Source: Deltaproteobacteria bacterium (GTDB taxonomy: Bacteria > UBA10199 > JACPAL01 > JAHFST01). From it: DNA of 64,000 nucleotides. The stretch lies in the NCBI GenBank assembly GCA_023265625.1, contig JAHFST010000001.1:97265-161264 (forward strand), in the 5' to 3' direction. This document shows, piece after piece, positions 1-64,000 of the stretch. Positions within the stretch are counted from its first letter, which is position 1. Every line of letters begins with the position of its first letter. The position numbers were made by a program, and so were the translations under genes. The notes under the pieces are model-generated. The model did not search any database. It was not told the origin of the DNA and saw nothing but the letters and a program-made list of their open reading frames with translations.

Positions 1-1283
1 CCTCGGCGCAAGAGATTGAAATGATGATTGAGCGGCATTATGCCCCCCAGCGTTCGGAGGGGGAGGATATCGAGGTTAGCCAATATTTTAGCGAGCGCAG
101 CTGGAATGAGCCTCAAGAGAAATTGGAGGAGGTGGCCACGGGGCCCAAGGTCGTTCAAACCGTCAATCAAATCATCGCCAAGGCCTATCAGGAAGAGGCC
201 TCCGATATTCATATCGAACCTTCGTTTCAGGGAGTGCGCGTTCGTTATCGAATTGACGGATTGTTGGAGGAAAAACTGCAGTTGTCGCGGGAGATGCAAC
301 TCCCCATCGTTTCCCGCATCAAGATCATCGCCGGATTGGACATCGCGGAACGGCGTGTACCGCAGGATGGCCGGGTGCGTCTGCGTCTTGGGGGTAACCC
401 GCTAGACCTGCGTGTGTCAACTTTTCCGACCCTCTATGGTGAGAAGGTGGTGTTGCGGCTCCTGTCTCGCGGGGGGATTATTGGCATCGAGAAGCTGGGG
501 TTCAATTCCCGTGATCGCAAGATATTTGCGGACGTCATCGGACGGAGCTACGGGATTTTTTTGGTGACGGGACCGACCGGTTCCGGCAAGTCGACCACGC
601 TTTATGCGGCTCTCAATCGGCTCAATTCTTCCGAAAAGAATATTATCTCCGTGGAGGATCCGGTTGAGAGCGAAATCCCGGGCGTGAATCAAGCGCAAGT
701 GAATCTCAAGGCCGGGTCCACTTTTGCCAGTTCGTTGCGCGCGATCCTTCGGCAGGATCCGGATGTCATCATGATCGGTGAAATTCGCGACTCTGAAACC
801 GCGGAAATTGCCGTGCGATCCGCCATTACGGGGCATCTCGTGCTTTCCACCCTCCATACCAACAGCGCCGTCGGGGCTATTTCCCGATTGGTGGACCTCA
901 AGGTGGAGCCTTTTTTGATCGGGTCGGCCTTGATTGGCGTGTTGGCGCAGCGTCTGGTGCGGCGGATTTGTCCCCATTGCAAGGAGCAGACGGTGGCGGA
1001 TCTGGAAAAGCTGGGCCCCCTGAAGGATCAGGTTCACACGGTGTGGCGCGGCAAGGGGTGTCCGACCTGCCGCATGTCGGGTTATTTGGGACGGTTGGGG
1101 ATCTTTGAATTGGTTCCGATTAATGATGCCATCCGACGTCTCATTAACGCCCGTGCCTCCGATACCGAGATTGAGCAAGCGGTCAGAAAGATGGGGGTTG
1201 GGTCGATTACGGAAGAGGGGATTGAAAAGGTGAATGCGGGCGTGACCACCATTGAGGAAGTGCTGCGGGTGACGCAGGAATAA
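1..1283 (+). CDS. pilB: Type IV pilus / type II secretion assembly ATPase (PilB/GspE family). The window holds only the C-terminal ~420 aa. The frame is open from nt 3, so the true start lies upstream of the window.
   Basis: Walker A GPTGSGKST. GspE-type Asp/His boxes. Tetra-Cys zinc motif CPHC...CPTC. No stop between the window edge and the ATG at nt 21. Confidence 0.85.
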   Translation, partial: SAQEIEMMIERHYAPQRSEGEDIEVSQYFSERSWNEPQEKLEEVATGPKVVQTVNQIIAKAYQEEASDIHIEPSFQGVRVRYRIDGLLEEKLQLSREMQLPIVSRIKIIAGLDIAERRVPQDGRVRLRLGGNPLDLRVSTFPTLYGEKVVLRLLSRGGIIGIEKLGFNSRDRKIFADVIGRSYGIFLVTGPTGSGKSTTLYAALNRLNSSEKNIISVEDPVESEIPGVNQAQVNLKAGSTFASSLRAILRQDPDVIMIGEIRDSETAEIAVRSAITGHLVLSTLHTNSAVGAISRLVDLKVEPFLIGSALIGVLAQRLVRRICPHCKEQTVADLEKLGPLKDQVHTVWRGKGCPTCRMSGYLGRLGIFELVPINDAIRRLINARASDTEIEQAVRKMGVGSITEEGIEKVNAGVTTIEEVLRVTQE

Positions 1284-1289
1284 CATCCC

Positions 1290-2516
1290 ATGCCAACATT
1301 TTCTTATCGCGCGTGTGACCCGCAAGGGGTCGTGGTTATTGGTGAAGCGGATGCCGCGCGCGCCGATGACCTGAAGGAGTTGTTGCAGCGTCAGGGATTG
1401 ATCCCTCTCGCGGTTCAGCCATGCTCGTCTGGATTTAAATTCGCCAATATTTCATTGCGGGATATTTTTGATAGTTATGTGGACCCGCAGGATATCTTGG
1501 TGCTCACCCGGCAATTTTACACCCTGTTCAAGGCGGGGGTGGGGATGGAGATGTTGCTGGGCACCTTGTCGCGGCAGTCTAGTAATCGCAAACTACGTGA
1601 GACGCTCCTAAAGATTCGCAATGATATCCTTTCCGGCGAAAACCTGTCCAAGGCCTTTGCGAAGCATAGCGCTATCTTTGGGGATCTCTATGTCAACATG
1701 CTGGTGGCCGGTGAAGAGGCGGGTATCTTAGAGGAGGTTTTGAAAAATCTCGCCTCCCTCTACGAAAAAGAGTTAGAGACCAAGGCCTCGGTAAAGTCAG
1801 CGGTCCTTTATCCCAAAATAGTTGTCTTCGTCCTCGTGGTGGCCACGGCGGTTATTATGGTGACGGTGGTGCCCAAGTTTGCTTCTTTTTATGGGCATTA
1901 CAAGGCGGAGTTGCCGTTACCGACCAAGATGTTGATGGCGATTAGTAATTTCTTTGTGCATTTTTGGTGGATGATGGGCCTGGGCGGCATGGTCGCTTAT
2001 TATTCGTATCTCAAGTACAGCCACACCAAGCGCGGCAAGCTCAGGCTCGGGCACCTCAAATTTCAACTCCCAGTCTTTGGCCCGTTAAATCTCAGGATCG
2101 TCAACTCGAGATTTTGTCACATCCTCTCAGCGCTTTACCGGAGTGGACTTTCGATGACTCGTTGTTTGGAGATAACGAGCGGGACAATTGAAAACGGCGC
2201 TTTTTCCCGGGAGCTGGAGATTTTAAAGAACGAGATCAGCGAGGGAAAGACGCTGTCCGAGGGGATGCAGCGTTGTTCTTATTTTATGCCGATTATTGTG
2301 GAAGCCACGGCCGTGGGTGAAAAATCAGGTTCGATCGATGACATGTTGGAAAGTATGGGGGCGCATTACGACATGGAGGTGCAGCACATCGTGAAAAACC
2401 TCACGACCTTGTTGGAACCCATCTTGTTGTTCTTTATTTTTGGGATGGTCACGTTGTTTGCGTTGGCGATTTTTCTTCCGATTTGGAATTTGTCCCGGGC
2501 CGTCCAGGGGTCTTAA
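1290..2516 (+). CDS. pilC: Inner-membrane platform protein PilC/GspF
   Basis: 408 aa with two GspF-type repeats and three predicted TM segments. Lies 6 nt after pilB. Confidence 0.85.
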   Translation: MPTFSYRACDPQGVVVIGEADAARADDLKELLQRQGLIPLAVQPCSSGFKFANISLRDIFDSYVDPQDILVLTRQFYTLFKAGVGMEMLLGTLSRQSSNRKLRETLLKIRNDILSGENLSKAFAKHSAIFGDLYVNMLVAGEEAGILEEVLKNLASLYEKELETKASVKSAVLYPKIVVFVLVVATAVIMVTVVPKFASFYGHYKAELPLPTKMLMAISNFFVHFWWMMGLGGMVAYYSYLKYSHTKRGKLRLGHLKFQLPVFGPLNLRIVNSRFCHILSALYRSGLSMTRCLEITSGTIENGAFSRELEILKNEISEGKTLSEGMQRCSYFMPIIVEATAVGEKSGSIDDMLESMGAHYDMEVQHIVKNLTTLLEPILLFFIFGMVTLFALAIFLPIWNLSRAVQGS

Positions 2517-2568
2517 AGAGCGGTAAATCTCGAATATTATTCATATAATTAAACTTAACATATTATTA

Positions 2569-2597
2569 TTGCTAATGTTTTAAGTTTAATGTAAGAT
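2569..2597 (+). promoter_or_regulatory. Candidate sigma-70 promoter for the major pilin gene: TTGCTA, 17 nt spacer, TAAGAT
   Basis: Lies in the AT-rich 134-nt intergenic region. Strong RBS AAGGGGGG upstream of the ATG at 2651. Confidence 0.3.
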
Positions 2598-2650
2598 AAA
2601 TTTCTCAAAATAATAAAATTTAACAGGTAATCTTTTACCAAGGGGGGATT

Positions 2651-3121
2651 ATGATGAAAAAGAAGCATAAGAAGAAAGGGCAGAAGGGCTTCACACTCAT
2701 CGAACTCGTGTTAGTCATCACGGTGCTCGGTATCTTGGCAGTGGCAGCCCTGCCGTCCTTTATCAACGTGGCCCAACAGGCCCGGAATGCGTCTCGTGAT
2801 GGGGTGGTGGGTGCGGTCAGGTCAGGTTTGGCCATGTTCCGTGCCAACGACCTGGCGAACAATGGCCCTCCAGGGATCTATCCGGCGACTTTGGATGTGG
2901 CGGTCGCCGGGGCTGCGGCTCCGGCCAATCTGTTATTTACCGGGCCGGCGGCTTGTCCGGCCAATATAGCCGCCTGTCCACTCTTGCAGCAGGGGATCAG
3001 CGATGCCGCCTGGAGCAAGACCGATGACACTACGTACACCTTTACCTCCGCGCCTGGAGCTGTTTTCACCTACACCTACGACCCGGCAACTGGATCATTC
3101 ACGAGCCCGACGGCGCCGTAA
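2651..3121 (+). CDS. pilA: Type IV major pilin / GspG-like pseudopilin with N-terminal methylation motif
   Basis: KGQKGFTLIELVLVITVLGILA prepilin leader plus hydrophobic helix. 156 aa. Confidence 0.8.
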   Translation: MMKKKHKKKGQKGFTLIELVLVITVLGILAVAALPSFINVAQQARNASRDGVVGAVRSGLAMFRANDLANNGPPGIYPATLDVAVAGAAAPANLLFTGPAACPANIAACPLLQQGISDAAWSKTDDTTYTFTSAPGAVFTYTYDPATGSFTSPTAP

Positions 3122-3151
3122 CGGTCTCGCAAAGACCGATTTCAATCTTGC

Positions 3152-3182
3152 AAGAGGGGAACAGGTTGCCTGTTCCCCTCTT
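3152..3182 (+). terminator. Perfect 14-bp stem hairpin (AAGAGGGGAACAGG-TTG-CCTGTTCCCCTCTT) directly after pilA. A smaller hairpin sits at 3123..3137.
   Basis: Inverted repeat read directly. Followed by TTGTCATTTGT. The position is typical of a pilin-gene terminator or attenuator. Confidence 0.55.
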
Positions 3183-3200
3183 GTCATTTGTAGGGGGGCT

Positions 3201-3710
3201 ATGAACAAACATCACGGCTTTACCCTCATTGAACTTGTCCTGACCCTCTCGTTGCTCTCGATCTTGGGGGTATCGGCGATCACGGCGATGGTCAATGTGG
3301 GGACGATGAAGGCGGATGTGGCGGCGCAAAAATTAGTGGCCGATCTGAGCTATGCCCGGGAATTGGCCCGGAGCCACAATGCCATTCATGGGGTGTCTTT
3401 CAACGCGGCGGCCGACACCTATACCGTGTATCAATTTGATCCGAACACCGGACTTGAGACCGCGGTGACGAGCCCTCATACCGAAACGCCCATGCTGATT
3501 AATTTTGCGACGGCCCCCGGTTTGACGGGGGTTGATATCCAGGACCCAAACTTTGGCGGCGGGAGCAATATTCGTTTCGCCCCCATCGGCACCCCGCAGC
3601 TCCCCGGAGGCGCGGCCCTGGTGGCGGCCGGAACGGTGGTCTTGTCGCAGGGGGGGCGTGCCCGGACGGTGTCTGTGCAACCCAATACGGGTGAGGTGAA
3701 CAAACAATGA
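3201..3710 (+). CDS. Minor (pseudo)pilin, FimT/GspH-like
   Basis: MNKHHGFTLIELVLTLSLL prepilin N-terminus. Start reassigned from the 3003 ORF to the ATG at 3201. Confidence 0.7.
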   Translation: MNKHHGFTLIELVLTLSLLSILGVSAITAMVNVGTMKADVAAQKLVADLSYARELARSHNAIHGVSFNAAADTYTVYQFDPNTGLETAVTSPHTETPMLINFATAPGLTGVDIQDPNFGGGSNIRFAPIGTPQLPGGAALVAAGTVVLSQGGRARTVSVQPNTGEVNKQ

Positions 3711-4231
3711 AAGCGAACCATCAAGCGGGCTTTACCATGGTGGAGATTGTCTTGGCCATCGCCCTGATGGCGATCTTGTACCCGTTTTTGATGAGTATGT
3801 TCGCCGAGACAACCGTGAACACGGCCCGTGTCAATATCACCCCCACGGCATCGGCCCTGGCCACCGAATTGATGGAGGAAATCAAGTCGCGAAAGTTCGA
3901 CGAGTTGGCCGCCAAGAATGCCAATGGCAATTGGAGCGCTCCCTTGGGGGTCGATGCGGGAGAAACGGCCAACGACAAGAATACCTTTGATGACGTGGAT
4001 GATTTTAGCGGCTGGAACCAAAATTTTGCGCCCAATTTTACCAACTACACGGCCACTGTCTCGGTGAGTTATGTGGCCTCGAACAACCTGAATGCCCCCT
4101 TGGTGATTCCAGGTCCTGTGCCCAACAATTGGACCCCCAGCTACAAACGAATCGTGGTGACGGTCTCGAACGCCGGTCTTGCGGCCAATATGCAATTGGT
4201 AACCATTGTGACGGAGTATCAATCATTATGA
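3707..4231 (+). CDS. Minor (pseudo)pilin, PilV/GspI-like
   Basis: HQAGFTMVEIVLAIALMAIL N-terminus. ATGA overlap with the upstream gene. Confidence 0.65.
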   Translation: MKANHQAGFTMVEIVLAIALMAILYPFLMSMFAETTVNTARVNITPTASALATELMEEIKSRKFDELAAKNANGNWSAPLGVDAGETANDKNTFDDVDDFSGWNQNFAPNFTNYTATVSVSYVASNNLNAPLVIPGPVPNNWTPSYKRIVVTVSNAGLAANMQLVTIVTEYQSL

Positions 4232-4731
4232 AAAGGACTTCACACAGGGGTTTTACGATGATTGAATTAGTCCTGACCATGACCCTGCTGGGCATTATCG
4301 CGGCGGTGGGATCGGTTACGATGATGCCGGCCCTTAATTCCTGGATTCTCGGCAGTGTGCGTACCAGCACGACCAATACCGCCACCTATGCGATGGATCG
4401 CCTCTTAAGTGAGATCGGCGGTCTGAAAGATAAAAAAAGTGTGGTCGCGGCCTCGGCTACTTCCTTCCAATTTGTGGATGCAGGTAACAACAATATCACT
4501 TTTAACCTGGCCAATGGCAATTTGATGCGTAACAATAATATCTTGGCCCGCGGCGTGAGCGGTTTGACGTTTACCTATTGGGATGTGAACCAGGCGACGG
4601 TAGCAAATCCTACAGTGTCTCCCGCCGATACGAATATCTGGCGCATTGGTGTTCAGTTGACCAGCCAGGTCAGTAATCAGACCATTCGGATGGAGTCGGA
4701 AATTCATCCGAGAAACCTAGCCAGAACATGA
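4228..4731 (+). CDS. Minor (pseudo)pilin, PilW/GspJ-like
   Basis: SHRGFTMIELVLTMTLLGII N-terminus. Start at ATG 4228, ATGA-coupled to the upstream gene. Confidence 0.6.
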   Translation: MKRTSHRGFTMIELVLTMTLLGIIAAVGSVTMMPALNSWILGSVRTSTTNTATYAMDRLLSEIGGLKDKKSVVAASATSFQFVDAGNNNITFNLANGNLMRNNNILARGVSGLTFTYWDVNQATVANPTVSPADTNIWRIGVQLTSQVSNQTIRMESEIHPRNLART

Positions 4732-4739
4732 GGTGAGTT

Positions 4740-5867
4740 ATGACGATCCTCAAAAAGATTTTTACGGCATTCATGCAGGGTGAAGAAGGGATGGCCTTGG
4801 TGGCCGTCATTATGGGGATGCTGATCTTGTCGGCGATCGGCGTTACGATGACCCACTTCGTTTCGAGTAATGCTGCCAGCGCCTCCGATGATTTGCAATC
4901 TTCCCAAGCCTTTTATGTCGCCGAAGGGGGCATGCAGTACGTCCTGATGAACCAACTGAATGGGGATAGCGACTATAGTAACAATGTCTCTCCCACGGCA
5001 GCTCCCTTTGGGGCGCCTTCCATTAGTCTCAACCCTGGACAATTTTGGGTTGAATACCTCAACGAAACATCGACGAGCATGACGGCGCGTGTGACCGCTC
5101 GGGTTGGAAATGCGACTCGTGCCGTGCAGCAGGCGGTGACACTCGGGGGGAGTGGTTTTAAATATGTTACGATGGCCAAGGGGAATCTCAGTATTACCAA
5201 TACGACGGGTACGGTGTCGGGGGATGTGGTGATGTCCGGGAATTATTCGATTGCGCCTACGGTGACCATGTTGGGCAACGTCACCTCCAACCCCAACCTC
5301 ACCATTCCTCCCCTGGACATGTCGGTCTACCGGAACATGACCACATCGACCTATACCGGAACCATGACCATCAGTGGAAATTACACGGGCAACACCTACA
5401 TCACCAAAAATTTGAACATCAACGCAGGGTCGACGATCAACGGCGTACTCTATGTACACGGCAATGTGGCCTTCAATGGCAACAATATCGTGGTGAATGG
5501 GACCATTGTGACGGATGGGAATCTTAATTGCGCCAATCGGACCGGGTTGCAATTTATTTCCCAGCCCATTGACGCGAACCATCAAATGCCCGCCATTGTG
5601 GTGGACGGCAACGTCGGCGATTTCACCAATGCCGACAATATGAAGGTCCGCGGGTTGGTCTGGTCCACGGGAAATCTCAGTCTCAACAATACGGACAATC
5701 TGGATTACGTGGGGTCCTTCATGGTGGATGGCAATGCCTCATTTGATACGATGACCAATTTCAAACTGTCCTTCAATTCCACCTATGTGACCGGTGTGCC
5801 TGGCATGACCGACTTGGGTGGGAGCAATACGGCCTCGATGGTGCTATCGGGTTGGCAAAGCTACTGA
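4740..5867 (+). CDS. PilX-like pilus assembly protein (PilX_N-type N-terminus), Asn/Thr-rich beta-repeat body
   Basis: GMALVAVIMGMLILSAIGVTM...QSSQAFYVAEGG matches the PilX N-domain pattern. Good RBS GAGGTGAG. Confidence 0.6.
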   Translation: MTILKKIFTAFMQGEEGMALVAVIMGMLILSAIGVTMTHFVSSNAASASDDLQSSQAFYVAEGGMQYVLMNQLNGDSDYSNNVSPTAAPFGAPSISLNPGQFWVEYLNETSTSMTARVTARVGNATRAVQQAVTLGGSGFKYVTMAKGNLSITNTTGTVSGDVVMSGNYSIAPTVTMLGNVTSNPNLTIPPLDMSVYRNMTTSTYTGTMTISGNYTGNTYITKNLNINAGSTINGVLYVHGNVAFNGNNIVVNGTIVTDGNLNCANRTGLQFISQPIDANHQMPAIVVDGNVGDFTNADNMKVRGLVWSTGNLSLNNTDNLDYVGSFMVDGNASFDTMTNFKLSFNSTYVTGVPGMTDLGGSNTASMVLSGWQSY

Positions 5868-5884
5868 TCTTTTTTTGGTGCTTT

Positions 5885-7009
5885 ATGGTGAATCTCAAAA
5901 AGATGTATTCAACATTGGTGCAAGGTCAGGATGGAATGGCCCTAGTCGCCATTATCATGGGGATGTTGATCTTGTCGGCGATAGGGATCACTATGACCAA
6001 CTTTGTTTCGAGTAATTCCTCCATAGTCTCTGATAATTTGCAGTCCTCGCAAGCCTTTTATGTCGCTGAGGGAGGCATGCAGTATGTATTGATGAATCAA
6101 CTGAATGGGGATAATAACTATGCTGATAATGTCTCTCCCACCGCGGCCCCCTTTGGGGCGCCTTCCATTAATCTAAGTCCGGGACAGTTTTGGATTGAGT
6201 ATCTCAATCAGGCGCAGACGAGTGTGACGGTGCGTGTGACGGCTCGTGTTGGCAATGCAACTCGAGCCATTCAGCAATCGGTGGTGCAGGGAGGAAGCGG
6301 TTTTAAGGATGTGACAATGGCCAAGGGGAATTTGAGCATCAACAATTCTACGGGCATCGTATCGGGGGACGTAGTGCTGGGGGGTAATTATAGCATTGCT
6401 CCGGCGGTGCAAGTGTTGGGCAATATCACCGTGGATCATAATATTCAAATTCCAGCGATTGACTACGCCCCCTATCTGGCCATGGTGACTACGACTTTTA
6501 ATGGAAATAAGACATTTTCGTCAAACTACAGCGGCAATGCTCGTGTGACCGGAAATGCCACAATCAATGCAGGGATTACCATTACGGGGCTATTGTATGT
6601 GGATGGTAATGTGGCCTTTAACGGCAATAATATTGTGATCAATGGCAGTTTGATAACCAAGGGAAATCTTGGTTTGGATGGCCGCAGCGGGCTACAATTT
6701 ATTTCTCAAACGATCGACAGTAGTCATCATATGCCGGCCATTCTCACTAAGGGTAACATTGGGGCCACGAACGCGGATAATATGAAACTCTACGGGGTGG
6801 TCTGGACGGGTGGTAACTTGAGTTTGGCCAATGCCGATAATTTAGACTATCTTGGTTCTTTTATGACGGGTGGTAATGTGAGCTACGATAATATGAAAAA
6901 TATCAAGATGACCTTTGATCCCGTTTATGTGACCGGTGTGCCAGGTCTACCCAATTTGGGAGCGAGCCAAACCCCTTCGGTGGTGTTATCAGGTTGGCAA
7001 AGTTACTAA
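5885..7009 (+). CDS. Second PilX-like protein, tandem paralog of 4740..5867 (~75% aa identity by eye)
   Basis: Start set at ATG 5885 (MVNLKK...) by alignment with the paralog. Shares the C-terminus VTGVPG...VLSGWQSY. Confidence 0.55.
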   Translation: MVNLKKMYSTLVQGQDGMALVAIIMGMLILSAIGITMTNFVSSNSSIVSDNLQSSQAFYVAEGGMQYVLMNQLNGDNNYADNVSPTAAPFGAPSINLSPGQFWIEYLNQAQTSVTVRVTARVGNATRAIQQSVVQGGSGFKDVTMAKGNLSINNSTGIVSGDVVLGGNYSIAPAVQVLGNITVDHNIQIPAIDYAPYLAMVTTTFNGNKTFSSNYSGNARVTGNATINAGITITGLLYVDGNVAFNGNNIVINGSLITKGNLGLDGRSGLQFISQTIDSSHHMPAILTKGNIGATNADNMKLYGVVWTGGNLSLANADNLDYLGSFMTGGNVSYDNMKNIKMTFDPVYVTGVPGLPNLGASQTPSVVLSGWQSY

Positions 7010-7199
7010 TATATTCAGGGGGAAGATACCCTCTCCCCCCTGAGGACCCCCCATCTGGTCGTCACTGACTCATCATTCGCTCCGCTTAACCGGCCGGAGT
7101 AAATCCGTCCGGTTAATGCTCGTTCACTATTGGGGAAAGTGTTGAAAGTGTTTGCTGAAATGAGAATAATCGAGTAGTACAGAAGCGCGGGGGGGCTCT

Positions 7200-8081
7200 G
7201 TGTATCTTGATTTTTTTTCATTGGAAGAAAAACCGTTCAACATCACGCCCGACACGCGTTTTTGGTATCTTTCCACGCAACATGAAGAGGCCGTCGCGAC
7301 CATGCTTTATGGGGTGCAGGAGCGGCGCGGCTTTGTGCTGCTGACCGGCGAGGTTGGCACCGGCAAGACGACCTCGATTCGAGCCCTGCTCAACCGGCTG
7401 CAGCAAGAGGATCCGACCGGGCGCAAGGAGATGGTTGAAACGGCCTTGATTGTGAATCCCCTGCTTTCCGTGGTGGAGTTGATCAAGGCGATCAATAAAG
7501 ATTTTGGTTGTGACCGGCCCGAGTTGGATTCCGTGCAGGGACAATTGGAGGTCCTGAATCAGTTTTTGTTGGACAATGATCGCCGTGGCGGAAACGCGGT
7601 GGTGATCATTGATGAAGGACAGAATCTCTCCTTGGAATCGCTCGAGATGTTGCGTTTACTTTCCAATCTCGAGACCGAGAGTCACAAACTGATCCAGCTG
7701 ATATTGGTAGGGCAGCCCGAGTTGGAAAAAAAACTGGAAAAACCGGAACTGCGGCAACTCCGGCAACGGATTCAGTTGCGTTATGTGTTGCAGCCTTTTA
7801 GCGTGCAAGAGACGTCGGATTATATCACGCATCGCATTCGCCGGGTGTCTCCCAAGAGCTGCATCGCCTTTCGTCCGAGTGCGGTCAAAAAGATTTATGA
7901 ATATTGTTCCGGGGTGCCGCGGATGATCAATTCCTTGTGCGATTTTACGTTGATGGCGGCTTACACGCATGAAACCCATGTCGTGACCAAACAGATTGTG
8001 GACCTGGCTTACGAGGAGATGTCGATCGGTTCCGGGCAAGCGCCCCGTCGGTTTTGGTATTTGCGTCGGAGGAGGGGATAG
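7200..8081 (+). CDS. ExeA/GspA/MshM-family AAA ATPase
   Basis: GTG start. MYLDFFSLEEKPF...FVLLTGEVGTGKTT is diagnostic of ExeA/MshM. Confidence 0.8.
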   Translation: MYLDFFSLEEKPFNITPDTRFWYLSTQHEEAVATMLYGVQERRGFVLLTGEVGTGKTTSIRALLNRLQQEDPTGRKEMVETALIVNPLLSVVELIKAINKDFGCDRPELDSVQGQLEVLNQFLLDNDRRGGNAVVIIDEGQNLSLESLEMLRLLSNLETESHKLIQLILVGQPELEKKLEKPELRQLRQRIQLRYVLQPFSVQETSDYITHRIRRVSPKSCIAFRPSAVKKIYEYCSGVPRMINSLCDFTLMAAYTHETHVVTKQIVDLAYEEMSIGSGQAPRRFWYLRRRRG

Positions 8082-8083
8082 CC

Positions 8084-8815
8084 ATGTCGCTGCTACACAA
8101 GGCCCTGAAGAAGGCGGAGCGTGACCGGAATGTCTCACCCGAGGGAGGGGTGGTGGATAGTGCGGAGCATGACGAGCGTGGAGTCTCCCGATCTCGCGTC
8201 TATATCTTGGTGTCCCTGGTGTTCGTTAGCGCCTTAGTCTTGGCCTATGTTCGTCTCTGGAAAACACGCGGCGATTCTCCCCCAGTCGCGAGTTCCATTC
8301 CTTCTGCAGTCAATGTTGGGGATTCATCAGGGAATAAGACGCCTGCCGTGAACGCCGTTGATAGTTTGGAGGTCGATCGACTGCTGCAACAAAAGAGATG
8401 GACTGAGGCCAAGACCTTGTTGGAAAAAATGTTGTTACAGGAGCCAAGGAATCCGGAACTTTATAGCAATTTGGCAATGACGTATCGTCAAACCGGAGAT
8501 CTGGCGCAGGCGGAGCAGCAGTATCAGAAGGCCTTACTCTTACAGGCAGATTTTCCGGAGGCCTTGAACAACTTGGGGGTGGTTTATTTGGCCAAGCGGC
8601 AGTTGACTGATGCGGCGGTTAACTTTCAAAAGGCGTTGAGCCTGCGCCCCGATTATGCGGAACCGCACTTTCACTTGGCCTTATTGGCCGAGTCCGAGGG
8701 AAAGATCGATGAGGCCAAGCAGCACTATTCTCGCTATATTGAACTCGTGAAAGGGGCTGATGCGACCTTTCTGCTCAAGGTTCAGCAGAGAATGGCCAGC
8801 CTAGGGGGGCGATGA
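8084..8815 (+). CDS. TPR-repeat membrane protein (MshN/ExeB-like partner of the ExeA-type ATPase)
   Basis: Start reassigned to ATG 8084 after the GGAGGAGGGG RBS. One TM helix, then at least 4 TPR repeats. Confidence 0.6.
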   Translation: MSLLHKALKKAERDRNVSPEGGVVDSAEHDERGVSRSRVYILVSLVFVSALVLAYVRLWKTRGDSPPVASSIPSAVNVGDSSGNKTPAVNAVDSLEVDRLLQQKRWTEAKTLLEKMLLQEPRNPELYSNLAMTYRQTGDLAQAEQQYQKALLLQADFPEALNNLGVVYLAKRQLTDAAVNFQKALSLRPDYAEPHFHLALLAESEGKIDEAKQHYSRYIELVKGADATFLLKVQQRMASLGGR

Positions 8816-9783
8816 GTTTTCTTAGCCGGTTTTCCAAAAGGGAAGTGGTGGGGATGGATCTCGGCGAAGCGTCGGTAAAGTTTGTTTTTTTGCATAAAGG
8901 CGAGGATGGCAGCATTCGGCTGAAGAGAAAGTTGTGTTACCGCCATCCCATCTTGCCCGAGGCCAAAAAATGGGAGGCCTTCAAGATATTTCTGCGGCAA
9001 GAAAAGTTGGATCATATCGCGATGGCCACGAATGTGGAGCATTCGAGTTTGCGGATTCGCAAGGTTGACCTTCCCAAAATGGATGCCAAGGACTTGCGGG
9101 ATGCGTTGGCTTGGAAGATGCGGGAATTCTTGGAGGGGCCGGTGGAAGGCCATGTTATTCGTTACTCGCCATTAGAGGAGTATGCCGCCGGGGAGGCCAA
9201 GAAGGTTTCACTCATCGCCTTTGCGATTCAAAGAAAGGTCGTGGAGGATCGTGTTGATTTTTTAAAAAAACTGGGGTTGAGACCCCTGGTGGTGGAGCCG
9301 ACCGCCGTGTCGACGACCGCCGCGCTGCAATTTGTCGCGCGCCCCGAAGAGGGGAAGCTGTGCGCCCTGTTGGATCTCGGTCAGGCCAAGACGAGGCTGA
9401 TTGTGGTGAATAGGAATAAGTTGCTCTTTTCACGGCCTTTCCCCAACTTTTCCCTCTCGGATATTTTTCGACTGTGTAAAATTGAATCGCCCACCGATGC
9501 CCCGGAGCAGAATAAGATCCTGCTTTATGAGGTCTATACTCAGATCGCCGTTGAGATACAACGTTCGTTGGATAATTTTTCCCTCCTATTTGGCAACCAT
9601 CACATTAATAATCTTTATCTTTGCGGTGGCGGCGCGGAATTACCGCAATTTGCGCAACACCTGACAAACAGCCTGGGATTGAAGTCCGAAATTATTAACC
9701 CCCTGAGTCACTGGAAGTTGCCGCCGGAGCAGGGTCACCTTTACATGGCGGCGCTGGGATTGGCGCTCTACGCTTATGGTTGA
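8812..9783 (+). CDS. pilM: PilM (actin-like pilus assembly protein)
   Basis: ATGA overlap with the upstream gene. PilM-like N-terminus VVGMDLGEASVKFVFL. Sits first in a PilM-N-O-Q gene order. Confidence 0.75.
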   Translation: MSFLSRFSKREVVGMDLGEASVKFVFLHKGEDGSIRLKRKLCYRHPILPEAKKWEAFKIFLRQEKLDHIAMATNVEHSSLRIRKVDLPKMDAKDLRDALAWKMREFLEGPVEGHVIRYSPLEEYAAGEAKKVSLIAFAIQRKVVEDRVDFLKKLGLRPLVVEPTAVSTTAALQFVARPEEGKLCALLDLGQAKTRLIVVNRNKLLFSRPFPNFSLSDIFRLCKIESPTDAPEQNKILLYEVYTQIAVEIQRSLDNFSLLFGNHHINNLYLCGGGAELPQFAQHLTNSLGLKSEIINPLSHWKLPPEQGHLYMAALGLALYAYG

Positions 9784-10336
9784 AAGAATTAATTTTATCG
9801 AGAGACGGCCGTTTACGATCAATTATCGGATTGTCGGATTGCTCTTTACCGGGGTACTGGTGTTGCAGTCGGTGGTTTATGGATATCAAGCCACACGGAT
9901 CCATTGGCTTGAGGAAAAACACGCCGTTCTCACAGTTGAGTTGTCGGAGTTGAGAGAACAACAGCAAAAAATGTTGGCGGTGCAGGCCCCTCAACCAGTG
10001 AGCAATGGCTCAGAACAGGCGCAGTTGATTAAGGCCCTGGAAGCGTCTCCTGTTTGGTCAAAATTGTTGGGGCGGGTGGTTCAAGTGATGCCTGCCAACC
10101 TCTGGCTTACCAAGATAAAAACACACAATAAGGATGAAAAATCTGAGGCCAACGCCTTTCTGATTGAAGGTAAGGCTCGCGAGCCCGAGCTGGTCGCTTT
10201 TTTTGTGCAACGGTTGGTGCAGAGTGGGTTTTTTTCTCATGTCTTGCTCACCTCATCAATCTTGGATAAGCCCGGTGTGGGGGCGGTATTTAACTTTTCC
10301 ATTAATGCCGATGTGTCCCCCGGAGGTTCGTTCTAA
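9776..10336 (+). CDS. pilN: PilN
   Basis: Single TM segment plus coiled coil. 8-nt overlap with pilM. Confidence 0.65.
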   Translation: MVERINFIERRPFTINYRIVGLLFTGVLVLQSVVYGYQATRIHWLEEKHAVLTVELSELREQQQKMLAVQAPQPVSNGSEQAQLIKALEASPVWSKLLGRVVQVMPANLWLTKIKTHNKDEKSEANAFLIEGKAREPELVAFFVQRLVQSGFFSHVLLTSSILDKPGVGAVFNFSINADVSPGGSF

Positions 10337-10929
10337 TGGGATTCGATTTTCGCAAAGATGTCATCCCGCGGGAGCAAGCTTTATTTGGGCTGTTGCTCAT
10401 CGCGGTAATTGTGCTTTTTCTCCGGATGGTTTATACCCCCAATGCGGTACGGTTGATTGACCTCAAACAAAGGGTTGCCAATTTGCAAATGGAAAAAGCG
10501 GCGCTGGAAAAGTTTCAATTGTCAACGCCCAAGATTAGGCCGAGTGTCGTCCCCACCAAAAATATTCAGGCGAGGGTTTTGTCGGGGGATATTCTGTCAG
10601 AGTTTCATGATGTGAGTGCCCTGTTGTCCAAAGTGACCGAGCCGTCGTTTCGGGGTGATTTAACGGTGGGAAGTTTCAACTACCAGGCTCCTGTTGTGAC
10701 AGAATCGCCGATCCAGACGGTTGATTTTATGCTGAAGCCTCATGGAAGGTTCTCCAGTCTTTTGGAATACCTCCAAAGACTCGAGCAGTTTCCGGCGGTT
10801 TTCAAGATTAAAGATATCTCGTTAGAAATGAATCGGACCGATCACCAGATTTTGGGGGAGATAGGCGGCCGTTTTTTTGAGATACATCCAGTCGTGAAAG
10901 GGAGCGGGATTTCTCCGGCAAAGAAATGA
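10336..10929 (+). CDS. pilO: PilO
   Basis: TM segment plus coiled coil. 1-nt overlap (TAATG) with the upstream gene. Confidence 0.6.
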   Translation: MGFDFRKDVIPREQALFGLLLIAVIVLFLRMVYTPNAVRLIDLKQRVANLQMEKAALEKFQLSTPKIRPSVVPTKNIQARVLSGDILSEFHDVSALLSKVTEPSFRGDLTVGSFNYQAPVVTESPIQTVDFMLKPHGRFSSLLEYLQRLEQFPAVFKIKDISLEMNRTDHQILGEIGGRFFEIHPVVKGSGISPAKK

Positions 10930-12500
10930 CCATAAAATCTTACCGGGTTTTTTTAGGGTGTTTCTTGAGCTGTTTGCTGCCCTTGGTGGCGGCGGCGGTG
11001 CCTGTTTCGGATTTGGCGACGGAAGACTTTGACAAGGGCCCGGCGGCCTTGGCTCCCGGGACCCGCGATCCATTTGCCCAATCTCCCCTGGGGAAAGAGG
11101 TCGATATTCGTTCCTTGCATGTCCAAGGACTCATTATCGGGGGCAAGCTGAAGATGGCCCTGTTGTCCGGCCGGATTGTCCGGGAGGGGGATTCTTTAGG
11201 ATCTTATCTTGTGAAGGAGGTTAAAGAAGACCATGTGACCCTAGCTTCGGGTGACCAGCTTTATAATCTTACGGTGGATAATTATCTCCCCGCTGCGCCC
11301 AGATTGGCGGGGAACGGATATCTGGTGGAATTTAACGAGGCGGGTATCCGGGAGAGTTTGACTATGCTTGCCAAGGCTTCGGGAATTAACTTGATGCTCC
11401 CCAATGACTTGAGCGGGGCGGTGAGCGTCAGTTTTCGGAATGCCGATTTGTTGTCCACATTGCACTCAATCCTTCAGGCCAACGGATTTAGTTACAAGAA
11501 TAACAACGGGATCTATCTGATGGGCAAACCGGAGGATTTTGTCGGGGGTTCGGACCTGAAGACGCGCATTTTTAAATTGGAGTATGCCCCTGCCAGGGAT
11601 CTGGCGGATCGGGTCAAGAAGATCATGTCCGAAAAGGGCAATGCGATTGCGGATGAGCGATCCAATGTCTTGACGGTGCGCGACTATGAGCCCGTGATTG
11701 AAGACATCGAAAAATTGGTGGCGATGGTGGATAAGCGCGACCTGCAGGTTCATATTGAGGGTCGGATCATTGATGCCACCGAGACCTTTGCGCGCGCCTT
11801 GGGGGTTCAGTGGGGCATCTCGGATTCGACGGGAACCTTTCGGGCTTCCGGCACCACGGAAGTGGGGACCAACTCTAACAGCGGTAACCCATTTAACGTC
11901 AATCTGGGGGCGGCGACCCCGACGAGCGGTATTAGCATGATTTTGGGGCGATTTGCCAGCGGTCTTCAGGTGGAGAATAAACTCTCGGCGGCCGAACAAC
12001 ATGGAGATATCAAGATTATCTCCCGCCCCTCCATCACGACCGTTAACAATGTGCCCGCCAAAATACGGAGTGGGGCCAAAATTTATGTTAAATCGACTTC
12101 GAGCATTTCGGTGGGGACTTCGAGCGCCAGTTCCAGTACTTCCCAGTCGGGGCTCCAGGAGATTGACACGGGCATCGACTTGACCGTGACCCCGCAGATC
12201 TCCTCGGATGATATGATTCGGCTTAAAATTGAGGCGAAGGAGAGTGAGCCGGATTTTTCCAAGACGGTGGATGGTATCCCCTCGGTGCTGGATAACTCGG
12301 CGGACACCGTGGTGTTGTTGGTGGATGATGAGACCGTCGTGATCGGTGGACTCTACAAGGTGACCAATAACCTTTCAAAAGGCAGGGTGCCCGGTATCAG
12401 TCGTGTGCCTGTCTTAGGAAACCTGTTCAAGAACAAGAGCAAGACTAAGGAAAATCGCGAATTGTTGATTTTTATCACCCCCAAACTGATCAAGATGTGA
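10926..12500 (+). CDS. pilQ: Secretin PilQ/GspD (short form, no AMIN domains)
   Basis: Signal peptide. C-terminal secretin signature VPVLGNLFKNKSKTKENRELLIFITPKLI. ATGA-coupled to the upstream gene. Confidence 0.85.
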   Translation: MTIKSYRVFLGCFLSCLLPLVAAAVPVSDLATEDFDKGPAALAPGTRDPFAQSPLGKEVDIRSLHVQGLIIGGKLKMALLSGRIVREGDSLGSYLVKEVKEDHVTLASGDQLYNLTVDNYLPAAPRLAGNGYLVEFNEAGIRESLTMLAKASGINLMLPNDLSGAVSVSFRNADLLSTLHSILQANGFSYKNNNGIYLMGKPEDFVGGSDLKTRIFKLEYAPARDLADRVKKIMSEKGNAIADERSNVLTVRDYEPVIEDIEKLVAMVDKRDLQVHIEGRIIDATETFARALGVQWGISDSTGTFRASGTTEVGTNSNSGNPFNVNLGAATPTSGISMILGRFASGLQVENKLSAAEQHGDIKIISRPSITTVNNVPAKIRSGAKIYVKSTSSISVGTSSASSSTSQSGLQEIDTGIDLTVTPQISSDDMIRLKIEAKESEPDFSKTVDGIPSVLDNSADTVVLLVDDETVVIGGLYKVTNNLSKGRVPGISRVPVLGNLFKNKSKTKENRELLIFITPKLIKM

Positions 12501-14452
12501 CCTTCGTGATGTTATTCCGAATTTTTGCCATTCTTTTGATTCTGCTGCCAGTTGTTGGAGAAGCTAAAACCGACCCGTCGGGTTTTTCCCGCGGGTTTCG
12601 CAGTTTTCAGGTGGAGGAATATCAAAACGCGGTCGGTGAATTAAGCAAACTGCGACACGATAATTTTCTCCTGCAAGATTATACTCTTTATGCCCTTGGG
12701 GAATCGTTGTCAGAGCTGGGGCGTTGCGCTGAGGCCGTCCCGGTTTTGCAAAAGGTTGTGGATCAATATCCTGACAGTATTTGGGTGAAAAAAGCCGCCA
12801 GTGCCTTGCTTCACGCCCTGATTTGCGAAGGAGATAAGGACAAGTTGACGGGAATTGCCGAGGGGGACCGGATGCATGGGGTCTCGGATACCGATCAGGC
12901 GACCTTTTTTTTAGAACGGGCCAAGCTCCTCATCACCGATGGCAAGATGCAAGAGGCCAGCCGAGATCTCAGCAGGGTCATCGAGAATTATCCGGGCAGT
13001 CAGGCGGTTCGTGAATCCTTGGCCTTGATGAAAGCAAGGGGATTGGTTCGGGGGGGGGATGAATGGGAGAAGATAGCCGAGACGTTGTTGAAGGCGGACA
13101 ACTGTCGCATGGCCGAGCAGTCTTTGACGGAGATTGATAAGTTGTCGGCCTTGTCCTATGCGCGCAAGGAGGCTTTGGCCGATTGCTATTTTTCCAAAAG
13201 AAACTACGCGGAGGCCAAGGAGATTTATCAGAAATTGTGTCGGGGCTCCGATGCGGATGCGGCGTGTTTGGGCCGTCTTTCGCAAGCGGCGGCACGTTCC
13301 GATGATGTGGCCTTGGCGGTTCACAGTAATGAACAACTCATAAAACTCTTTCCCCGCGCCCCTCAGGCCAAGAAGGCCCTTGCAAAGATCGCTTTTCTTT
13401 ACGAGGACTCCCATCAATATGCCAAGGCCTTACCTGTCTTGAAGCAGCTTTTGCAGCGCGAAAAAGGACAACAGCAGCGAGAGAAATTGTTGGAGAGCCT
13501 GTCTTGGGTGGATTACCGCCTGGGTAAATTTCAGGAGGCCTTGCAAGTCTTGGAACAAGGCGAGGCGTCCAGCTCGGACGGATTTTTTCCCTATTGGCGC
13601 GGGCGCATTTTGGAGAAGTTAGGTCGCAAGAAACCAGCTCAAGCGGTTTATGACCAGCTCATGGAAGATCATCCCGGCACCTATTACGCGATCCGGGCCG
13701 CCGAACACAGGGCCAAGGGGGGCATGTCCGCGACCTATGCCCGTTGGTGGTCGCCTCTGGGCAAACCCCAATGGATCAAGGAGGTGCAAGATATTCCGCA
13801 TAAATCGGATGCCTTAAAAAAGGCTCAACTGTTAATGACCTTGGGGTTTGATGATAAAGCCGCTGCCGAGTTGCGGCGTTTCCGCGCGGAGTGCCGTCGA
13901 TGTGAATTGTATGATGCGACGGCGCTGCCTGATTTTACCAAGCACGGGGTTTATTATCGCCGATCCGTGGGCCGGCAGGATGCCAAATTTCCGCTCCCCT
14001 GGGCCGATGTGCTGTTGCCGGCCGCCGAGGCGTCGCATCTCGATCCCTATCTCGCCTATGCGATCATGCGTCAGGAGAGCCGCTTCAATGTGAGGGCGAA
14101 TTCCAGCGCGGGCGCCAAGGGATTGATGCAACTCATGCCTTTCACTGCCAAGCGCATTGCTGAACAGGCCGATTGGAGCGAATTTGATCCGGAGCAGGTC
14201 TTCGATCCGGAGGTCAATATCCGTCTCAGTTTGGAGTATCTCAAGGTTCTCCACGGTTATTTCACCGACCCACTGTACTCCGTGGCCTCCTACAACGCCG
14301 GCGAAGAGGCCGTCAAACGCTGGGCCAAGACCCGCGGGGAGATGCCGATCGAAGAGTTCATCGAAGAGATCCCCTACGCCGAGACGCGGGACTACGTGAA
14401 AAAAGTCTATGCCAACTGGCAGGCGTATCGGTTTATTTATTCGGGGAGGTAG
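12497..14452 (+). CDS. slt: Soluble lytic murein transglycosylase (Slt family) with a superhelical TPR-like N-domain
   Basis: SLT motifs MRQESRFN...GLMQLMP...YNAGEEAV. GTG at 12497 overlaps the pilQ stop. An alternative ATG lies at 12506. Confidence 0.8.
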   Translation: MTFVMLFRIFAILLILLPVVGEAKTDPSGFSRGFRSFQVEEYQNAVGELSKLRHDNFLLQDYTLYALGESLSELGRCAEAVPVLQKVVDQYPDSIWVKKAASALLHALICEGDKDKLTGIAEGDRMHGVSDTDQATFFLERAKLLITDGKMQEASRDLSRVIENYPGSQAVRESLALMKARGLVRGGDEWEKIAETLLKADNCRMAEQSLTEIDKLSALSYARKEALADCYFSKRNYAEAKEIYQKLCRGSDADAACLGRLSQAAARSDDVALAVHSNEQLIKLFPRAPQAKKALAKIAFLYEDSHQYAKALPVLKQLLQREKGQQQREKLLESLSWVDYRLGKFQEALQVLEQGEASSSDGFFPYWRGRILEKLGRKKPAQAVYDQLMEDHPGTYYAIRAAEHRAKGGMSATYARWWSPLGKPQWIKEVQDIPHKSDALKKAQLLMTLGFDDKAAAELRRFRAECRRCELYDATALPDFTKHGVYYRRSVGRQDAKFPLPWADVLLPAAEASHLDPYLAYAIMRQESRFNVRANSSAGAKGLMQLMPFTAKRIAEQADWSEFDPEQVFDPEVNIRLSLEYLKVLHGYFTDPLYSVASYNAGEEAVKRWAKTRGEMPIEEFIEEIPYAETRDYVKKVYANWQAYRFIYSGR

Positions 14453-14472
14453 GGGTTCAAAATTTTGAACCC
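14453..14472. terminator. Perfect 20-bp palindrome GGGTTCAAAATTTTGAACCC, lying exactly between the convergent slt and vapC stop codons
   Basis: The sequence is its own reverse complement. Confidence 0.5.
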
Positions 14473-14913
14473 TTAATCCTCAGGATGGATGATTTTAATC
14501 TCTGCGGCGCCGCTCAGTCGCAAAAAATCCCGTTCGTTCCAGGTCAATAGGGTAGAAATTTTTTCCCTGAGGCAGGCCTGTAAGATGAGGGAGTCGAAGA
14601 TTAAATTTCCCCGGAGGTTGCGATCGATGGTTCGTTGCAGCGCCTGATCGTAGTCGTGCGAGGAGATGTGGATGCGGCGGAATTCCCGCAAGTTTTCATC
14701 GATTAACTGGCCGGCGGTCGCGGGGAGGATGGCGGGGGTGAGGGGGAGGGTGGTCAGGACGGCGTAGGTCTCGGCGATGATTTGCGAGGAGATGACCCCC
14801 TGGATTTTTCCCTGCTGGGCTTCGGCCAGTTTTGTGCGTGAGGGCTGATGGTGCGGATGGGTTGCCACGCAGGCGGCGACCAGGACATTGGTATCGAAAA
14901 AGACCGGTTTCAT
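14473..14913 (-). CDS. vapC: PIN-domain toxin VapC
   Basis: MKPVFFDTNVLVAA PIN signature. Confidence 0.8.
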   Translation of the reverse strand: MKPVFFDTNVLVAACVATHPHHQPSRTKLAEAQQGKIQGVISSQIIAETYAVLTTLPLTPAILPATAGQLIDENLREFRRIHISSHDYDQALQRTIDRNLRGNLIFDSLILQACLREKISTLLTWNERDFLRLSGAAEIKIIHPED

Positions 14914-15189
14914 TTAGCGGCCCGTTTGAGATTGGGTGCGTGCGGCCCTGATCCGGCTAGTCCAGTCCTCTTCCGGCAAAGGATCGCCGCTAGTGACCAC
15001 CAGGACCCCGTCGCGTTTTTCCAAGGTCGGTGCCTCGGGGAGGGGGACGAGACGGATCTCCCCGTCCCGTTCATAGATCTCAAAACGGGTCCCAGGACTA
15101 AGCCCCATCAGGTCGCGGATCGGTTTTGGCAGGACCAGTCGTCCCGCCCGGTCGATCATGGTCTCGAGTTCAATCGCTTCTTTGGCCAT
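14914..15189 (-). CDS. vapB: AbrB/SpoVT-type antitoxin VapB
   Basis: GRLVLPKPIRDLMGL swapped-hairpin motif. Its stop directly abuts the vapC ATG. Confidence 0.7.
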   Translation of the reverse strand: MAKEAIELETMIDRAGRLVLPKPIRDLMGLSPGTRFEIYERDGEIRLVPLPEAPTLEKRDGVLVVTSGDPLPEEDWTSRIRAARTQSQTGR

Positions 15190-15209
15190 TTCAAAAGGGT
15201 AAGGGAGTT

Positions 15210-15257
15210 AATGGTATTTGTCAATGGTATTTATTATTACCATTTATAAATACCATT
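15210..15257. promoter_or_regulatory. Candidate vapBC operator: four copies of AATGGTA/TACCATT (two direct, two inverted, 13-nt spacing), overlapping a TATAAAT box
   Basis: Read directly from the sequence, immediately upstream of vapB. Confidence 0.45.
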
Positions 15258-15354
15258 GAGAGATATTTCCTTAAGATCGAAACAGATCACTATGACTTCC
15301 GGTTCGTTCAAAACGGACATGGTGATGTTCCTGGGTGTAGGTCAGAATCCCCCC

Positions 15355-16089
15355 TTAATCTGTATCTGGGGGTGATTTCGTTATGGATCCTTTTGAAGAG
15401 AAAAATAATGATGTATTTGCAACCCGGGCATCCGACTGTTCCCTAAGGAGAGCAGATAAATCTGGCATATGAAGAGTAGGCAGGAGGGGCACCTTGAACT
15501 GTATGATTCTGTAAGGATTCAGATCCTCCCGCCCCATCGCCTTGGCGAGTTTTGATTGTGCGCTTTCCTTGTTGAGATATGCAGTCACATGCCGGAAGTC
15601 ATCGCCAAAAGCGAAGGCATCTGTGCTGCCAACGGCAGCCGCGCCCATCCCCATCCCACCAGCAACACGACTAGCACTCCTTTTTGGGGTGATGGCAGCG
15701 GCACCTCCCAAAGGCCCTTGTGTCATGGCCTCGGCTGCCGCTAAGACCCCTTCGCCGGTGCGCAGGGCCATGATGACCAAGGCGATCTGATCGAGATGAT
15801 CCAAGACGACGAAGCATAGGGCCTGATTCTCATTTGTAGGTTTGATATCCAAAGACATTTGGGTGGCGAGGGGGTCGGCACGGAAACGGTCTAACGCGTC
15901 CTGATGGTCAGGACCCGTTCCGATATGGGTCAGGATGGCATAGGCCTGACGGATCAATTCGGTGGTGACGGCCCGTGTGGGGCTCGTTTCCGAAAGGGGT
16001 GCCATGCGCCCCTGGGCGCCCAAGATGGCCTCGACAAGCCCAGTTTGGGCCATCGCGAGAGGTGATAATCGTGAGGTCAGTGTGTTCAT
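15355..16089 (-). CDS. Hypothetical protein (244 aa), no confident family assignment
   Basis: Long ORF. The antisense ORFs look spurious. Confidence 0.4.
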   Translation of the reverse strand: MNTLTSRLSPLAMAQTGLVEAILGAQGRMAPLSETSPTRAVTTELIRQAYAILTHIGTGPDHQDALDRFRADPLATQMSLDIKPTNENQALCFVVLDHLDQIALVIMALRTGEGVLAAAEAMTQGPLGGAAAITPKRSASRVAGGMGMGAAAVGSTDAFAFGDDFRHVTAYLNKESAQSKLAKAMGREDLNPYRIIQFKVPLLPTLHMPDLSALLREQSDARVANTSLFFSSKGSITKSPPDTD

Positions 16090-16186
16090 AGTGGGCTCCC
16101 TAGTTTCAATAATTGTCTTCTTACATCCTTGTCTGTTATCGGCAGTGGGACAAAAAAGTTGTGTGTTTTTTTGGGTTTTTTTCGAG

Positions 16187-16729
16187 TCACCTTAAAAACG
16201 GATTGTTAGTCCGCTCAAACCCGATCGTAGTCTTGGGGCCGTGGCCGGGGATGACGATGACCTCGTCGCCCAGCGGGAGGTACTTTTTTTTGATCGAGGC
16301 GATCTCCTGGTCGTAGTCCCCCTGCCAGAGGTCGGTGCGGCCGATGCTGCCGGAGAACAGGGTGTCGCCGGGGAACAGGGTGCCGGGGCCTTGGAGTTTG
16401 GGGAAGAAGAAGCCGCAGGAGCCGGGGGTGTGGCCGGGGGAGTGAATCACTTGTCCCTCCAGGGAGCCGGCTTGCAGGGCGTAGCCGTCGACTAAAAATT
16501 CATCGACGGGGACGGGCTGTTGCACTTTGAAGGATGGGATCCTTAAAAATTGGGCCTGGAGGGGCATGTTTTCGTAGAGAAAGAGGTCATCCTTGTGCAG
16601 CATGACCCGGCCATTGGTGGCTTTTTGCAGGGCCGTCGTACTCCCAATGTGGTCGATGTGGGTGTGGGTGTGGACAATGGATTTGACCGTGAGGCCATGC
16701 AAGGTGAGGCGCTTGACGATCTTTTCCAC
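16187..16729 (-). CDS. MBL-fold metallo-hydrolase (GloB-like). The N-terminal ~39 conserved codons continue in frame to ~16846 with no canonical start codon.
   Basis: HTHTHIDH and GHTPGS motifs. The in-frame upstream peptide IIEIFPVGSFQCNCIILGD...VIDPGDD is the canonical MBL N-terminus. Confidence 0.7.
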   Translation of the reverse strand: MEKIVKRLTLHGLTVKSIVHTHTHIDHIGSTTALQKATNGRVMLHKDDLFLYENMPLQAQFLRIPSFKVQQPVPVDEFLVDGYALQAGSLEGQVIHSPGHTPGSCGFFFPKLQGPGTLFPGDTLFSGSIGRTDLWQGDYDQEIASIKKKYLPLGDEVIVIPGHGPKTTIGFERTNNPFLR

Positions 16730-16929
16730 GTCGTCACCCGGGTCGATGACGATGGCCTCTTTGGTGATTGGGTCGCCGAGGATGATGCAATTACATTGGA
16801 AGGAACCGACTGGAAAAATTTCGATAATTTCGTTGATAACACCCCCTAACCCCCTCTTACTTTAAGAGGGGGAACCCAACTATCATTTTAACCCTTGATC
16901 TTACCACCCTTTTTTAGGATACCCGCCCC

Positions 16930-18114
16930 ATGCCATCGTATATTGATCCGGAAGGATTCGAGCCGGGACAGCTCCAGCGCAAGGGGTTTGGGCTCAAGGA
17001 CCAGATCCGGGACGATCTGACCCGGGATTATTACAGTAAGATCGTGGAGCAGATTATCGCCTCCGATTACGAGCATCATGATAAGGGAATTTCCTTTCAT
17101 TTGGCGAAGTCGTTCGGCTTTTGTTACGGTGTGGATCGGGCGGTTGACATGGCCTACGAGACGCACAAGCGTTTTCCCGACCGGAAGATTTATCTCACGG
17201 CAGAGATCATTCACAACCCGCGGGTCAGCGAAAATCTGGAAAAAATGGGGGTGGAGTTTTTGACTGATTACCAAAAGGTGCAGCGCGAGGATGTGGTCCT
17301 GCTCCCCGCCTTTGGGGCCACGATGGGACAGATCGAACGGTTGAGGGAGAAGGGCTGCCTCTTGGTGGACACCACCTGTGGCTCGGTTTTGAGTGTTTGG
17401 AAGCGGGTGGAGGGATACGCCGAGGACGGATTTACGTCCGTCATTCACGGAAAATATTACCACGAAGAGACCCAGGCCACGAGCTCCCGGGTGTTGGGCT
17501 ATCCGAAGGGAACTTATTTGGTGGTCCTGAATATGGACGAGACCCGCTATGTGTGTGATTACATCCGCCATGGCGGCGACCGGGAGGCCTTCCTGAAGAA
17601 GTTTTCCAAAGGGGTTTCCGCCGGTTTTAATCCCGATGAAGATTTGAAGAAGGTGGGGGTGGCCAATCAGACCACCATGTTGATGAGCGAGTCGTTGGCC
17701 ATCGCCGCAGAAATTAAAAAAGCCATGATCGACCGCTATGGGCAGCCTCATGTGGATGCCCATTTTCGTAACTTTGACACCATTTGCAGTGCCACCGAAG
17801 ATCGTCAGGTGGCGATGTTGGAATTAACCAAAAAACCGCTGGATATCATGATGGTTGTGGGGGGCTTCAACTCGAGCAACACCGCCAATCTCTCCGCGAT
17901 CGCCTCCAAGGCGGCCACGGCCTATCACATCTCCGATGTGAGCGACCTCATTTCCAATAGCCAGATCCGTCACAAGCCCGCCGGAAAATTTGATCCGATT
18001 GTCACCGATAATTGGCTCCCCGCTGGACCGCTCCAGATCGGTATCACCTCCGGGGCGTCGACCCCAAATCAGGTGTTGGGTGGGGTCATCGAGAGGATTT
18101 TGTCGTTCCGGTAG
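16930..18114 (+). CDS. ispH: 4-hydroxy-3-methylbut-2-enyl diphosphate reductase, long form with an N-terminal extension
   Basis: FGFCYGVDRAV ... HNP ... motifs. 394 aa. Confidence 0.8.
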   Translation: MPSYIDPEGFEPGQLQRKGFGLKDQIRDDLTRDYYSKIVEQIIASDYEHHDKGISFHLAKSFGFCYGVDRAVDMAYETHKRFPDRKIYLTAEIIHNPRVSENLEKMGVEFLTDYQKVQREDVVLLPAFGATMGQIERLREKGCLLVDTTCGSVLSVWKRVEGYAEDGFTSVIHGKYYHEETQATSSRVLGYPKGTYLVVLNMDETRYVCDYIRHGGDREAFLKKFSKGVSAGFNPDEDLKKVGVANQTTMLMSESLAIAAEIKKAMIDRYGQPHVDAHFRNFDTICSATEDRQVAMLELTKKPLDIMMVVGGFNSSNTANLSAIASKAATAYHISDVSDLISNSQIRHKPAGKFDPIVTDNWLPAGPLQIGITSGASTPNQVLGGVIERILSFR

Positions 18115-18134
18115 GGGCGCCATGAATGGCGCCC
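18115..18134. terminator. GC-rich hairpin GGGCGCCA-TGAA-TGGCGCCC between the convergent ispH and queA
   Basis: 8-bp stem with a tetraloop. No clear U-tract. Confidence 0.35.
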
Positions 18135-18185
18135 GGGCGTGATATCCGCCAGAGGCGGATCAGTCCTTCGGCTGAAATCACGCCC

Positions 18186-19004
18186 CTACAAAATCAACAT
18201 ACAATCCCCATACGAAAAGAGATGGTATCCATTTCGGATGGCCTCCTGATAGGTGGCCATGATGAATTCGCGCCCGGCGAAGGCGGAGACCATCACGAGG
18301 ACGGTTGATTTGGGGCGGTGAAAATTGGTTAATAGGGCGTCGACGATGTTAAATTTAAAACCGGGTTGAATAAATAAATGCGTAAATCCCCCTTCATCCC
18401 CCTTTTTCAAAGACGCCCACGATTCCAACACCCGCACCGTCGTCGTCCCCACCGCGATCACCCGTCGTCCCTCTTCCTTGGCCTTCCGGATGGCTTGCGC
18501 CGTCTCTTCAGAAATCTCAAATTGCTCCCCGTGCATCGGATGTTCCTCGATTCGTTCAGTACGAATGGGTTTGTAAGTATCGTAACTGACATGCAGGGTG
18601 ACGTAGTGAATATCCACGCCAAGATTTTTAATTTTTTCCAGCAATGATTCCGAAAAATGAAAACCAGCCGTGGGTGCCGCCTTGGATCCTGGGACCTGCC
18701 CATAGACAGTACGGTATCGGACGAAGTCTTCCGGTGTGAAATCGGTCACTTTTTTTCGTTTGATGTAGGGCGGAAGGGCCGGGACGAGTTTGTCTTCGAA
18801 GGGGACTAGATCGGCCAGGGCATTGTTGAGTATGAGGACATCGCCGGGGAGCAGATAGTCGAGCAGGTCCGGAATTTGATGATGGGTCCAGTTTTGTTGG
18901 CCGCGGTCCAGGACCATCATGCGTGCCTCTTCCCGATTGGAGGGCGGATGCTGGGCGACTAGTTCCTTAGGAAAGGTGTAATCAAACAGCGAGGTATCCA
19001 TCAC
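18186..19004 (-). CDS. queA: S-adenosylmethionine:tRNA ribosyltransferase-isomerase QueA, short form (272 aa) apparently lacking the central beta-barrel domain
   Basis: PPYI ... AAPTAG ... AVGTT ... FFSYGD motifs. Confidence 0.75.
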   Translation of the reverse strand: MMDTSLFDYTFPKELVAQHPPSNREEARMMVLDRGQQNWTHHQIPDLLDYLLPGDVLILNNALADLVPFEDKLVPALPPYIKRKKVTDFTPEDFVRYRTVYGQVPGSKAAPTAGFHFSESLLEKIKNLGVDIHYVTLHVSYDTYKPIRTERIEEHPMHGEQFEISEETAQAIRKAKEEGRRVIAVGTTTVRVLESWASLKKGDEGGFTHLFIQPGFKFNIVDALLTNFHRPKSTVLVMVSAFAGREFIMATYQEAIRNGYHLFSYGDCMLIL

Positions 19005-20062
19005 TCTGGGTCCGTCGTGCCTGGTTTGAGTGAGTCGATGTCCATGGGTTTCGATTCAGGTCTTGTCTCTGGCATCGTCTCCGGTATCGTCTCTGGGATG
19101 GGCTCTGGTATTGTTTCTGAATCTGTCTCAGGGAGTGCCGCTCCGTTTGTGACCAGATGGCTCCCCGGGTAATAAAATTGCAAAATTTCCTGATACGTCT
19201 TTCCCTCATCCGCCATCCCCTTGGCCCCCCATTGGCAGAGGCCCACGCCATGGCCAAAACCATGGCCGGTGAAAACCACTTCATCGGGAAGATCCGATAA
19301 ATCAAAGAAGGTGCTGGGGAGTTGCGTGTAGCCCAAGGCCTTGCGGAAGGCGTTTCCCGTGATGATTTTTTTGCCATGATGCTTGGTTTGAACGACCAGC
19401 TCAGAGACTCGTGCGGAAGGATAACGACGGTCGATTTTGATATGTTCGATGACCTCGGAGGGGCCTATCCAATTGGATAACAATTCAGCCAGCTTGGATT
19501 TTTCGATGCGGTATTCCCATTGATAGCGGGGACAGGCCTCACAGTAAGGATCAGCATGGAGTTGTTGTACCGCATCTGCGGAGACAGCGGGCCAGACATT
19601 ATCACTGCTTTCGGATTGTCCCCCGCAACAGCTGTGAAAAAAAGTGGGAAAGAGTTCGTGATGTTCGGTTAAAACCACCCCGGAGGTTTCGGAGACCGCC
19701 TGCTGGATGGATCGACTTGGCTTGTTTTTGTGGCCGTAGACTTGATCGGATACGGTGGCCTCGATGTCATACGCCTTGGAACGAGGATGGGCCTTGCGGT
19801 ACAGGGCATAGGTTCGACTCGCAATCGCTTGCGCCTCAAGGGCCTCCAGGGGCCAATTCCCCGGGACTTCGTGGGCCAATACCCCCAAGAGATACTTTTC
19901 GATCGGGACTTCCTTGACTTGGAGTTTTTTTTGAGAGGCGACGGCTACCCGTAACGTAGGGGAAAATGTGCCTCCGCAGGCAGTGACCAGTAGTAGTGGG
20001 AGTAAGAGTAACCATTTACCCATAAGAGCCAGGTTCCTAGTGTAATCCGAGTGTCTTGACAA
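19001..20062 (-). CDS. SpoIID/LytB-domain protein (peptidoglycan amidase enhancer family) with a C-terminal PETxPE-type repeat tail
   Basis: LEALEAQAIASRTYAL motif. N-terminal lipoprotein-like signal. Confidence 0.7.
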   Translation of the reverse strand: MSRHSDYTRNLALMGKWLLLLPLLLVTACGGTFSPTLRVAVASQKKLQVKEVPIEKYLLGVLAHEVPGNWPLEALEAQAIASRTYALYRKAHPRSKAYDIEATVSDQVYGHKNKPSRSIQQAVSETSGVVLTEHHELFPTFFHSCCGGQSESSDNVWPAVSADAVQQLHADPYCEACPRYQWEYRIEKSKLAELLSNWIGPSEVIEHIKIDRRYPSARVSELVVQTKHHGKKIITGNAFRKALGYTQLPSTFFDLSDLPDEVVFTGHGFGHGVGLCQWGAKGMADEGKTYQEILQFYYPGSHLVTNGAALPETDSETIPEPIPETIPETMPETRPESKPMDIDSLKPGTTDPE

Positions 20063-20092
20063 GGTGCGTTATTTTCCTTACTCTGCTCCGAT

Positions 20093-21601
20093 ATGTCACT
20101 CAAAAGACTTTCCCTGGGGATGAAGATGGCCCTCGTGGCGAGTCCCGTGCTGAGTTTGATTGTTGTGGGTCTGACTTCTATTGTTTTTTCCCCAAAAATT
20201 CAATTGATTACCCAAATTAGCTGGCATTTTTTTCTGCTATTTTTGGTGGTGGTCACCATCTTGTTGACGCTGTTGAATTTTACCTTCCTGTCTTACTTCT
20301 TTGTCGATCGACCGCTGAAAGAATTGATCGCGATCATGGCGACGGCGGAAAAGCGCGATTTTTTGGCCCGGGCCCCGGTTCGTTCCACGGACATCATCGG
20401 GCAATTGGCGCAAAATTTTAATCACCTCTTGGAGCGTATTACGATCCTCGACGCGTTTAAGATTGAAACGGAGCGTGAGCTGATCTCGGCCCAGGAGGAG
20501 TTGAAATACAAAAAGACCATGGAAGAGAACAGCCGACTTATTGAAAAAACAAATTTGGAACTCCAGGACCGGCTCAAGGAACTTTCCCTGCTGCATGAGT
20601 TTTCCCAAAAAATCACGTCCACTTTGGAGGTGGACGAGTTGTCGCATATTTTGTCCGCGTTTATTGTCAAGACGCTCGAGTTTAAGGAATTTGTTTTTTT
20701 AGTCCTGGATGAACAGGAAAAAAACCTGACGGTGCGGGCGGCAGAAGGTTTTGATGAGTCATCCGGGGTTTACGCGATGAGTTTCCATCCGGGGGAGGGG
20801 ATTACCGGTCGTGTTTGGAAGCAGAAAAAGACGGATTATATCCCGGACACGCGCATGGAGCGGCATTATCTATATTACAAAGGCGAGAAGCGTCAGGACG
20901 GTTCCTTTTTGTCCATTCCGTTGGTTTTTAAAAATCGGGTCCAAGGGGTGCTGAATTTTTTCCGTCCCGGTTTCAATAGTTTTTCTCCGGAAGAAATCCA
21001 ATTCCTCAACACCTTGGCCGTCGAGATCGGGATTGCCTTGGTGAATGTGAAGCTCTACTCCAAGACGCGCGAGTTATCGGTGCGTGATGAATTGACTCAG
21101 CTGTACAATCGACGCCATTTTCAAACCGTTTTCCCTTTAGAAATAAAGCGGGCGCAGCGGTTTGGCAAGTCACTGTCCTTGTTGATGATGGACTTGGACC
21201 ATTTCAAAAAATACAATGACTCTCATGGGCATTTGGAAGGGGATGAGTGTTTGAAGGAGTTTGCCAATCTGATTTTGGGCAACATTCGTGAGGTCGATTT
21301 TTTTGCCCGGTTTGGTGGGGAAGAGTTTGTCCTGGTGTTGCCCAATACCCCCAAGGAGGATGCCGTCAAGGTGGGGGAGAAATTACGTCTGGCGGTTCGG
21401 GAACGTCCCTTCCATAAGGCGGAATCGCAGCCGAGGGGAAGCCTGTCGGTCAGTATGGGGGTTTCCTCTTTTCCCGAGGATGGTGATGCGATGGAAGAAA
21501 TCATCGATGCGGCGGATATCGCCCTGTATCAGGCGAAGGGGGCGGGGCGGGATCATGTGTTGGGGTATTGCAAGGACGATTCTGTCAAAAAGTTGGCGTA
21601 G
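20093..21601 (+). CDS. Membrane-anchored GAF-GGDEF diguanylate cyclase
   Basis: TM segments, HAMP-like linker, GAF domain, then RFGGEEF with an intact active site. Confidence 0.85.
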   Translation: MSLKRLSLGMKMALVASPVLSLIVVGLTSIVFSPKIQLITQISWHFFLLFLVVVTILLTLLNFTFLSYFFVDRPLKELIAIMATAEKRDFLARAPVRSTDIIGQLAQNFNHLLERITILDAFKIETERELISAQEELKYKKTMEENSRLIEKTNLELQDRLKELSLLHEFSQKITSTLEVDELSHILSAFIVKTLEFKEFVFLVLDEQEKNLTVRAAEGFDESSGVYAMSFHPGEGITGRVWKQKKTDYIPDTRMERHYLYYKGEKRQDGSFLSIPLVFKNRVQGVLNFFRPGFNSFSPEEIQFLNTLAVEIGIALVNVKLYSKTRELSVRDELTQLYNRRHFQTVFPLEIKRAQRFGKSLSLLMMDLDHFKKYNDSHGHLEGDECLKEFANLILGNIREVDFFARFGGEEFVLVLPNTPKEDAVKVGEKLRLAVRERPFHKAESQPRGSLSVSMGVSSFPEDGDAMEEIIDAADIALYQAKGAGRDHVLGYCKDDSVKKLA

Positions 21602-21623
21602 GGGCGGCCCTGTGTGGTTGCCC

Positions 21624-22304
21624 CTACAGTCCCATCTGTGCCATCACCAATTTCAAATCCTCCCAGCATGGTTTTTTCATATTGGGATTTCGCAGCAGAA
21701 AAGCCGGATGGTAGGTGGGCATCAGTTGGCTCCCATGAAAATCGTGAAACTTCCCGTGAAGCTGGGTGATACCGACCTTGGTGGCGAGGAGCGTCTGGGT
21801 GGCGAGGTTGCCCAGTGTGATGATGAACCGGGGCTGAATGGCGCGTATCTGTTGGAGGAGGAATGGAAAGCATTCCGCCGACTCCTCGGGCAAGGGAAGG
21901 CGGTTATCGGGAGGTCGGCATTTGACGATATTGGCAATGTAAACCTTTTCTCGTGACAACCCCATCGCCTCAATCATCTTGGTCAAGAGTTGGCCCGCCC
22001 GGCCGACAAAAGGTTCCCCTTTCAGGTCTTCATCCCGCCCCGGGGCCTCTCCGATAAACATCAATTCGGTCTTGGGGTTGCCGGTGCCAAAGACAATATT
22101 GGTTCGTCCCTCGCAGAGCCGGCAACGTTTGCAGTCGCCGATTTCTTCGCGGATCGATGTTAATGTAGGGGCAGACCCATGTGTCTGCCCTTTTTGGGTA
22201 GGCGCGCCCCTACGAATCGGCAATTCGGTGATCCCGGCCTCCTGAAGGTTTTTAAGGTGCACCGTGATTTGTTGTCGGATGACCGCTAATTGTGCTTGAT
22301 TCAT
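21624..22304 (-). CDS. Family-4 uracil-DNA glycosylase (Fe-S)
   Basis: GEAPGRDEDLKGEPFVGRAGQLL motif. Cys cluster CKRCRLC. Confidence 0.8.
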   Translation of the reverse strand: MNQAQLAVIRQQITVHLKNLQEAGITELPIRRGAPTQKGQTHGSAPTLTSIREEIGDCKRCRLCEGRTNIVFGTGNPKTELMFIGEAPGRDEDLKGEPFVGRAGQLLTKMIEAMGLSREKVYIANIVKCRPPDNRLPLPEESAECFPFLLQQIRAIQPRFIITLGNLATQTLLATKVGITQLHGKFHDFHGSQLMPTYHPAFLLRNPNMKKPCWEDLKLVMAQMGL

Positions 22305-22331
22305 AGGATAACCATCACTAAATCTCGTGGC

Positions 22332-23243
22332 ATGTCTTGCTTCTTGCTTCTAGTCTCTTGCCTCTTGTTTTTTCCCCGCTCCCTCTTCGCCTGGGGCCCC
22401 ATCGCGCACTTGGACTACGCCAGTGCCATGCTGGAAAACGTAGCGGCTTTTACCCCGGCGGTCAAGCTTCTGCTCACGCGATTTCCGTTTGATTATCTCT
22501 ACGGGACCTTGGCGGCGGACATCACTCTGGGCAAGGCCTATGTGGATTATATCCATAACTGTCACAACTGGCGGGTGGGATTCTTGATCCTGAATGATGC
22601 GGAGGATGACCGGCAGCGGGCCTGCGCCTACGGGTATCTCTCTCATCTGGCGGTGGATATCATCTCTCACAACTATTTTGTCCCCTTCAAGACGATTCGC
22701 AGTTATCCCACCCGAACCCTGGGACATGTTTATTGGGAGATGCGTTTTGATGCCCTCCGTCCCAAACCGGTTTGGGACCTGGCAAAAAAAATTTCCACCA
22801 TGAGTTTTCCGCATGACGATGTCTTGTTTCGAAGGATGCTGAAAAAAACGCTCTTTTCCTTCAAAACGAACAAGCAGATTTTTAATAGTGTCCTGACGTT
22901 GCATCGGTTTGAACATTGGAAGACGATGATGAATAAACTTTCGGATATCTCGCGTTGGAAGTTTGGGGTGGAAGACGCGGATGACTATCGCCAATTGGCC
23001 CTCGATTCGGTCAGCCGCTTTTTAAAGGATCCCGAAAAGGCGCCTTGCACCTTGGTGGACCCGACCGGGGCGGACAAACTGCTCTATGCCAAGGAACTGC
23101 GGCATGATTTGAAGGATCTGGTGCGGCGCCGGATTATTTCGGAGCCGGAGGCCAGTCGATTTCTCACCAAGGTCAAAAAGGCCCTGCGCGATACTATCTA
23201 CCATCCCGGGGCGGAACTTCCGAGTGTTACTGAATTGATTTGA
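22332..23243 (+). CDS. Secreted zinc-dependent phospholipase C / S1-P1 nuclease-fold protein
   Basis: Signal peptide, then WGPIAHL...SHLAVDIISHN. Start moved to ATG 22332 because the 22290 start would overlap the divergent UDG gene. Confidence 0.55.
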   Translation: MSCFLLLVSCLLFFPRSLFAWGPIAHLDYASAMLENVAAFTPAVKLLLTRFPFDYLYGTLAADITLGKAYVDYIHNCHNWRVGFLILNDAEDDRQRACAYGYLSHLAVDIISHNYFVPFKTIRSYPTRTLGHVYWEMRFDALRPKPVWDLAKKISTMSFPHDDVLFRRMLKKTLFSFKTNKQIFNSVLTLHRFEHWKTMMNKLSDISRWKFGVEDADDYRQLALDSVSRFLKDPEKAPCTLVDPTGADKLLYAKELRHDLKDLVRRRIISEPEASRFLTKVKKALRDTIYHPGAELPSVTELI

Positions 23244-24534
23244 CGGCGTAAAAGGGGATGGATTCGACCTTGTCGTGGGTGGCAAAATTGGCCGCCGAGA
23301 TCTTATAGGCCTTGTAAATGAATGCCTTTTTTTCCTGCAAAAAGAAGTGCAGACTTTTGAGCCTGCCCTCACGGGCGCTTTTGACCTCGATGGGGACGAC
23401 TCCCGATGGATTCTCCAAGAGAAAGTCGACTTCCGCCATCGCGGATCTTTCCTCGCGGTGCCAATAGAAGAGTTGCGGCGCTTGATTGGGAGGTGTCATA
23501 CTCACCAACTCTTGGGCGACGAACTGTTCCGCGATGCCTCCCCGGTGCGCCAGCATGGTTTTTTTTTCGAGATAGAGTTGGGCCAGGCTGAGACCTAACA
23601 GGCGTTGGCAAAGACCCACATCCAGAAAGAAAATCTTGAATTTTTTCGGATTAATCTGGGCCCCGAGCGGTAGGCCGTTGGCCGAGGAATGGCAAGTTCT
23701 ATAGGCCAGTCCTGATTTTTCCAGCAAATGGAGGACGGAGGCCAGTTCCCGGGATTTTACATCCGGATCCACATGGCTATATTTCCACTTTTGTCCCAGG
23801 AGACGTGGGATCGATTGAAAAGAGATCTGCAGGTATTCGATGTTTGTTTTTGAGGCGTATTTGTAAAAATCCTCCCGAAAACTGGCGACGAGCACCTGCT
23901 GTACCTCCTGGCATCTTTGTAAATTTTGTGTTTCCACGTAGGCCTTGACCGCTTCCGGCATGCCTCCGATCAGGCAATAAAGGGCCACCGCCTCCAGGAG
24001 CTTTTCGTGGATGGGTTCGGGGAGGGGAGTTTTGGCATGGGCGTTGTGAATGGTATCTAACCAATCATCGTGGGAAATGGCGGTAAGATATTCCTCGAAG
24101 TTCAAAGGAAATAAGTGAAAAAACTCGATCCTGCCGACCGGGTAACTGAGATCTTGGAAGGAAAACTCCAGCAGTGATCCTGCTGCGATGACATGAAGTT
24201 CCGGTAAATTTTCCTTAAAATATCGTAGTGACAAAATGGCTTCTTTGGAGTTTTGGATTTCATCGATAAACAAAAGGGTTCCTGGCTTGATTTCTTTTCC
24301 GCTCAGGAACGACAGGGCGGCGATCAGTTCTTGGGGTTTGCCAAAAAGTTCCTTAAAAATTTTGCGATAATCGGGTTCGGCCTCCAGGTTTATTTCTACG
24401 AAGTTCGGGTAGGATAAGCCATGTTCCCTCACCAACCAGGTCTTTCCGACCTGACGAGCCCCTCGGATCAGCAACGGCAGGCGCTGGGATTTCTTTTTCC
24501 AGAGGTCGAGATGGGTAGAGGCAAAGCGGTACAT
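23227..24534 (-). CDS. AAA+ ATPase with a DUF4143 C-terminal domain
   Basis: LIRGARQVGKTWL Walker A. Lies 65 nt downstream of the giant gene on the same strand. Confidence 0.75.
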   Translation of the reverse strand: MYRFASTHLDLWKKKSQRLPLLIRGARQVGKTWLVREHGLSYPNFVEINLEAEPDYRKIFKELFGKPQELIAALSFLSGKEIKPGTLLFIDEIQNSKEAILSLRYFKENLPELHVIAAGSLLEFSFQDLSYPVGRIEFFHLFPLNFEEYLTAISHDDWLDTIHNAHAKTPLPEPIHEKLLEAVALYCLIGGMPEAVKAYVETQNLQRCQEVQQVLVASFREDFYKYASKTNIEYLQISFQSIPRLLGQKWKYSHVDPDVKSRELASVLHLLEKSGLAYRTCHSSANGLPLGAQINPKKFKIFFLDVGLCQRLLGLSLAQLYLEKKTMLAHRGGIAEQFVAQELVSMTPPNQAPQLFYWHREERSAMAEVDFLLENPSGVVPIEVKSAREGRLKSLHFFLQEKKAFIYKAYKISAANFATHDKVESIPFYAVKSIQ

Positions 24535-24578
24535 CCTTGATATATATCCACATTACGGACAAAGTACAAGGGTATTTT

Positions 24579-24593
24579 ATCCATAATATGGAT
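24579..24593. promoter_or_regulatory. Perfect 15-nt palindrome ATCCATA-A-TATGGAT, 7 nt downstream of the giant gene stop. A third ATATCCA half-site lies at 24544..24550.
   Basis: Read directly from the sequence. Confidence 0.35.
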
Positions 24594-24599
24594 ATAATT

Positions 24600-27500
24600 C
24601 TATCTTGTCTGTGTTGTCGTACCGGTCCTGGTGCTCGTGGTCCCGGTCCGGGTGGTGGTTTGGCGGGTTGTGGAGGTGTCTCGGGTGGGGGCGATGGTTG
24701 GTGTACTGGTTGTCGGGGTTGGCGTTGCGGTGGGGGAAACGCTGGGGGCTGCTGTTGGTGCAGTGGGTGCGACGGTTGCTGGAGCGCTGGCCTCCGGAGT
24801 GGCCACTTGAGGGGAGGTTATTGGTGCTGGCGCCGCTGCGGGTGTGGTGGGTGCCACAGAATTTACCGAGAAGATATCGGCTAGCGAATTGATCACCGCT
24901 TGATCGGCGGCGGTATCTACCGAGGTGGAAACCCGGGTGGAGAGGTCGTTGCGAGTTTGTTCCGGGATGGTTGTATCCGCCGAGATGGCTTCCTGGGTGG
25001 CGGTGACGACGATGTCATTCATCTGATCCTTGAGGCTGGCCCCGCCTTGCGTGGCCGCCGAAGAGACCACATCGTTGGCGCTGCTGGGAGCGGCGTTAGC
25101 CGCTGCCGCCTGATCTGTCGCCGCAGTTGGCAGATCTGTGACGGCGCTTGGCTGAGCTGTTACGGCATTGGGCTGAGCCGCCGCCGCTGGGTTGGTAATC
25201 GCCTTATTCGTGGCGGCTTCTGCGGATTGTTTAATTTCCTCGATACCCGCTTTGACCCCCTCTTGAGTTGCTGCGGCAATCGAACCCGCCAGGTCATTAT
25301 TGATCTTGCCTAAGACCTCTTGTTTGAGACTATCTTGTTGTTGCGGGGTGAGATTGGAGGTGGCCTCAATTTGTTTGCTGACATTCGTTTTGATGTCGGT
25401 CATGGCCCTTTGGCTGGTTTCTGCCAGGGCCCGGGCGGTGTCTTCCATCACCCGCTGCATCTCTTGTTGCTGCTGGATGGAAAGGACGACCTGCGGGCCG
25501 GTGGTCATCTGTCTCTGGAACTGCTCCACCACATTCACACGGATCTTCTCCTTGATGGCGGCGTCAATGACCCCGCCGCTGGTACGCAGCGCATTGGAGA
25601 GGTCTTGCAGGAACGGATCTTGGACCTTCTCGGGTACGGCAGTTGTACCGGCCGGGGCCTGGACTTTTTGGTCCAGGTTGCCGATATCCTGGGATTTTGC
25701 GCCGTCCTGGAAAGAGCTCTTCGGGACACCACCTGGGAAGGGGGGGATTGGATCAATGCCCTTGTCAGGTAAGCCCTCTTTTGTATCGATGATAGGGCTT
25801 TTGGAACACGCCGAGGACTTTGCCTCATAGGCCCCGAGGTCGTAGAAGCACCCCTGGGGACGCGTGACCTGGTCCAGATCTAGAATTGGATTATCAAACA
25901 TATACCCCTTGTATTCGAGGACCTGTTTGTATTCAGTTGTTTCAGAGTCCCCCTGGTCGATAGCGATTGAGTTGGCAATATTCTTGAGGTGATAATCACC
26001 CTTTTGATGATCAACGAAGTTTCCTGGGAAGTCGCTGTCGTATCCGAATTCATTTTTCTCCCCAGGGCTGTTTGATGTGATCATGCAGGTGTTCTTGGGT
26101 TCATCGGTTCCGAAGAAGGCATTGTGATGAATATTCTTCAGTCCCGTTATTTCCAGATTCGATGGGTTATGATGCATCGAACACACGGGACCGCTCAGGA
26201 GGTTGTTGAATATCTTAGGCATCGGTATCTTCTGGGTGGTTGGACTATCCTTGTACACCTTCTCAACGCATTGGTCGTATTGCTGGTAAGCGACGGTGTC
26301 GCATTGGTCGAGATATTTCTGGCACTGGAGTGTTTGTTCCAAATAGGGTTTAAGCACTGTTTTAGCATCAGATGACTTGATGGTCTCTGGGCAACCTTCG
26401 GGAGGGATAACAGCCGCAAAGCCAAAGAGATTCATGCAGGATAAGGCTACCCCTGCGTCTTCGAGCTTCTTGCAAGAGGAAATGCCTGTTGCATCGGGGT
26501 AAACGGCGAAGAGTTTCTCGTTTGAGCCAAGAAAGGCATCTCCCTTATTATCCTGACACTGGGAATCAACGGTGTTCTGCAGGAGATCGACGCCCGCATC
26601 CTGCAGCTCAACTCCGTGACAGGTCTTCTTGCCAAGGGCCTTGATCAAGTTGTTGGAAATAACGCGATTGCGGAGACCTGGGAATCCCAGGCCATGCCAG
26701 GAGACACCGTAGAAGTCCTGGTCCGCCTTGGCCGTTGCCTCGATCTTGTTTCGGTCGAGGACGAGGGTGGGGGCGTCTCCGGCCAGGAAGCGGGCGAGGT
26801 CCATGCAGCCCGTGCTGAGGCAGCTCGAAAAATTTTCCGTATCTTTGGAGCCGGGGATCGGACGCTCACATGTTTTACAGGCTGGAAAATCGGAATGTTT
26901 GGGACATTCATCGGGTCCCAACATCCAGCCAAGCTCGATCTGTTTGAGGCATTCGGAGAGGCTTGGAGTGGGTTCCTTGGGCAGGAAACTGGCAAGATAA
27001 TTGTTAGCCCAATCCTTGCAAGACCCTTCACCACGGAATCCATAAGTCTTCACAGCCTTTCCTCCCTCGATAGTATTACCCCGGATCAAAAAATCTAGGG
27101 GGGAGCAGGAGGCGGTTGAGACATAGATCCCGGTGCTGGCAACTAGCGAGGTCCCCGCGTGGATCTGGTTATTTTCCAGGACCGGCTTAGCCCTCTCGAG
27201 AGAGGACGACTTGATCTCCAGGGCGGTGCTGAACATGTTCGGGTAGGATGTGTTGGTGTTTCCTTCGATGGTATTGTCGCGGATCTGTGGCGATGCATTT
27301 TCCCCAATCTTGATCCCGGTCGGGGTGGCTATCGACGTGTCCTTATCCGGCAGATAAGCCAGGGCCACGATTTCGTTATGGGCGAGTGTGGGAGAGGCAT
27401 TGGCAATCGAAATGGGGACGCAATTTGCTCCGAATGTGAATGTGAGAGACTTGTCGGGTTTGAGCGTTATCCGGAAGCCGTCAATCAGGCTGTCCGGGCC

Positions 27501-30500
27501 CACGGGGGAGGGGACCATCGTGCTGTCGATTTGGAAGACATTCGTGTCACAAGAGGTCCCAACGATCTGGGTTGTGTAGCCCTTTTTGTCCGGAAGATTC
27601 GCGATGACAGATAGGTCAGGTTTGTTAGGGTCAACCTTCACATCCATCCCAGCAGCTAGATCGATGCAGAGAGGGCCGATGCAATTCTGTGCTTTCAGGG
27701 TTCCTTTTACTGGGGCCTTTGGTTCGTCTTCGTATTTTACGTACCGCATCAGGCACTGGTAGTTCTTGCTGTCCTGGGTGAACTTCTTCAGTTTGAAGCC
27801 ACCCCAGATTCGGGTTGAGGCCGGTAGCGTCAGGCCCTGCTCATGGTACTCATAAGACTCCTGCACATCGTTCCCTTGCAGAACGATCACATCGTAGGGC
27901 TGTTTGGTGCATGGGGTTTTGCAGGACTCGTAGGATTGTCGACAACTCGACTGCCAGGAAAAGGGACAGGAAATTCGGTCTTCAGTGCACTTTTGCTGGC
28001 AGGGCGCCGCTGCCGTCTGACAAAGTCCCGTTGGACTGTTGAGGCAGGCACCGAAGGCATTGTTGCAGCCTTTTAGGCACGGATAATACGTATCCGCGTA
28101 ACACGTCTTTAGCCCTGACGACAGGGGATCATTGGTGTCAGCGCACTCCTTTTTCATCGGTTGACAGGCCTTGTCACAGGTCTCCTTTGCCTGATCGCAG
28201 GTTGTTGACAGGAATTTGAGGCTGATATCCTTGCACTCTGGTTGATTGGCGCAGTTCTCTGTTTTACAGGTTGACTCCACGACATCGCAGGTGCCTGAGG
28301 TGCCAGCCTTGCAGCCCTCATATTTTCCATCGCAGTTTTGCTGGATCGCCTCGCAGAGGAAGGGGGGGGCATTGTTTTTCTGACGCTGTGTGATTTTGTC
28401 CAACGCATCCTTGAGACTATGGAACGGATTTCCGAGGGAGCCCAATGGTTCGGTAATATCCACTGCCTTATTGTAAGAGTTGTCCACTATGTCCAGCTTA
28501 TCGGGAATAATTTTGTCGATGAGACATCCGATGCCGACACAAGGAACGACCGCTTTTATCGGTGGTTTTGCGGTCACAAAGAAGGTGGTGCGCAGATTAG
28601 TCGGGATACCTTCCTGCAGGAGGACATTGTTGAGTATCTCCGCATGGGTCGGGTCCCAGACGGCATAATCCAACTTCCCATCCTTGTCGGCATCATATCC
28701 ATCCGGCTTATCATCATAGTTTGTGTCGAGGGTAGGGGGACAGGAGATAATCGCACACTTATTGTTGTTGATATCATAAACCTGTCCAGCGGGACAGGTG
28801 ATCTTGGCGGGATCTGTGCAGGTGCCGCTGTAGCAGACGGAACCACTGCTACAATCGTCCTTCTTGGTGCAGCCGGATTCCCCCGGAGACATTTTGCATA
28901 CCCCGAATTCGCAAATACCGGACTGACATTCCTTGGTTGCCTGGCAGGAGCTTCCCGCTGGTGACCCTGGGGGACATTGATCCGTCGCGTCCTTGGGACA
29001 CTTGTCTTCACTATCGGGGATCCCATCCCCGTCGGTGTCAATCCCGTTGGTGCAGGACCCACTGGTACAGGTTTGGCTTGGGGCACACTCAGAGACGGCC
29101 GTGCAGACCTTCTTTGATTTACCGACCAACTGGAAGCGCCCCTTGACCAGGTTCTGTTTGGCTCCGTTGCTCGTCTCGACCGTCAAGAGGGTATTGAGGG
29201 TGATGGGGGCGTCATAGGGTACGACCAAGGTGGACTGATAACCCTTCTCAGGAGGGGTGCCTAGATCGATGCACGCTGATTGGCCAGAGATTGTGACTGC
29301 GTTGTCACTCATCCCCGGATCTCCTACCTCCAGTGTTGCCGCCTGCGGGCAGACGCTCTTACCGTCTCGGTCAAAGAAGCGGACCTTGTAGAGGTACTCG
29401 CCCTGATTTGCCGTTGGTTCAACGGTCGGATAGGTAAAGTATAATTGGTAGGTGTATATCTGCATAGCCAAGCTGACGTCGATGGAATCGGTCTTGGGAT
29501 TGAGTGGGGAACCACCGCCGTAGCCGTTGTAGTCTCCCAGCAACTCGAGGTCGGGAGATACCCCCTTGCCATAGGAGGGCTGGGCCACCTTCTTCGGATT
29601 CTCCTTGTCTCCCTTATTGACATCGGAGGTGAGGGCCGAGACGTCATAGGGATCAAAGCCACCCTTCTTGGCCTGAGCGTTTTTATCGTCATCGCCGTAG
29701 TTTTTGACACCACCCGGATCGACAATGCCAGTACCGGCTGTAATCGCAGAGTCCGGTGAGAGTGTGGTACCGGCCGGAGACCCATCATCCACGACGAGAT
29801 TGATGGTCCCGGCAAACCCGGTCCAACCGGTCTTAACTTTATTGATGGGGATGATGGCCAGATCGACCATCCCGGTGGCGCCCCCCGAGTAGCCCCCGGC
29901 CACCACTAGTTGCTTGTTCGTACTATTGGGGATGAGTATTGCGTTGGCGCTTGGATTGCTGATCCCGGCGACGGGTATTGCCTTTGTGGTGTCAAACTCC
30001 ACGACGCTGGAATCATAGTTGATGGTAAACCCAAAGGTCTTGAGGGGTTTGTCCCCGACGTTGGCCCGGAAGGTGATATTTGGACCGTTTCCATTAGGGA
30101 TGACCGGGACAAAGCGGCCCGTTAAGGGACCCAGATCGAGATCGCCCACGTTGGCGTTCATGTTGACAGCGGCATGGTAGGTCAAGCTCTTGCTACCCAC
30201 AGAGAAGGTCAGTTTCACCGCCCCGTTTTTCTTTGGGGTGAGTTGCAATTGATCTGGTGGAAGGTTGGGGACCTCGGCGGATGGAGCGAGGGCAGGTCCA
30301 TCGTAGGCAGGCAGCGCCAGTTCGTCAATCTTTGTCGTCAGTAAGGATGTTTTGAAGGCGTTCCCATCCCCAGAGGTCAGGATCATTCGAGTCCCATCGG
30401 TGAATTTTCCAACGACCGTTAGGGGGTAGGAGGACTCGGCGACCCCGGAAAGGGTGGTGTCGAAGGCGACATCACCATTTGTTACTGGGAGCGATTCGTT

Positions 30501-33500
30501 GTCGAATCCCTGGAAGCCCTTTTCCTTGGGAACATTGGCACCCAGGTTGGATGTCTTGCCCCGAATGATGAACCCATCGAGGGTCGTGTTATCAGGCTTG
30601 CCTGGTTCAGGCTTGGTCTGGAAGGCGACCTCTTGCTCTTCAACGGTTAGTCCCAGGGTGGCATTGAGTTCCTTCCCAACGAGGGGTGGGAGAAACTTAA
30701 CTAGAATGTCCCCCGATTGACCCTTACTCCCATCGAGTGCGAAGCTGCCCGGCCATTTTGAATTGGAATTTCCATTGACTGGGATAGGTTCCGTAAAACC
30801 AGCGGGTACGGCGAGACTCGCCTTATCAGTTGGCAATTTGGCGGCCTCGTCTCCCCCAAGAAATATCGAAGACCCATCGGTCCATTGACCCGTGACGACC
30901 AGACGTAGCAATTGTTTCTTGTCATTCTGCCCTTCAATCTTTGAGAGGGTTGTATCCTTTACGGCATTGGCAAAGGTCCCATCCTTGGCAGGATTGTATT
31001 GGGGGAGTTTGGCCGGGTCGTAGTCCTCGTAGGTCTGGAGTGAGATCTTGGTGAGGGTATTCACAGGGAGTTTGCACGTCTGTTTCGGGATCCCCAGATA
31101 GTCGGGCTGGAGCTCAATCGTGACCCAGCCACCATCTGATGGTGGTGGGGTGTCTTGGACCTCCACCGTGTTAGTACTGGCCAAGACCTTGGCCGGTTGA
31201 CCGCTCAGATCCTTTCCGTCAATCGTCTTGATGAGGTTGGCCCCTTCCGTGACGACGTACTTGATCTTCGCTGGGTCCACCACATCCTGCTTCACTCCCT
31301 GTTTCAGAACCAGTGGACTGGTTGTTTTGAGAGCCAAGAGTTTCGCAGAGGCATCCTCGGTGCTGAGTGCCAGGGGATCACAGCCAGTGAGGGTTGCCGC
31401 AGGTGCCGGGATATTGATGGCGACCGTTGCGGCACCCTCTATGCCCTTGCCAAATTTGGCGGAAACATTTGTGGTCTTTTTGCCTGAGGTGGCCGGATGG
31501 ATCATGAGTTGGCCGGAGGCATTGACGTCGACTTTGATCACGGAGGGATCACCGATGGTAAGCAGTGCCGGTTTTTGCTGATAGGCCGTCAGGAAATTTG
31601 CAGTGACGTCATAACGGGAGTTGTCCTTGGTTATGAGCAACAGGGTAAGAGGGGTGCTGTCATCCAGAGAGGTGAAGGTGTTGAAGGCCATGGCCTCCAA
31701 GGTGTTTTTCTGGCTGACGTCGCCGGTCAGGGCCCCGAGGGTTGCGGGTGATTCGGTCTTGGTCATTTTCACGTGGGCTGGGACGACTAGGAGGGATTTA
31801 AAATTCTCACTCTCTGCTGAGACGGTCAGCTCTTTGGCGGCAATGGTTTTGTCTGCAACAACGATGCGGATCTCGGCTTTTCCCGACTCGAACGGGCTGA
31901 TGAGTCCTGCCTCCGTCACCGTGAAGACAGCTTTATCCGGGTTCTTGAAGGTCACATAGGGTGTGAGATCAAGGCGGATCTGGCCGTTATTCCAATAAAG
32001 ATGCGCCTGCACCTTGGGGTAGGCATCGTTCCCGTCCAGGTTGAGACCCTTCAGTTTGGGGATGGTGTCTGTTTTGGAGTCGGTTTCGACGATCAGCTTG
32101 GCCGGGTCTATCGAGGTGACATGGACTTGCATGTTGCCAACCGATTTTCCCGCATAGGTGGCGGTGAGATTGGCATCGCCTTCTGCCTTGGATTTTACCT
32201 CACACTTGACATCTGTCCCGACGGCGGTTGCACCGGACTTGTCTTCACACTTGAGGTTGTTTAGGTCGGCCCCTGTGATGAGGTTCATGCTTCCATCGTT
32301 TTCCACCTTCAATGTCCTGACCACGGTTGTTTGTGGGACACTGGCAGGGAGGACCAGTCCTGGAATCTTATCGTTCGAGAAGAGTTGGCCATTTTCAACA
32401 AATCCCAGGATGCCGCGAACTTCTTTGTTCAGGACGGCGATATTTCCCGTACCCGGTCCGGACTTATCGGCAATGAGTAGGGGTTGTTTCTCTCCCGAGA
32501 GCGACTTCTGTGCCGGATCGGTGTAGTACAACTGATTGGGTGTTCCTGAAATTGCGGTCGTCGCCGGGAGCGGTGTGGCTGTGGATTTAACCCGGAGGTG
32601 GAGGGTCGCGACTTTTTCTTTATTCGATGAGATCAGGAGATTGCCTGTGGCTGCGGAGGTGAAGGTGATCGGGGTGTTGAGGCTGATACCCTCAATGTCC
32701 CCGAAGCCTGTCGCAACCTCGATGGGTTTGGTTGCCTTCGGATCAAATTCGATCATGGTGCCATCAAATTTGATTTCAAACTGGAATGCTTGGAGACCCT
32801 TGCCCCCCGTATTAACGAAGAGGTCGGCAGCGAAGGATTCACCGGCTGTGAGGGGACGCTTGGGTAGTTGAATCCCAGCCTGGCCAGCGGTCAATTGCAG
32901 GTCCCCAACGATCCCCTTGAGGGTGATGTTTGCCGGGTCACCCGATGCTTGCAGGCTGTTCCCGTCGAGTTTTAACTTGACCGAGACCATTTTATCCAAA
33001 CCTGGTTCAAAGAGGGAGGGATCGAATTTGATGTCGCCACTGTAGATCCCCGGTTGTTGAGTCACACTGAGGGGGTTCGAGAAGAGGGTATTGCTATCCT
33101 TGGTGATTTCAGCCTCAGGGAGTAACCCACCCTGGTAAGGTCGGCCATAATCGTCGGTTACCAGGGCAAAGACCTTGACGGTGGGCAGATCGGAGTAGAC
33201 GTCGCCACGGGCCAGGATCACCTGGGCCCGGGTGGCGGCGCTATTCAGTTTGATCTCCAAGGGCTTGCTGTCTGCGACATTGCCACCTGCGCTGGCCTTG
33301 ACGGACACAGTCCCGGGTAAGGCCAGGTCTTCGAGGAGTCCCTGGTAGGTCCCGCCTTTGCCGGCTTCCTGCCACCAGAGTCCATCCCAGAAACCGCCGA
33401 CGAAACCGTCGGTTCGGCTTGGGGTAAAGGAAACATGTGCCCCACTGACCGGGAGGGCACCCTCTAGGAGATTACCCAAAATCTTGATGGTGACTGGAAG

Positions 33501-36500
33501 GGTGGACTGCTGAGCTTGAGCGTCCTTGGCGATGAAATTAAGATGGTAGGTTGTTCCTTCAGGCGCCCCCGTGGTGTTCCAATTAAATTGACCTGTCGAT
33601 GGGACAAAGGCTGTGTCTGGGACCTTGTTCGTGTCGCTTGCAACCTCGTTCCAAGAGAGGCCGGCATTACCCGCCGCCACCTGGAAGGAAACGATGGCCC
33701 CTGCGGCGACCTCGTAGCTGGTCTGGGTGGGCGAGGTGAAGACGGGGAGTTGATTCTTGATTGTCGCATCCGGGCAGAAGCCGTCCACCGGTGGTTTTTG
33801 ATCCGGGCAGGAGGCAGCCATGCAATTGGGTGGTTGCGCAGCATCACAACATTGATTTGCATCGTAAGTCTTGTCGGCAGGGCAGCTGGTGGGTATGCAA
33901 CCGGCCTTGCCAGCGACGACCTTGCAGGTGGTTCCGTTACAGGTGATTAAGGAACAGTCTTCGGGGGGCTGGCAGCTGCTTCCATCAGCGTTGCAGCACT
34001 GCTTATTGATCGGGTCAAACTGCATGGCCTCCGGGCAGGTATCATTTTTTTTGCATTGTTTGGTGTCAGGCTGGTAGGTGGTGTCTATCGGACAGGTGCC
34101 GCAGTAGTCGAAGAGACCGTCGGTTGGGATGCTGTTGTCGATGGGATTCAGGCCCCCCTGACAGCCTGTTGGATCCTTGCTGCAGTCACCGCTGGCATCA
34201 CAACACTTGGTGGCCTGTCCGGCCGCCCCTTTGCATGTCAGCCCCACATCACACACGATTCCGTAACAATAGTCGACGGCCTCTGGATTGATGGTGACCT
34301 TTTTGACCGGACCTGAGCTTAGGTATTCTTCCATCCAAAGATTTTTTCCTTGGGCGTCAAATTGACTGATCCTGACCTTGACGTTGAGTGTGGGCAATTT
34401 GGGATTGAGATCCGATTTGATAAATTCGTAGACCCCTTGTGCCGTGTCCGCTGTCCCCACCAGCTTTGCCTCGACCGTCTGCTTCAAGTCTTCGAGGATA
34501 AACTCCACCTTGATATTTTTGTTGATCGATTTCGAGGGTTTTGCGCCGGGGCCGCTTACCGTAGCCGTCAAACGAATGGTGCCGAGGTTATTCTGATAGG
34601 GGTATTGAGCGTCAACATCGACCCACAAGGCATTCCCCACCAGGATCTTTTGCAGGTATGACGTGTCGTTCGAATCGACGGCTCCGTTAAAATCGGCGTC
34701 GGCATCGTAGAGGGGAAATTTTTCCGGGGTGACACTGTTGGTCACGATGGCGTTTTGGAGGCTCTGGATGTCATCGGAGGAGAAGCCTTCGATACTGTTC
34801 ATATCCGCTCGCCACCCGCCCGGTGGGTCCATTTCGCCCATCCCGGCGACAATCGGTCGTCCCTCCACGGGGATTGCTGCGCCGATGGGGTTGTTATCCG
34901 GATCATAGAGGGCCTTGATGATCCCTGACAGCTTGGTGACCTGTTTTTCTTGCTTGGTCGGGATGAATTTGATCTGAGCAATCTCCAAGAGGCCTTGTTT
35001 TTTGTTGAGCCCACCGGAGAAGGTGCTGACGATCTTGATGGTTCCAGTATCGGGGTCGGCACCCGGTGTGAAGGTGTAAGCGGAATTTTGGAGATCCTTC
35101 CCAGGGAGGATGGAATTACCAGGTTTGCTATAATCGGCGATCTTGAGAACGTCCTTATCGTATAGGATCTGGATCTCAAAGTTCCCGAGCGGTGTTTTGT
35201 CGGTATTAACCCGAACGGGCAGCGTAAATTCGCCGCCGGACTGGTCGGGGAAGGGGACTCCCAATTCTGGGCCGATGTCGATATCGCCCACGGTGGGGGT
35301 CTCGTTGATGGCCAGCTTGAGTTCCTCTTTGGTATCCAAGGTGAGTTTGTTGCTTGGATTGATGTTGGCACTGAGCTTGACGGCGCCATTTTCGTGTGCG
35401 GTGAGTGTCAGTTTGTTGTTGGCCTCACTCAAGGTGGCAAAGTCCTTCAATTGATACTGATTAGGGGGGCCGGTCTTCAGATCACCGGCCGTGACATCCA
35501 GGAGCCCCGGGACTTCGATGGTTCCATCGTCACTACGGACCAAGAGGGCCTGGGTAGCGTCCTTGTCATACTTGGTAATAATGTTGACGAAGTGTGGACT
35601 TTCATCGGAGGCGCTCAAGGTCTTATCGGTCAGGGGAGTGACCTTGCTATTGCCCGCGGTGAATTCGTTGCTTTGAATGTGGAGCTCACTGATGTCGTCC
35701 GGTATGGGATCGATTGTGAGCTCCAGGGACTTTTTCTTGTTATCGTAACCTTGCCAACCCAAGGCAATGGTGGCCTTGTTTTCATTCGTATCCGGGATGC
35801 CGCGCACAAACATCCTCGGTTTGTTGAGGGTTGCCCCACCGGTCACATCCAACTGGAGTGACACGTTGTCCTTGAAGGGGGTGAGGTCGAGGCTGTCACC
35901 GTCGGTCAGAATAGCCTTCGCCCAGAGCCGGACCCATTGGTAGGCGCTGGATTTGGCGATCTTGTGCAAGGTTGTTTTCGCTGGTGCGTTGTCATTCTCG
36001 GGGTAGGGGGCGAGGGTCTTGAGCTCAAACCCTTGGAGTGTCACAATATCAATAGTCAATTTACGAGCCAGTCCCATAGCCTTGATGTTTAGGGTGGCGG
36101 AACCGCTATTTTTGGCTCCCTGATTCATCATCAGGGTCAGCGCTCCGTTAAGATCGATAAAAAATTTCGGGCTACTGACATTGGGTAAGGCGCTCATGGT
36201 AGGTTCGGCCTGCTCGGTGACATCGATTTCCTTGGATCCAAATTTGGCAAAGATCTTGAAGCTTTCTTTGGTGGAGTACTGTTTGAGGATTGTTACAGGA
36301 TCATTCGGCGACAGGGCCAGTTTTAGATTTTTTCCTACCGGAATGATCTCGTTCGTTGGGACCTTTTTCAGGATTAGCTCTCCAGCGGGAGGGATGACCT
36401 CGACCAAGGTGTCACTATCCGTGGCAATTATTTTTGTTGGGTCGTTCTGGTCCGGCAGCTCCGCCTTCAGGTGGACTTTGCCTGGCAGGGTGGAGCTTAC

Positions 36501-39500
36501 CTTTGTTCCTTCGATTGTTACCACCCCCGCCGTTTCACCGTCTTTGGGTGTGATTGTGATCTTCCCTGAGGTGACAAGTTCCGTCAGGTCCTGAGGGGTA
36601 TCTTTCGGATCATTGGTCAGTCCCAGGACCCGGAGCGTGGTACTTTGGCCGATATTGGAGAACACCGTTGTCACCTTGGAGCTCAAGTTCTTTTGGGTGG
36701 CATCCTTGCCGTCGCTCAAGGAGCTGCCCACCGAGGCCGGGACGACGAGGTTGAGTTCGGTTATGGTTTTTTCGGCGGCGCCCACCGTGACATAGAACCC
36801 GGCACCCAGGCCGGCGACGGGATTCTTCATTGCGATGATGGATTTGCTGGAGGGTGTGGTCGCGTCAGGTGCCCAGAGCAGGTGGTTGGGCTTGTCAATC
36901 TTCACCACGCCTTCTTTGAGGATGTCCTCCGAATCCATGCTCTCCAGCTCGACCTGGTCTGTCAGGTCCCGAATGGTTCCATCATCGTAAGAGGCTTCGA
37001 CATGGTAAGGGCTCTTCTGGAAAGGTGTCCCAGGAAGATTGCTGATCTTGTCGAGATCCTGATCGGCAATCTTGAGTTGGAGGTCTTTGACGGGGTGGAC
37101 AATGGTGGTGGTTGTGGCGGAGCAGCCACCGCAATCCGGATGAGTGATGGTGAACTGAGCTGTTTGAACATCGACAACTCCCTTCTGCTTAACGGTATGG
37201 AAAGACAATGGTGCCGCGTCTGGTTGCATCGCAGTTGACGGGGTTATGGCCACTGCATCTTTGAGATCCACCAGTGTGCCATTTTCACTCAAGCCTTTGA
37301 CAATGATATTGAAGCTTGCCGGATTTACATCATCGTAGATCACCGGCCGCGAACTCCAGGCGAAGAGTTTGGTGAGGACGGCTTTCTTGATCGTAACCGA
37401 GGCTTGGCCCTCTTGGAATCCGTTTTTATCACGAACCTTCATGGCGGTTTCTTGCGCGAAGATGGGGGTGTTGCCCGTTAGTATCTTTTCGTACAGGCTG
37501 GTCACCTTTCCGGAGAGGGTGGTATCGAGTGTCGCCAGATCCATGGCCTTGGGACGGAAGGTGATCTCTGCCAAGGTGATGGCGGGATCTTTCAGATTCA
37601 AGGTGTGCGCGGTAAAGCCGACGTAGCCCACGGTCTTGGGTTGGAATTGCAATTCTTGTGAGCTATTGTCAGTAGAGTTGGGTAGTTTGGTCGCAAGCTT
37701 GATGAAATCAAACTTAGCTTTGTCGAAATCAACCTGAGCCTTGAAGTTGTCGATCGTCTTGCCGGCGGGATTTAACAAGATCACCGGCACCGTGAATTCC
37801 TGTCCGGCGAAGTTGCTTGTCGTTGGGAAGACAGGGCCGAAGGGGGTCTCAAAATAGACACAGGTCTTGCCTCCACAATCAGGTTTTGCCGGTTGCTTCT
37901 TGGTGGTGATGTCCGCGGTCTTGTTGGGGATATTGATGTTGAACGTCAGTTTTCCATCGCCATTCGGCAGGTTGAATTGATCGCTTTGTGGATCGACTGA
38001 TAAGAGTGATGGACCGAACCCTGATGGATCGGTCGTCAAGAACAGTGGTTGGCCCCCTATGACATTGGCTGGAATCACCTTCCCTTTGCCGACCGGTTGT
38101 TGATTGCCGCCGAAAAATTGAGTCACGAGCGGGGTCGACAAGATATTTTGATACAGGGTGTTGCGGCTCACACCCAACTCGACGCTCGCAGGGTCCGGGG
38201 AGATGGCATATTCCTGGGCGATGGAATTGGGGCCGCCTATCACGGTGGCGCCGGCCTTCCCCATCCCCGCGGGGACGAGGTTGATGACCTGACTGGCGTA
38301 TGTACCATCGTTATTATCGCTAACGAGACCGGAGGATTCGCCGACCAGGTCCACCCCTTGGGCCGCCTCGATCTTGTTGGTGCCGGTCGTCAGCTTGGCC
38401 CCCTTGACCGGCTCGCCTGAGATTGTGTTATCACAGACGTCGCCGATGTTATCAACATCGCCATCCAACTGATCGGCGTTGGCATTTTGAGGACAGTTGT
38501 CCTTGGGGTCGGTGACACCGTCCTTATCGGTATCGAGACCCAGCATGCACTGGCCGGAGTTTTCAGCAGGTTTTAGGTTGCAGACTTGATCCTTGGGGCA
38601 TTGGCTGTCATCTTTACAAACGGTATTTTGGTCGCAGGCATCGCCGATACCGTCTTGATCCGAGTCCTGTTGTTTGTCGTTGAAGACGTAGGGACAATTA
38701 TCGCAGAGATCCCCCAGGCCATCTTGGTCTATGTCCGCCTGATCCGGATTGGCAATCTGAGGACAGTTGTCCGTAAAATCTGGGATCTTGTCCTGATCAT
38801 AATCTTTGACGCCGCAGGCGTCCCCAACCCCGTCTCCGTCCGAATCCATTTGGTCAGGATTGGCAACCTTTGCACAATTATCACAGGGGTCACCGATGCC
38901 ATCTTTGTCTTCGTCCGCCTGATCCGGATTTTTCTGTGCGACACAGTTATCCGTGCTGTTGGAAAATCCATCTCCGTCGGTGTCAAGGACGCAGGCCATC
39001 TTCTGCGGATCATTCACCTCACCGGCTGCACATTGATAACAGAAACCTTTATCCGTGTTGCACTGGCTTCCGACGGCGCAATCTAACGGGACGTTGCAAG
39101 TCGGTTTGCAACCCTTCACACTGAGGTCGCATTTCTGCTTGGCACCGCATTGGGTGTCCTGCGTGCACGAGGGTCCATTCTTGCCGGGGATGGTGATCGT
39201 TTGCCCAAAGTCAAATGAGGATACACCGTTGGCCATGGTGGAATCGACATGGACTGTGAAGGGCACTATCTTGTCGTTATCGAGATTGTCCGGCAGGGGG
39301 ATTATTTTTTCACCGCTGATGGCATCGAAGTTTGTTGAATCGAGAGTGATCCCGTTTAAAAATTGAATGAAGTTGTCACCGGTGCTGAAGGTCAGTTTGA
39401 CGTTGTCCGGGACCTTGTTTTCCGTGTTGGCGACGACCACTTTTAGGGTGTTGTTACCGGGTAGCCCCTTGATGACATCCGCGGTGACAAAGTGATAGGC

Positions 39501-42500
39501 CTTGCCGCTGATTTTGAGCCCGTAGTAGACGTCGTTGATATCCACCCCGTTGTTGTTGTAATCGCCTTGCGGTTTTAAGTTCCCTACCCCGCCAATGGCA
39601 TCTCTCAGGGCCACAATATCATCGATGTCATAGATCCCTTTGCCATCGTAGTCTTTGAATGCCGTTGGGTCGACGAAGCCGGCGGCGGCCGTCAGCGGGT
39701 TTTCATAAGTCTTTGCATTGGTAGCAACCTTTGAAGTGCCGGTAAATTCTGTCACCGGGTTTTGCGCGGGATCATCGGTCTTGGTCTGCGCTAGGAAGAT
39801 AAGGGTGCCGAGGTTGATATCATTGCCAGTGGGGTAAGGTTCCGCTAACGACCCATGGAAGATTAATTCCGCAGTTTTGTCCTTTGCAACGCCCTGTTTG
39901 TAAGGGGGAAGCTCTGCGGTAATCGTGCCCGCAGGTGGGTTTTTGATGAGCAGCTTGGTCGGGTCTGCCGGATCCGTGGCCATTTTGAACATGTCTTTGT
40001 CATAGAAGAGGTGGATCTCAAAGCCCTTGAGTTTTTCGTTGCCTACATTGGCACGGAAGGGGAGGAGTGCGCTGCCACCCTTAGGAAAGATTTCGACAAA
40101 ACGTCCCGAGGGTTTTCCTAGATCGACCTCACCCATGCCAGGTTTGAGGTTGATGGCCATTGTGAAGTCTTGCATTGGGGGTGGGATTGGTTTGGCGGCA
40201 TCGCCGGTATCATCCTTGTTAGGATCGATCGTCCAGGTGGTCTTCAAGGCCCCGTTGGCATTTACCATGACCTTCCCGTCAGAGAATACGGCGGCCGGCG
40301 TTGCCTTCATTGTGGTTCCCGCAAATTGGATTTCGGAAGAGGAGACATTGAGGAGAGCTGTCCCGATCGGGTTGCCCTTGGTTATGAGCAGGGCCCGTGG
40401 ATTACCTGTCTTGCTCAGGTTATTGGCATCGACCCGATCCGAGCCAAAGGTGGCAAAGGCCCGCAAGGTGACGGTCTCTCCCTTGATGGCCTGGACGGTG
40501 GCGTCAAATTTAACCTCATCGTTGGTGGGATTGTTTTCCACCTTCGCCTCGCCGGAGAGTCCCAGATTGGTGATTTGGGCATGATAATTGCTGTCAATCT
40601 TGAGGGTTGTCGTCTTCTGGTCTTCCGGGATTGCCGGTGAATTTGAAATGATTGCACTGATTAAGGCCGCTCCATCATTGATGGGTGTCAAAAGGTAGTA
40701 ATCGGGCCACGGAAAATCTGGTTGAATGATATTCTCAATATTCAGAAAACCCGGGGGTATTGACCACTGAGGAACTCCGATTTCAATTTTATTGATTGCC
40801 TGGGGACCCAAGTGGATCTTTGTGTTGTCCGACCAAGTCCCCTCGAGGAACATCCGCACCTTTTGATAGGTCTTGGTATTTTCGATATAGGAGAGGTAAC
40901 TGTCTTCCACCTTGTCATTGAAGTTGCCGCTGTTGAAGTCCTCGTAACTCTTGATGGCGAGTCCGGTCAATGTCATGACATATTTATTTTCACAGAGGAC
41001 ATCCGCCACATCGCTGTGGATCTTGATTGTGAACTTTCCTCCTTTTGCGTCTGGTGCGGCCTTCAGAAGGCAGGTCTTTAGGGCATTTTGGTCAATGACG
41101 GAGTTGCCATCTTCTACCACGCTACAGGTCACCTTGGTGCTGTTGTTAGGCAGTGTGGTGTTCGAGTCGGTCAGTAAGATTTGGAGTTGTCGCTCGGCAG
41201 GGAGTCCCAACAGCATCTTGGCTGGGTCATTGATCGCCCGGGCGATGGGGCCGCAATTATCAGATACGGCATTCATCGGATCCAGCTTGATGATAACCGG
41301 TGAGTGGGTGGTTTGTCCCACTAGGGATGCATCCACATAGACCGTGTTGTTGGGATTGCTCGTTGGTTTCAAGACCTGGAACAAGAGGGGATTGTTGACA
41401 TCTTTTGCTGCCAGACTGGTGACATCGTTGGTGCTGATGCCACCCTTTCCACCTGGTTTGAACAGGTCTTCGGGAAGATCTCCTTCTTCCGTAATGATGG
41501 GGCTATTCGGGTCTAGCGGGTTTTCTTTGTAGGTCAATGTCCCCAGCACCCTAACCTTCATGACCTGTTGATACTTGTTGAGGACATTGGTGACCGTTGC
41601 CCCGCCTCGGGTGCTGCCAAAGGTCTTATCTGCCAACGAATTTAAGGTGACTGCCTTGGCGGAGGGTTGGACGACCGAGCCGGGGGTTACCACCTCCATC
41701 TTGGTTAAGATCAACGGATTGGCTGGATCGGTGGCTGAAACGGTGATGGGGAGGGTGGCGATCGTTTGGGCGGAAATTTCCTTGGTATTAGCCCGGAGTT
41801 TTCCATCCTTGCTCCCGGCGGCGGGACCTGTGACGACTTGGAGGAGTCCCTGCTCCGCTTTGACATCAATGCCCCCCACCGGTTGAATATCCACCTCATT
41901 GATGAGATCGATGACAAGGTCACCTCCCGAGATATTTTTCATCTCGGGGACCGTCCAAGAGAGGTGGAGCCGAGCCGTCTGGAAGGAATCGGTGCCGTCG
42001 ATCTTTTGCAGGTTGGTATCGCTTGCCGTCAATTTCACCTCGTCGGGATTGTCCCAGTTGGGTGTGATTGTCTTGACGAAGATCTTCCTAAATTCAAAGG
42101 TTGATTCGGGATCGATCGGGGTTTTTTTGTAGGAGACAATCAGCTCTGCGGTACCCGATTTTTTTGCCTCGGTCTGGAATTCTCCCTTGCCGGGGTCGGG
42201 GATTGTGATGCCTATCGTAGGTGTAAAAGAGGTATTGGTTGCCGCAAAGTTCAAGGCCTCTCCGGCCGGGGCGGTGATCGAATCATCCGACCGGATCAGT
42301 CGTGTGGCAATGGTTCCCTTCGTTTGATTGAGCGGTGCCGCTGCCCCCGGCACAAAGACCAAGAAAGGATCCGAGGCCCAGGCAAAAAGACCAACGACCT
42401 CCGGTTTGGCCAACGGCAACTTTCCTTCTGCGGTTGTCGAGCCCGTAAAGTCGGCGACCAGCAACGCTTGTTTCTCGCCATCCAATGAGACCTGGACGCC

Positions 42501-45500
42501 CTTTTTACCCGCGAGTGTGGTGATGTGTCCTCCGAATTTTGCTACCAGTGGAGGATTTTCGCCTTTAACGACCTTGAATTTGAGCCGGGCCATTTCGAGG
42601 GTCTGGGGGCCGGTTGGTTCGGTGCTTCCTTCCAGATAGGAGTTGAATTTGACGGATTGATTAAAAAGGATATTACCCTGGGCGTCTTTCTCCTCGGCAA
42701 TGTCAACCTTATGTCCATCTACCTTGGCAAAGTTGACTTTTTGGATATCTTTTCCGTTACTAGTCGCTTGGTATTGCAAGAGATCCTTGTTGAAGTAGAC
42801 GGAGATATCAAAGCTGGTGAGGTTGTCTCCCTCCTTGAGGTGGATCATCACCGGCACCTCGATTTCGTAGCCGGGCATTGGGAGCCGATCAGGGAGCTGG
42901 AGGCCGGCGAAACTCTTCTCCTGGCCGGCATTGTCCTGCGGCCAGGCGAGCTTGGCAACCTTTGGTTTCAAGGTGACCGCCGTGGGTTGCGTCGCCAGGG
43001 CCTTGCCGATGGCTTCCAGGTTTACAGCAACTTTTTTCCCTTCACCCACCGCCAATTTTTGGTACGTGGTGTCGAAGTTGACCTTGGCCTGGTAGATTCC
43101 CTTGTCTGGCGTGGGGCTGGCAGCAACCGAATCCGCACCGACCTTGAGGGAGGGTGGGTTGGAAACGGCCAATGGTTGTCCCTGCTCATCGGTCAAGAAG
43201 ATATAGGCGGTGAGGTTCGAATCATCTTCGTAGACCTCGCTTCGAGAGAGGGTGAGATAACTCCGGGCTGGGTTATCCGTGATAGTGAATGGGGCCGACG
43301 TGCTGTCTCCCGAAATTTTGGCGGTGACCTGCCCAGCCCCTGGGGTGGTGATATCGAGAAAGAGGGCGGTGTAATTCCCATTAAAGCTATCGCTATCCTG
43401 GAGGATTCCCTGCCAGATTCCGGGGAGGATGGAGAAATCAACCAGGGCATGTTTGACCGGGGTTCCGTCTAGGGCGGAATCCTTGATCACTTCGATGTCG
43501 ACTGTAACGTTTACCTTGAGTTTGGTGACATCGTCATGCACCGAGAAGGTGGACTGGTAGACACCCGCGGGTGTCTGGTCGGTTGGTGCCCAGGTGTAGG
43601 TGTTTGTTGCAAGATCAAGCTGGGATCCTGGTGTGGCGGTGTTGTCGACCACCGAGTAGGTCAAGGGATCGCTTTGATCATCCTTGGCCTTCAACAGAAT
43701 CGAAAGGGTGCTTCCCTGGGAGACGGTGTATTTTTTGCCGAATTCGTCGGGCCAGTACGGGGGGGTGTTGCTGAGGTCACCCGTGCAATCGCCGACTCCA
43801 TTGAAGTCTGGGTCTAAGCATTTTTGTCCCGCGGCGCAGCCATTAGGATTCGGAGGCTGAATTGACGGATCGCAGGTGCCCCCACCGAGGCAGACGCTAT
43901 TGTTGACGCAGGTCTGGCCATTTGGACAGCCGGACTGGCTGTCGCAGGGCTTGGGGGGCATACAAACACTATTCAGGCAGGTTTCTCCGTCTGCAAACTT
44001 ACAGTCGGTGTTCACGCTACATCCCTTGTTGGGGCAGATGATCTGGTCCCCCACTTGTTTGCAGGCCTGGCACTGCTGGCCATCGCAATACTGACCCTCC
44101 TTGCAGTCGGATCCTTCATCACACGTGATTCCGGGATCGACGCAGAGTTTGTTGACACAGACCTGCGGGGCACATTGGCCATTGTCTTGGCAGGAGGGAG
44201 GGGCCTTGCAGAACCCGTTCAGACAAATTTCGCCATCCTGGCAAATATCGGTGGGTTTGCAAGGTTCATTGTCCTTGAGCTTGCATTGATTGCCTTGGCA
44301 AATTTGATTGGCGTTGCAATCGCCATTGTCAGCTGCGTCGCAGACTGATCCAACATCCGTGCAGGTTTTATTGACACAGGTCTTGCCGAGGCCGCATTGA
44401 TCGTTGTTGTCACAAGGTGGACCGGGGATACATTGTTTATTCTGACAAATTTTACCGACATCGCAATCGCTGGTCTGCGTGCAGGAAGGCGGACCGTTGG
44501 GATCGACGTCGAAGGAGGTGAGCCCGATGGTGTTGGAACCTTGCAATCCCTTTGCCTCGCGGAAGGCATTTTCCTGTTTGGTGTCTCCATTCTTCTCTAG
44601 GGTACGGACGACGACGGCCACTGGGATATTTTTCTCAACGGCACCGAGTTTTTCCGCCGTGACACCGTAGCGTCCTCCTCCCAGGGGTTTCGCCTTGACG
44701 TCGGCGAATTGAGGGCCGGCATCGGGTTCTTTGCCAGCGTCAGGATAGACCCAGTTTTGGGCGTTGCCAGAACCAATCTCAAAGAAGACCTCCGTGGTGG
44801 CCGGATCCGGCGGGAGCTGGACGGACTGGGCATTGAAATCTCGGCTGTGGAGTTCCACCACGAACTGGGCCTTGGTGTAATCGTTATTGTAGGGGTAATT
44901 AACTATCGGTTTGGCGACCCCCGTGGTCGGGTCGATCTCCCCCGTGACAAAGTGGGTGGCCCCAACCCCCATGCGGTTGAGATAATAGGCGTCCTGCCAG
45001 GTGAGGTCGCCGTCGGTGTAGATATCGTAATATTTGAGGAGCGATGGATTGGCGATCAGGTTATTTTTTGCGTCGGTCTTGGTGGAGACATTCAGGGCCG
45101 CGGCGGCATCGCTGATGTCTACTTTTGGAAACTTGCCTTCCTCAAAGAAGGCATCGCCAAAGAAGGTGGTGGGGTCGATGTCACCGGCGCCGGCAACGAT
45201 TTGTTGCACATCTTTTGCGAGCATTGGTTGGCCATCGGGCGCCACCACTTTTTCCAAGCCGCGGATGGGACTCCAATTGGCGGCCTTCTGGTCGAGGGCC
45301 GCCTTGGTGATGAAATTGATGTCAAAGAGGGAGAGTGCGTCGTTGGGGGCGAGTGGGGTGGCATTTAAGAAGCTGACCTTGATGCCCGCCAAACCTTTCC
45401 AATCTTCTGGAATATCCGAGTCGTTGGTTTGTTGTGAATTGTCCCAATACTCACAGGCCAGTGAACCGGAGAGGCCCTTTGCCAAGGTAATGGCATTGGA

Positions 45501-48500
45501 GCAATCCGCTAACTTTTGTGCCACATCGATGATTTTCTTATCGTAGAAGAGCCGTAGGTCGACGCCCTGGGTTGGTCCCGCAAACCCGGTGGTGGCGATG
45601 CGCACGGGGAGGGTGAAGGTTCCTACCTTGGCATTGAGATCAAAGGCATGGCCCAATGGATTTCCGAGGTCGATGTCGCCCGTGGTCGGGATGAGATTGA
45701 CCGGGAGCTTTTGGTTGACACTGACCTGGAAGGCTTCTCCCTGATCGACCTTATCTTTGAGATTCATCAAGATACGGCCCACGCCGTTGTCGTGGGCCTG
45801 GATGCGGCCGGAATTGAGGTCGAGTGCGGTGACAAAATCTTTGCGCTTCAGGTTGACAAAATTGGTGGCGGACCCGGAGACATCCTCCGTGGTAAAGGAC
45901 ACCATGTCGTCATAATCGTGTTGGCCATTCTGGGTGATGAGGGTGTGGACGTTGTCGTCTGAAAAGGTGGCGTAGGTGATCATCCTGACTTCGTTATTTG
46001 GGTCCTTGACGCCGCGGTAGGTCGGGTTGGTGGGGTCGCCGTTGCAGGTGCCGCCCAAGGTGATGGTGTTGTTGGCCTCGCAGGTTCGTTTCCAATCGAT
46101 GCGCAGCTCCTTAATGTTGACCGGTTCTTTGGAGACGGTGATGGGTAGCCCGAGGCTCTTCATCTTGCCCAAGATCGCGATGAGTCCGATTTTTCCGTCG
46201 TCGATTTTGGCCTTGATGCGATTGGTGGGGGTAAAACCATCGATGCCACCTACCTCGATGATCCCTTGCAAGTCCGACTGATCGGCGATGGTGTCGTCCC
46301 CGCGCAGAATGACCTGGGGATCATTTTCGTCGTTGCGGCTGGCGGCGATCTTGTCTGAGACATCGAGTGTGGAATTATCCGAGAAAGTGACGATGACCTT
46401 GGCATCGGCCTGTTGATAGTAAGGACCGTTCTCGATCTTGGAGAGGAAATTTTCTGGTGTCGGATTCAAGCTCGGAGGGGTGTAGGTTTCGTAGCTTTTA
46501 AGCGAGAGCGATTGATAGCTCACCACATTCACCGTGAAGGGGAAGGTGAGCGCGGGCCAGAGCGAGATGTTGAGGGACATGGTTTCACTTCCGGTCCCGG
46601 ATGGCCAGTTGTTGATCGTTTTAATGGAGGCGAAGTGAAATTCCGTCCCTGCTTCATTTTGGGTGAAGCCGACCAGGAAGTCGGCGGGGAGCATCTTGGG
46701 ATCGTGGTTCCAGCCTGAGTTGTAGGTAAGATCTTGGCAGCCGTCCCCTGTGACCTTTCCGTCCGGGGTGATCGCGCAGACTCCTCCCTTCATGTTTCCC
46801 ACCACCCGATAATCGGGATTTTGCGGGATCTGTTTCAGGGCGGAGGTAATCTCGTCGCCATTCAGGGCGATGGTGTAGGCACCGGTCGTTTTGGCATACT
46901 GGCCAGCCGTTCCTTTCACCCAGATTTCCACCTTCTTCGGTTGGGCGAATTGGACCTTCACAGTGGCCGCCTGTTCAGGGAGATCCTTCCACTTGGCCTT
47001 GAGATCGGTTGTTCCACTGCCGACGGCGGTGACCTTGGTGCCGTCCACCGAGACCACATTCGGGTTGCCCGAGGCTAGCGCACTCTCGCCGGTTACATCC
47101 ACCCGGTTACCGTTGGGAAGGATTCCATACACCGTGGCCTGGACCGTCTGTCCTATTTCGGTGAAGAGGGAAGAGACACCCGCCTTGACTTCCATGTTGT
47201 TGGCCGCCGGATCAAGCGTGTCCGGGGGAGGGGTGATGGGACTGACCCCGACATGGGCTGGGACGACCACCTGGAGCGAAGCGGGGACGGTGGATGCATT
47301 GGGATCGTAGCCCAATGTGAGTTTGGCGGTTTGCGGGAGTTTTGGATCGGCGGTCAGGAAGGTGAATTCACAATCGTTTTGTTTCGCCCCGCCGGAGAGG
47401 CTCACATAGCCCGCCTTGAGCGTGATATCGCCTTTGTCGCAATTGGTGACTTGGAAATCGGAACTGTCGAGCTTCCCGGTGATGTTCCGGTTTACGCTTT
47501 GGAGATCCCCCGTATATTCTCCCACGACACGGAATTGGAGGAGTTCGTCTTTGCCCAAGGTGATGGGTTTCTTCAGGTCAACGGGGAGCGCCTCTACCCA
47601 GATTTCGTGGAGTTGGAGGTTGCGCACCGGCAAGGTGTTGCTGAGGACCTGCTCTCCCTGCTTAACGGTCAGGTCGGTTTTGCCTTCCTGCGCGCCGTTG
47701 GTGAAACGATTTTTGGGGGATTCTTGCGCGACAATTATCTGGGGATTGCCGGAGATCAGTTTGAGGTCTTGATCGAATGGATCTTCCCCGAACGCCATGG
47801 AGTCGCCGAGTGGTTGGTTCGGGTCGTTGGTGATATGTCTGACTGAGACCTCGCCTACCTCTTTACCGGATTCTCCCTCTAGGGGGCTGCTATCAAAGAG
47901 CTGATTGCTGTTCGTTGTCAGGAGGAGGCCGCGGAGTGTCTTGGCGATGACATTGACTTGGCCGGAATTGTCGATCCCTCCGTTGCCGTCCCAGACCTTG
48001 AGCGGCGATCCTTTGGGGACGGTGAGAGGTCCTGCCACCAGATCGGCTGTCAAGGCTCCGGAGAAGTTGAGCGCTCCCGGGGCGGTTTGTGCGTTGACCA
48101 TGAAGGTGGCCTCGCCCAGGGTGATGGTCCCCTTTTTCGACGGCACATCATCCGTGGCGCTGAAGGTGATGTCGGTGGCATTGGCAGACGCCGATTTTAG
48201 GGTGAAGGGGTCGGGAATTTGCGGAGCGCCGATGACGCTCACCAAGGCGGGGTCAAAGTTGATCTTGGCCCCGTATCCTTTCAGGGGACTGGCCACGTTG
48301 GTTCGGATGGCGGCTTGAAATGTTTCTCCGGGGATCATCGCCTTGTTCGGCAGTTCCAGCCAAATGTCACCCGCTTGTTCAATGAAGGCGGGGGAACCGA
48401 TGCCGGTGACGGTGATCTTTTGCGAGGTCTTCGCCTGAGGCGTTTCCGGCAAGGCGGTGGCGGAGAGGAGAAACTTGGTGCCGTCGGGGAAATCAATGTA

Positions 48501-51500
48501 CGCTATTTTTTTCAGGGCGATTCCGTTCGTGTCGGTGGTGACGGTCCCTTCATCCAATTCTTGTCCCCCCGCAACATTGGTAAAGGCGCAGGGGACACCC
48601 GCCACCGGATTGCCCAGGGCATCGGTGACATAGGCGTACAGGGAAACGGACGATTTCGTGTCGACCGCCTTGTTTTGCACGTAGAGTTTGTCGGTGCTGG
48701 CGATCAGGGTGATTTGATCGACCGCCCCCGCCTTGGTGGCGAAGGGAAGAGTCCCGCTCCCTCCCTGAGAAACATCGGCGGTCACCGATCCTGACCCGAC
48801 CGTGGTGAGATTCAGGAGGTGGCTTTGGTAATAGCCTGGTTGGGCCGGGTTGGCGGTGGTTAGTTCTTCGACCAAGTCGTTGGGTAGTCCAAGGGTGGCA
48901 TTGAAGCCGAGGTTGGCCCCGGAGACCGCGAGGTTCCCCAGATCGGTGGCGGCATCACAGGCATCTCCTACCCCGTCGTTGTCACTGTCGACTTGGTCAT
49001 TGGCCACGTTGGGGCAGTTGTCCTTATCGTTCGGGACACCGTCCGCGTCGATGTCATCATTGCTCTTGTCGCAGGTATCTCCGATCCCGTCCCCATCGGC
49101 GTCGTCTTGCACAACTTTGGGAGGGACGATTGGGTTCGAGGTGGCGGGGCAATTATCTATATTGTTGTTGATCCCATCCCCGTCCTGATCCTCATCGCAG
49201 AGGTCTCCGATCCCATCTTTGTCGGCGTCGGATTGATCGTTGTTGGCGACCGATGGACAGTTGTCGGCGGCGTCGGAGATTGCGTCATTGTCACCATCCC
49301 CCACGCACTGCGCGGGGTTGAGCTGGGTATCGCACAACGGGGCATTTGCGGGACAATTGACTCCCGGAGTGTCGCAGGGAGGCAGGCAGATTCCCCCCTG
49401 GCAACTGGTCCCGGTGACGCATTCCTCGTTGGCCACGCAAGAGCCACCCGAGTCCGTTTTGCAGACATTCTGCTCACATTTTTTCCCCTGGCCACAATCG
49501 TTATCCACTTGGCAGCTTCCCGGTTTGATGGCGCAGGCGTTGTTTTGGCACGATTGACCAGCGCCACAATCCCCATCCACACTGCAAAACTTGGCAACAC
49601 AGCTTCCCTTGCCGTCGGCCCCTATTTTGATCTTGTCGCAAGATTCATTGGAGGCACACTGTACCCCGGCGCAAGGATCCGGTGGTATCTTGCAGACGTA
49701 GCCCGCGGCAATATCGCATTTCTCACCCACCAGTAGGTTGCAATCAGCATCCAGCTCACAGGCCACCGGCTGGCAGGTCTTGCCGCCGCCAACCTTATCG
49801 AGACAGGCCTCTTTGTTGACGGGGCAGTCCACATCCCCTTGGCAGGATTTGGCACCATTGATCCCCTTGACGGCTAAGGCCTTGGTGACTGTCACCAGGT
49901 TACCGACCGTCTTACCGGCCACGATGGAGAGATGCTCATAGGTGATTTTCACTGTAACGGCGGTGTCGTTTTGAATGTCCGCTAGCGGGGCTTGGTAGAC
50001 GGCGAAAATTTTTCCCGCCACATTTTCGTCCTTGGTCTGTGTGGCGGTGAACTGGGTGGTGCCGTCGCTGAATGTGAAGAGAGGCTTGCCTTGAGCATCC
50101 GTCTCCGTCAGTTCAAAATGGACGTTGGTATCTTGTTTAATCGGCTGGCCCTTGGCATCGGTAAGGTCGGTGAAGACGCGGTATTTTCCAACACCGTCTT
50201 CCTGGGCGTAGATGTCGACGAAGGAGAAGGCCCCTGAAACTACTTGGAGGGCGCTGCCGGTGTCCGGTGGCAACACCTTGCCATCTTGGTCGAAGTCGGC
50301 CTGGTCGCATTTTTCAGCAGGGTTGATCTTGGGACAGACGAATTGGCCGCCTTTATCTTGGATAAATTTCTGGATCTCGACGACGTCGGTGATGGTGAAG
50401 CCCCCCTGGCTGTTGAAGTCAAGGACCGGGGCGGGATCGATCCATCCGGCCCCCGCCTCCATGACCCCCGGCTTGTCCCCCGCTACGGAGAGGGTGAAGG
50501 TGCCGCTCAGTTTCGTGTAGGGGGCGGCGGCCTTTTTGAGGATGTTGAAGCTCAATTCACCCAGCTTGACCTGCCCCTTGTTGCCTGCCGGCACGAGTCC
50601 GGAGAAGTGGACGTTGGCCCGCAGGTTGGGTTCGGGATTTTGCGGATCGAAGTTTGGTGTGACTGATGGCGGGGCGCTCCCGGCGGGGAGATTCTTCATC
50701 GTGATGGAGGCGAGCTCCATGAATTCGGGGTTGAAGAAGAGGGTGATGTCGTAGCCGTTCAACTCCTTGGCGGGATCGCCGGTGGAGGCAAAAACGGGAA
50801 GATCGATCGAACCGGTCGCAAGGACGTCGACAAACCGACCGGTGAAGGGTCTTTTCGTGGTTGGTCCTATATTGCCAATGTCAACGTCCAGTTTATTCGT
50901 CTTGAGATTCGTGACTAACGCGTAGTCCTGCGTTGGGGCCGCGGCCCCCACATTTTTGTTCAGCGTGACGGTGATCTTGGCGGCCCCGTTTTCGAGGATT
51001 TGCAGCATGGCCTTATCGTTGTCGACCACTTTGATCGGCTCACCGATTAGGGCGGGAGCCACGTCCTTCATGGCCGGGAGGGGGATCACGCTGGACGTCA
51101 GATTCAGGAGTCCGGTCACGGTGATATTGGTCAGGTCGCGATGCGTCCCGTCGGCCAAGGTGGCGATGACACCGAGCGGGGTGACGGACAATTTGGGAGC
51201 GGAAAAGGTGGCGGCAAATGGGCCATCCTGCAAATTAGTCGGGATGGGGAATTGGTCAATCGACCCGAGGGGAAAACTGATAACGGCCAAGTTGGTGATG
51301 TCCACCGATCCCTCCTCCACGAGGATGGATGTCTCCCCTTGGATTGGGTTGAGGGACAGCGTCTTACCCGCAATGGAGAGCATGATTTTACCCGCAGGAT
51401 CGCCCGAGCTGTTGCTTGGGATGATAAATAAGGTGAAGGGCCAACTGGTGCCGGGATAAGCTGGGACTATTCCAAATGGGTCCAGATAGTTGGGAAAGCT

Positions 51501-54500
51501 CAGGCTGAGTCCCGCTTGTTTCAGTTGGACGAATTGATTTGCGGTCAAGATCAAGGGGGCATTAGGGACACCGGGAAGGTCATCGCTCCAGACCGGTCGG
51601 AGGGTGAGTCTGCCCCTTTGGAACCGGTCCGCCTGGTTGGCTCCCTCGATCACCCGAAACAGGAAGGCGCCGTCTTTCTTGGGCTGGGCGACTGCATTTT
51701 TGAAACTTGCGGGGCCTCCGAGGTCAAAGTCCTCCCAGACCTCCATCTTGAGATCCTTGAGGGTCACGACCTGAAATTCACAGGTCTGCGGGGTGACGCC
51801 GAAGAGTCCGCCGACGTCGAGCTCCAGTTTGACCGGTCCGACCCCGGTCCCTTTGCTGGTGACCGTGACCTTTCCAGCCAGATCCGGTGCTCCCACGGTG
51901 ATAAGGTCTCCTCCAGAGATTGGAGTGACCTTCACAAGGGGGAGGATGGTCTTTGCGTTGGTCTGAACGACGAGGGTAGCCGTGGTCGGAAGTCCGCGCA
52001 GGAGTGCGGATGCATCCCCCGCCGTAACCGCCATCCCTCCCGTCGGGCACCCCTGATTCGGATTGAGATCCGGTTTGGGGATGTCAATCACTACCTGGTT
52101 CTGGTGGGGAATCTTGAGCGTCTCCCCGAGATTTTTCAAGTTGGCCCGGACGAAATAAGGTTTGTCCCCGTTGGAGGCGAGCGCCTTGATCCGCGTGTGG
52201 GTGTTGTCGGTGAATGTGGCAAAGGGCTGTGGATTGCCCACCTCGTCAACCAGCGAGATCTCATCCGGTGAGAGCAGGGGAGTGATATCGCTCCAAATTT
52301 CCTTCCCTCCCTCGTCAAACAAGGCCCAGAAGCTGAGCGGGACCTCTTGGAACGGTTGTGAAAGGTAATTAGTGACCGTCGCTAACCCCTCTCCCTTGCC
52401 AAAATTGGGATCGGTCCCATCAAGGATGGAGAGCGGAAGAGGTGGCTTAAGGTCGACATGCCCCGGGATGGTGACATAGATGGTGGCGGGCTGTTTTTCC
52501 ACCTGCGTGATGGCAATGGTGGTTTTGGTTGCGTTGACGGGGTTTCCGTTCAGTGTAACCACCACGTTTTCGCTAGATTCTGCCCCAGGCGCCCCCTTCA
52601 CGCCGATCAGCGAACCATACAGGGGATTTGCGGCATTGACCTGAGAGAGAGAGAGAGAGTTCGAGACCTGGAGTCCGATCTTGGCAAGTCCGGTAAGGTT
52701 GATTGGCTCCACCGCGCCGCCGAAATCGGTGTAGACAAAGGCGCGGGCGGTCTGCCAGAGGGACGGGTTGACCCCGCTGAATCGGTCCAGGGTGGTGTCA
52801 CTCACAAAGAGTTTGATCTGATCGGAGGCCAGTTTCCAAGCCGTCACGCCAATCCCGTCAAAATTCTGTGCGTTGTTGTAGACCGCTTTCAGGGTATCGT
52901 TGCCGCTCTTGGCGACGCTGTAATTTCCCTGATCGGTTTGGATGACTTGTCCTAATGGGATGAGCGAGATGGTCTTTGCCGAATCAGGATCGAAGATCCC
53001 CTTGCTGGTGACCACCCGGAGTTCCACGGAGGAGGCCTTGGGGGGTGCGCCGGCCAGGGAGAGATCGATCAGGTAGCTGTCCTTGGCCCAGGCGAAGATT
53101 CCGCGGTCGACCACTGGCTTGACGGTCACCTGGCCGGAGGCGTCGGTGACCCCCGTCTGATCGGCCACGGAGAGGGTAGCCGAACCGTACTCGGGGAAGT
53201 TTCCTCCCGTTTTGTGGTAGAGGGTGGCACCCCCTGTGGCGGTTGGTGTGACGATGGCCATCACCTTCGGATCGACTTGGACGGTCAGGAGGGCAACCTC
53301 GAGTTTTGCGCCCGGCCCGATCGTGTCTGGGCAGCTACTTGTGAAGGCGACGGAACCGGTATTCAAACCGTTGGGTGTATAAGCCTGGAAACAGCTGGCA
53401 TCCTTCCCCTTGTTGATCTGCGTGACGGTCAAGGGGGGAGTAAAATCAATCTTGAAAAAGAAGCTGTGGAGGTTCTTATCTCCCGTATTGACATAAAGCG
53501 GGACGGTGAAGGTCTCACCGGGAAGCAGCGGGCGTTGCGGGAGCTGGATCCCGGCGGTCTCTGCGGGGAGCTGGAGTAGTTCCTTGGCAGGGATGAAGGT
53601 GATCGGGACCTGCTGGGCCGGGTCGAGTTTGATGGCCCCCTGGTTGGCCTGGACACTCAAGGTCCCGTTTTTGGAAAATAACATCTCCTGTTGGTAGAGA
53701 CCGGCGGTCGTCTTGGTGGCGTTACCGGCCGGTTGGCCATCCACCAGAAACTGAACGGAGTCGGGATCGACCGGCCGTCCGCTGCTGTCGGTCACAAAGG
53801 CGAAGGCCTTGATCTTTTCTCCACCTGGTGCCGATGATTCCGGCGTGTAGACCTCGCCCCGATTGGTCAGGAGGTGGAGCTTGGCCGGTGTCCCCTTGAC
53901 CAGCCAGGGTTGTGGCACGGCGGTCCCGCCGGCTGGGATGGTGGCCTGCAAAAAGGCGGAACCGGTCCGAGCGACATCCAAGATTTTTTCTTGATAGCTT
54001 CCGGCCTTTTCCTGAAGCCAGAAGGCCTGATGGGGACGTCCCAGATCGGGATCCTTGCCGGCGATGTCTTTGATCGCGAAGTCGAGCGTGGCCCCCTTGA
54101 CCGGTGACCCCTTCACGGTGGATCCTTTGGCGACAACATTGATGGTGAAGGTGACGGTGATCTTGTCTTTCGGTTTCCCGGTTGGATCCAAATCATTGAT
54201 GGTGAGGGTGAAGGTTTTTTCTCCCAGGTCCTCCTGTGTGACGGGCCCCCAGGCGAAGACCCCAGCCGGGGTGATTTGAGCCTTGATCCCTGGTGGCGGG
54301 GTCACCTCGAAGAGGAGCCCATCCTGGTCAGGATTCAATGTCTGGGCGCCAAAATCGATCGAGACGGTGGCGTCAACTTCAAAAGGTCCGAATTTTTTGG
54401 GGCCCTGATACACGGGGAGTTGATTGGAGTTCGGGAGTTGGCAGCTGCCGTTTATCTCTCCCACGGGGATGTTGCAGACCTCTTCCCCTTTGCAGTCCTC

Positions 54501-57500
54501 TTTCTTTTGACAACTTCCACCCCCTTGGCAGCTTCCACTCACGCAGACTTGCCCTGGACATTCACTCGAATCCTTACAACCGGTCCCGCCAGCGCATTGA
54601 CCTGCCACGCAGGTCTGGGTCCCGGCACAATCGGCAGGCTTTTGACAGGTTCCCCCGCCTTGGCAGGTCTTATCGACGCAAATCTGGCCGAAGTTGCACC
54701 CATCCGCGCAATCGTTGCCTCCAGTGCAGCTTCCCTGGAAGCAGGTTTGGGGTGCGACGCAGTCGAGCTTCGAATCAGCGCAGGTGCCGCCGGAGCAGTT
54801 ACCATCAGGACAGGATTCGCAGGTGCCGGTGGCGTTGCAGAGCTTGCCGGCGCCGCATTGACCGTTGACGGTGCAGGAGAGGGCGCATTGCCCGGTGTTG
54901 AGATCGCAGCTCTCTCCGAGTCCCTTGCAAACAACCGAGGTACATTTATTTTTACAAATTCCATCCAGGGGATCGCAGGTGTCCCCCGCGGCGCAGCCCT
55001 TGCCGGCACAGAGGTTGGGTAGGTCCGCACACTGCCCGGTGGCGGGGTTGCAGACGAGATTGGCGGGGCATGGTGGCTTGTCAGTGCAATTGTTTTTGCA
55101 GACCCCCAAGTTATTTTCCACGAGACAGATCTCTCCCAACGGACAGATCTTTGCCTTACAGGGGCCGTCCTGTCCCGTGGCACCGTTTAGCACCTTCTTG
55201 TCAAAGTCTGTGGGGGGGAGGTAGACGACGTTCTTGTCCTCTCCCGTCTTGGTGAGTGACGAGACCTTGGCCTCGAAGGTGCAAGTGTCGTTGGATTGCA
55301 GATTGAGCTTGAACTCCAGGCTACAGTCGACCGGATTGAAGACGCCACCGCTGCTGTCGGTATATTCCTTACTGGCGTCAGGGTTGCCAGGGCAGACGGC
55401 GCTCAATTTTGCGGCCACGTTTTTGGCACATTCGAGCTTGTCTGGTCCGCTTTGATCATTCTTTGGTTGGCCCAATTTCAGGAAGACGCTGTATTGACCG
55501 CCTCCGTTGTCCTTGATGCTCAGGTCGGAGAGGAAGAAGACCTGGTTCACAATCTGAAGACAACGGGTGACATCCCCCAACTCGAGGAAGCCGTCCGGAT
55601 AGTAGTCGGCCTTGGAGGCGGGGACCTCCCCAGCTGTAATTTTGTAGGGAGGGGAATAGGTCGAGAGGAGCCCTTGTTGGAGTTTGAGACAATCGAAGCC
55701 GGTCAGTTTGTTATCCGCGTCAAAGTCCCAGGCCGTGATATCCAGCACATCCGGATCGACCAAGCCGGCACCCGCGACAATTGGACGTGGGAGGTTACCG
55801 CCGATCGGTTGATTGCCCGGGTCGACCAGGTTGAAGACCGTACCGGTCATTGCGGCGATCTTGGCCGCGCCCTTGGTGGCCTGGAAGGTAAGGGTGCCGA
55901 GCGTGACCATTCCGTCTTTATCCCCGGTGGCGGGGGTGCCGAACAGGCCGTCGAGCAGGACGGAATTGCCTTCAATATTTGGCGAGACCTTGAGTGAGGG
56001 GTCACCGGCCGGGACAAACTTGACCACCTTCAAGACCGACGCCGGGTTCCAGGCGAACTCGATCTTAAAAACCGACAATTTTTTATCTCCCACCTTGACG
56101 CGGACCGGTGCGTCAAAGGTTTCTTGATCCGTTAAGACCGGAAAGAAGCGTCCGCCGATCTTGCCGAGGTCGACATCTCCGACCTCTGGGAGGAGATTCA
56201 AGGCCAGCGGGTAGTCCTGGTTGGCATTGGCGCTCTTGGCGGTGATAACGGTCCCGCCGTTGCCGGTGATTGTTACCGTCCCTAGTGCGAGGTCTTGCCA
56301 TTTCGAAAAGCTGTTGTCCTCTTCGGGCGTGTTGGCATCATTGGGAAGGTTAAGATTCTTTTTGGAGAATTGGATGATTCCCGGGATGACCGGTCCGGTG
56401 GTATCGACCAGGCGCGTCCGTGTCCCGTCCTCAAAGGTCCCGACGACCCGGATCTGGCTCTTGCCACCTACCGGTCCCGAGAGGGTGTCTTTAAAAGTTA
56501 TTTCATCCGACGCGCCGATCCCCTCGGTGCCGCGTAAATGCAAGGTCGCCAAGGCCTCGGCCTCCCCGACGATCTGGATGGAATGCTCGCTCTTGAGAGA
56601 GCTTTCCCCCTTGGCCCCCACGCCCGGATAAGTTGCCTGGATGGTAAAGGTCGCGACCTGTTGCGGCAGGATCCGCCAGACATTGTTTTCTTTCACGACC
56701 TTGAAGGGGTTCGCGATCGTCTGGTCTTTCATGCCCTCGTTCAAGGTCAGTTTGCTTTCCGGATGATTCAAGAGGTCGATTTTTGGGTAACCCGGATCGC
56801 TCCACAGGCCACGGACGGTGAGCCGTCCCTTTTGCCACTCCGCGCTCGCTTCCACCTTGGAGAAGAGGGCGTCTTCAATATTTTTGCCATCGATCGCGGG
56901 GGTGAATTGACCCGCGTCGCCTAATTCCTGCGCGCTGAAATCCTCCGAGGTCTTGATCTCGAGCCCGGTGAGGCCCAACACCTGAAGATTGGTGGAGGCT
57001 ACGAAGGAACCACCGGGGAGGCCGCTGATCGAACAGCTGAGGGTGACGACGCCGGTGGCGGTGTCGGTCGATTCGATGTTTCCTTTTTGTGGCAACGTCA
57101 CCAGGTTGCTCGAAGGGGCACAGGTGGTCTGCGCCTCTTGCGTCGCATCCCAGGTCCCGCCTCCCTTGAAGTGGACGATCACCTGGTAGGTGGTTCCGGT
57201 TGGAATTTTTTCCATGGTGGCGGCCGGGTCGGTTGCGTTGATGGCGATGTGTGTTGCCCCCAGTTTGACCTCAACATTGTCCGCATCGGGGACCTTGACC
57301 TGGACGCCCCCTTTGCCGATTTTACCGGTTGCAGTATGAGTGGCTGCGATCACGGTGGCCCCCGGTCCCTTCGGTTTGATGACTGTAATCATTTTTTGCT
57401 GCTCATCGGTGAGGGGGACCACGACGGAGTTATTGTCGCTGGCCAGGGTGATCTCGGAGCCGACCAGGGAGGTGAGGTTGAATTTTTTCACACCGTCCGC

Positions 57501-60500
57501 CTCGGCGGCATATCCCCAGACCTCGACCGGCGCGGTGTCGGCCATCGAATCGATCTGATTGGTGACGTAGGCGAAGGCCTCGGTGGTCCCTGCATCGAGG
57601 TTGGTCACGGGCGAGGGGTTGATGGCATTCCCTTGGCCCGATTTGCCCAAGAAGATGGTGGCCGGGACCAGGACCTTGAGATCGGTCAGCGCGACTTCTT
57701 CATCGGTGCGCGCGACGGTCTTTTGCTGCGCCTCGGGAAGCCCCGGGACGGAAAGGGTTGTTGGCCCGTTCTTTGTGCCCGGGATAATCTTGCCTTTTTC
57801 CACGGTTGCCACCGCCGGGTCGCTACTGCTCCAAGCGGCGTACGGGGCGAGGTCAATCTTGAGCCCTGGGGTGTTGGGGTCGCTCCAGAGGAGTCGGGCC
57901 CGGGTCTGTTGATATTGATTGGAACCTTGAATCTTGTTGAGGGTGAGATCTTCCAGCTCTAAGGATAGATCCTTCGGGTCGGCCACGGAGGAGGTAATTC
58001 GCACCCCTCCTTGCGAGAGTCCGCTGAATGTCGCCTTGAAGAAGTCTTGCCCGCCCTTGGCTGGGGCGTAGCCAGCCCCCTGCAAGGTCACGATCCCGCT
58101 GTTGGCCCCTGCATAAGCAAACGAGGTCTTTGCGGTGACATCGTCGGGATCGGAGATCCGATTGTAAAGGGCCCGTGCCTGGAAGGCCCCTTTGACATTG
58201 AGCGAAGCGGCCAATCCCCCCTGGTAAACATGTTCACGGTCGGCCCAGGCCAGCAGGGTCTTGAGCTGTTGTTCAATAACTTTAATACTCCCTTGGGGAG
58301 TCTCACCCGCGACGTTGCCCGTGAGGTCGGCGATGCGGAGCGGTACTCCTTGAACACCCAGGCTGGTTCCTTTTGCGGCGAGTTTTTGGAGCTGGATCTT
58401 CTTGCCAGAAAAGGCCTGTTGCGTGCCCCCCTTGGCCTCCGGTGTGACTTGAAACAGGATGGTTGCCAGTTGGAAAAATCCCTTGGGGCTTGCGGCGTTC
58501 GGGGCTGGGTTGGTCGCACTGAAACTTAGTTTGCCTGGTTGGAGCAGATGATTGTTGTCGTCCGGGGTCCAGGCGAGTGGCCAATTGACCAACGTGATTT
58601 TGGGGAGACCTTTTTGCGTGACGGGGGCGACTAGGTCCTTGCCGAAGTTAATTTCTACCTGAAAGCCGTTGACCACTTGGTCTAGGCCGCCCTCTTTGGC
58701 GTTAACCCAGAGTTGGACCGGAAAGGTCTCGCCGGGGAAATGAGGTTCTTGGGGAATGACCAGTCCCATCTCTCCTTCGGCCAAAACAATCGGTTCCGCC
58801 CGTTTCGCCAACACCAGGTCGGTGGAGACCGGCAGCATGTTGGGGGCTGAGACGGTTAGTGTGCCGGGACGATCAGTGTCATTCTTGAAGGCGTTTTGCG
58901 GGACGGAGAGGGCTTTGTAAAAAATCCCCTTGTCTTTGTAATCGGCCGAGAGGTTGATCAGACCGGCCATGGGCACTCCGGAGACCGAGAGCGTGAATTT
59001 CACTGCGCCGCTGCTGCGCTCATCCAGCGGTCGTCCGGCGGCATCCCGCAGGAAGGCGTAGGCCACCACGGTTGGCTGCGAGGCGTAGTATCGAGGGAGG
59101 CCGCCTGAGTCGTCCCCTTGTAGCACCAAATTGACCTGGGTGGGGAGCGTGTCCACAGAGACATTTTTGGCAGCGGCGGTTTTTTTGCCGGCGGGGATCT
59201 GGGCGTTGATCGCATCAAGCGCGACATCGTTCAGCCCATAGATGGTCCCCTGATAGTTTCCTTGCCCTGCCTCTACGAGCAGGTTGGACCAGAGCCCCAG
59301 GCTCGGGAGAAACTCGATCGGGACCCCCTCCACCCCTTCGCCAAAACTCTCCGGTGCAAATTTTACGACGATCAAGATTTCCTTGATGCCGCTTCCCCCC
59401 TTGCCGTCGCTCAGGGTCAGTTGGGCGGAGTAAGGATCGGCCGATACCTCTTTGGCCTTGGGTTTCCAATTAATTTTCCATTGAGTGCCTTGGTCGGTCT
59501 TGGTGGGCGACGAGAGCTCGGCACTCGTTCCTTCCAGGCCGCTAAGCAGCAGTTCCAGGGTGTCGTTGTCTGCATCGGTTGCGGTGAGCGTCAATTCATT
59601 GTCTTGATCGGCGAAGAATTCAACCCCGCTGGGCGCGGTCAAAATCGGGGCGTGATTGGTAGGGGCGACGGGTGTGACGCAGACCCCGGCGGTCAGGTCG
59701 CAGACCTGGTCAGGCCCACATTTTGTCAGATCGGTCGCCGAACATTCTCCCTTGGTCTCATCAGCATCTTTTACCCCGTCTCCGTCATCATCATCGTCTG
59801 TGATGTCCGGGATCCCATTGTTGTCATCGTCGGTGTCAATGTTGTCGGGGATCCCGTCTCCATCGGTGTCTTGGTTCCCATCGTCGATCGGCCCCTTGCT
59901 GACACAGACATGGTTTTCACTGCACGCGAATCCCTCGTTGCACATACTGTCTTCCGTGCAGTCCTTGCCGCCGATGGCGCATTTCAAGTCGGGTTGGCAG
60001 CTTTGCTTTTCAGGGCAATCATTGTGTTCCGCGCAAACCTTGCCTCCGGGGAGGCAGGTGCCGTTGGTGCAGGTGGTGCCGCCTGTGCATGTGTCGAATT
60101 GACTGCAGGGCGTGCCTCCCTGAATGCAATTCTCCCCGGAACAAAAGGAGCCCGAGGCACATTGGCTGTTTTTGCTGCAGGTCCCGCTGGAAGAGACGCA
60201 ACTGCCGTTGGAGCAGGCCTCGCCGATCGGGCACTCTCCGGTGCTTTTGCAGAGCGAAGCGGCCACCTGGCAGATTTTACTGGAACAAAAATGTCCCTGC
60301 GGGCAATCGCTGCTGATGATGCAGCCCTTTTTACCTTCGATGAAGTCAGGGGGCAGCGGCGGGGCGCAGGCCTCATTGATACATTGGGAACTGTCTGCAC
60401 AGTCCTGAGCGGTATGACAGGTCGCCTGACCCGACTGGCAGACCTTGCCCGAGCAGTAGGCCCCGGTGGGGCATTGGCTGTGAGTTGCACAGGGAATCAC

Positions 60501-60866
60501 GGGTAACCAACAAAAACCAGCCAAACATTGTTCCGAGGCACGACAATCGCTGACTTGCTTACAGGTGCGAGATCCCTCACCTGGATCACACGCAGAGCCA
60601 ATTCCATTGTTATTTAAATCGCTTTGTTCCGAATTTGGGAGGAGGGGGCAATTGTCCGTGGGATCGACGATACCATCGCCATCGGTGTCATTTTTGAATT
60701 CATTAGTCCCGATGATCTCGGACCCGGGGTTTTGCGCGTTGTCTGAACCACCGTCTTTCGAACAACTACAACCGCCCCCTTGGGCGGACATCTGTCCGGA
60801 GAGGAAGAGAAAACCGTTCCCCAGTAAGAACAGCAATAAAATTTGTCGTGCTATCCGTGCTCGCAA
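24600..60866 (-). CDS. Giant secreted modular protein, 12,088 aa. Signal peptide, cysteine-rich repeats, thrombospondin type-3 Ca-binding repeats, many cohesin-like and Ig-like beta-sandwich modules, dockerin-like modules, a C-terminal right-handed beta-helix, a Q-rich coiled segment and a Pro/Thr-rich tail.
   Basis: Single uninterrupted 36,267-nt frame. TTG start with RBS. Domain motifs read from the translation. Confidence 0.9.
24603..24900 (-). repeat. Low-complexity Pro/Thr/Ala-rich C-terminal tail of the giant protein. No LPXTG, PEP-CTERM or RTX motif.
   Basis: [15 protein letters not shown]...[19 protein letters not shown] at the end of the ORF. Confidence 0.7.
25815..27700 (-). other. 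Right-handed parallel beta-helix (PbH1-type) domain of the giant protein, ending with a DLGAYE motif
   Basis: [25 protein letters not shown] and NRVISNN rungs. Terminal [10 protein letters not shown]. Confidence 0.6.
27950..29110 (-). repeat. Cys-rich knot 7 with thrombospondin type-3 repeats
   Basis: C-codon-dense stretch. [17 protein letters not shown] and [15 protein letters not shown]. Confidence 0.6.
33770..34280 (-). repeat. Cys-rich knot 6 (no TSP3 repeats)
   Basis: [16 protein letters not shown]...[14 protein letters not shown]. Confidence 0.6.
34625..34860 (-). other. Two-segment dockerin-like Ca-binding module: (GF)[13 protein letters not shown] and [24 protein letters not shown]
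   Basis: Reverse-complement codons read directly. DxDxDGxVDxxD loop followed by a helix, twice. Confidence 0.55.
38430..39200 (-). repeat. Cys-rich knot 5 with a thrombospondin type-3 repeat cluster (at least 6 repeats)
   Basis: [37 protein letters not shown] and similar repeats. Confidence 0.7.
39510..39700 (-). other. Two-segment dockerin-like module: [22 protein letters not shown] and [18 protein letters not shown]
   Basis: Reverse-complement codons read directly. Confidence 0.55.
43780..44510 (-). repeat. Cys-rich knot 4 (no TSP3 repeats)
   Basis: [40 protein letters not shown]... Confidence 0.6.
48960..49870 (-). repeat. Cys-rich knot 3 with a thrombospondin type-3 cluster
   Basis: [40 protein letters not shown]... 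Confidence 0.7.
54430..55170 (-). repeat. Cys-rich knot 2 (no TSP3 repeats)
   Basis: [27 protein letters not shown]... through ...GSCQLP. Confidence 0.6.
58670..58762 (-). other. Example A-type cohesin-like module core ([31 protein letters not shown]). At least 5 further copies follow later Cys-rich knots.
   Basis: Pattern LPxRPLxPGETFxVxLxVNT...F.F.I.FD recurs through the protein. Confidence 0.5.
59680..60700 (-). repeat. Cys-rich knot 1 with flanking thrombospondin type-3 repeats, at the N-terminus of the giant protein
   Basis: [25 protein letters not shown]. About 10 CxxxxDCxxGxxC units. [22 protein letters not shown]. Confidence 0.7.
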
Positions 60867-60897
60867 AAGACACCCTTGCCCTTTTGCGGCTTAATAG

Positions 60898-60915
60898 AAG
60901 CAAGAAATGTGCCAA
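60898..60915 (-). promoter_or_regulatory. Sigma-54 (RpoN) -24/-12 promoter TTGGCAC-ATTTC-TTGCTT for the giant gene
   Basis: Exact TGGCAC-N5-TTGC spacing on the minus strand, ~45 nt upstream of the TTG start at 60866. RBS AAGGGCAAGGG. Confidence 0.6.
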
Positions 60916-60994
60916 TGGAATATTATTTAAATTCTTGAAAAATAATGACTTTTTGGAAGATGGGGAGGGCGAAAGTGTTGTTTTTTTGACATGT

Positions 60995-61708
60995 TTATCG
61001 TTTTGATAATAATTTTTTGATATGGCGGAGGATGAAGCGGGCGATGAGGCGCTTGGAGGTTAGCGGGCTACGGGTGATATTTTTGTCCCGATCCAGCAAA
61101 AAAACTTGGTTCTGATCGCTTGCAAAGCCTTGGTGGTTTTTGCCAACCTGGTTGGCGACAACCAGATCGCAATTTTTTTTCAGCAGTTTGTCACGCGCAT
61201 TTTTAATGAGATTTTGTGTCTCCGCCGCGAACCCGACCAGTAGGGGCGCTGCTTCAGCCGGAGGCTGATCCGCCTCTGGCGGATGCTGCGCCCTTGCCCG
61301 TTTCATTTTTCCCAACGCCGCCAAAATATCCGGGGTGCGGACCAATCGGATCGTCATCGGTCCGGGACGTTTTTTCACCTTGTGTGGGGATGTTTTTTCG
61401 GGGCGGTAGTCCGAAACCGCGGCGGCCATGATGAGGATGTCGGTCTGTTTGGCGTGCTGCATGACGGCGCGGTACATTTGTTGGGCGGAGGTGACGGGGA
61501 TGACGCGCATGGGTGGGGGCGTATGGCAATACGCCCCTACAGGCCCCGAGATTAACATCACCTTGGCCCCTTGTTTTTGGGCCTCCTCCGCCAAGGCGTA
61601 CCCCATCTTGCCTGACGAGGGGTTGGAGAGAAACCGGACCGGATCGAGGTATTCCCGGGTGGGACCCGCGGTGATCAAGATGCGTCGGCCTTTGAGAGGT
61701 TGTTTCAC
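60995..61708 (-). CDS. coaB: Phosphopantothenate-cysteine ligase (CoaB), encoded separately from CoaC
   Basis: RILITAGPTREYLDPVRFLSNPSSGKMG motif. Confidence 0.8.
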   Translation of the reverse strand: MKQPLKGRRILITAGPTREYLDPVRFLSNPSSGKMGYALAEEAQKQGAKVMLISGPVGAYCHTPPPMRVIPVTSAQQMYRAVMQHAKQTDILIMAAAVSDYRPEKTSPHKVKKRPGPMTIRLVRTPDILAALGKMKRARAQHPPEADQPPAEAAPLLVGFAAETQNLIKNARDKLLKKNCDLVVANQVGKNHQGFASDQNQVFLLDRDKNITRSPLTSKRLIARFILRHIKKLLSKR

Positions 61709-62268
61709 GCGGGTTTAATTTTTTTGACCTTTAGGATCTTTTCCATTTCTTGTAACAGCACGGCCGTCTCCGGCAGGCGACCCTTGCCGGTATAGCCGCA
61801 GGCCAGCGATCCGGAGTCAGGCTCCAAGACTCGAAATCCATGTTTTTGCAGCTGCGCGACATTTTCCTGGGTGATGGAATTTTTCCACATGTGCACATTC
61901 ATCGAGGGGGCTACCAAAATCGGGGCGCGGGTGACGCAGACCAAAGTGGTTAACAGGTCATCGCAGATTCCATGGGCCATCTTGGCCAGGATGTCAGCCG
62001 TGGCGGGGGCGATCATGACCAGATCCGCCTTATCAGCTAGCGCAATATGTCCCATCTCCTGCTCTTCGGTCAGGCTGAAGAGTTCGGTATGGACCGGGTT
62101 GCCACTCAAGGCCTGGAAGGTGAGGGGGGTGACAAACTGTTGGGCTCCCTTGGTCATGACCACATGGACCGAGGCCCCTTGTTCCGCGATGCGCCGCACC
62201 AGATCACAGCTCTTGTAGACCGCAATTCCGCCGCTCACGCCCAATGCGATGTTTTTCCCTTTGAACAT
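61705..62268 (-). CDS. coaC: Phosphopantothenoylcysteine decarboxylase flavoprotein (CoaC)
   Basis: KNIALGVSGGIAVYK flavoprotein N-terminus. ATGA overlap with coaB. Confidence 0.8.
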   Translation of the reverse strand: MFKGKNIALGVSGGIAVYKSCDLVRRIAEQGASVHVVMTKGAQQFVTPLTFQALSGNPVHTELFSLTEEQEMGHIALADKADLVMIAPATADILAKMAHGICDDLLTTLVCVTRAPILVAPSMNVHMWKNSITQENVAQLQKHGFRVLEPDSGSLACGYTGKGRLPETAVLLQEMEKILKVKKIKPA

Positions 62269-62336
62269 AAGTCATCCTAGCCAATAAAATTGGGGATGAC
62301 AAGGTGTCAGATGAGCGGTTTGATTAGGATGGAGCG

Positions 62337-63962
62337 CTAATCGTTTACCAACCGGCATCCCCGTTCCCAGGGTTGGGGAGACCACCGGTCTGCATTTCCT
62401 GCCTGGAGCAAGCAATCAAGCCAGTCCTCGTTAAACGGCGCCTGCTCCGCAAACAATCCAAGGCGGGGATCAAACGGGGTCCCAGGGGTCTGCCAGCGTT
62501 CCGCCGTAACCCTCTCAGGGTGCTGATTGCGCATCCCCGTGACCTCTTTCTCTTGATGGATCCGGGTCAGGGCGACAAAATAGTGATGGAGGATCGGGTC
62601 GATCTCCCGGAGGCGTTTTGGGTTGGTCCAGTAGGTCACCAGGCCGTCGGCGCGCCATTCCCCTGTCGACGATGGGGACCGGCTTAAAACTTCCGGATGA
62701 TTTGAAACGGTCTGTGGATCGCTGGCCAGGGAGTGTGCCTGGGCCTGGTCGATCTTGGCGAGCCGTTTCGGAGAGAGGATTCCGGCATCTCGTCGCACCT
62801 TTTCATCGGCATGAGCCAGTTCGTGGAGAAAGAGTTCCCGGATGTTCGCAATGCCGTGCCGTTTTTGTCCCTGCAAGTTGGTCAAGGCCTCTGCGGAGAG
62901 GAGTATTTGCCGTGTCTTGCCGAGGTACATTCCCGCCGCATGGTAGGAGAACTTGGTGGCTGCCGCCTTGAGGAGGCCGATGGCCGCCTCGGGGTCCTTG
63001 GCGAAACGCTCCCGGCCTTGCCGGGCCAGATCCGCCCCTTCACGAGACAGCAGCGCGTCCAGGTGGGCTTGCGGGACGATCACGATCTCATTCACCCCCC
63101 GCCGCGCCAGTTCCGAAAGATAGCGATTGCCAAAATCTTTGTGCTCAGTGACGAATGATAACCCCTGCATCAGAATCTTTCGCCAGGCTTCTACCCGGTC
63201 CGCGCCAGCCACCCCCCGGACCGCCAATAGTGGGACCTTTCGGTCCCCGAAGGGGATGGATCCTTGCCGGTCGGTTCGGAGGGGTTCTGGCTGGACCGGA
63301 TCAAATCTCTTCTCCACCTGCCACTGACGCAGCACCAGCTTCCAGTCGCGCGCCAGCTCGTGCCGGCCATCCGCCTTGGCCAGGCTGGCCATATTGAGCT
63401 CCACCCCGCGCGCCAGCGCACGCGTCGGGAGGTCGATCGTCACGGAGTCGATCTGTGGGAGGTAGCCCCCCCGTTGGAAGGGGGATCCGGCCGCCATGAG
63501 GGTGATCGGTCCGGTGGGTTGCGCCCGAAGGGTGCGCGCCGCCCTAGCAAGGCTCGTGTTATTCGGTTGGGCGGCCAGGGCCGTTGCGACGATCCTGCGG
63601 ATGGTGTCGGCCGCTCCGGCCTCGATACGCCCCAATGGGGCCTCCGTCAGATCCCCCGCCTGTTGCAGGGCGGCTTCAAACTGGGACCGAACGGCCGCCC
63701 TTTCTTGTAGATCTGGGATGGCCGGGAGGACCACCTCGTAGACCACGTGGGTTAGATCGATGACCTCCCCCCCTTCGATCCAAAGGTTGTCCGCCGGGGC
63801 CTCGATGGAGCGGTAAGGCCTACTCTGGGCACAGTCGGTCAGATGAATGGGCCCCTGCGGTTGGGAGGAGAGGATGGCTTGGGCCTGGAGCACATAGGCG
63901 TAGGATGGAAGCCATTGGTTCATCTCGTTTTTTAAGGAAATCAATGCCTTGGTCCTGGCCAT
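62337..63962 (-). CDS. Hypothetical 541-aa protein with a HExxH motif (LHELAHADE). Possible metallopeptidase-like fold.
   Basis: Long ORF with no recognisable family. Confidence 0.4.
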   Translation of the reverse strand: MARTKALISLKNEMNQWLPSYAYVLQAQAILSSQPQGPIHLTDCAQSRPYRSIEAPADNLWIEGGEVIDLTHVVYEVVLPAIPDLQERAAVRSQFEAALQQAGDLTEAPLGRIEAGAADTIRRIVATALAAQPNNTSLARAARTLRAQPTGPITLMAAGSPFQRGGYLPQIDSVTIDLPTRALARGVELNMASLAKADGRHELARDWKLVLRQWQVEKRFDPVQPEPLRTDRQGSIPFGDRKVPLLAVRGVAGADRVEAWRKILMQGLSFVTEHKDFGNRYLSELARRGVNEIVIVPQAHLDALLSREGADLARQGRERFAKDPEAAIGLLKAAATKFSYHAAGMYLGKTRQILLSAEALTNLQGQKRHGIANIRELFLHELAHADEKVRRDAGILSPKRLAKIDQAQAHSLASDPQTVSNHPEVLSRSPSSTGEWRADGLVTYWTNPKRLREIDPILHHYFVALTRIHQEKEVTGMRNQHPERVTAERWQTPGTPFDPRLGLFAEQAPFNEDWLDCLLQAGNADRWSPQPWERGCRLVND

Positions 63963-64000
63963 GCGATCATCCCAATCGTTACTGCACCGGTTGCACCAAT

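Follow-up and report, generated by a model that had tools for sequence, protein, structure and literature searches.

A tandem pair of probable PilX/GspK/ComZ-like minor pilins with predicted beta-solenoid heads in a deltaproteobacterial type IV pilus cluster

A tip pilin that carries a beta-solenoid head is a design already known from Thermus ComZ and from cyanobacterial PilX. ComZ of Thermus thermophilus (PDB 6qvi; PMC6561018) is encoded by a single-copy gene in a competence locus, has a solenoid of about 380 residues with long loops, and binds DNA via lysines. The cyanobacterial PilX proteins (PilX1-3 of Synechocystis; bioRxiv 10.64898/2026.02.12.705559) are cap minor pilins without Glu5, the absence of which is a hallmark of cap pilins, and have an ice-binding-protein-like solenoid inserted before the last strand. 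They have been proposed to replace the PilY1 plug, and their paralogs, several per genome, have been linked to functionally distinct filaments (bioRxiv 10.64898/2026.02.12.705559). Proteobacterial PilX proteins, the class to which PilX of the Pseudomonas type IVa pilus belongs, are described in the same work as smaller and without the bulky solenoid. GspK of type II secretion systems has an alpha-helical insert, placed at another point of the sheet than the solenoid of the proteins described below (PMC6561018).

We analysed a 64 kb stretch of DNA (the window) in which two adjoining paralogous genes lie on the plus strand, as does every other feature given here. Copy A (4740..5867) encodes 375 aa and copy B (5885..7009) 374 aa, and 17 nt separate the end of A from B. 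The best start for B is the ATG at 5885, and a gene caller also gave 374 aa for B on another contig. The two proteins are 68% identical over 372 aa by BLASTP, lower than the roughly 75% estimated by eye in the sequence-only reading, and the likeness noticed there at the DNA level amounts to 69% identity overall and 79% across the first 300 nt. Asn makes up 10.7-10.9% of A and B, and the body of each is rich in Asn, Thr, Ser, and Gly. Both mature proteins are acidic and Lys-poor, with a computed pI of 5.2 for B and of about 4.6 for A, the latter calculated with the start placed a few residues too late. We found no third copy within the 64 kb window.

The genes stand in the order G-H-I-J-K-K' inside a full type IV pilus cluster. 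At the window edge, an assembly ATPase gene of the T2SSE family (3..1283; PF00437, 445 bits) has no in-frame stop upstream, and its N-terminus lies beyond the edge; the orthologs of relatives carry an MshEN domain. It is followed by a PilC/GspF platform protein (1290..2516), for which T2SSF domains were found on an identical gene of another contig, and by a major pilin or pseudopilin at the G position (2651..3121) with a GFTLIE leader, an N_methyl match of 35.1 bits, and a match to the GspG N-terminus. The H-position gene (3201..3710) encodes a GspH/FimU-like minor pilin that scored 25.4 bits with Pfam GspH (cutoff 21) and 36.8 bits, below cutoff, with TIGR01708. The I-position gene (3707..4231) can be called PilV/GspI-like only weakly, with 24.2 bits for N_methyl and below-cutoff scores for both PilV TIGR02523 (28.6 bits) and GspI (14.1 bits). 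The J-position gene (4228..4731) encodes a GspJ/PilW-like minor pilin with the leader MKRTSHRG|FTMIE, the structure model of which was confident although the homolog search gave only three sequences. A and B thus follow directly on the H-, I-, and J-type minor-pilin genes of the pilus operon.

Downstream of B lie an ExeA/MshM-like AAA_22 ATPase (7200..8081; AAA_22 94.8 bits; TIGR03015 272.7 bits, below cutoff), a PilW/MshN-like TPR protein (8084..8815) with matches to TPR families, and PilM-, PilN-, and PilO-like alignment proteins (8812..10929). PilM_2 was found on the same gene of another contig, and PilM_2, PilN, and PilO domains occur on the syntenic genes of relatives. A PilQ-like secretin (10926..12500; TIGR02515 261 bits, GspD 210 bits) and a TPR-SLT lytic transglycosylase (12497..14452; SLT 97.6 bits) complete the cluster. 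The secretin matched the PilQ model better than MshL (261 vs 134 bits), with both scores below cutoff; the AAA_22 and TPR genes of the window and the MshEN domain of relatives' ATPases would fit an MSHA-type system. Every gene between 3 and 14452 could be assigned, and no PilY1-like gene was present in this cluster or in the loci of two relatives (L002 and L003). A promoter and terminator scan of 2400-7400 gave results near shuffle expectation, with promoter-like sites only ahead of the major pilin and ahead of the AAA gene.

The sequence-only reading had described A and B as PilX-like, with a PilX_N-like hydrophobic N-terminus and no classical prepilin cleavage site. PilX_N (PF14341) matched residues 17-65 of A, at profile positions 2-50 of 51, with 26.8 bits (cutoff 25.5), so that this description holds for A; B alone fell below the cutoff with 15.1 bits, and 13 of 57 relatives had a match at E<=0.01. 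The leaders of A and B indeed lack Phe at +1 as well as Glu at +5, but the Gly at -1 expected by a prepilin peptidase has been kept. The class III (prepilin-type) leader of A (4740..4790) ends with Gly17, and we infer that both proteins are cleaved at the G17|M18 site predicted in each. Gly occupies -1 in all 14 close relatives with complete N-termini and in 49 of 55 wider relatives, while the residue at +5 is A, S, T, I, or V and is Glu in none of them, nor in A or B. The GspK equivalog model (NCBIfam NF037980) scored only 16.5 and 13.1 bits against a cutoff of 130, over the N-terminal 55 residues only; judged by these scores, A and B are not GspK orthologs. Their description as PilX-like minor pilins is borne out by the PilX_N match, by a pilin domain like that of GspK, and by the K position behind GspH-, PilV/GspI-, and GspJ-like genes.

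By DSSP, the AlphaFold model of A (pLDDT 82.9) is helical over residues 3-73 and continues with a sheet of four strands, a solenoid spanning 142-344, and one last strand. Overall it shows a pilin fold joined to a triangular beta-solenoid of the ice-binding-protein type. On the DNA, these elements correspond to the filament-core helix alpha-1 (4791..4958; residues 18-73), the pilin-fold sheet (5022..5144; residues 95-135), the solenoid (5163..5771; residues 142-344, of which 161-225 are the most diverged from B), and the conserved C-terminal strand (5838..5861; residues 367-374). This last strand, which appears in the model and presumably returns to the pilin sheet, contains Trp372, the sole invariant column across 57 relatives. 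The Asn/Thr/Gly-rich body with short beta-solenoid-like repeats, recognized earlier from the letters, is thus supported by both composition and model. The best structural matches of the model were ice-binding proteins, Thermus ComZ, and GspK, and its N-domain, with alpha-1 and an antiparallel sheet, matched the GspK pilin fold; the ComZ-like overall fold likewise favors a minor-pilin reading of A and B. In a profile search of all PDB chains at E<=1, no solved pilin, GspK, or ComZ was detected by sequence, and the only matches were LpxD and an Rhs peptide, so the kinship with GspK and ComZ rests on predicted structure.

Set beside the described systems, A and B resemble the cyanobacterial PilX proteins in design: they too lack Glu5, and the order of sheet, solenoid, and last strand agrees with a solenoid inserted before the last strand. 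This likeness, to proteins of a different phylum, is one of design, and the genetic arrangement differs: A and B have a single I/J set in common within their operon, while PilX subfamilies of cyanobacteria are matched with separate PilV subfamilies. Similarity to ComZ was undetectable at the sequence level. The solenoid of A and B is shorter, at about 200 residues, and in contrast to the single ComZ gene of a competence locus their genes lie in tandem, within a cluster that also has MSHA-like accessory genes. Because A and B are acidic and Lys-poor, a ComZ-like role as DNA receptor appears unlikely, although composition is not proof. We also considered ice binding, for which only the fold match speaks. 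DUF3494/IBP-1 ice-binding proteins share 9-17% identity with A and B; the Pfam Ice_binding model was silent on both copies and matched weakly in 3 of 57 relatives; the long flanking alpha-helix of the IBP-1 fold is absent from the modelled solenoid; and ice-binding proteins are free secreted proteins, whereas this solenoid is a domain within a pilin. Nothing suggested a cold habitat, and we set this function aside. A Bactofilin (PF04519) identity was rejected as well, given a score below cutoff and the wrong cellular compartment.

We consider it probable that A and B are alternative forms of the K subunit, a component of the priming complex that minor pilins form in a type IV pilus, here one with MSHA-like accessory genes; they most likely cap the pilus tip and carry a rod-like beta-solenoid head. 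The prepilin-type leader of each would be cut after Gly17, and by the GspI-J-K paradigm the long hydrophobic helix would then dock on the single upstream I-like and J-like minor pilins. Since there is no Glu5, no subunit could be added above A or B, which would place them at the very tip of the filament. The solenoid, preceded by the pilin sheet and followed by the conserved final strand, would project as a rigid Asn/Thr/Ser-rich head and may act as an adhesin or "plug" in a cluster from which PilY1 is absent. An alternative is that the two proteins are not part of the filament at all, and are instead bitopic inner-membrane or periplasmic accessories with an uncleaved PilX_N anchor and a bactofilin-like solenoid, which would aid assembly or form a plug underneath the secretin. 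The non-canonical leader, with neither Phe at +1 nor Glu at +5, would fit such proteins, as would the weak Bactofilin matches of A and B, the FapA solenoid matches of relatives, and weak MinC-like solenoid matches; ComZ, too, goes unrecognised by PilFind (PMC6561018). Yet Gly at -1 is conserved, as for a prepilin-peptidase substrate, the N-domain matches the GspK pilin fold, the genes occupy precisely the K position, behind H, I, and J, and the missing Glu5 is what a cap pilin should show (bioRxiv 10.64898/2026.02.12.705559). We regard the accessory role as improbable.

A profile search with the A/B family returned 105 sequence clusters at E<=1e-30. The relatives came from metagenome-assembled genomes of uncultured Deltaproteobacteria, Myxococcota, and "Pseudomonadota," as well as from Planctomycetia and Omnitrophota, and two of them carry the JGI annotation "Tfp pilus assembly protein PilX." The K gene is single-copy in most relatives, and loci with one or two K genes keep the same synteny beside PilT-like and MshEN-bearing ATPases. 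By reciprocal-nearest-neighbour bootstrap, A and B are mutual nearest relatives in both domains (1.0 and 0.95). Synonymous sites are near saturation between them (dS about 1.5), and dN/dS, 0.16 overall, stays <=0.35 in every alignment segment where it could be computed. Identity falls from 86% in alpha-1, where dN/dS is 0.05, to 76% in the sheet and 62% in the solenoid, and the same domain pattern recurred in a second, independent paralog pair in a relative (locus L002). These sequence comparisons indicate that the duplication is old, specific to the A/B lineage, and under purifying selection.

The suggestion that such duplicated subunits are antigenically variable found no support in these comparisons. 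As an antigenic- or phase-variation system, the pair would consist of an expressed copy and a donor copy that recombine segments, and the tandem copies do have the same orientation; the 79% identity of the first 300 nt and the lower synonymous divergence in the 5' part could reflect past gene conversion. Both copies, however, are full-length with intact leaders, and the values of dS and dN/dS are those of two long-separated genes under constraint. We found no invertible repeats or elements and no extra cassettes, with only short, chance-level repeats detected, and no further copies in the 64 kb; two independent assemblies, from two samples, differ at 2 of 5378 nt; and most relatives manage with a single copy. 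We consider variation of this kind most improbable. Since the docking domain is 76-86% conserved and the solenoid has diverged to 62%, the pattern fits two alternative tip heads on one socket better than antigenic variation, and a tip or receptor-binding subunit, as proposed in the sequence-only reading, remains the best reading of each copy. The gene would have duplicated within the lineage, with the docking domain kept and the solenoid diverging in both copies, so that the same machine could build pili with either of two heads.

If A and B are such K subunits, they show that tips built from a pilin and an ice-binding-like solenoid, described so far in Thermus and cyanobacteria, also occur in uncultured Deltaproteobacteria, Myxococcota-like organisms, Planctomycetia, and Omnitrophota, and they lend support to a K subunit with a solenoid as a possible replacement for PilY1 in the role of tip plug or adhesin. 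A conserved docking domain with a diverged head was seen in two separate paralog pairs, the duplication being lineage-specific at least in the A/B lineage, and the pair would offer a compact natural example of one pilus machine gaining a second tip specificity.

Each copy had also been credited with more than 20 N-x-S/T motifs. We counted fewer (x not P), 16 in A and 15 in B, with 10 common to both, six specific to A, and five specific to B. The density is nonetheless above that due to composition. Composition-preserving shuffles gave expectations of 8.2 for A (p about 0.002) and 6.4 for B (p below 0.001), and shuffles that also kept the polar/hydrophobic pattern gave 10.0 (p 0.014) and 7.6 (p 0.003), leaving a residual excess of 1.5- to 2-fold. 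At 4.0-4.3 motifs per 100 aa, A and B have roughly double what the shuffles predict and a density 4-8 times that of their neighbours; 27 of the 28 other window genes have <=1.2, and the exception, the PilV-like pilin, has 2.9. Across the family, 261 motifs were observed vs 170 expected, and four of 22 close relatives had little or no excess (shuffle p above 0.3). In A, G-N-x-S/T directly ahead of a strand accounts for seven of the 16 motifs, and most of the richness would be a structural signature of solenoid corners of the form G-N-hydrophobic-S/T-hydrophobic. N-x-hydrophobic was depleted (ratios 0.46-0.61), N-[ST] and N-x-x-[ST] were under expectation (0.16-0.83), and N-x-charged was enriched in B (ratio 2.0, p 0.016) and raised, not significantly, in A (1.5, p 0.19). 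We conclude that the excess comes partly from the corner motif and that such richness does not imply glycosylation; in Asn-rich beta-solenoids, N-x-S/T density largely reflects corner motifs, and glycosylation should not be read from it without enzyme or mass-spectrometry data.

N-glycosylation has precedents in HMW1C, which modifies the N-x-S/T sites of a beta-helical adhesin, HMW1, in certain PglB enzymes of Deltaproteobacteria, which are less strict about the motif, and in the type IV pilins of archaea, which carry many N-glycans. By analogy, the solenoids could be genuine N-glycoproteins, modified by a relaxed periplasmic PglB-type oligosaccharyltransferase or a cytoplasmic HMW1C-like N-glycosyltransferase, with glycans that shape adhesion or protect the tip. 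The motif excess, which persists after the pattern shuffle and family-wide, would agree with this, as would four or five sites with motif retention above 85%; where the Asn persists, the motif does too in 17 of 20 cases at N82, 12 of 12 at N214, 12 of 14 at N253, and 14 of 16 at N207 of B. Overall the motif is loosely conserved, with S/T at +2 accompanying 49-58% of kept Asn residues among close relatives and about 40% among wider ones. Conservation of Asn is highest at G-N corners with a variable +2 position, where S/T was kept in 7 of 18, 3 of 14, and 5 of 19 cases (21-39%), and the close relatives with little or no excess weigh on the same side. The extended D/E-x-N-x-S/T motif of the Campylobacter PglB type occurs once in A, not in B, and zero to four times in relatives, and no STT3/PglB, GT41, or PglL-type (O-OTase) gene was found within the 64 kb window or in the Pfam-annotated flanks of two relatives, up to 10 kb on each side. 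With the extended motif essentially absent and no oligosaccharyltransferase in the window, N-glycosylation of A and B is unlikely, and we regard genuine N-glycoproteins as improbable. That the heads are modified by a relaxed PglB or HMW1C-like enzyme encoded elsewhere in the genome seems to us slightly less probable again; if they are, A and B would be the first tip subunits with N-glycans in any bacterial type IV pilus, and the shared and copy-specific motifs would give the two heads differing glycan patterns.

The pilus genes of the window include two adjacent PilX-like paralogs, A (4740-5867, 375 aa) and B (ending at 7009, with the best start being an ATG at 5885; 374 aa). They were confirmed as neighboring ORFs on the + strand, and a gene caller assigned the same lengths (375 and 374 aa) to identical copies of these genes on another contig. 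BLASTP aligned the proteins over 372 residues with 68% identity and a single gap, so that the paralogy proposed from a sequence-only reading stands while its by-eye figure of ~75% was too high. Asn, Thr, Ser, and Gly are abundant in both (Asn 10.7-10.9%), in line with the Asn/Thr/Gly-rich body which that reading described.

A and B belong to a complete type IV filament cluster. Its first gene, whose N-terminus falls beyond the window edge, encodes an assembly ATPase (T2SSE, 445 bits), and the genes upstream of A also encode PilC, a major pilin whose leader reads GFTLIE, a GspH-like minor pilin (Pfam GspH above cutoff), and a PilV/GspI-like minor pilin (3707-4231; weak HMM matches only). A fourth prepilin (4228-4731) directly precedes A and B, which occupy the K position of a G-H-I-J-K minor-pilin operon. 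B is followed, in order, by genes for an ExeA/MshM-like AAA_22 ATPase, a TPR protein, PilM, PilN, a PilO-like protein, a PilQ-like secretin, and a TPR-SLT transglycosylase. This synteny recurs in relatives from other metagenomes and MAGs, where an MshEN domain is present in the cluster ATPase and a gene for a PilT-like ATPase is found upstream. Since the MshEN domain is a c-di-GMP receptor, control of the window's pilus by c-di-GMP is plausible from the relatives' ATPase. No PilY1-like gene was found in the window's pilus cluster or in the relatives' syntenic clusters.

The PilX_N model (PF14341) matched A above its gathering score (26.8 vs. 25.5 bits) and B below it (15.1 bits); it also matched 13 of 57 relatives, and two relatives are named "Tfp pilus assembly protein PilX" by JGI. 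The leader is indeed not the classical Gly-FTLIE site, but it keeps the prepilin-peptidase Gly (predicted cleavage between G17 and M18), as do 14 of 14 close and 49 of 55 wider relatives, none of which has Glu at +5. A preprint on cyanobacterial PilX (bioRxiv 10.64898/2026.02.12.705559) attributes capping of the filament by the distal subunit to the absence of Glu5.

An AlphaFold2 model built from a 21-sequence alignment (pLDDT 82.9) comprises a long helix (residues 3-73), a four-strand sheet (95-135), a beta-solenoid (142-344), matching the solenoid-like repeats suspected earlier, and a last strand (367-374) containing Trp372, the sole invariant column among the 57 relatives. Foldseek searches with this model returned ComZ at the top (E 9e-5, probability 1.0), with ice-binding proteins next. 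The same pair of structural relatives was reported for ComZ, GspK for its pilin domain and an ice-binding protein for its solenoid (PMC6561018). The 2026 preprint describes every cyanobacterial PilX protein as having a pilin fold broken up by a triangular solenoid like that of ice-binding proteins, and proposes that it replaces the PilY1 plug (bioRxiv 10.64898/2026.02.12.705559). Together with the fold matches, these descriptions indicate that A and B, as modeled, are new members of an already described pilin-plus-solenoid class. At the sequence level, a profile search of PDB sequences linked the proteins to neither ComZ nor GspK, and the equivalog model for GspK scored only 16.5 bits against a cutoff of 130; we therefore do not claim A and B as members of either family.

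More than 20 N-x-S/T motifs had been claimed per protein; we counted 16 in A and 15 in B. Richness beyond composition nevertheless held, as composition-preserving shuffles expect 8.2 (A, p ~0.002) and 6.4 (B, p <0.001), and the density of 4.0-4.3 per 100 residues compares with at most 1.2 in the other 28 window genes, bar the PilV-like pilin (2.9). This excess is partly structural: in A, seven of 16 motifs take the form G-N-x-S/T directly ahead of a solenoid strand. Hydrophobic residues at +2 from Asn are depleted (ratios 0.46-0.61), S/T at +1 or +3 is under expectation (0.16-0.83), and charged residues at +2 are enriched in B (2.0, p 0.016) and non-significantly raised in A (1.5, p 0.19). A shuffle keeping the polar/hydrophobic pattern expects 10.0 (A) and 7.6 (B) motifs, leaving a 1.5- to 2-fold excess (p 0.014 and 0.003), and the family total is 261 against 170 expected. 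Where relatives retain the Asn, however, S/T at +2 is also kept in only 49-58% (~40% in the wider family), and at the best-conserved corner Asn residues in 7 of 18, 3 of 14, and 5 of 19, which argues against selection on the motif as such; it is retained at a few sites (N82, N214, N253, and N207 of B). Campylobacter-type PglB requires the extended motif D/E-x-N-x-S/T, which is found once in A and is absent from B, and no STT3, GT41, or O-OTase gene was found in the 64 kb window or the relatives' annotated flanks. We consider it quite improbable that A and B are N-glycosylated.

Nei-Gojobori estimates for A vs. B gave dS ~1.5 (near saturation), dN 0.24, and dN/dS 0.16, the ratio staying at ~0.35 or less even in the most diverged stretch (residues 161-220). 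Identity is 86% in alpha-1, the filament-core helix (dN/dS 0.05), 76% in the pilin sheet, and 62% in the solenoid, with 51% across residues 161-225. GCA_040960315.1 also carries a tandem pair (82%, 75%, and 62%, respectively), and the fetched stretches of at least five other close relatives contain one copy each. A and B are mutually nearest in both domains (bootstrap 1.0 and 0.95), so the window's duplication is specific to its lineage; the GCA_040960315.1 pair is clearly sister in the pilin domain only (bootstrap 1.0; solenoid 0.36). Two independent assemblies of the locus differ at 2 of 5378 nt, and we found no third copy in the 64 kb window and no inverted-repeat switch. The near-saturated dS, low dN/dS, near-identical assemblies, and lack of a further copy or switch argue against phase variation and against the antigenic variation that had been suggested for these subunits, and fit two stable alternative heads on one shared I/J pair.

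The two differences from the independent assembly (ERZ27280021), at 6785 and 6787, fall in one codon region of B's solenoid. Codon-aligned DNA identity is 69% overall and 79% in the 5' 300 nt (4732-5031 vs. 5877-6176), with less synonymous divergence across the 5' third (pS 0.5-0.6 vs. 0.7-0.87); the GCA_040960315.1 pair has a weaker form of this pattern, limited to alpha-1. Either an old, partial gene conversion or a constraint on codons in the helix region could explain this. B is consistently nearer than A to other family members (pilin-domain distance 0.44-0.51 vs. 0.58-0.59; solenoid 0.67 vs. 0.76), so A looks like the faster-evolving copy. Tandem duplication also touches the major subunit in such clusters: of two assemblies of a single relative, one has a tandem pair of 138-aa major pilins (7496-8379) and the other just one (7963-8379).

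We infer most steps of the following mechanism. The leader would be cut after Gly17, alpha-1 would dock onto the I/J pair, and the protein, lacking Glu5, would cap the filament, its rigid solenoid projecting along the filament axis as adhesin and plug. Either A or B would top any one pilus, giving two tip specificities. Because the mature proteins are acidic and Lys-poor, a ComZ-like DNA-receptor role seems less likely than polysaccharide or surface binding.

A word-indexed search returned 23 proteins, 21 of them clear full-length relatives, and an exhaustive profile search returned 105 clusters at E<=1e-30 and 491 at E<=1e-10. Genome matches came from uncultured Deltaproteobacteria, Myxococcota, "Pseudomonadota," Planctomycetia, and Omnitrophota MAGs; Nitrospirota matches were N-terminal only, and some from Verrucomicrobiota and Kiritimatiellia aligned weakly at full length (24-25% identity). 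The architecture being already known, what is new is the lineage and the tandem pair, and nothing is categorically new. One Candidatus Omnitrophota MAG locus holds two more divergent members (1298-2578 and 3333-4727, ~750 nt apart), possibly a third, independent example of a locus with two K-type genes.

Directly after the pilus cluster lie a PIN-domain toxin (PF01850/PF13470) and a MazE/AbrB-type antitoxin (PF04014) (14473-15189, - strand), and ~6 kb downstream of the cluster is a HAMP-GAF-GGDEF diguanylate cyclase (20093-21601, + strand). A single 12,088-aa ORF (24600-60866, - strand), ~10 kb from the cluster, has no Pfam match over most of its length and no strong internal periodicity by residue autocorrelation. 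Its start resembles a signal peptide, and it contains thrombospondin type 3 repeats, Cys-rich motifs, a single cohesin domain, weak Big_1 and beta-helix matches, and a Pro/Thr-rich tail; it may be a giant surface protein.

Follow-up and report, generated by a model that had tools for sequence, protein, structure and literature searches.

A 36-kb gene predicted to encode a 12,088-residue secreted protein of six cohesin- and dockerin-bearing super-repeats

A single gene in the window (the whole 64-kb stretch of DNA that was analysed) is predicted to encode a protein of 12,088 aa (1.28 MDa, pI 4.7, 309 Cys). The protein consists of six colinear super-repeats of a unit of ~1,700 residues and twelve domains, followed by a beta-helix and a Thr/Pro-rich tail. 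Each unit opens with a Cys-rich (DUF7107) and/or thrombospondin type 3 (TSP3) spacer, followed in order by Ig-like domain(s), cohesin I, about six Ig-like domains of the BIG type, a fused cohesin II-dockerin, and a last Ig-like domain. The unit has two cohesins, one dockerin, and about ten Ig-like domains, which gives 12 cohesin-like modules in all and 6 dockerin-like ones. About 16 TSP3-type loops are also present. What is new here is the six-copy architecture and the difference in unit number among orthologs; giant proteins broadly of this sort had already been recorded from uncultured bacteria. An earlier note, made from this DNA alone, implied that the protein was unique. This did not hold up. 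West-Roberts et al. (2023, bioRxiv 10.1101/2023.11.21.568195) had already reported Omnitrophota "Dockerin-type giant proteins" with abundant dockerin and TSP3 repeats. In an Omnitrophota-centred survey, 5,761 proteins reached 10,000 aa or more, and the longest had 147,155 aa (10.64898/2026.06.07.730766). Furthermore, Big_9, cadherin-like, and Dockerin_1 domains recur in bacterial proteins of more than 5,000 aa (PMC11573180), and public metagenomes contain 557 representative relatives of the multidomain unit itself.

Positions 24600..60866 of the minus strand are listed as one unbroken ORF of 12,088 codons plus a stop. Our independent translation contained a single stop, the terminal one, so the frame and TTG start described in the earlier note stand. 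The ribosome-binding site also stands, as an AAGGG motif 6 nt 5' of the TTG. This motif lies in the 128-nt, AT-rich upstream intergenic region (60867..60994, minus strand), which had no convincing sigma-70 match on the strand of the gene. An alternative in-frame TTG is codon 11, and one public gene call picked it (12,078 aa). Starting from the upstream TTG, the predicted signal peptide is better and its n-region (RARIARQ) is basic.

We conclude that this 36-kb gene is real. It is also present on a 39-kb Logan contig (SRR14366772), where it was called at 12,088 aa, and on a 343-kb ENA contig (ERZ27296333), where it was called at 12,078 aa. All available assemblies with the gene appear to be short-read metagenome assemblies. 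Neither tandem repeats nor direct DNA repeats of more than ~75% identity were found inside the gene. The internal protein super-repeats are only 21 to 26% identical to one another, and therefore repeat collapse or expansion is implausible. A stop-free run of 12,088 codons has a chance probability of ~1e-252, and GC3 exceeds GC1, which exceeds GC2, in all segments of the frame, with a uniform pattern over the 36 kb. It is very improbable that the gene is a chimeric misassembly, or an ORF from which no full-length protein is expressed. The apparent short-read origin of every assembly leaves some room for this. However, the same gene length in two further assemblies, the absence of DNA repeats that could misjoin, the even codon-position GC, the long stop-free frame, the colinear domain order in all six units, and the same unit in a syntenic ortholog and hundreds of relatives all argue against it.

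All features of the protein are encoded on the minus strand. The N-terminal spacer (aa 44-372; 59751..60737) has TSP3-type Ca-binding loops (aa 44-95 and 330-372) on both sides of a DUF7107 array (aa 96-330; four stretches, 49 bits). The body of super-repeat 1 (aa 396-1905; 55152..59681) consists of Big_9 (404-505), an Ig-like pair (505-690), cohesin I (692-876), an Ig-like mid region (876-1535), cohesin II-dockerin (1535-1800), and a last Ig-like domain (1770-1905). After Cys-rich spacer 2 (aa 1900-2145; 54432..55169), the body of super-repeat 2 (aa 2140-3675; 49842..54449) repeats that module order, with Big_9 at 2148-2250, cohesin I at 2430-2595, and cohesin II-dockerin at 3293-3570. Cys-rich spacer 3 (aa 3665-3850) is joined to a TSP3 array (aa 3850-3975; together 48942..49874) that matches COMP/thrombospondin in the PDB at 1.7e-27. 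The body of super-repeat 3 (aa 3975-5455; 44502..48944) has no Big_9; its modules include a Big_1-like domain (4065-4117), cohesin I (4160-4319), and cohesin II-dockerin (5034-5341).

Cys-rich spacer 4 (aa 5450-5700; 43767..44519) is again a DUF7107 match (29.8 bits). It leads into the body of super-repeat 4 (aa 5695-7235; 39162..43784), with Big_9 at 5700-5800, cohesin I at 5975-6165, and cohesin II-dockerin at 6880-7149. Cys-rich spacer 5 (aa 7225-7290) and its TSP3 array (aa 7290-7480; together 38427..39194) come next, and this array matches COMP/thrombospondin-2 in the PDB at 6e-35. The body of super-repeat 5 (aa 7478-8870; 34257..38435) also lacks Big_9. Its cohesin I (7663-7839) scored 21.9 bits with Pfam Cohesin, and its cohesin II-dockerin (aa 8500-8772; 34551..35369) is the copy that we chose for AF2 modelling. 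Cys-rich spacer 6 (aa 8865-9035; 33762..34274) precedes the body of super-repeat 6 (aa 9030-10590; 29097..33779), which has a Big_9-like domain (9038-9135), cohesin I (9322-9491), and cohesin II-dockerin (10213-10499) with degenerate dockerin loops.

All domain classes named in the earlier note were verified, except that the dockerin was supported at the family-profile level only. HMM searches gave Pfam matches to TSP_3 (76 to 80 bits), Cohesin (PF00963; 63.7 bits, cut-off 24.1), DUF7107, and Beta_helix. For cohesin, the family profile and predicted fold agree. The AF2 model of aa 8500-8772 had a pLDDT of 85.3, and its best Foldseek match was 2xdh, a non-cellulosomal cohesin of A. fulgidus (E 5e-8, TM 0.72). 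About 50 cohesin structures matched the beta-sandwich of this model (E 5e-8 to 5e-5, target-normalised TM up to 0.73), with only 12 to 20% identity between the modelled and solved cohesins. The cohesin I modules are homologous to the cohesin II modules, and the matching repeat of an orthologous protein, P0005, scored 39.4 bits with Pfam Cohesin.

Right after the cohesin part, a 40-sequence family profile matched solved type I dockerins (E 2e-9 to 1e-5), and the model has helices at positions 198-209 and 233-243. Read by eye, EF-hand-like D-x-D/N-x-D/N-G...D loops are retained in most dockerin copies. However, single copies scored at most 12.6 bits against a Pfam PF00404 cut-off of 22.9, and in repeats 3 and 6 the loops seem degenerate. 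Therefore, some or all of the dockerin copies may no longer be able to bind. The Ig-like classes were Big_9, Big_1, and BIG/Big_2-like. A mid region of ~600 aa in every unit matches BIG/Big_2 adhesion domains, including the N-terminal BIG adhesion domains of a B. inaquosorum teneurin-like protein (E 9e-15) and Big_2 of LigA/LigB. An AF2 model of a 1,096-aa piece reached a pLDDT of only 38, and so the Ig-like assignments are mostly profile based. Pfam scans of the whole protein found no enzyme or carbohydrate-binding domain.

The signal peptide noted earlier (aa 1-28; 60783..60866) was borne out, with a basic n-region, a hydrophobic core, and the predicted cleavage site MSA|Q. Residues 5-27 are the sole hydrophobic stretch of the entire protein. 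The protein is therefore predicted to bear a Sec signal of the cleavable type and to be entirely extracytoplasmic. Its predicted composition is also of an extracellular type, being acidic and having its Cys residues restricted to the spacers. A GGGCSCS motif (aa 30-36; 60759..60779) comes straight after the signal peptide. It is at the equivalent position in homologs P0001, P0002, and P0007, as a variant in P0005, and at the extreme C terminus in P0004.

At the other end, a Cys-rich region with one TSP3 loop (aa 10590-11000; 27867..29099) is homologous only to P0002, and we found no family match for it. The right-handed beta-helix region (aa 11000-11700; 25767..27869) matched Pfam Beta_helix at approximately aa 11182-11270 when the C-terminal piece was scanned (28.6 bits, cut-off 25.9), with a weak choice-of-anchor-Q match at aa 11631-11682. 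This region is strongly shared with P0002 and more weakly with P0005, P0007, P0001, and P0003. The C-terminal tail (aa 11700-12088; 24603..25769) is Gln/Glu/Ala rich, then of Ala/Thr/Pro-rich low complexity, with a basic Thr/Arg run at the end, and the tail of P0002 has a similar composition. No membrane segment or known sorting signal was found in the tail. A search of the protein for anchoring devices found no LPXTG, SLH, PEP-CTERM, T9SS C-terminal domain, lipobox, or C-terminal membrane helix.

The unit defines an uncharacterised protein family, in which every retrieved source name is "hypothetical protein" and members have one to four units each. At an orthologous locus, L084, the flanking proteins are 45 to 70% identical and the gene encodes 4,254 aa with two units. 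A GH113/metallophosphatase gene is near this ortholog. The predicted unit number thus varies between orthologs, from two in the syntenic ortholog to six here. Repeat types are common to different proteins of the family, so the unit duplications are old. The neighbouring IspH is 64 to 69% identical to proteins of MAGs labelled Deltaproteobacteria/Pseudomonadota versus 51 to 55% for Omnitrophota MAGs. This one marker gene places the host outside Omnitrophota, in an uncultured lineage that NCBI labels "Deltaproteobacteria".

On balance, the modules point to an extracellular adhesin or scaffold, stabilised by calcium and associating via cohesin-dockerin pairing, and we consider this the most likely role. 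Sec export would lead to display on, or release from, the surface of the diderm cell. The protein would form a long, acidic fibre stabilised by Ca2+ and disulfides. Its cohesin-like and dockerin-like modules could bind one another, in cis or between molecules, to give bundles or a matrix, and the surplus cohesins might carry further proteins that have dockerins. Reach would come from the Ig-like stalks, the terminal beta-helix might contact a glycan or surface ligand, and the number of super-repeats, which varies among related organisms, would set both reach and valency. More tentatively, and with considerable doubt, we suggest that the unit could be a self-complementary block. Proteins of one to six units would then zip, each to itself and to others, into a Ca-dependent extracellular lattice or fibre (a "Velcro" coat, capsule, or tether made of protein only), with reach and valency tuned by unit gain and loss, and the conserved terminal GGGCxC would be a covalent attachment point (disulfide or lipid). 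If true, this would be the first cohesin-dockerin system used mainly to let a giant structural polymer assemble itself and not to recruit enzymes.

The cohesins might instead mainly dock dockerin-bearing hydrolases encoded elsewhere in the genome, and the protein would then be the scaffoldin of a cellulosome-like machine with which a diderm cell degrades polymers. The excess of cohesins over dockerins (12 to 6), a fold nearest to scaffoldin and non-cellulosomal cohesins, and the GH113/metallophosphatase gene close to the L084 ortholog are consistent with this. However, we think it unlikely: the protein has no carbohydrate-binding module (CBM) or catalytic domain, no dockerin-bearing enzyme was found within the 64-kb window, and each cohesin II is covalently joined to its own dockerin, which is a better fit to self-association. 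It is also rather improbable that a predatory or episymbiotic bacterium uses the protein as a tether to its prey or host and exports it through nearby machinery that assists the process. Attachment is the role proposed for the Omnitrophota Dockerin-type giants, and T2SS-like loci adjoin their genes (10.1101/2023.11.21.568195). Dockerin and TSP3 content and giant size are as in those proteins. Here, a GspE/GspF/pseudopilin/PilMN/secretin cluster (T2SS/type IV pilus-like; 21..14452) lies 10 kb from the 3' end of the gene, and IspH comparison points to a small genome, of 2.75 Mb, as the nearest complete one. However, housekeeping genes separate this cluster from the giant gene, no such cluster was found within the examined stretches of three homolog loci, the host is outside Omnitrophota, and a C-terminal membrane anchor, SecA-like domain, and C39 peptidase domain are absent. 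Dedicated secretion genes adjoining the giant gene were found neither here nor at the three homolog loci.

Giant size, Ig-like repeats, and Ca-binding motifs also recall type I-secreted RTX adhesins such as LapA, SiiE, and MpIBP. This identity is contradicted by the N-terminal Sec signal, by the lack of any RTX/HemolysinCabind match in the protein and of T1SS genes in the window, and by Ca-binding motifs that are of the TSP3 and dockerin types. The probability that the protein belongs there is close to nil.

The gene offers a clean, fully assembled bacterial protein of more than 1 MDa outside Omnitrophota, free of repeat-assembly ambiguity, in which a conserved twelve-domain unit recurs six times in place of a string of short repeats. 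If cohesin-dockerin pairing is re-used for giant self-assembling surface structures of diderms, this would widen the known uses of an interaction otherwise found mainly in cellulosomes. It might also provide new orthogonal pairs for protein engineering.

Compared by published description, the Omnitrophota Dockerin-type giants come nearest to this protein. Both are giant and mostly extracellular, with many dockerin-like and bacterial TSP3 Ca-binding repeats, no membrane segments over a long N-terminal part, and T2SS-like genes in the neighbourhood. However, that class is defined at 30,000 aa or more, and its members end in membrane anchors and then SecA-like domains, whereas no chunk of our protein had a SecA or C39 Pfam match (E<=0.01) and its only hydrophobic segment is N-terminal. 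Discoidin, DUF1080, and GNAT domains occur in the Omnitrophota giants, as does a CBM35-like barrel with dockerin helices on either side, whereas the present protein has cohesin modules fused to dockerins and a beta-helix end. The hosts also differ. Ig-repeat adhesins (Leptospira Lig, invasin/intimin, and the N-terminal BIG domains of bacterial teneurin-like proteins) share BIG/Big_2, Big_9, and Big_1-like domains with it but have neither cohesin-dockerin modules nor super-repeats, and their lipoprotein, beta-barrel, or T1SS anchoring is absent here.

The cohesin fold and dockerin profile are matched best by cellulosomal scaffoldin-type proteins. C. thermocellum CipA and A. cellulolyticus ScaA/ScaB likewise have tandem cohesins and a dockerin on a long secreted chain, and six cohesin I plus six cohesin II on one polypeptide place several cohesins on a single chain, as in a scaffoldin. 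However, whole-protein scans of the giant protein found no CBM, SLH and sortase anchoring are absent, and the host is a diderm; the cohesins are kept apart by long Ig-like stalks where scaffoldins have short linkers, and the protein has one dockerin per unit, six in total, rather than one terminal dockerin. The best structural match, the A. fulgidus cohesin (PDB 2xdh), comes from a protein that has cohesin and dockerin modules on one chain. In both, the modules occur outside cellulose degradation. Such non-cellulosomal proteins are small, with a single pair, whereas the protein described here would carry 12 cohesin-like and 6 dockerin-like modules in 1.28 MDa.

An uninterrupted minus-strand frame opening with a TTG codon, a ribosome-binding site, and a signal peptide had been described in the earlier note, and all of this was borne out. 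The ORF listing of the window placed the giant gene at 24600..60866 (-), with a TTG start and a product of 12,088 aa, and in our independent translation the terminal stop codon was the only one. The computed chance of a stop-free run this long is ~1e-252. GC3 exceeded GC1, and GC1 exceeded GC2, in every segment, and the values stay within the flanking-gene range. There is an AAGGG motif 6 nt 5' of the TTG. One public gene call (12,078 aa) uses an alternative start, an in-frame TTG at codon 11, but the signal peptide from the upstream TTG is more orthodox. A Kyte-Doolittle scan of the whole protein found a single hydrophobic segment, at residues 5 to 27. Therefore, the protein carries a signal peptide of the Sec type and lacks any further membrane segment. 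The product has a mass of 1.28 MDa, a pI of 4.7, and 309 cysteines. The gene is real. Two antisense ORFs lie opposite it, at 42525..43472 (+) and 59262..60506 (+) (315 and 414 aa), and these are most likely not genes but shadow frames of a long coding sequence rich in GC3.

A rival explanation is that the giant gene is an assembly artefact. However, its internal repeats are only 21 to 26% identical in the protein, which leaves an assembler without similar copies to merge or multiply. Tandem Repeats Finder reported only four trivial 21-nt arrays, and the longest direct repeat found by a direct-repeat search was 118 nt, at 72% identity. Furthermore, an exact-match look-up of the downstream neighbor recovered the locus from two further assemblies. 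On a Logan contig of 39 kb (SRR14366772) the giant gene encodes 12,088 aa, and on an ENA contig of 343 kb (ERZ27296333) it encodes 12,078 aa. An assembly artefact is very unlikely. GC3 is ~0.71 in units 1 to 3 and ~0.65 in units 4 to 6 and the C-terminal region, and this step coincides with the limit of the part that is colinear with the homologous protein P0002 (units 1 to 3 plus the C terminus). A foreign origin for part of the gene was rejected because both values are within the flanking-gene range.

Self-comparison and cysteine density revealed a strict periodicity, with six Cys-free bodies (~1,500 aa), colinear over their full length, alternating with Cys-rich spacers of 160 to 400 aa. 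The order within each unit, assigned with module HMMs, is spacer, Big_9/cadherin-like Ig domain, Big_1-like Ig pair, cohesin I, Ig-like mid region (~600 aa), fused cohesin II-dockerin module, and Ig-like domain. The Big_9/cadherin-like domain is present in units 1, 2, 4, and 6, and an array of thrombospondin type-3 (TSP3) repeats takes its place in units 3 and 5. Unit 6 is followed by a Cys-rich region that contains a single TSP3 loop (aa 10590-11000), then by a right-handed beta-helix (aa 11000-11700), and finally by a tail that is Gln/Ala-rich and then Thr/Pro/Ala-rich (aa 11700-12088). Almost all cysteines fall in the spacers or in the C-terminal region.

The modules had originally been read as cohesin-like, dockerin-like, TSP3, Cys-rich, Ig-like, and beta-helix, and searches with Pfam, PDB profiles, and Foldseek bore that reading out, for the dockerin-like modules at the level of a family profile. 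Pfam matched TSP3, DUF7107, Big_9, Cohesin, and Beta_helix. TSP3 scored 76 to 80 bits in each third of the protein, and its arrays matched COMP and thrombospondins in the PDB (1e-27 to 6e-35); there are ~16 calcium-binding TSP3 loops in five clusters. The Cys-rich spacers are DUF7107 (49 bits in four stretches of spacer 1 and 29.8 bits in spacer 4), and they also have a Dickkopf_N-like match. Big_9 reached 26 bits in unit 1 and was below threshold in the other units. The mid-region profile, built from 15 sequences, matched residues 198 to 353 of a Bacillus inaquosorum teneurin-like protein at 9e-15 and LigA/LigB Big_2 domains at ~3e-6. Those teneurin-like residues are inside predicted N-terminal adhesion domains (1-397), BIG-type in the scheme of the paper describing them. 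In the C-terminal piece, Pfam Beta_helix scored 28.6 bits against a cut-off of 25.9, and the related DUF1565 scored 34.8 bits in the homolog P0007. Residues 11631 to 11682 also gave a weak match to choice-of-anchor-Q.

The cohesin and dockerin assignments were followed further. Pfam Cohesin scored 63.7 bits in the C-terminal third. We aligned the cohesin II-dockerin modules of the giant protein and its relatives (40 sequences), and with this alignment AlphaFold2 modelled aa 8500-8772 at a pLDDT of 85.3 and a pTM of 0.68. Foldseek matched the modelled beta-sandwich to 2xdh, a noncellulosomal cohesin of A. fulgidus (E 5e-8; TM 0.72 on the target), and to ~50 more cohesin structures. Positions 187 to 248 of the 40-sequence profile, directly behind the cohesin part at 50 to 177, matched type I dockerins of solved structure at 2e-9 to 1e-5. 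Single dockerin copies of the giant protein were below threshold (12.6 bits; E 0.23), and a PDB search with a profile of the six bodies gave one weak dockerin match and nothing else. By our reading, most EF-hand-like dockerin positions are kept in units 1, 2, 4, and 5; in unit 3 the first loop, and in unit 6 both loops, look degenerate. Cohesin I and the cohesin part of cohesin II are homologous, and Pfam Cohesin gave cohesin I 21.9 bits in the giant protein and 39.4 bits in the corresponding repeat of P0005, an ortholog. An AlphaFold2 model of a 1,096-aa segment, with only its six internal copies as alignment, was unusable (pLDDT 38).

To find relatives, we searched exhaustively with an HMM of 1,138 positions that begins at cohesin I and ends at the dockerin. 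It returned 557 representative relatives at E<=1e-3, of which 58 reached E<=1e-30. The library apparently stops near 8,000 aa, and the giant protein itself was not found there; therefore, relatives as long as it are invisible in this search. Module HMMs placed one to four whole units in each of the best matches: one in P0007 (2,407 aa), two each in P0005, P0003, and P0006, three each in P0002 and P0004, and four in P0001 (7,894 aa). The C-terminal beta-helix is strongly shared with P0002 and more weakly with P0005, P0007, P0001, and P0003. Source names were present on 4 of 20 relatives looked up, all "hypothetical protein," and three of these (MBM4370529.1, MBM4370040.1, and MBM4371162.1) are from one MAG labelled Deltaproteobacteria. 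A word-indexed protein search found no homolog of the C-terminal 1,111 aa or of a seven-sequence cohesin-dockerin alignment, and it evidently misses this family. The 1,096-aa segment had no relative in a contig search of 185,579 species genomes, and the two closest genomes by IspH had no giant-gene relative within 10 kb of that gene.

P0005 is encoded at an orthologous locus (L083/L084, a Logan contig from SRR22387938). The order there, CoaC, giant gene, Zn-phospholipase C, UDG, GAF-GGDEF, SpoIID, QueA, and IspH, is that of the window, and the flank proteins are 45 to 70% identical. P0005 has 4,254 aa and two units. Therefore, orthologs differ by whole units. In a neighbor-joining tree of 36 full-length units (crude, with long branches), units clustered by type across proteins and not within proteins. 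Giant units 1 and 2 paired with units 1 and 2 of P0002, respectively, unit 3 with P0002 unit 3 and P0005 unit 2, and unit 5 with P0005 unit 1. The tree nevertheless fits the low identity between units, indicating that the unit duplications are old and that later evolution proceeded through unit gain or loss. Recent tandem expansion was rejected because units are 21 to 26% identical and their types are common to several proteins.

The giant gene is surrounded by housekeeping genes. Neighboring IspH, one marker only, is 64 to 69% identical to that of MAGs labelled Deltaproteobacteria/Pseudomonadota by NCBI, including the complete 2.75-Mb genome CP064976.1, versus <=58% for all other GTDB species (51 to 55% for Omnitrophota). 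Immediately 5' of the giant gene, CoaB (DFP) and CoaC (Flavoprotein) are separate ORFs at 60995..61708 and 61705..62268 (-), overlapping by 4 nt. CoaBC is usually one fused enzyme. At the orthologous locus the two are ~20 kb apart, with only CoaC directly 5' of the giant gene, so the split seems normal for the lineage. Farther out, a 541-aa ORF at 62337..63962 (-) has the highest GC of the window (0.62) and no match in Pfam or NCBIfam. Directly 3' of the giant gene is a DUF4143/AAA_14 ATPase gene, 23227..24534 (-), which is absent from the orthologous locus and is probably a lineage-specific insertion; an identical copy of its 435-aa product is on seven public contigs. QueA, 18186..19004 (-), is short (272 aa versus 331 aa in the ortholog, with a Pfam match in two stretches), which may reflect an internal deletion or a mis-called start, and there is a 4-nt overlap between its start and the SpoIID gene.

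Export and control were also considered. A complete T2SS/type IV pilus-like cluster, 21..14452 (+), lies 10 kb past the 3' end of the giant gene. It encodes a GspE/PilB-like ATPase, a GspF/PilC-like protein, an ExeA/PEP-CTERM-type AAA ATPase, four prepilin-type proteins (GspG/H- and PilV-like), PilX_N, a possible GspK-like protein, TPR, PilM, PilN, a PilQ/GspD-like secretin, and a TPR-SLT transglycosylase, all below NCBIfam equivalog cut-offs. The cluster is a candidate exporter. However, no such cluster was found in the examined flanks of the orthologous locus or of the homolog loci L085 and L086, so a functional link is speculative. A dedicated secretion system adjoining the giant gene was rejected from the window and the same flanks. 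Between the cluster and the housekeeping block, the Pfam tags on public gene calls place a small PIN-domain/MazE-type toxin-antitoxin pair (14473..15249). A HAMP-GAF-GGDEF diguanylate cyclase gene, 20093..21601 (+), is 3 kb downstream of the giant gene, its position is kept at the orthologous locus (L084 24317..25402), and a PilZ gene is ~4.7 kb downstream of the gene for P0004 (L086). Control of the surface protein by c-di-GMP is possible, but the entire housekeeping block is syntenic, and the proximity may therefore be without significance.

Judged from the roles established for these families, the giant protein is most likely a long acidic extracellular fibre, stabilised by Ca2+ and disulfides, that serves as an adhesin or scaffold. 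Its distinctive feature is that one chain has 12 cohesin-like and 6 dockerin-like modules, with every dockerin fused to a cohesin. This arrangement would permit the predicted modules to self-associate, in cis or between molecules, and the surplus cohesins might be left over for other dockerin-bearing partners. A motif, GGGGC(S/G/T)C, follows the signal peptide in the giant protein (60759..60779 (-), aa 30-36), P0001, P0002, and P0007, with a variant in P0005, and is at the extreme C terminus of P0004 (...GGGGCSCSVCTQ). It is always terminal, it is not a lipobox, and it might serve for covalent attachment or metal binding. Lipoprotein anchoring was rejected: in all homologs the Cys is 9 to 20 residues past the hydrophobic core, and there is no lipobox.

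Other explanations make the giant protein a scaffoldin that recruits enzymes, an adhesin secreted by a T1SS, or a predation tether of the Omnitrophota type. A cellulosomal scaffoldin was rejected because the protein has no CBM and no SLH or sortase anchoring, and an RTX adhesin was rejected as well. The tether draws on the nearest described kind, the Omnitrophota "Dockerin-type giant proteins," which have dockerin and TSP3 domains, a proposed role in attachment, and T2SS-like loci nearby (10.1101/2023.11.21.568195). By analogy, the giant protein may work as they do. However, those proteins have a C-terminal membrane anchor with a SecA-like domain, which we did not find in the giant protein, and its host, judged from the single marker IspH, is not a member of the Omnitrophota. 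Therefore, we do not class it with them. An adhesive or scaffolding fibre is the reading we prefer.

The suggestion that the protein is unique was overstated. In one survey, 5,761 proteins had a length of 10,000 aa or more (10.64898/2026.06.07.730766), so that size alone is no longer exceptional, and bacterial proteins of >5,000 aa repeatedly contain Big_9, cadherin, and Dockerin_1 domains (PMC11573180). The Dockerin-type giants and the 557 representative relatives argue in the same direction. The new elements are the twelve-domain super-repeat, in which cohesins and dockerins stand at 2:1, the uncharacterised family defined by this unit, the differing number of units among orthologs, and the occurrence of such a protein outside the Omnitrophota and without a membrane anchor.

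Follow-up and report, generated by a model that had tools for sequence, protein, structure and literature searches.

Few bacterial proteins exceed 10,000 residues, and for most of these the functional ends lack annotation. The stretch of DNA analysed here (64,000 nucleotides from an uncultured bacterium, hereafter the window) carries on its minus strand an open reading frame (24600..60866, stop codon included) for a protein of 12,088 aa, and the question that it raises is what stands at the C-terminal end of such a protein and what that end might do. An earlier, sequence-only reading had proposed an effector-like terminus made up of a beta-helix, a coiled coil and a low-complexity tail; the strings that it quoted are all found in this frame.

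The giant protein and its genomic setting

The product, with a mass of 1.2 MDa, contains TSP type-3 Ca-binding repeats, cohesin domains, Cys-rich repeats and super-repeats of ~1,700 aa; its C-terminal ~1,700 aa are free of internal repeats. When the full 12,088 aa were scanned with Pfam, the families found were Beta_helix, TSP_3, Cohesin, Big_1 and DUF7107 and no others. The gene is also called in two assembly collections (ENA ERZ27296333, on a 342.7-kb contig, and Logan SRR14366772), as proteins of 12,078 and 12,088 aa. At the N-terminus there is a hydrophobic, signal-like segment, residues 4-28 being the strongest hydrophobic segment. The sequence GGGCSCS beside it is kept in a 6,646-aa relative, P0001; GGGC does not fit a canonical lipobox, and ~10 residues separate the Cys from the end of the hydrophobic core.

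Housekeeping genes and genes for pili and secretion neighbour the giant frame; the pilus/secretion locus is 10 kb away from it, with unrelated genes between. Amongst the genes of the window is one for a secretin, because of which the host bacterium is probably diderm. Genes for T1SS, T9SS, sortase and exosortase are absent from the window, and none for ABC, MFP or TolC proteins was found there. The window and the locus of another relative, L085, each have an AAA_14/DUF4143 ATPase downstream, which gives an appearance of synteny; with only ~21% identity between the two proteins and a different relative strand in each case, the sharing is probably coincidence.

Giant proteins of a 'Dockerin-type' class, encoded by very long genes and bearing TSP type-3 Ca-binding repeats and dockerin, have been described in Omnitrophota (West-Roberts et al., bioRxiv 10.1101/2023.11.21.568195). 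The window protein resembles these in its TSP type-3 repeats, in its cellulosome-type modules (dockerin there, cohesin here) and in the type II secretion/type IV pilus-like locus near the very long gene. It differs in closing with a beta-helix and a hydrophilic tail, and the nearest relatives of the GspE-type ATPase (63-67% identity) are found in MAGs labelled Pseudomonadota and Deltaproteobacteria rather than Omnitrophota.

A beta-helix interrupted by three insertions

Homology and structural modelling indicate a right-handed parallel beta-helix, interrupted by three loop insertions, at aa 10,759-11,681 (25824..28592; minus strand, as for all features below). This module begins with a conserved 'R..FFV' and closes with 'YDLGAYE'; together with the tail behind it, it makes up the last ~1,330 residues of the protein. 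Pfam PF13229 (Beta_helix) scores 28.9 bits / 30.5 bits (E 3.3e-7) on the whole protein, over its gathering threshold of 25.9 bits, and 24.3 bits on a shorter slice; the match lies at aa 11182-11270 (27057-27323). The predicted model superposes on solved members of the right-handed parallel beta-helix (pectin-lyase-like) fold, which upholds the fold named in the sequence-only reading, the model being of low confidence outside ~270 residues. A single-sequence AlphaFold prediction of aa 10799-11690 was of no use (pLDDT 34.7). The match to PF13229, a family of PbH1 repeats with the pectin-lyase-like fold, covers only ~90 of the ~920 residues of the module, and three large insertions break the helix; among the five aligned relatives, the Beta_helix model is matched (E<=0.1) by the window protein alone.

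The region had earlier been taken to start at aa 11,056 (window 27700), and homology moves the start of the module ~900 nt upstream, to ~aa 10,759 (window 28592). The earlier boundary left out the conserved N-terminal cap and the largest of the Cys-rich insertions. The N-terminal cap (28356..28592, aa 10759-10837), an 'FFV' strand and a helix, is kept in all three full modules, the helix being predicted in the model at low confidence. It is followed by insertion A (27906..28355, aa 10838-10987), in which 150 aa hold 22 Cys; the corresponding site has ~75 aa in P0001 and ~20 aa in L085, from which the insertion is lineage-variable. The first part of the coils (27024..27905, aa 10988-11281) contains 'YDVIVLQG', 'TRIWGGFK' and PbH1-like 'ASPxIxxNxI' coils, and reaches a pLDDT of 70-87 for aa 11148-11281. 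Insertion 1 (26769..27023, aa 11282-11366; 7 Cys) is predicted to be helical, again at low confidence, and in L085 its site holds roughly 250 aa of low-complexity sequence rich in Gly and Lys. The second part of the coils (26523..26768, aa 11367-11448; pLDDT 57-78) bears the motifs DRNkI, F.G..W, NRvisNNlI, C.G and NTvD..C, which are invariant in all five relatives. Insertion 2 (26226..26522, aa 11449-11547) has 6 Cys, and most of it (~87 aa) is without counterpart in P0001 and L085. The last coils and the C-terminal cap (25824..26225, aa 11548-11681; PKIFNNLL, NIHHNaF, DYHL, AIDqG and D.D...RP....YDLGAYE) are the best-conserved part, with 37-42% identity to the protein of locus L085 (P0002).

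The module thus has a conserved cap at its N-terminus, PbH1-type coils (about a dozen) that carry an Asn ladder, and a closing motif of choice-of-anchor Q type, with 46 Cys in all. The Cys-rich insertions noticed earlier are borne out by the counts given above, and a three-way alignment shows that the three insertions, Cys-rich in the window protein, differ wholly in length and make-up among the three relatives that cover them. What is conserved among the relatives is for the most part Asn of the ladder, Gly, Pro, Cys and residues of the caps; this conservation analysis is weak because three full modules and two fragments are the whole known set.

Relatives of the module

The family is very small, with five matches among 1.84 billion representative proteins. 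A scan of metagenome contigs seeded on YDLGAYE gave one locus, L085, and no relative came from a genome contig scan or from a first metagenome contig scan seeded with the module. Word-indexed homologue searches were empty for both the window module and the P0001 segment; with the alignment as query, the single match was an unrelated, generic beta-helix protein. Sequence and profile searches of the PDB with the module gave chance matches only.

In P0001 the order of module and tail is the same as in the window protein. Lack of conservation of this region relative to the rest of the protein would have spoken against the proposed domain; identity between the two proteins is 25-27% in the C-terminal region and 30.6% over the body. 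The C-terminal region is therefore about as conserved as the body, and the objection fails.

The closing motif

DLGAYE occurs once in the 12,088-aa protein, at aa 11676-11681 (25824-25841). The NCBIfam model NF041518 (choice-of-anchor Q) scores 19.1-19.5 bits at aa 11631-11682, under its curated cut-off of 25 bits, and matches five of five family members at E<=0.1 (best 1.6e-5), in each case at the D-x-G-A-[YF]-E end. Positions 21-57 of the 58 in the model are matched by the module's last ~50 residues (DYHL...AI..G...D.D...RP....YDLGAYE), and in both cases the motif forms the close of a beta-helix that belongs to an extracellular protein. On these alignments YDLGAYE is assigned as the C-terminal motif of choice-of-anchor Q, closing the helix, in agreement with the earlier view of DxGAYE as a conserved cap. 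No paper naming the NF041518 domain was found in the literature searched. The name 'choice-of-anchor', as explained for the A domain of this kind (bioRxiv 10.1101/2023.03.06.531300), refers to proteins exposed at the surface whose anchor is something other than the domain so named. The present family departs from this pattern in that no sorting signal follows the domain: the window protein and P0001 carry a tail (407 aa here), and the other relatives stop right after the domain.

The tail after the cap

The 407 residues after the cap contain one Cys, near their start. A Pro/Gly/Ser/Lys-rich linker (25632..25823, aa 11682-11745), with the last Cys of the protein at aa 11687, has an analogous Pro-rich linker in P0001. 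Next comes an Ala/Gln-rich amphipathic helical segment of ~160 aa (25152..25631, aa 11746-11905), which includes SIQQQQEMQ at aa 11796 and is weakly alignable to the P0001 tail. Its Gln content peaks at aa 11782 with 17 per 100 aa (at most 13 in the rest of the protein), and its hydrophobic moment at 100 degrees (z 4.3 versus shuffles) shows amphipathic alpha periodicity. A coiled coil had been proposed here and found no support in a crude heptad test of a/d positions: the best window reached 0.40, a value attained by 105 of 200 shuffles, and Gly and Pro residues break up the helices. An Ala/Ser/Thr/Asp-rich segment follows (24852..25151, aa 11906-12005); across its boundary with the helical segment runs a 7-aa repeat unit, NAVTAQP, for which the DNA has a 21-bp tandem repeat at 25127-25178. 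The segment grades into the Thr/Pro/Ala tail that ends the protein (24603..24851, aa 12006-12088; 36% T, 18% P, 17% A). The description of this end as low-complexity and PT-rich was correct, in that P, T and A make up 71% of the last 83 aa versus 24% protein-wide, and every other 83-aa window with its start before aa 11,900 stays below 60%.

The reported lack of known sorting signals (LPXTG, PEP-CTERM, T9SS CTD or RTX) was also confirmed by NCBIfam and motif searches. At E<=1 NCBIfam gave no sorting-signal model, only choice_anch_Q and one stray match; RTX and [VI]PEP motifs are lacking, the whole protein has no GG.G.D match, and the only two matches to LPxT[GAS] are internal, at aa 2959 and 4510. 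There is no hydrophobic stretch after aa 11600 (best 19-aa hydropathy 0.93). The relatives P0002, P0003 and P0004 end 2-50 aa past D-x-G-A-[YF]-E, without any tail, so that the tail is best seen as an add-on of the two giant family members that the module does not need. These two observations argue against the earlier idea of the tail as an anchor.

Possible roles of module and tail

The TSP_3 and cohesin domains, the super-repeats, the N-terminal hydrophobic segment and the 46 Cys of the module together suggest a long surface fibre. Such a fibre would be stiffened by Ca2+, would use Sec for its export and would be attached to the cell by its N-terminus or close to it (this anchoring is a guess), with the beta-helix as its far end. 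The beta-helix would be a rigid scaffold showing variable, disulfide-braced loops to a target surface or polymer, by analogy with the beta-helix adhesins pertactin, Vag8 and PfbA; the tail would be a flexible hydrophilic extension, possibly O-glycosylated, and neither an anchor nor an export signal. We put this picture of a distal binding tip with a flexible tail, the likeliest of those considered, at slightly less than an even chance, the fold and the context being its whole basis. Loop insertions also shape the substrate grooves of beta-helix polysaccharide enzymes, which counts against it. Unlike Vag8 and pertactin (Bordetella autotransporter passengers), UpaB and PfbA (Streptococcus pneumoniae), to which identity is only 10-14%, the window protein has no autotransporter barrel and no LPXTG, and its domain ends a 12,088-aa multi-repeat protein. 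Unlike the T1SS RTX giant adhesins, it lacks GGxGxD repeats and has an N-terminal signal-like hydrophobic segment.

That the beta-helix is instead a catalytic carbohydrate- or cell-wall-active domain (a lyase, hydrolase or epimerase) at the fibre tip, as the effector-like label implied, is possible, if on the unlikely side. Half of the fold neighbours of the model are polysaccharide lyases, epimerases, hydrolases and depolymerases; adhesins (Vag8, PfbA, UpaB, pertactin) are as frequent among them, and these non-catalytic proteins use the fold equally well. With Pfam at E<=10, four slices gave PF13229 only and no PL, GH or NosD family, and no family-specific model for PL1/3/6/9, GH28, AlgE/AlgG or NosD/CASH was matched in Pfam, NCBIfam or PDB profiles. 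Nor was there a match to a tailspike family. The DPH or [DN]P[HY][DE] motif of the AlgE/AlgG type is absent from the module, and the invariant positions look structural, belonging mostly to the ladder and caps. In lacking both a sequence-family match and a DPH-type motif, the module stands apart from AlgE4/AlgG epimerases, PL6 alginate lyases, GH87 and phage depolymerases. Capture of a phage tailspike or depolymerase by the host, or a prophage origin of the region, is extremely improbable and effectively refuted at the sequence level: the module has no PHROG match (the tail gave a stray 10-residue match only, E 0.07), tblastn against 50,697 phage records was empty, the neighbouring genes are housekeeping and pilus/secretion genes, and the module is collinear with non-phage giants. 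A phage origin was rejected on the PHROGs and tblastn results.

It could also be supposed that the beta-helix is a structural end-cap or folding nucleus with no ligand of its own, like the autochaperone beta-helix of autotransporter passengers. This we consider improbable; no autotransporter beta-barrel or TPS domain was found in any segment in the Pfam scans of the whole protein, a 920-aa domain with 46 Cys is elaborate for a mere cap, and three relatives end with the module, as would suit a functional tip. There is a similarly small chance that the Cys-free tail is a new sorting, retention or secretion signal, either an anchor embedded in matrix or envelope or a C-terminal export signal. Evidence for this includes the same order of Pro linker, Ala/Gln/Glu/Leu-rich helical segment and Ala/Thr/Pro end in P0001, the sole other giant relative, the short basic stretch with which both proteins finish after '...APTR', and the lack of any known signal where choice-of-anchor proteins usually have one. 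Against it, the order is kept and the tail sequence barely so (pairwise E 0.02-0.2), there is no hydrophobic segment, three relatives have no tail, a signal-like segment is already present at the N-terminus, and the window is without T1SS, T9SS, sortase and exosortase genes.

A bolder form of the binding-tip proposal, drawn by analogy and held to be a long shot, is that the module is the recognition tip of an undescribed class of giant surface fibres tied to pilus/type-II-secretion-like machinery in an uncultured lineage. Its rapidly diversifying, disulfide-braced loops, borne on the conserved scaffold, would choose a partner cell, prey cell or polymer, as phage receptor-binding proteins do, and the Cys-free helical and Thr/Pro tail would be a new retention or matrix-embedding element in place of the C-terminal sorting signals usual in choice-of-anchor proteins.

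Implications

In itself it is no surprise that a giant adhesin-like protein should have a beta-helix at its tip, or a low-complexity tail. Here, the end of a protein of more than 10,000 residues has been given a fold and clear boundaries. The family is a near-orphan, with five matches in 1.84 billion representative proteins and none among solved structures, and is therefore a new branch of the beta-helix surface domains. Its conserved scaffold and three variable loops make the loops obvious candidates for specificity. The ~920-aa module is a tractable piece for expression, and work on it would tell whether giants of this kind act by adhesion, by digestion or by both.

The beta-helix module and its relatives

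The feature lies at the 3′ end of one ORF on the minus strand (window 24600–60866) encoding a giant protein of 12,088 aa, and its C-terminal module (aa 10759–11681) is established as a right-handed parallel beta-helix. The Pfam Beta_helix model (PF13229) matches aa 11182–11270 with 28.9–30.5 bits, against a threshold of 25.9 bits, and classical ‘ASPxIxxNxI’ coils are visible in the sequence. AlphaFold gave a pLDDT of 34.7 from the single sequence; with a five-sequence alignment it gave a pTM of 0.50, and the beta-coils, which are separated by helical insertions of low confidence, reached a pLDDT of 70–87 (aa 11148–11281), 57–78 (aa 11368–11448) and about 50 (aa 11545–11597).

The module belongs to a sequence family that is nearly an orphan: among 1.84 billion representative proteins, an exhaustive HMMER scan returned five matches only, and no relative of the module was found in 185,579 species-representative genomes. 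A protein of 6,646 aa, P0001, is genuinely related to the giant; it is collinear with aa 182–5554 (30.6% identity), then with aa 10636–11456 (26.7%) and aa 11537–11859 (25.3%). From these identities the module is about as conserved in P0001 as the body, and is thus not a region that lacks conservation relative to the rest of the protein. L085 came from a metagenome scan that used YDLGAYE as its seed; this ORF is cut at its N-terminus, has at least 1,554 aa and aligns collinearly with aa 10455–11681 of the giant. In the three-way alignment, the module starts with a conserved ‘R..FFV’ strand and a ‘G...PF..L...L..I..RQ’ helix at aa 10,759 (window 28592), about 900 nt upstream of the point at which a reading of the sequence alone had begun the feature.

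The DLGAYE string noted in that reading lies at aa 11676–11681 (window 25824–25841) and is the sole such motif in the protein. The module closes with DYHL...AIDqG...D.D...RP....YDLGAYE, a segment that in the giant, as in all four relatives, corresponds to the C-terminal part of NCBIfam NF041518 (choice-of-anchor Q). The giant scores 19.1–19.5 bits against a 25-bit cut-off, so that it resembles this family but cannot be assigned as a member. The term ‘choice-of-anchor’ denotes surface-exposed proteins that have a sorting signal, which can be of several kinds, and in which the domain does not itself act as the anchor, a definition taken from the description of the A domain and not of Q (bioRxiv 10.1101/2023.03.06.531300); no mention of the choice-of-anchor Q domain was found in the literature searched.

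Between its start and this cap, the module, which contains 46 Cys, is shown by the alignment to be a conserved scaffold with variable insertions. There are three insertion sites. Insertion A has 150 aa with 22 Cys in the giant, about 75 aa in P0001 and about 20 aa in L085. Insertion 1 has 85 aa in the giant, and its equivalent in L085 is a Gly/Lys-rich low-complexity stretch of roughly 250 aa; here (L085 ~3000–4000, plus strand) a poly-Gly, Lys-rich sequence, GGGGGGGPRPGGGGG...KKDKGSSKSKKPVKKNK, replaces the Cys-containing helices of the giant. Insertion 2 (aa 11449–11547) is largely unique to the giant, with about 87 aa that have no counterpart. The invariant residues sit in the coils between the insertions and are mostly ladder Asn, Gly, Pro and Cys, together with those of the cap. 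Polar positions among them are R11372, W11390, R11401, D11434, H11582, Y11625 and H11626, besides the TRIWGGFK stretch. Once the insertions are trimmed away, 587 alignment columns are shared.

The C-terminal tail

The tail that follows has a single Cys (aa 11687) and no anchor. It begins with a Pro/Gly/Ser/Lys linker (aa 11682–11745) and an Ala/Gln-rich segment (aa 11746–11905), which are followed by an Ala/Ser/Thr/Asp-rich stretch, the start of which is straddled by a 7-aa tandem repeat, and by a Thr/Pro/Ala end. The underlying 21-bp repeat (window 25127–25178; 2.4 copies, 79–84% matches) encodes the heptapeptide NAVTAQP in the Ala-rich part. All strings quoted in the sequence-only reading were located in the ORF, SIQQQQEMQ at aa 11796. 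The Thr/Pro/Ala tail that it described does extend to the stop codon: the final 83 residues are 71% P+T+A, versus 24% for the protein as a whole, and 60% is not reached in any other 83-aa window beginning before aa 11,900.

The Ala/Gln-rich segment had been taken for a probable coiled coil. Gln peaks locally at 17 per 100 aa, the highest in the protein. The hydrophobic moment of the segment at 100 degrees is above that of shuffled sequences (z 4.3); in a crude heptad test, 105 of 200 shuffles scored as well as the segment, which Gly and Pro residues interrupt; it is better described as amphipathic helices with no demonstrable coiled coil. The stated lack of a known sorting signal stands, as no NCBIfam sorting-signal model matched at E ≤ 1, no [VI]PEP or RTX motif is present and LPxT[GAS] matches are internal only. 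Nor does the tail contain a hydrophobic stretch, the top 19-aa hydropathy being 0.93.

In P0001 the parts of the tail follow one another in the same order, although the tail-to-tail alignment is weak (E 0.02–0.2 for the tails alone). L085/P0002, and the further relatives P0003 and P0004, have a stop codon 2–50 residues past D-x-G-A-[YF]-E, within their contigs. The tail thus does not form part of the module but is appended to it in the two giant members.

The giant gene and its neighbourhood

In two assemblies, one from ENA (ERZ27296333; 342.7-kb contig) and one from Logan (SRR14366772; 39-kb contig), the downstream ATPase gene recurs with a product of 12,078 or 12,088 aa encoded ahead of it, so the giant gene is not an assembly accident. 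Its body is secreted, Ca-binding and repetitive (TSP_3, cohesin). At the N-terminus (window 60747–60866, minus strand; aa 1–40) a hydrophobic segment is followed some 10 residues on by GGGCSCS, an arrangement shared by P0001; this could be a non-canonical lipobox or a conserved mature N-terminus. The body consists of super-repeats of ~1,700 aa with roughly 30% identity (window ~29900–60300, minus strand; aa ~200–10300), for example around aa 1400, 3200, 5000, 6800, 8480 and 10130. Compared with P0001, the giant has about 5,100 aa of additional super-repeats and is otherwise equivalent, which suggests that it grew by duplicating them whole. Cohesin domains (PF00963, 62 bits) lie at window 28701–40700 (minus strand), and the cut 5′ end of L085 (3–182, plus strand), which reads ...FTFEIHYEPDVV, looks cohesin-like. 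The G+C content steps from 0.57–0.59 in the 5′ third of the gene (window 46000–60000) to 0.52–0.55 in the rest (24000–46000).

The neighbouring genes are chromosomal. CoaBC is usually one fused protein; directly upstream of the giant, coaB and coaC are separate minus-strand ORFs (window 60995–62268) that overlap by 4 bases, with the DFP domain at 60995–61708 and the Flavoprotein domain at 61705–62268. Two ORFs have no Pfam family at E ≤ 0.05, one of 244 aa (15355–16089, minus strand) and one of 541 aa (62337–63962, minus strand), the latter in the most G+C-rich stretch of the window (0.61). The window has no tRNA or Rfam match.

Downstream lie genes for an AAA_14/DUF4143 ATPase, a Zn-dependent phospholipase C, UDG, a GGDEF protein, SpoIID, QueA and IspH. 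Such an ATPase gene is found just beyond the beta-helix-ending gene at both loci with a visible downstream region (window 23227–24534, minus strand; L085 6764–7933, minus strand); the two ATPases are ~21% identical, their relative orientation differs and their co-occurrence is probably chance. The phospholipase C homologue (PF00882, 74 bits; 22290–23243, plus strand) lies about 1.4 kb past the giant gene’s 3′ terminus and shares 17 bases with the 3′ end of the ATPase gene between the two.

At a distance of 10 kb from the giant gene’s 3′ end there is a complete MSHA-like type IV pilus/type II secretion cluster (window 21–14452, plus strand). It encodes a GspE-type ATPase, a GspF platform protein, four N-methyl (pseudo)pilins (one GspH-like), a PilX_N protein, an AAA_22 ATPase, a TPR protein, PilM/N/O, a secretin and an SLT-TPR transglycosylase. 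This secretin-bearing cluster suggests a diderm organism, and the closest relatives of the GspE-type ATPase (63–67% identity) are in MAGs labelled Pseudomonadota and Deltaproteobacteria. The window contains neither T1SS nor T9SS genes, and no sortase or exosortase gene. Giant genes of Omnitrophota have been reported to adjoin similar pilus/T2SS-like loci, and their products, like the protein described here, have TSP3 repeats (bioRxiv 10.1101/2023.11.21.568195).

Function of the module

The main rival to the preferred reading, a distal binding end, is the enzymatic tip proposed in the sequence-only reading. This fold is just as characteristic of polysaccharide lyases, epimerases and depolymerases, and the Omnitrophota giants have been proposed to combine adhesion with degradation of cell-surface polymers (bioRxiv 10.1101/2023.11.21.568195). 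However, no enzyme family was matched with any sequence method used, a DPH-type motif is absent and the conserved residues look structural, and we regard an enzyme as rather unlikely here. There is a small chance that the tail bears a new sorting or retention signal, and a similarly slight one that the beta-helix is a purely structural, autochaperone-like cap. A phage origin is scarcely credible, as PHROGs gave no match for the module and tblastn none among 50,697 phage records.

What the sequence-only reading observed is thus borne out, except for the start position and the coiled coil; its interpretation is supported in part. The module is a surface domain built on a beta-helix, closed by a choice-of-anchor-Q-like cap and bearing hypervariable insertions; in the giants only, it is followed by a long anchor-less tail. 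A terminal beta-helix or a low-complexity tail alone would be no surprise to a specialist; what the module offers is a clearly delimited and expressible end of a very large protein that lacks annotation.

Follow-up and report, generated by a model that had tools for sequence, protein, structure and literature searches.

A single uninterrupted reading frame encodes a giant secreted protein

The window, which is the whole 64-kb stretch of DNA analysed here, carries on its minus strand a single ORF of 12,088 aa (24600–60866) that starts with a TTG codon and remains open over 36 kb without interruption. Its product (1.28 MDa, pI 4.7, net charge about −410) is one secreted, very acidic, modular protein: a signal peptide and a GGGCSCS motif are followed by six super-modules, each consisting of a disulfide-rich knot and then a beta-sandwich rod, and after a seventh knot come a conserved Cys-rich region, a parallel beta-helix domain and a low-complexity tail. 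The predicted secondary structure was nearly all beta, the exception being two helices at the dockerin. AlphaFold models of segments of the protein were of low confidence (mean pLDDT 47–49), and the domain counts and fold matches reported here are therefore approximate.

Cysteine-rich knots recur every 4.8–5.5 kb

Seven peaks of Cys density (K1–K7) were detected, with centres at nt 60228, 54814, 49390, 44132, 38795, 34019 and 28499 and spacings of 5.42, 5.42, 5.26, 5.34, 4.78 and 5.52 kb, practically equal to the positions of the seven knots 4.8–5.5 kb apart that had been proposed from the sequence (hereafter the original prediction).

59679–60692 (−): K1, aa 59–396; one TSP3 repeat, nine four-Cys repeats, acidic TSP3-like stretch at aa 333–370
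54441–55190 (−): K2, aa 1893–2142; compact four-Cys repeats, without TSP3
48942–49844 (−): K3, aa 3675–3975; four-Cys repeats and a TSP3 cluster at aa 3857–3975
43785–44483 (−): K4, aa 5462–5694; seven four-Cys repeats, without TSP3
38427–39167 (−): K5, aa 7234–7480; few four-Cys repeats and a TSP3 cluster at aa 7295–7480
33774–34268 (−): K6, aa 8867–9031; three copies of CPxxxx[YF][DQ]xxxxxC(C), without TSP3
28740–29105 (−): K7, aa 10588–10709; three four-Cys repeats, one TSP3 (aa 10610–10625), one CPxxxxYD repeat

What had been described as the seventh knot comprises the short K7 and a separate Cys-rich region (aa 10776–11000) that is part of the conserved C-terminal domain. A 21-aa four-Cys repeat (C-x5-C-x5-C-x4-5-C) was common to six of the seven knots, and all 55 matches to its regular expression fell inside knots. 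The assumption of one repeat type thus held for these six but not for K6, which is made of a different Cys mini-repeat, CPxxxx[YF][DQ]xxxxxC (three copies in K6 and one in K7, compared to 0.03 expected from shuffles). The best family match of the knots was Pfam DUF7107, whose cut-off was exceeded by K1 (43 bits, covering seven stretches), K4 (29 bits) and K7 (25.5 bits), and no curated family matched K2 or K6. The suggested likeness to the Myxococcus cysteine-rich repeat stayed under that family's cut-off: TIGR04201 matched K3 only, scoring 16 of the 25 bits required.

TSP3 repeats had been assigned to knots 1, 3, 5 and 7. Pfam TSP_3 matched strongly in K3 (74–80 bits) and K5 (80–108 bits), the latter holding the largest cluster (108 bits, seven stretches), whereas the evidence was weak for K1 (26 bits, just over the cut-off) and for K7, whose one motif scored 15.5 bits and stayed under it. 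As anticipated, neither a motif scan nor Pfam TSP_3 detected TSP3 in K2, K4 or K6.

Six collinear units share a fixed domain order

The rods correspond to six collinear units (U1–U6) of 1,381–1,531 aa each with a mutual identity of 20–27%, and knot plus unit form a super-module of about 1,750–1,800 aa. Comparing tiles of the protein to the whole by blastp, we observed off-diagonal signal only near 1,750, 3,500, 5,300, 7,000 and 8,650 aa (E down to 1e-22). Similarly, a unit HMM gave six end-to-end matches on the protein (1,434–1,698 bits), in line with the roughly six tandem super-modules of ~1,780 aa in the original prediction.

55218–59621 (−): U1, aa 416–1883; type 1, full length, cadherin-like first domain (HMM 1,698 bits)
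49830–54386 (−): U2, aa 2161–3679; type 2, full length (unit HMM)
44517–48965 (−): U3, aa 3968–5450; type 3, from HMM position 81, without cadherin-like domain
39207–43733 (−): U4, aa 5712–7220; full length (unit HMM)
34320–38462 (−): U5, aa 7469–8849; type 5, from HMM position 78 (unit HMM)
29127–33719 (−): U6, aa 9050–10580; full length (unit HMM)

In each rod the domains follow a fixed order, namely (cadherin-like), Big_1 Ig, cohesin A, Big_2 Ig domains, cohesin B, type I dockerin and a final beta-sandwich, and one unit amounts to roughly 12–13 beta-sandwich domains by approximate count. A cadherin-like domain opens the full-length units U2, U4 and U6 and is missing from U3 and U5, which come after the knots rich in TSP3. 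The recurring order of cohesin A, Ig-like domains, cohesin B and dockerin had been read from the letters alone and is now backed by Pfam, PDB and hhalign matches.

58218–58790 (−): cohesin A of U1; alignment
53061–53576 (−): cohesin A of U2; Cohesin E 0.067, AF2 pLDDT 60–81 in segment
47889–48377 (−): cohesin A of U3; hhalign A versus B, Pfam Cohesin scan of A-type copies
42351–42929 (−): cohesin A of U4; hhalign A versus B, Pfam Cohesin scan of A-type copies
37329–37862 (−): cohesin A of U5; second Cohesin stretch within that super-module
32367–32900 (−): cohesin A of U6; Pfam Cohesin 28.5 bits, cut-off 24.1
55698–56210 (−): cohesin B of U1; alignment, type II cohesins 2bm3/2b59 at E about 0.05
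50391–50921 (−): cohesin B of U2; predicted fold similar to 1g1k, 2vo8, 2vn5 and 4uyp (Foldseek)
45123–45710 (−): cohesin B of U3; hhalign A versus B
39624–40163 (−): cohesin B of U4; hhalign A versus B
34776–35318 (−): cohesin B of U5; Pfam Cohesin 50.5 bits, E 1.4e-9 when scanned alone
29649–30176 (−): cohesin B of U6; hhalign A versus B
55515–55715 (−): dockerin of U1; two F-hand segments, the second without the position-3 acidic residue
50205–50408 (−): dockerin of U2; Dockerin_1 E 0.098, two helices predicted, two loops of 12 residues each
44913–45140 (−): dockerin of U3; first loop degenerate
39474–39641 (−): dockerin of U4; dockerin-like module
34605–34793 (−): dockerin of U5; canonical second loop of 12 residues
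29418–29666 (−): dockerin of U6; both loops degenerate, with insertions

By hhalign, cohesin A is a homologue of cohesin B (probability 96.9%, E 1.6e-10), and both match Pfam Cohesin, which recognised four of the six A-type copies; cohesin B also matches PDB cohesins. The cohesins of the giant protein are nevertheless very divergent, most of them scoring under the Pfam cut-off, and the Foldseek matches of the U2 cohesin B (probability 1.0, TMt 0.43–0.55) come from a low-confidence model. Between the two cohesins sit the Ig-like domains, with Big_2 supported by LigB 2mqg (E 6e-6) and Big_1 present in 6 of 16 units. Sequence comparison shows the dockerin-like module to be genuinely homologous to type I dockerins: a profile built from 23 copies matched PDB dockerins with an E of 3e-8, and Pfam Dockerin_1 matched eight of the 23. 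The giant protein's own dockerins scored under the Dockerin_1 cut-off and several of their loops lack Ca2+-ligand positions; some of these copies may be purely structural.

The termini are conserved in a metagenomic family

60747–60866 (−): aa 1–40; signal peptide, then GGGCSCS motif (hydropathy scan)
25767–28541 (−): aa 10776–11700; conserved C-terminal domain, made of a Cys-rich region and then a right-handed parallel beta-helix
24603–25766 (−): aa 11701–12088; C-terminal tail, Gln/Ala-rich stretch followed by an Ala/Thr/Pro-rich low-complexity end

An exhaustive profile search retrieved an unnamed metagenomic family of 483 proteins (E ≤ 1e-30 for 59) that are probably located at the cell surface. 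Judging from match lengths, the proteins of the searched library apparently reach no more than about 8,000 aa in length, so that the closest giant relatives may be missing. The relatives have one to four units and display the same knot-unit plan and knot periodicity, as well as the N-terminal motif and the C-terminal beta-helix domain; across the family, the number of blocks ranges from one to six. One member, P0005, is the syntenic orthologue, its surrounding genes being 55–70% identical to their counterparts in the window, and has two units only, a U5-type followed directly by a U3-type.

The signal peptide was the sole hydrophobic segment in a hydropathy scan of the giant protein. The GGGC motif does not form a canonical lipobox, its Cys being ~10 residues past the signal-peptide hydrophobic core; GGGCSCS is conserved in P0001, P0002 and P0007, and P0003 and P0006 carry canonical-looking lipoboxes at the equivalent place. 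The C-terminal domain matched Pfam Beta_helix (29.8 bits) and, under the cut-off, choice_anch_Q (19.9 bits). It is kept in P0002 (27% identity over 891 aa, E 8e-63) and also in P0003, P0005 and P0007, the last with DUF1565 on record. A tail similar to that of the giant protein is present in P0002. The hydropathy scan revealed no TM segment in the tail, and its Gln/Ala-rich part had a helical look by eye.

An adhesin-type surface fibre is the favoured reading

We consider it fairly probable that this ancient six-unit secreted protein acts as an N-terminally anchored, adhesin-type surface fibre with a beta-helix head, and by inference its most likely function is that of a Ca2+-stiffened, disulfide-braced fibre with a carbohydrate-binding head. 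Surface location and polarity are suggested by the signal peptide being the only hydrophobic segment, by the lipoboxes of the relatives and by the conserved C-terminal head. The N-terminus would be anchored at the envelope, possibly via lipidation of the GGGC-motif Cys. The units would serve as spacers stiffened by Ca2+ and the knots, with their disulfides, as rigid joints; together they would keep the head, which probably binds or cleaves glycans, well away from the cell. Its 12 cohesins and six dockerins would allow the protein to make Ca2+-dependent protein–protein contacts within the fibre, between fibre copies or with partner proteins.

LapA, SiiE and MpIBP represent the giant repetitive surface adhesins of Gram-negative bacteria. 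Like them, the protein is acidic and of megadalton scale, has Ca2+-binding Ig-like spacer domains and shows an inferred polarity in which the N-terminus anchors and a C-terminal region binds the ligand. Unlike them, it has a Sec signal peptide, with no RTX/T1SS signal or retention module detected, its spacer is a ~13-domain unit repeated six times rather than one repeated Ig domain, and its disulfide knots have no counterpart in these adhesins. Through their TSP3 repeats, K3 (73 bits) and K5 (160 bits) also match the model of Myxococcus MtsC, but far short of the 350 bits required of an equivalog; a MYXO-CTERM is absent, and the likeness does not extend beyond the repeats. Eukaryotic TMEM132 adhesion molecules combine a cohesin with tandem Ig domains, and the succession of cohesin and Big_2-type Ig domains in our units may be read as an architectural parallel: Ig_TMEM132 did not match the bacterial units, whereas P0021, a marine eukaryote-like family member with 10 unit-profile matches, has Pfam hits to both Ig_TMEM132 and Cohesin.

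Alternatively, the protein could be the scaffoldin of a complex resembling a cellulosome or 'planctosome', its 12 cohesins recruiting separate enzymes that bear dockerins and its six dockerins plugging into an anchoring cohesin protein. Peer et al. reportedly described non-cellulosomal cohesin/dockerin proteins in 2009. Cohesin and type I dockerin modules homologous to those of cellulosomal scaffoldins are indeed present in numbers, with both kinds on a single chain, an arrangement shared with adaptor scaffoldins, and non-cellulosomal cohesin–dockerin complexes have been proposed in Planctomycetes (the 'planctosome' model, PMC6461901). We nonetheless regard a scaffoldin as unlikely, as domain searches of the protein detected neither a CBM nor a glycoside hydrolase or peptidase and no dockerin-bearing enzyme gene lies within the 64-kb window or beside the orthologue. 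Furthermore, known scaffoldins join their cohesins by short linkers, whereas here the divergent, mostly sub-cut-off cohesins are embedded among many unrelated domains in ~13-domain units, and the dockerins are partly degenerate.

As a further explanation, the protein could be an organelle with which a predator or epibiont attaches to its prey or host, exported by the nearby T2SS/T4P-like system and the counterpart of the 'Dockerin-type' giant proteins of Omnitrophota, for which a role in adhesion has been proposed (West-Roberts et al., bioRxiv 10.1101/2023.11.21.568195). In dockerin and TSP3 content the protein fits this class (for the dockerin plus TSP3 cluster of giant proteins, see also bioRxiv 10.64898/2026.06.07.730766), and it is likewise extracellular, with Ca2+-binding repeats of both kinds, many beta-sandwich domains and repeats without remaining DNA-level identity. 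At about 12 kb from the 3′ end of the giant gene there is a GspE/GspF/PilM/PilQ cluster, as reported for loci beside giant genes (bioRxiv 10.1101/2023.11.21.568195), but it does not adjoin the syntenic orthologue P0005. By its neighbouring genes the host lineage is not Omnitrophota, the nearest IspH relatives being MAGs labelled Deltaproteobacteria, Myxococcota and Pseudomonadota. The protein is also shorter (12 kaa against 30 kaa or more), lacks a C-terminal TM segment, yielded no F5_F8_type_C or CBM35-like barrels and, compared by description, differs in its two cohesins per unit and its hierarchical, Cys-knot-bounded super-module of ~1,750 aa. Such an organelle thus appears improbable next to the surface fibre favoured above.

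The six units are ancient paralogues

We found no DNA similarity between the six units, the only intragenic DNA repeat being one in K5 (72% over 118 nt), and therefore the unit duplications are old and the gene is not recombinogenic, which settles the age question raised by the original prediction. Neither sign of recent expansion was seen, be it >80% inter-unit DNA identity or the grouping of the six units as one clade (bootstrap 0 for their monophyly). Instead, units were 33–37% identical to counterparts in other proteins compared to 20–27% to each other, and cross-protein unit-type clades had bootstraps of 89–100. U1 is orthologous to P0002 unit 1 (37% identity, bootstrap 100), U2 to P0002 unit 2 (35%, bootstrap 89; type 2 clade 100), U3 to P0005 unit 2 (33%) and P0002 unit 3 (28%; clade bootstrap 100), and U5 to P0001 unit 3 (36%) and P0005 unit 1 (34%; bootstrap 100); for U4 and U6, the family profile search retrieved no closer orthologues. 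The six units are thus ancient paralogues without recent tandem expansion: types 1, 2, 3 and 5 predate the split of the giant protein from its relatives and have kept their identity across proteins, and copy number shifts when complete cassettes of a knot and its unit are gained or lost.

The TSP3 alternation goes back to two old classes of unit, with and without the cadherin-like first domain, the latter preceded by a TSP3 cluster in the giant protein. It is real for units 2–6 and broken by U1, which groups with the full-length units. The alternation had been taken to indicate an ancestral duplication of two super-modules (~10.7 kb), and a lineage-specific tandem duplication of such a block would explain the periodicity. 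In the self-comparison, the 2× offset indeed has more aligned length than the 1× offset; U2, U4 and U6 are mutually alike (U4 being nearest to U2 and U6, 25% identity), the K3/U3 plan resembles K5/U5, and the truncated units form a superclade (bootstrap 92). However, U3 and U5 (21% identical) were sisters in 0 of 300 bootstraps, which leaves the two-unit duplication unsupported in its simple form, and each has closer counterparts elsewhere. The U4–U6 pairing reached only 47% support, K4 and K6 consist of different Cys repeats, U1 stands outside the alternation, and in P0005 a type 5 unit directly precedes a type 3 unit. We therefore consider a lineage-specific block duplication very unlikely. 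The unit phylogeny and the closer relatives of U3 and U5 elsewhere refute it as a recent event; if a block did duplicate, this must predate the divergence of all these lineages, which is beyond what the unit data show.

Although the sequence is metagenome-derived and giant repetitive genes tend to mis-assemble, there is hardly any chance that the ORF is a pseudogene or a chimera of mis-joined repeats, given the lack of DNA-level repeats available for mis-joining, the uninterrupted 36-kb frame, a second call of the gene (12,078 aa) on a 342.7-kb contig, the 100% identical assembly of its 5′ 2 kb in three other samples, and the unit-type order 1-2-3, which is the same in P0002.

A single gene with an old, protein-level periodicity

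The giant protein is encoded by one open reading frame (window 24600-60866 (-); 12,088 aa) with a TTG start, and its predicted product has a mass of 1.28 MDa, a pI of 4.7 and a net charge of about -410. Most of its 309 cysteines lie in a few dense clusters. The seven Cys-rich knots, K1 to K7, are centred at nt 60228, 54814, 49390, 44132, 38795, 34019 and 28499, with spacings of 5.42, 5.42, 5.26, 5.34, 4.78 and 5.52 kb, nearly identical to the values of the original prediction. By comparing 300-aa tiles with the whole protein (blastp), we observed off-diagonal matches only near 1,750, 3,500, 5,300, 7,000 and 8,650 aa, in line with the expected self-periodicity of ~1,780 aa. These matches had 23-35% identity across most of the unit length (E down to 1e-22), with higher identity in short matches between thrombospondin type-3 (TSP3) tiles; untiled self-blastp of the whole protein returned the identity match alone. 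In a multiple alignment, the six inter-knot units (U1-U6) were collinear end to end at 20-27% identity, and an HMM built from them matched every unit end to end (1,434-1,698 bits), bearing out the proposed six tandem super-modules. The ~5.3-kb periodicity is real and far above chance.

At the DNA level, where high identity would have pointed to recent duplication, identity was low. In a sensitive blastn self-comparison, the gene showed no similarity between units; the only matches (118 nt at 72% within K5; 45 nt at 80% between K5 and K3) both fall in TSP3 repeats, and Tandem Repeats Finder reported just four trivial 21-nt arrays. We conclude that the gene is not recombinogenic and that its duplications are old. 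A mis-assembly driven by repeats is also unlikely when no DNA repeats are present, and the first 2 kb of the gene were found with 100% identity to the window in three contigs from other samples. An apparently different gene beside CoaB on one fragment proved to be a gene-calling artefact, the fragment being 100% identical to the window. The public annotation of the corresponding ENA contig (342.7 kb, ERZ27296333) gives the giant protein 12,078 aa, so that translation would begin 10 codons after the TTG (window 60837-60866 (-)). A product starting there would lack the positively charged n-region (RARIAR) of its signal peptide, which seems to favour the longer form.

GC content within the gene is 0.58-0.59 over nt 48000-60000 (U1, U2) and 0.52-0.56 over nt 24000-46000 (U4-U6 and the C-terminal domain); it is 0.49-0.55 in the downstream genes (nt 1-24,000), 0.54 in the first 2 kb upstream and 0.61 in the last 2 kb of the window. 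Two long ORFs on the opposite strand (window 42525-43472 (+), 315 aa; 59262-60506 (+), 414 aa) are most likely chance open frames inside a long coding region.

Each unit combines two cohesin-like modules, Ig-like domains and a dockerin

Pfam alone recognised little of the units, and the predicted module order (cohesin A, Ig-like domains, cohesin B, dockerin) was recovered by profiles. Profile comparison shows homology between the upstream (A) and downstream (B) cohesin-like modules (hhalign 96.9%, E = 1.6e-10), and one chance-level match aside, Cohesin was the sole Pfam family that they matched. Cohesin B of U5 (50.5 bits) and cohesin A of U6 (28.5 bits) passed its cut-off (PF00963, 24.1 bits); the other 10 of 12 modules fell below it and are tied in by the A-versus-B profile comparison and by weaker matches. 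AlphaFold models from six-sequence alignments were of low confidence (pLDDT 47-49), so that fold-search matches were mostly generic beta-sandwich strings. One of these models, of the C-terminal half of U2, nevertheless retrieved solved cohesins, whose fold is a nine-stranded jelly roll, as single-domain matches with Foldseek (1g1k, 2vo8, 2vn5 and 4uyp; probability 1.0, TMt 0.43-0.55, pLDDT of the model segment 58-71). Searches of the PDB were only suggestive with six-paralogue profiles and became significant after family members were added. A 16-unit profile matched type II cohesins at the B position (E about 0.05) and Big_2 Ig domains between the cohesins (LigB 2mqg, E = 6e-6), and Pfam Big_1 was found just upstream of cohesin A in 6 of the 16 units.

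Type I dockerins are duplicated F-hands, each Ca2+ loop (D-x-[DN]-x-[DN]-G-x-[IV]-x-x-x-D) being followed by a helix. A dockerin of this type (PF00404) follows cohesin B: a profile of 23 family copies spans both F-hand segments and matched cellulosomal dockerins in the PDB (4fl4_A, E = 3e-8), Pfam Dockerin_1 matched 8 of these 23 copies (best 4.5e-9), and two helices are predicted at this position in the U2 model. The giant protein's own six copies fall short of the Pfam cut-off of 22.9 bits (13.3 bits for U2) and are partly degenerate, several loops lacking ligand residues or carrying insertions. An extra first domain of ~80 aa, weakly cadherin-like (E 0.2-0.6), is present in U1, U2, U4 and U6; it is missing from the 'truncated' units U3 and U5, which start at HMM positions 81 and 78. 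Pfam detected no carbohydrate-binding module (CBM), glycoside hydrolase or other enzyme domain in the giant protein. Together, the unit HMM and the dockerin and cohesin profiles annotate ~90% of a protein that is nearly blank in Pfam.

Knots and termini

K1-K5 and K7 are built of a ~21-aa repeat with four Cys (C-x5-C-x5-C-x4-5-C). When trained on K1 alone, an HMM of this repeat found 9 copies in that knot, 7 in K4, 5 or more in K2 and ~3 each in K3, K5 and K7, and all 55 regex matches in the protein sit inside knots. The expectation of one Cys repeat type throughout thus holds for six knots and fails for K6, which is built of CPxxxx[YF][DQ]xxxxxC (three copies, with one more in K7). This motif, which also occurs in the knots of relatives, gave a mean of 0.03 matches in shuffled sequences. 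The suggested resemblance to the Myxococcus Cys-rich repeat was not upheld, as TIGR04201 appeared only in K3 and below its cut-off (16 bits, E = 0.01; cut-off 25). The four-Cys repeat is the one that Pfam models as DUF7107. This family (cut-off 24.6 bits), on which we found no literature, was detected in K1 (43.2 bits, 7 stretches), K4 (29.2) and K7 (25.5), was sub-threshold in K3 (14.2 bits) and had no match in K2, K5 or K6.

The giant protein contains about 15 TSP3 motifs with the consensus DxDxDGxxDxxDNCPxxxNxDQ. TSP3 repeats had been assigned to knots 1, 3, 5 and 7. They are strong in K3 (74-80 bits; PF02412, cut-off 25 bits) and K5 (80-108) and marginal in K1 (26.3 bits; one N-terminal repeat and one acidic stretch), and K7 has a single sub-threshold repeat (15.5 bits). 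None was found in K2, K4 or K6, as anticipated.

The N-terminal signal peptide is the only hydrophobic segment, with no further transmembrane (TM) segment. Directly after it lies a GGGCSCS motif (aa 30-36, window ~60759-60779 (-)), a candidate lipidation or attachment signal of unusual type. Its Cys is ~10 residues past the hydrophobic core, whereas a lipobox ([LVI][ASTVI][GAS]C) directly follows the core. Among the relatives, similar Gly-rich Cys motifs are present in P0001 (GGGGGGGCGC), P0002 (GGGGCSC) and P0007 (GGGGCTC), and P0003 (FVAC) and P0006 (SSGC) carry canonical-looking lipoboxes where the giant protein has GGGCSCS. In P0004, the Gly-rich Cys motif is at the extreme C-terminus. At the other end of the giant protein, K7 is followed by a second Cys-rich region and a right-handed beta-helix (Pfam Beta_helix, 29.8 bits; a choice-of-anchor Q model was under its cut-off). 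P0002 retains this C-terminal region (27% identity across 891 aa, E = 8e-63), and the record of P0007 lists DUF1565.

A family of giant proteins in metagenomic data

Word-indexed homologue searches with U2 and the C-terminal domain returned nothing, and the C-terminal half of U2 (aa 2947-3680) had no relative in 185,579 species-representative genomes. An exhaustive hmmsearch of the unit profile against 1.84 billion representative proteins retrieved 483 proteins at E ≤ 1e-3, 197 at E ≤ 1e-10 and 59 at E ≤ 1e-30. The best matches were 2,400-7,900 aa long and none exceeded ~8,000 aa, from which we infer a length limit of the library; this would explain why the giant protein did not retrieve itself. 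Close relatives are unnamed, unannotated metagenomic sequences, mostly singletons, with none in NCBI or UniRef. Like the giant protein, the relatives have a knot periodicity of ~1,650-1,800 aa; unit counts are one in P0007, two in P0003, P0005 and P0006, three in P0002 and P0004, and four in P0001. We defined family membership by an end-to-end unit-HMM match, Cys knots between units and the conserved C-terminal beta-helix. All three features are present in P0001, P0002, P0003, P0005, P0007 and the six-unit giant protein, which form a previously unnamed family of giant proteins predicted to lie at the cell surface.

After their one unit, P0010 (6,939 aa) and P0012 (5,337 aa) continue with another Cys-rich repeat of high regularity (...CGxxDGCGGxCxGxCPGxNExC...; ~5,000 aa in P0010, ~3,500 aa in P0012), which is another route of family growth to giant size.

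Unit types are older than the proteins that carry them

A neighbour-joining tree of 23 units (1,141 well-occupied columns, 300 bootstraps) resolved four unit types common to several proteins.

Unit types in the tree (G, giant protein; P1, P0001 and so on; U, unit number)
Type 1: G_U1, P2_U1, P7_U1, P3_U1; bootstrap 100
Type 2: G_U2, P2_U2, P1_U1, P1_U2, P3_U2; bootstrap 100
Type 3: G_U3, P5_U2, P2_U3, P6_U2; bootstrap 100
Type 5: G_U5, P1_U3, P5_U1, P1_U4; bootstrap 100

The six units of the giant protein were monophyletic in 0% of replicates, and a sister pair of G_U3 and G_U5 likewise appeared in 0%. Truncated units formed one superclade (bootstrap 92). U4 and U6 paired with 47% bootstrap, and neither was the closest match of any retrieved unit. 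The order of types in P0002 is 1-2-3, like the first half of the giant protein, and in P0005 it is 5-3. This phylogeny rejects the proposed ancestral duplication of two super-modules (~10.7 kb) in its simple, within-lineage form; a two-unit block could still have been duplicated before all sampled lineages diverged. The alternation that had suggested such a block reflects two old unit classes. TSP3 knots are not always paired with truncated units: in the wider family, truncated units mostly have no TSP3 ahead of them (Fisher p = 0.67), so the pairing is limited to close relatives.

In evolution, this family is built from cassettes of ~13 domains and 1,500-1,800 aa, not from single domains. The length of these megadalton proteins varies from one to six cassettes, even among syntenic orthologues, and cassette types long keep their identity. 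Many adhesins grow by recent tandem amplification; this family, with its old cassette types, followed a different route.

The giant gene evolves faster than its neighbours

The giant gene sits among housekeeping genes, and the P0005 locus is syntenic, with the order CoaC - giant gene - Zn-phospholipase C - UDG - GAF-GGDEF - QueA - IspH. Its neighbour genes are 55-70% identical to their counterparts in the window, compared with 33-34% for matching units of P0005 and the giant protein and 23% for the head domain. Given also the two units of P0005 versus six, the giant gene evolves much faster than its surroundings, by cassettes. Further genes in the window are:

21-1283 (+), GspE/PilB, type IV pilus/type II secretion (T4P/T2SS)-like cluster (21-14452)
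1290-2516 (+), GspF/PilC, same cluster
7200-8081 (+), PEP-CTERM-associated ATPase-like gene, same cluster
8812-9783 (+), PilM, same cluster
10926-12500 (+), PilQ secretin, same cluster
12497-14452 (+), TPR lytic transglycosylase, directly after the T4P/T2SS-like genes
23227-24534 (-), AAA_14/DUF4143 ATPase, between the giant gene and the Zn-phospholipase C gene
60995-62268 (-), CoaC (Flavoprotein) and CoaB (DFP), separate ORFs with a 4-nt overlap
62337-63962 (-), 541-aa ORF upstream of CoaC, no Pfam match at E ≤ 1e-3, GC 0.61, the highest in the window

The AAA_14/DUF4143 gene is missing at this position in the P0005 locus and is thus probably a later insertion. CoaBC is usually fused; in the P0005 locus, CoaC alone adjoins the giant gene, and a DFP gene, just 35% identical, lies elsewhere within this locus. 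On contig ERZ27296333, several PIN and PhdYeFM toxin-antitoxin genes and an RCC1/WD40-like gene lie upstream beyond CoaC/CoaB, and the P0007 locus is flanked by toxin-antitoxin and HEPN/NTase genes.

Predicted function and comparison with known giant proteins

We consider it probable that the giant protein is a long surface fibre of the adhesin type, held at its N-terminus and carrying a glycan-binding or glycan-cleaving head. Such a fibre would be exported by Sec and anchored at the N-terminus, with the beta-helix presented distally as a putative glycan-binding or glycan-cleaving module; the cohesins and dockerins could make protein-protein contacts. This reading draws on the Sec signal without a second membrane segment, the extreme acidity combined with Ca2+-binding modules (TSP3, dockerin, perhaps the cadherin-like domain), the disulfide knots, the strings of Ig-like domains and the conserved distal beta-helix.

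A predation or attachment organelle like that of the Omnitrophota giants appears unlikely. The published 'Dockerin-type' giants of this phylum (for example CAILPI010000004_73) combine dockerins with TSP3 repeats (bioRxiv 10.1101/2023.11.21.568195; 10.64898/2026.06.07.730766) and are the closest described class when compared by description rather than by sequence; the giant protein resembles them in its 6 dockerin-like modules and about 15 TSP3 motifs. However, they are at least 30,000 aa long, compared with 12,088 aa here, and have a C-terminal TM segment and an intracellular region, whereas the giant protein has no TM segment beyond its signal peptide. It also differs in having two cohesins per unit and a knot-bounded super-module. 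Omnitrophota giant genes have been reported beside T4P/T2SS-like loci (bioRxiv 10.1101/2023.11.21.568195). In the window, ~12 kb separate the T4P/T2SS-like cluster from the giant gene's 3' end; this linkage is not conserved in the P0005 locus, where no such cluster is present within 10 kb. Host origin in Omnitrophota, suggested by the literature, was likewise unsupported by neighbouring genes: in a genome scan with IspH, in which the 3-kb flanks contained no giant gene, the nearest IspH relatives (66-69% identity) were MAGs labelled Deltaproteobacteria, Myxococcota or Pseudomonadota. With the giant protein, the dockerin/TSP3 class of giant proteins reaches beyond Omnitrophota.

The cohesins and dockerins might instead indicate a scaffoldin, which we regard as improbable. 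Cellulosomal scaffoldins have linker-joined cohesins, a CBM and dockerin-bearing enzymes in the same genome. The giant protein does not show this combination: it has no CBM or enzyme domain, and no dockerin-bearing enzyme genes are present in the 64-kb window or at the orthologous locus, which argues against a cellulosomal role.

Beyond the surface fibre, we put forward, with considerable doubt, that the super-module may be self-complementary, its dockerin binding the cohesin of a neighbouring unit or molecule so that these proteins would polymerise, depending on Ca2+, into an extracellular lattice or sheath, and that it may be the prokaryotic source of the TMEM132 architecture. If so, cohesin-dockerin pairs would build a surface structure rather than recruit enzymes. 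With 12 cohesins and 6 dockerins on one chain and no enzymes in sight, the giant protein is a concrete non-cellulosomal case in which to test a putative self-assembling role of such pairs. TMEM132-type Ig domains had no Pfam match in the bacterial units. They are present in P0021 (Tara Oceans scaffold, ERZ28653435; locus L088, 2652-26111), a 7,819-aa protein with 10 unit-profile stretches and Pfam matches to TNFR_c6, Ig_TMEM132 and Cohesin, in which the TMEM132-type Ig adjoins the cohesins. With its C-terminal TM segment and cytoplasmic tail, P0021 resembles a type I membrane protein of eukaryotes, which suggests that the cohesin-Ig-dockerin unit is not confined to bacteria; its cohesin-plus-Ig unit could, if the proposal holds, mark the prokaryotic source of TMEM132-type eukaryotic adhesion architecture.
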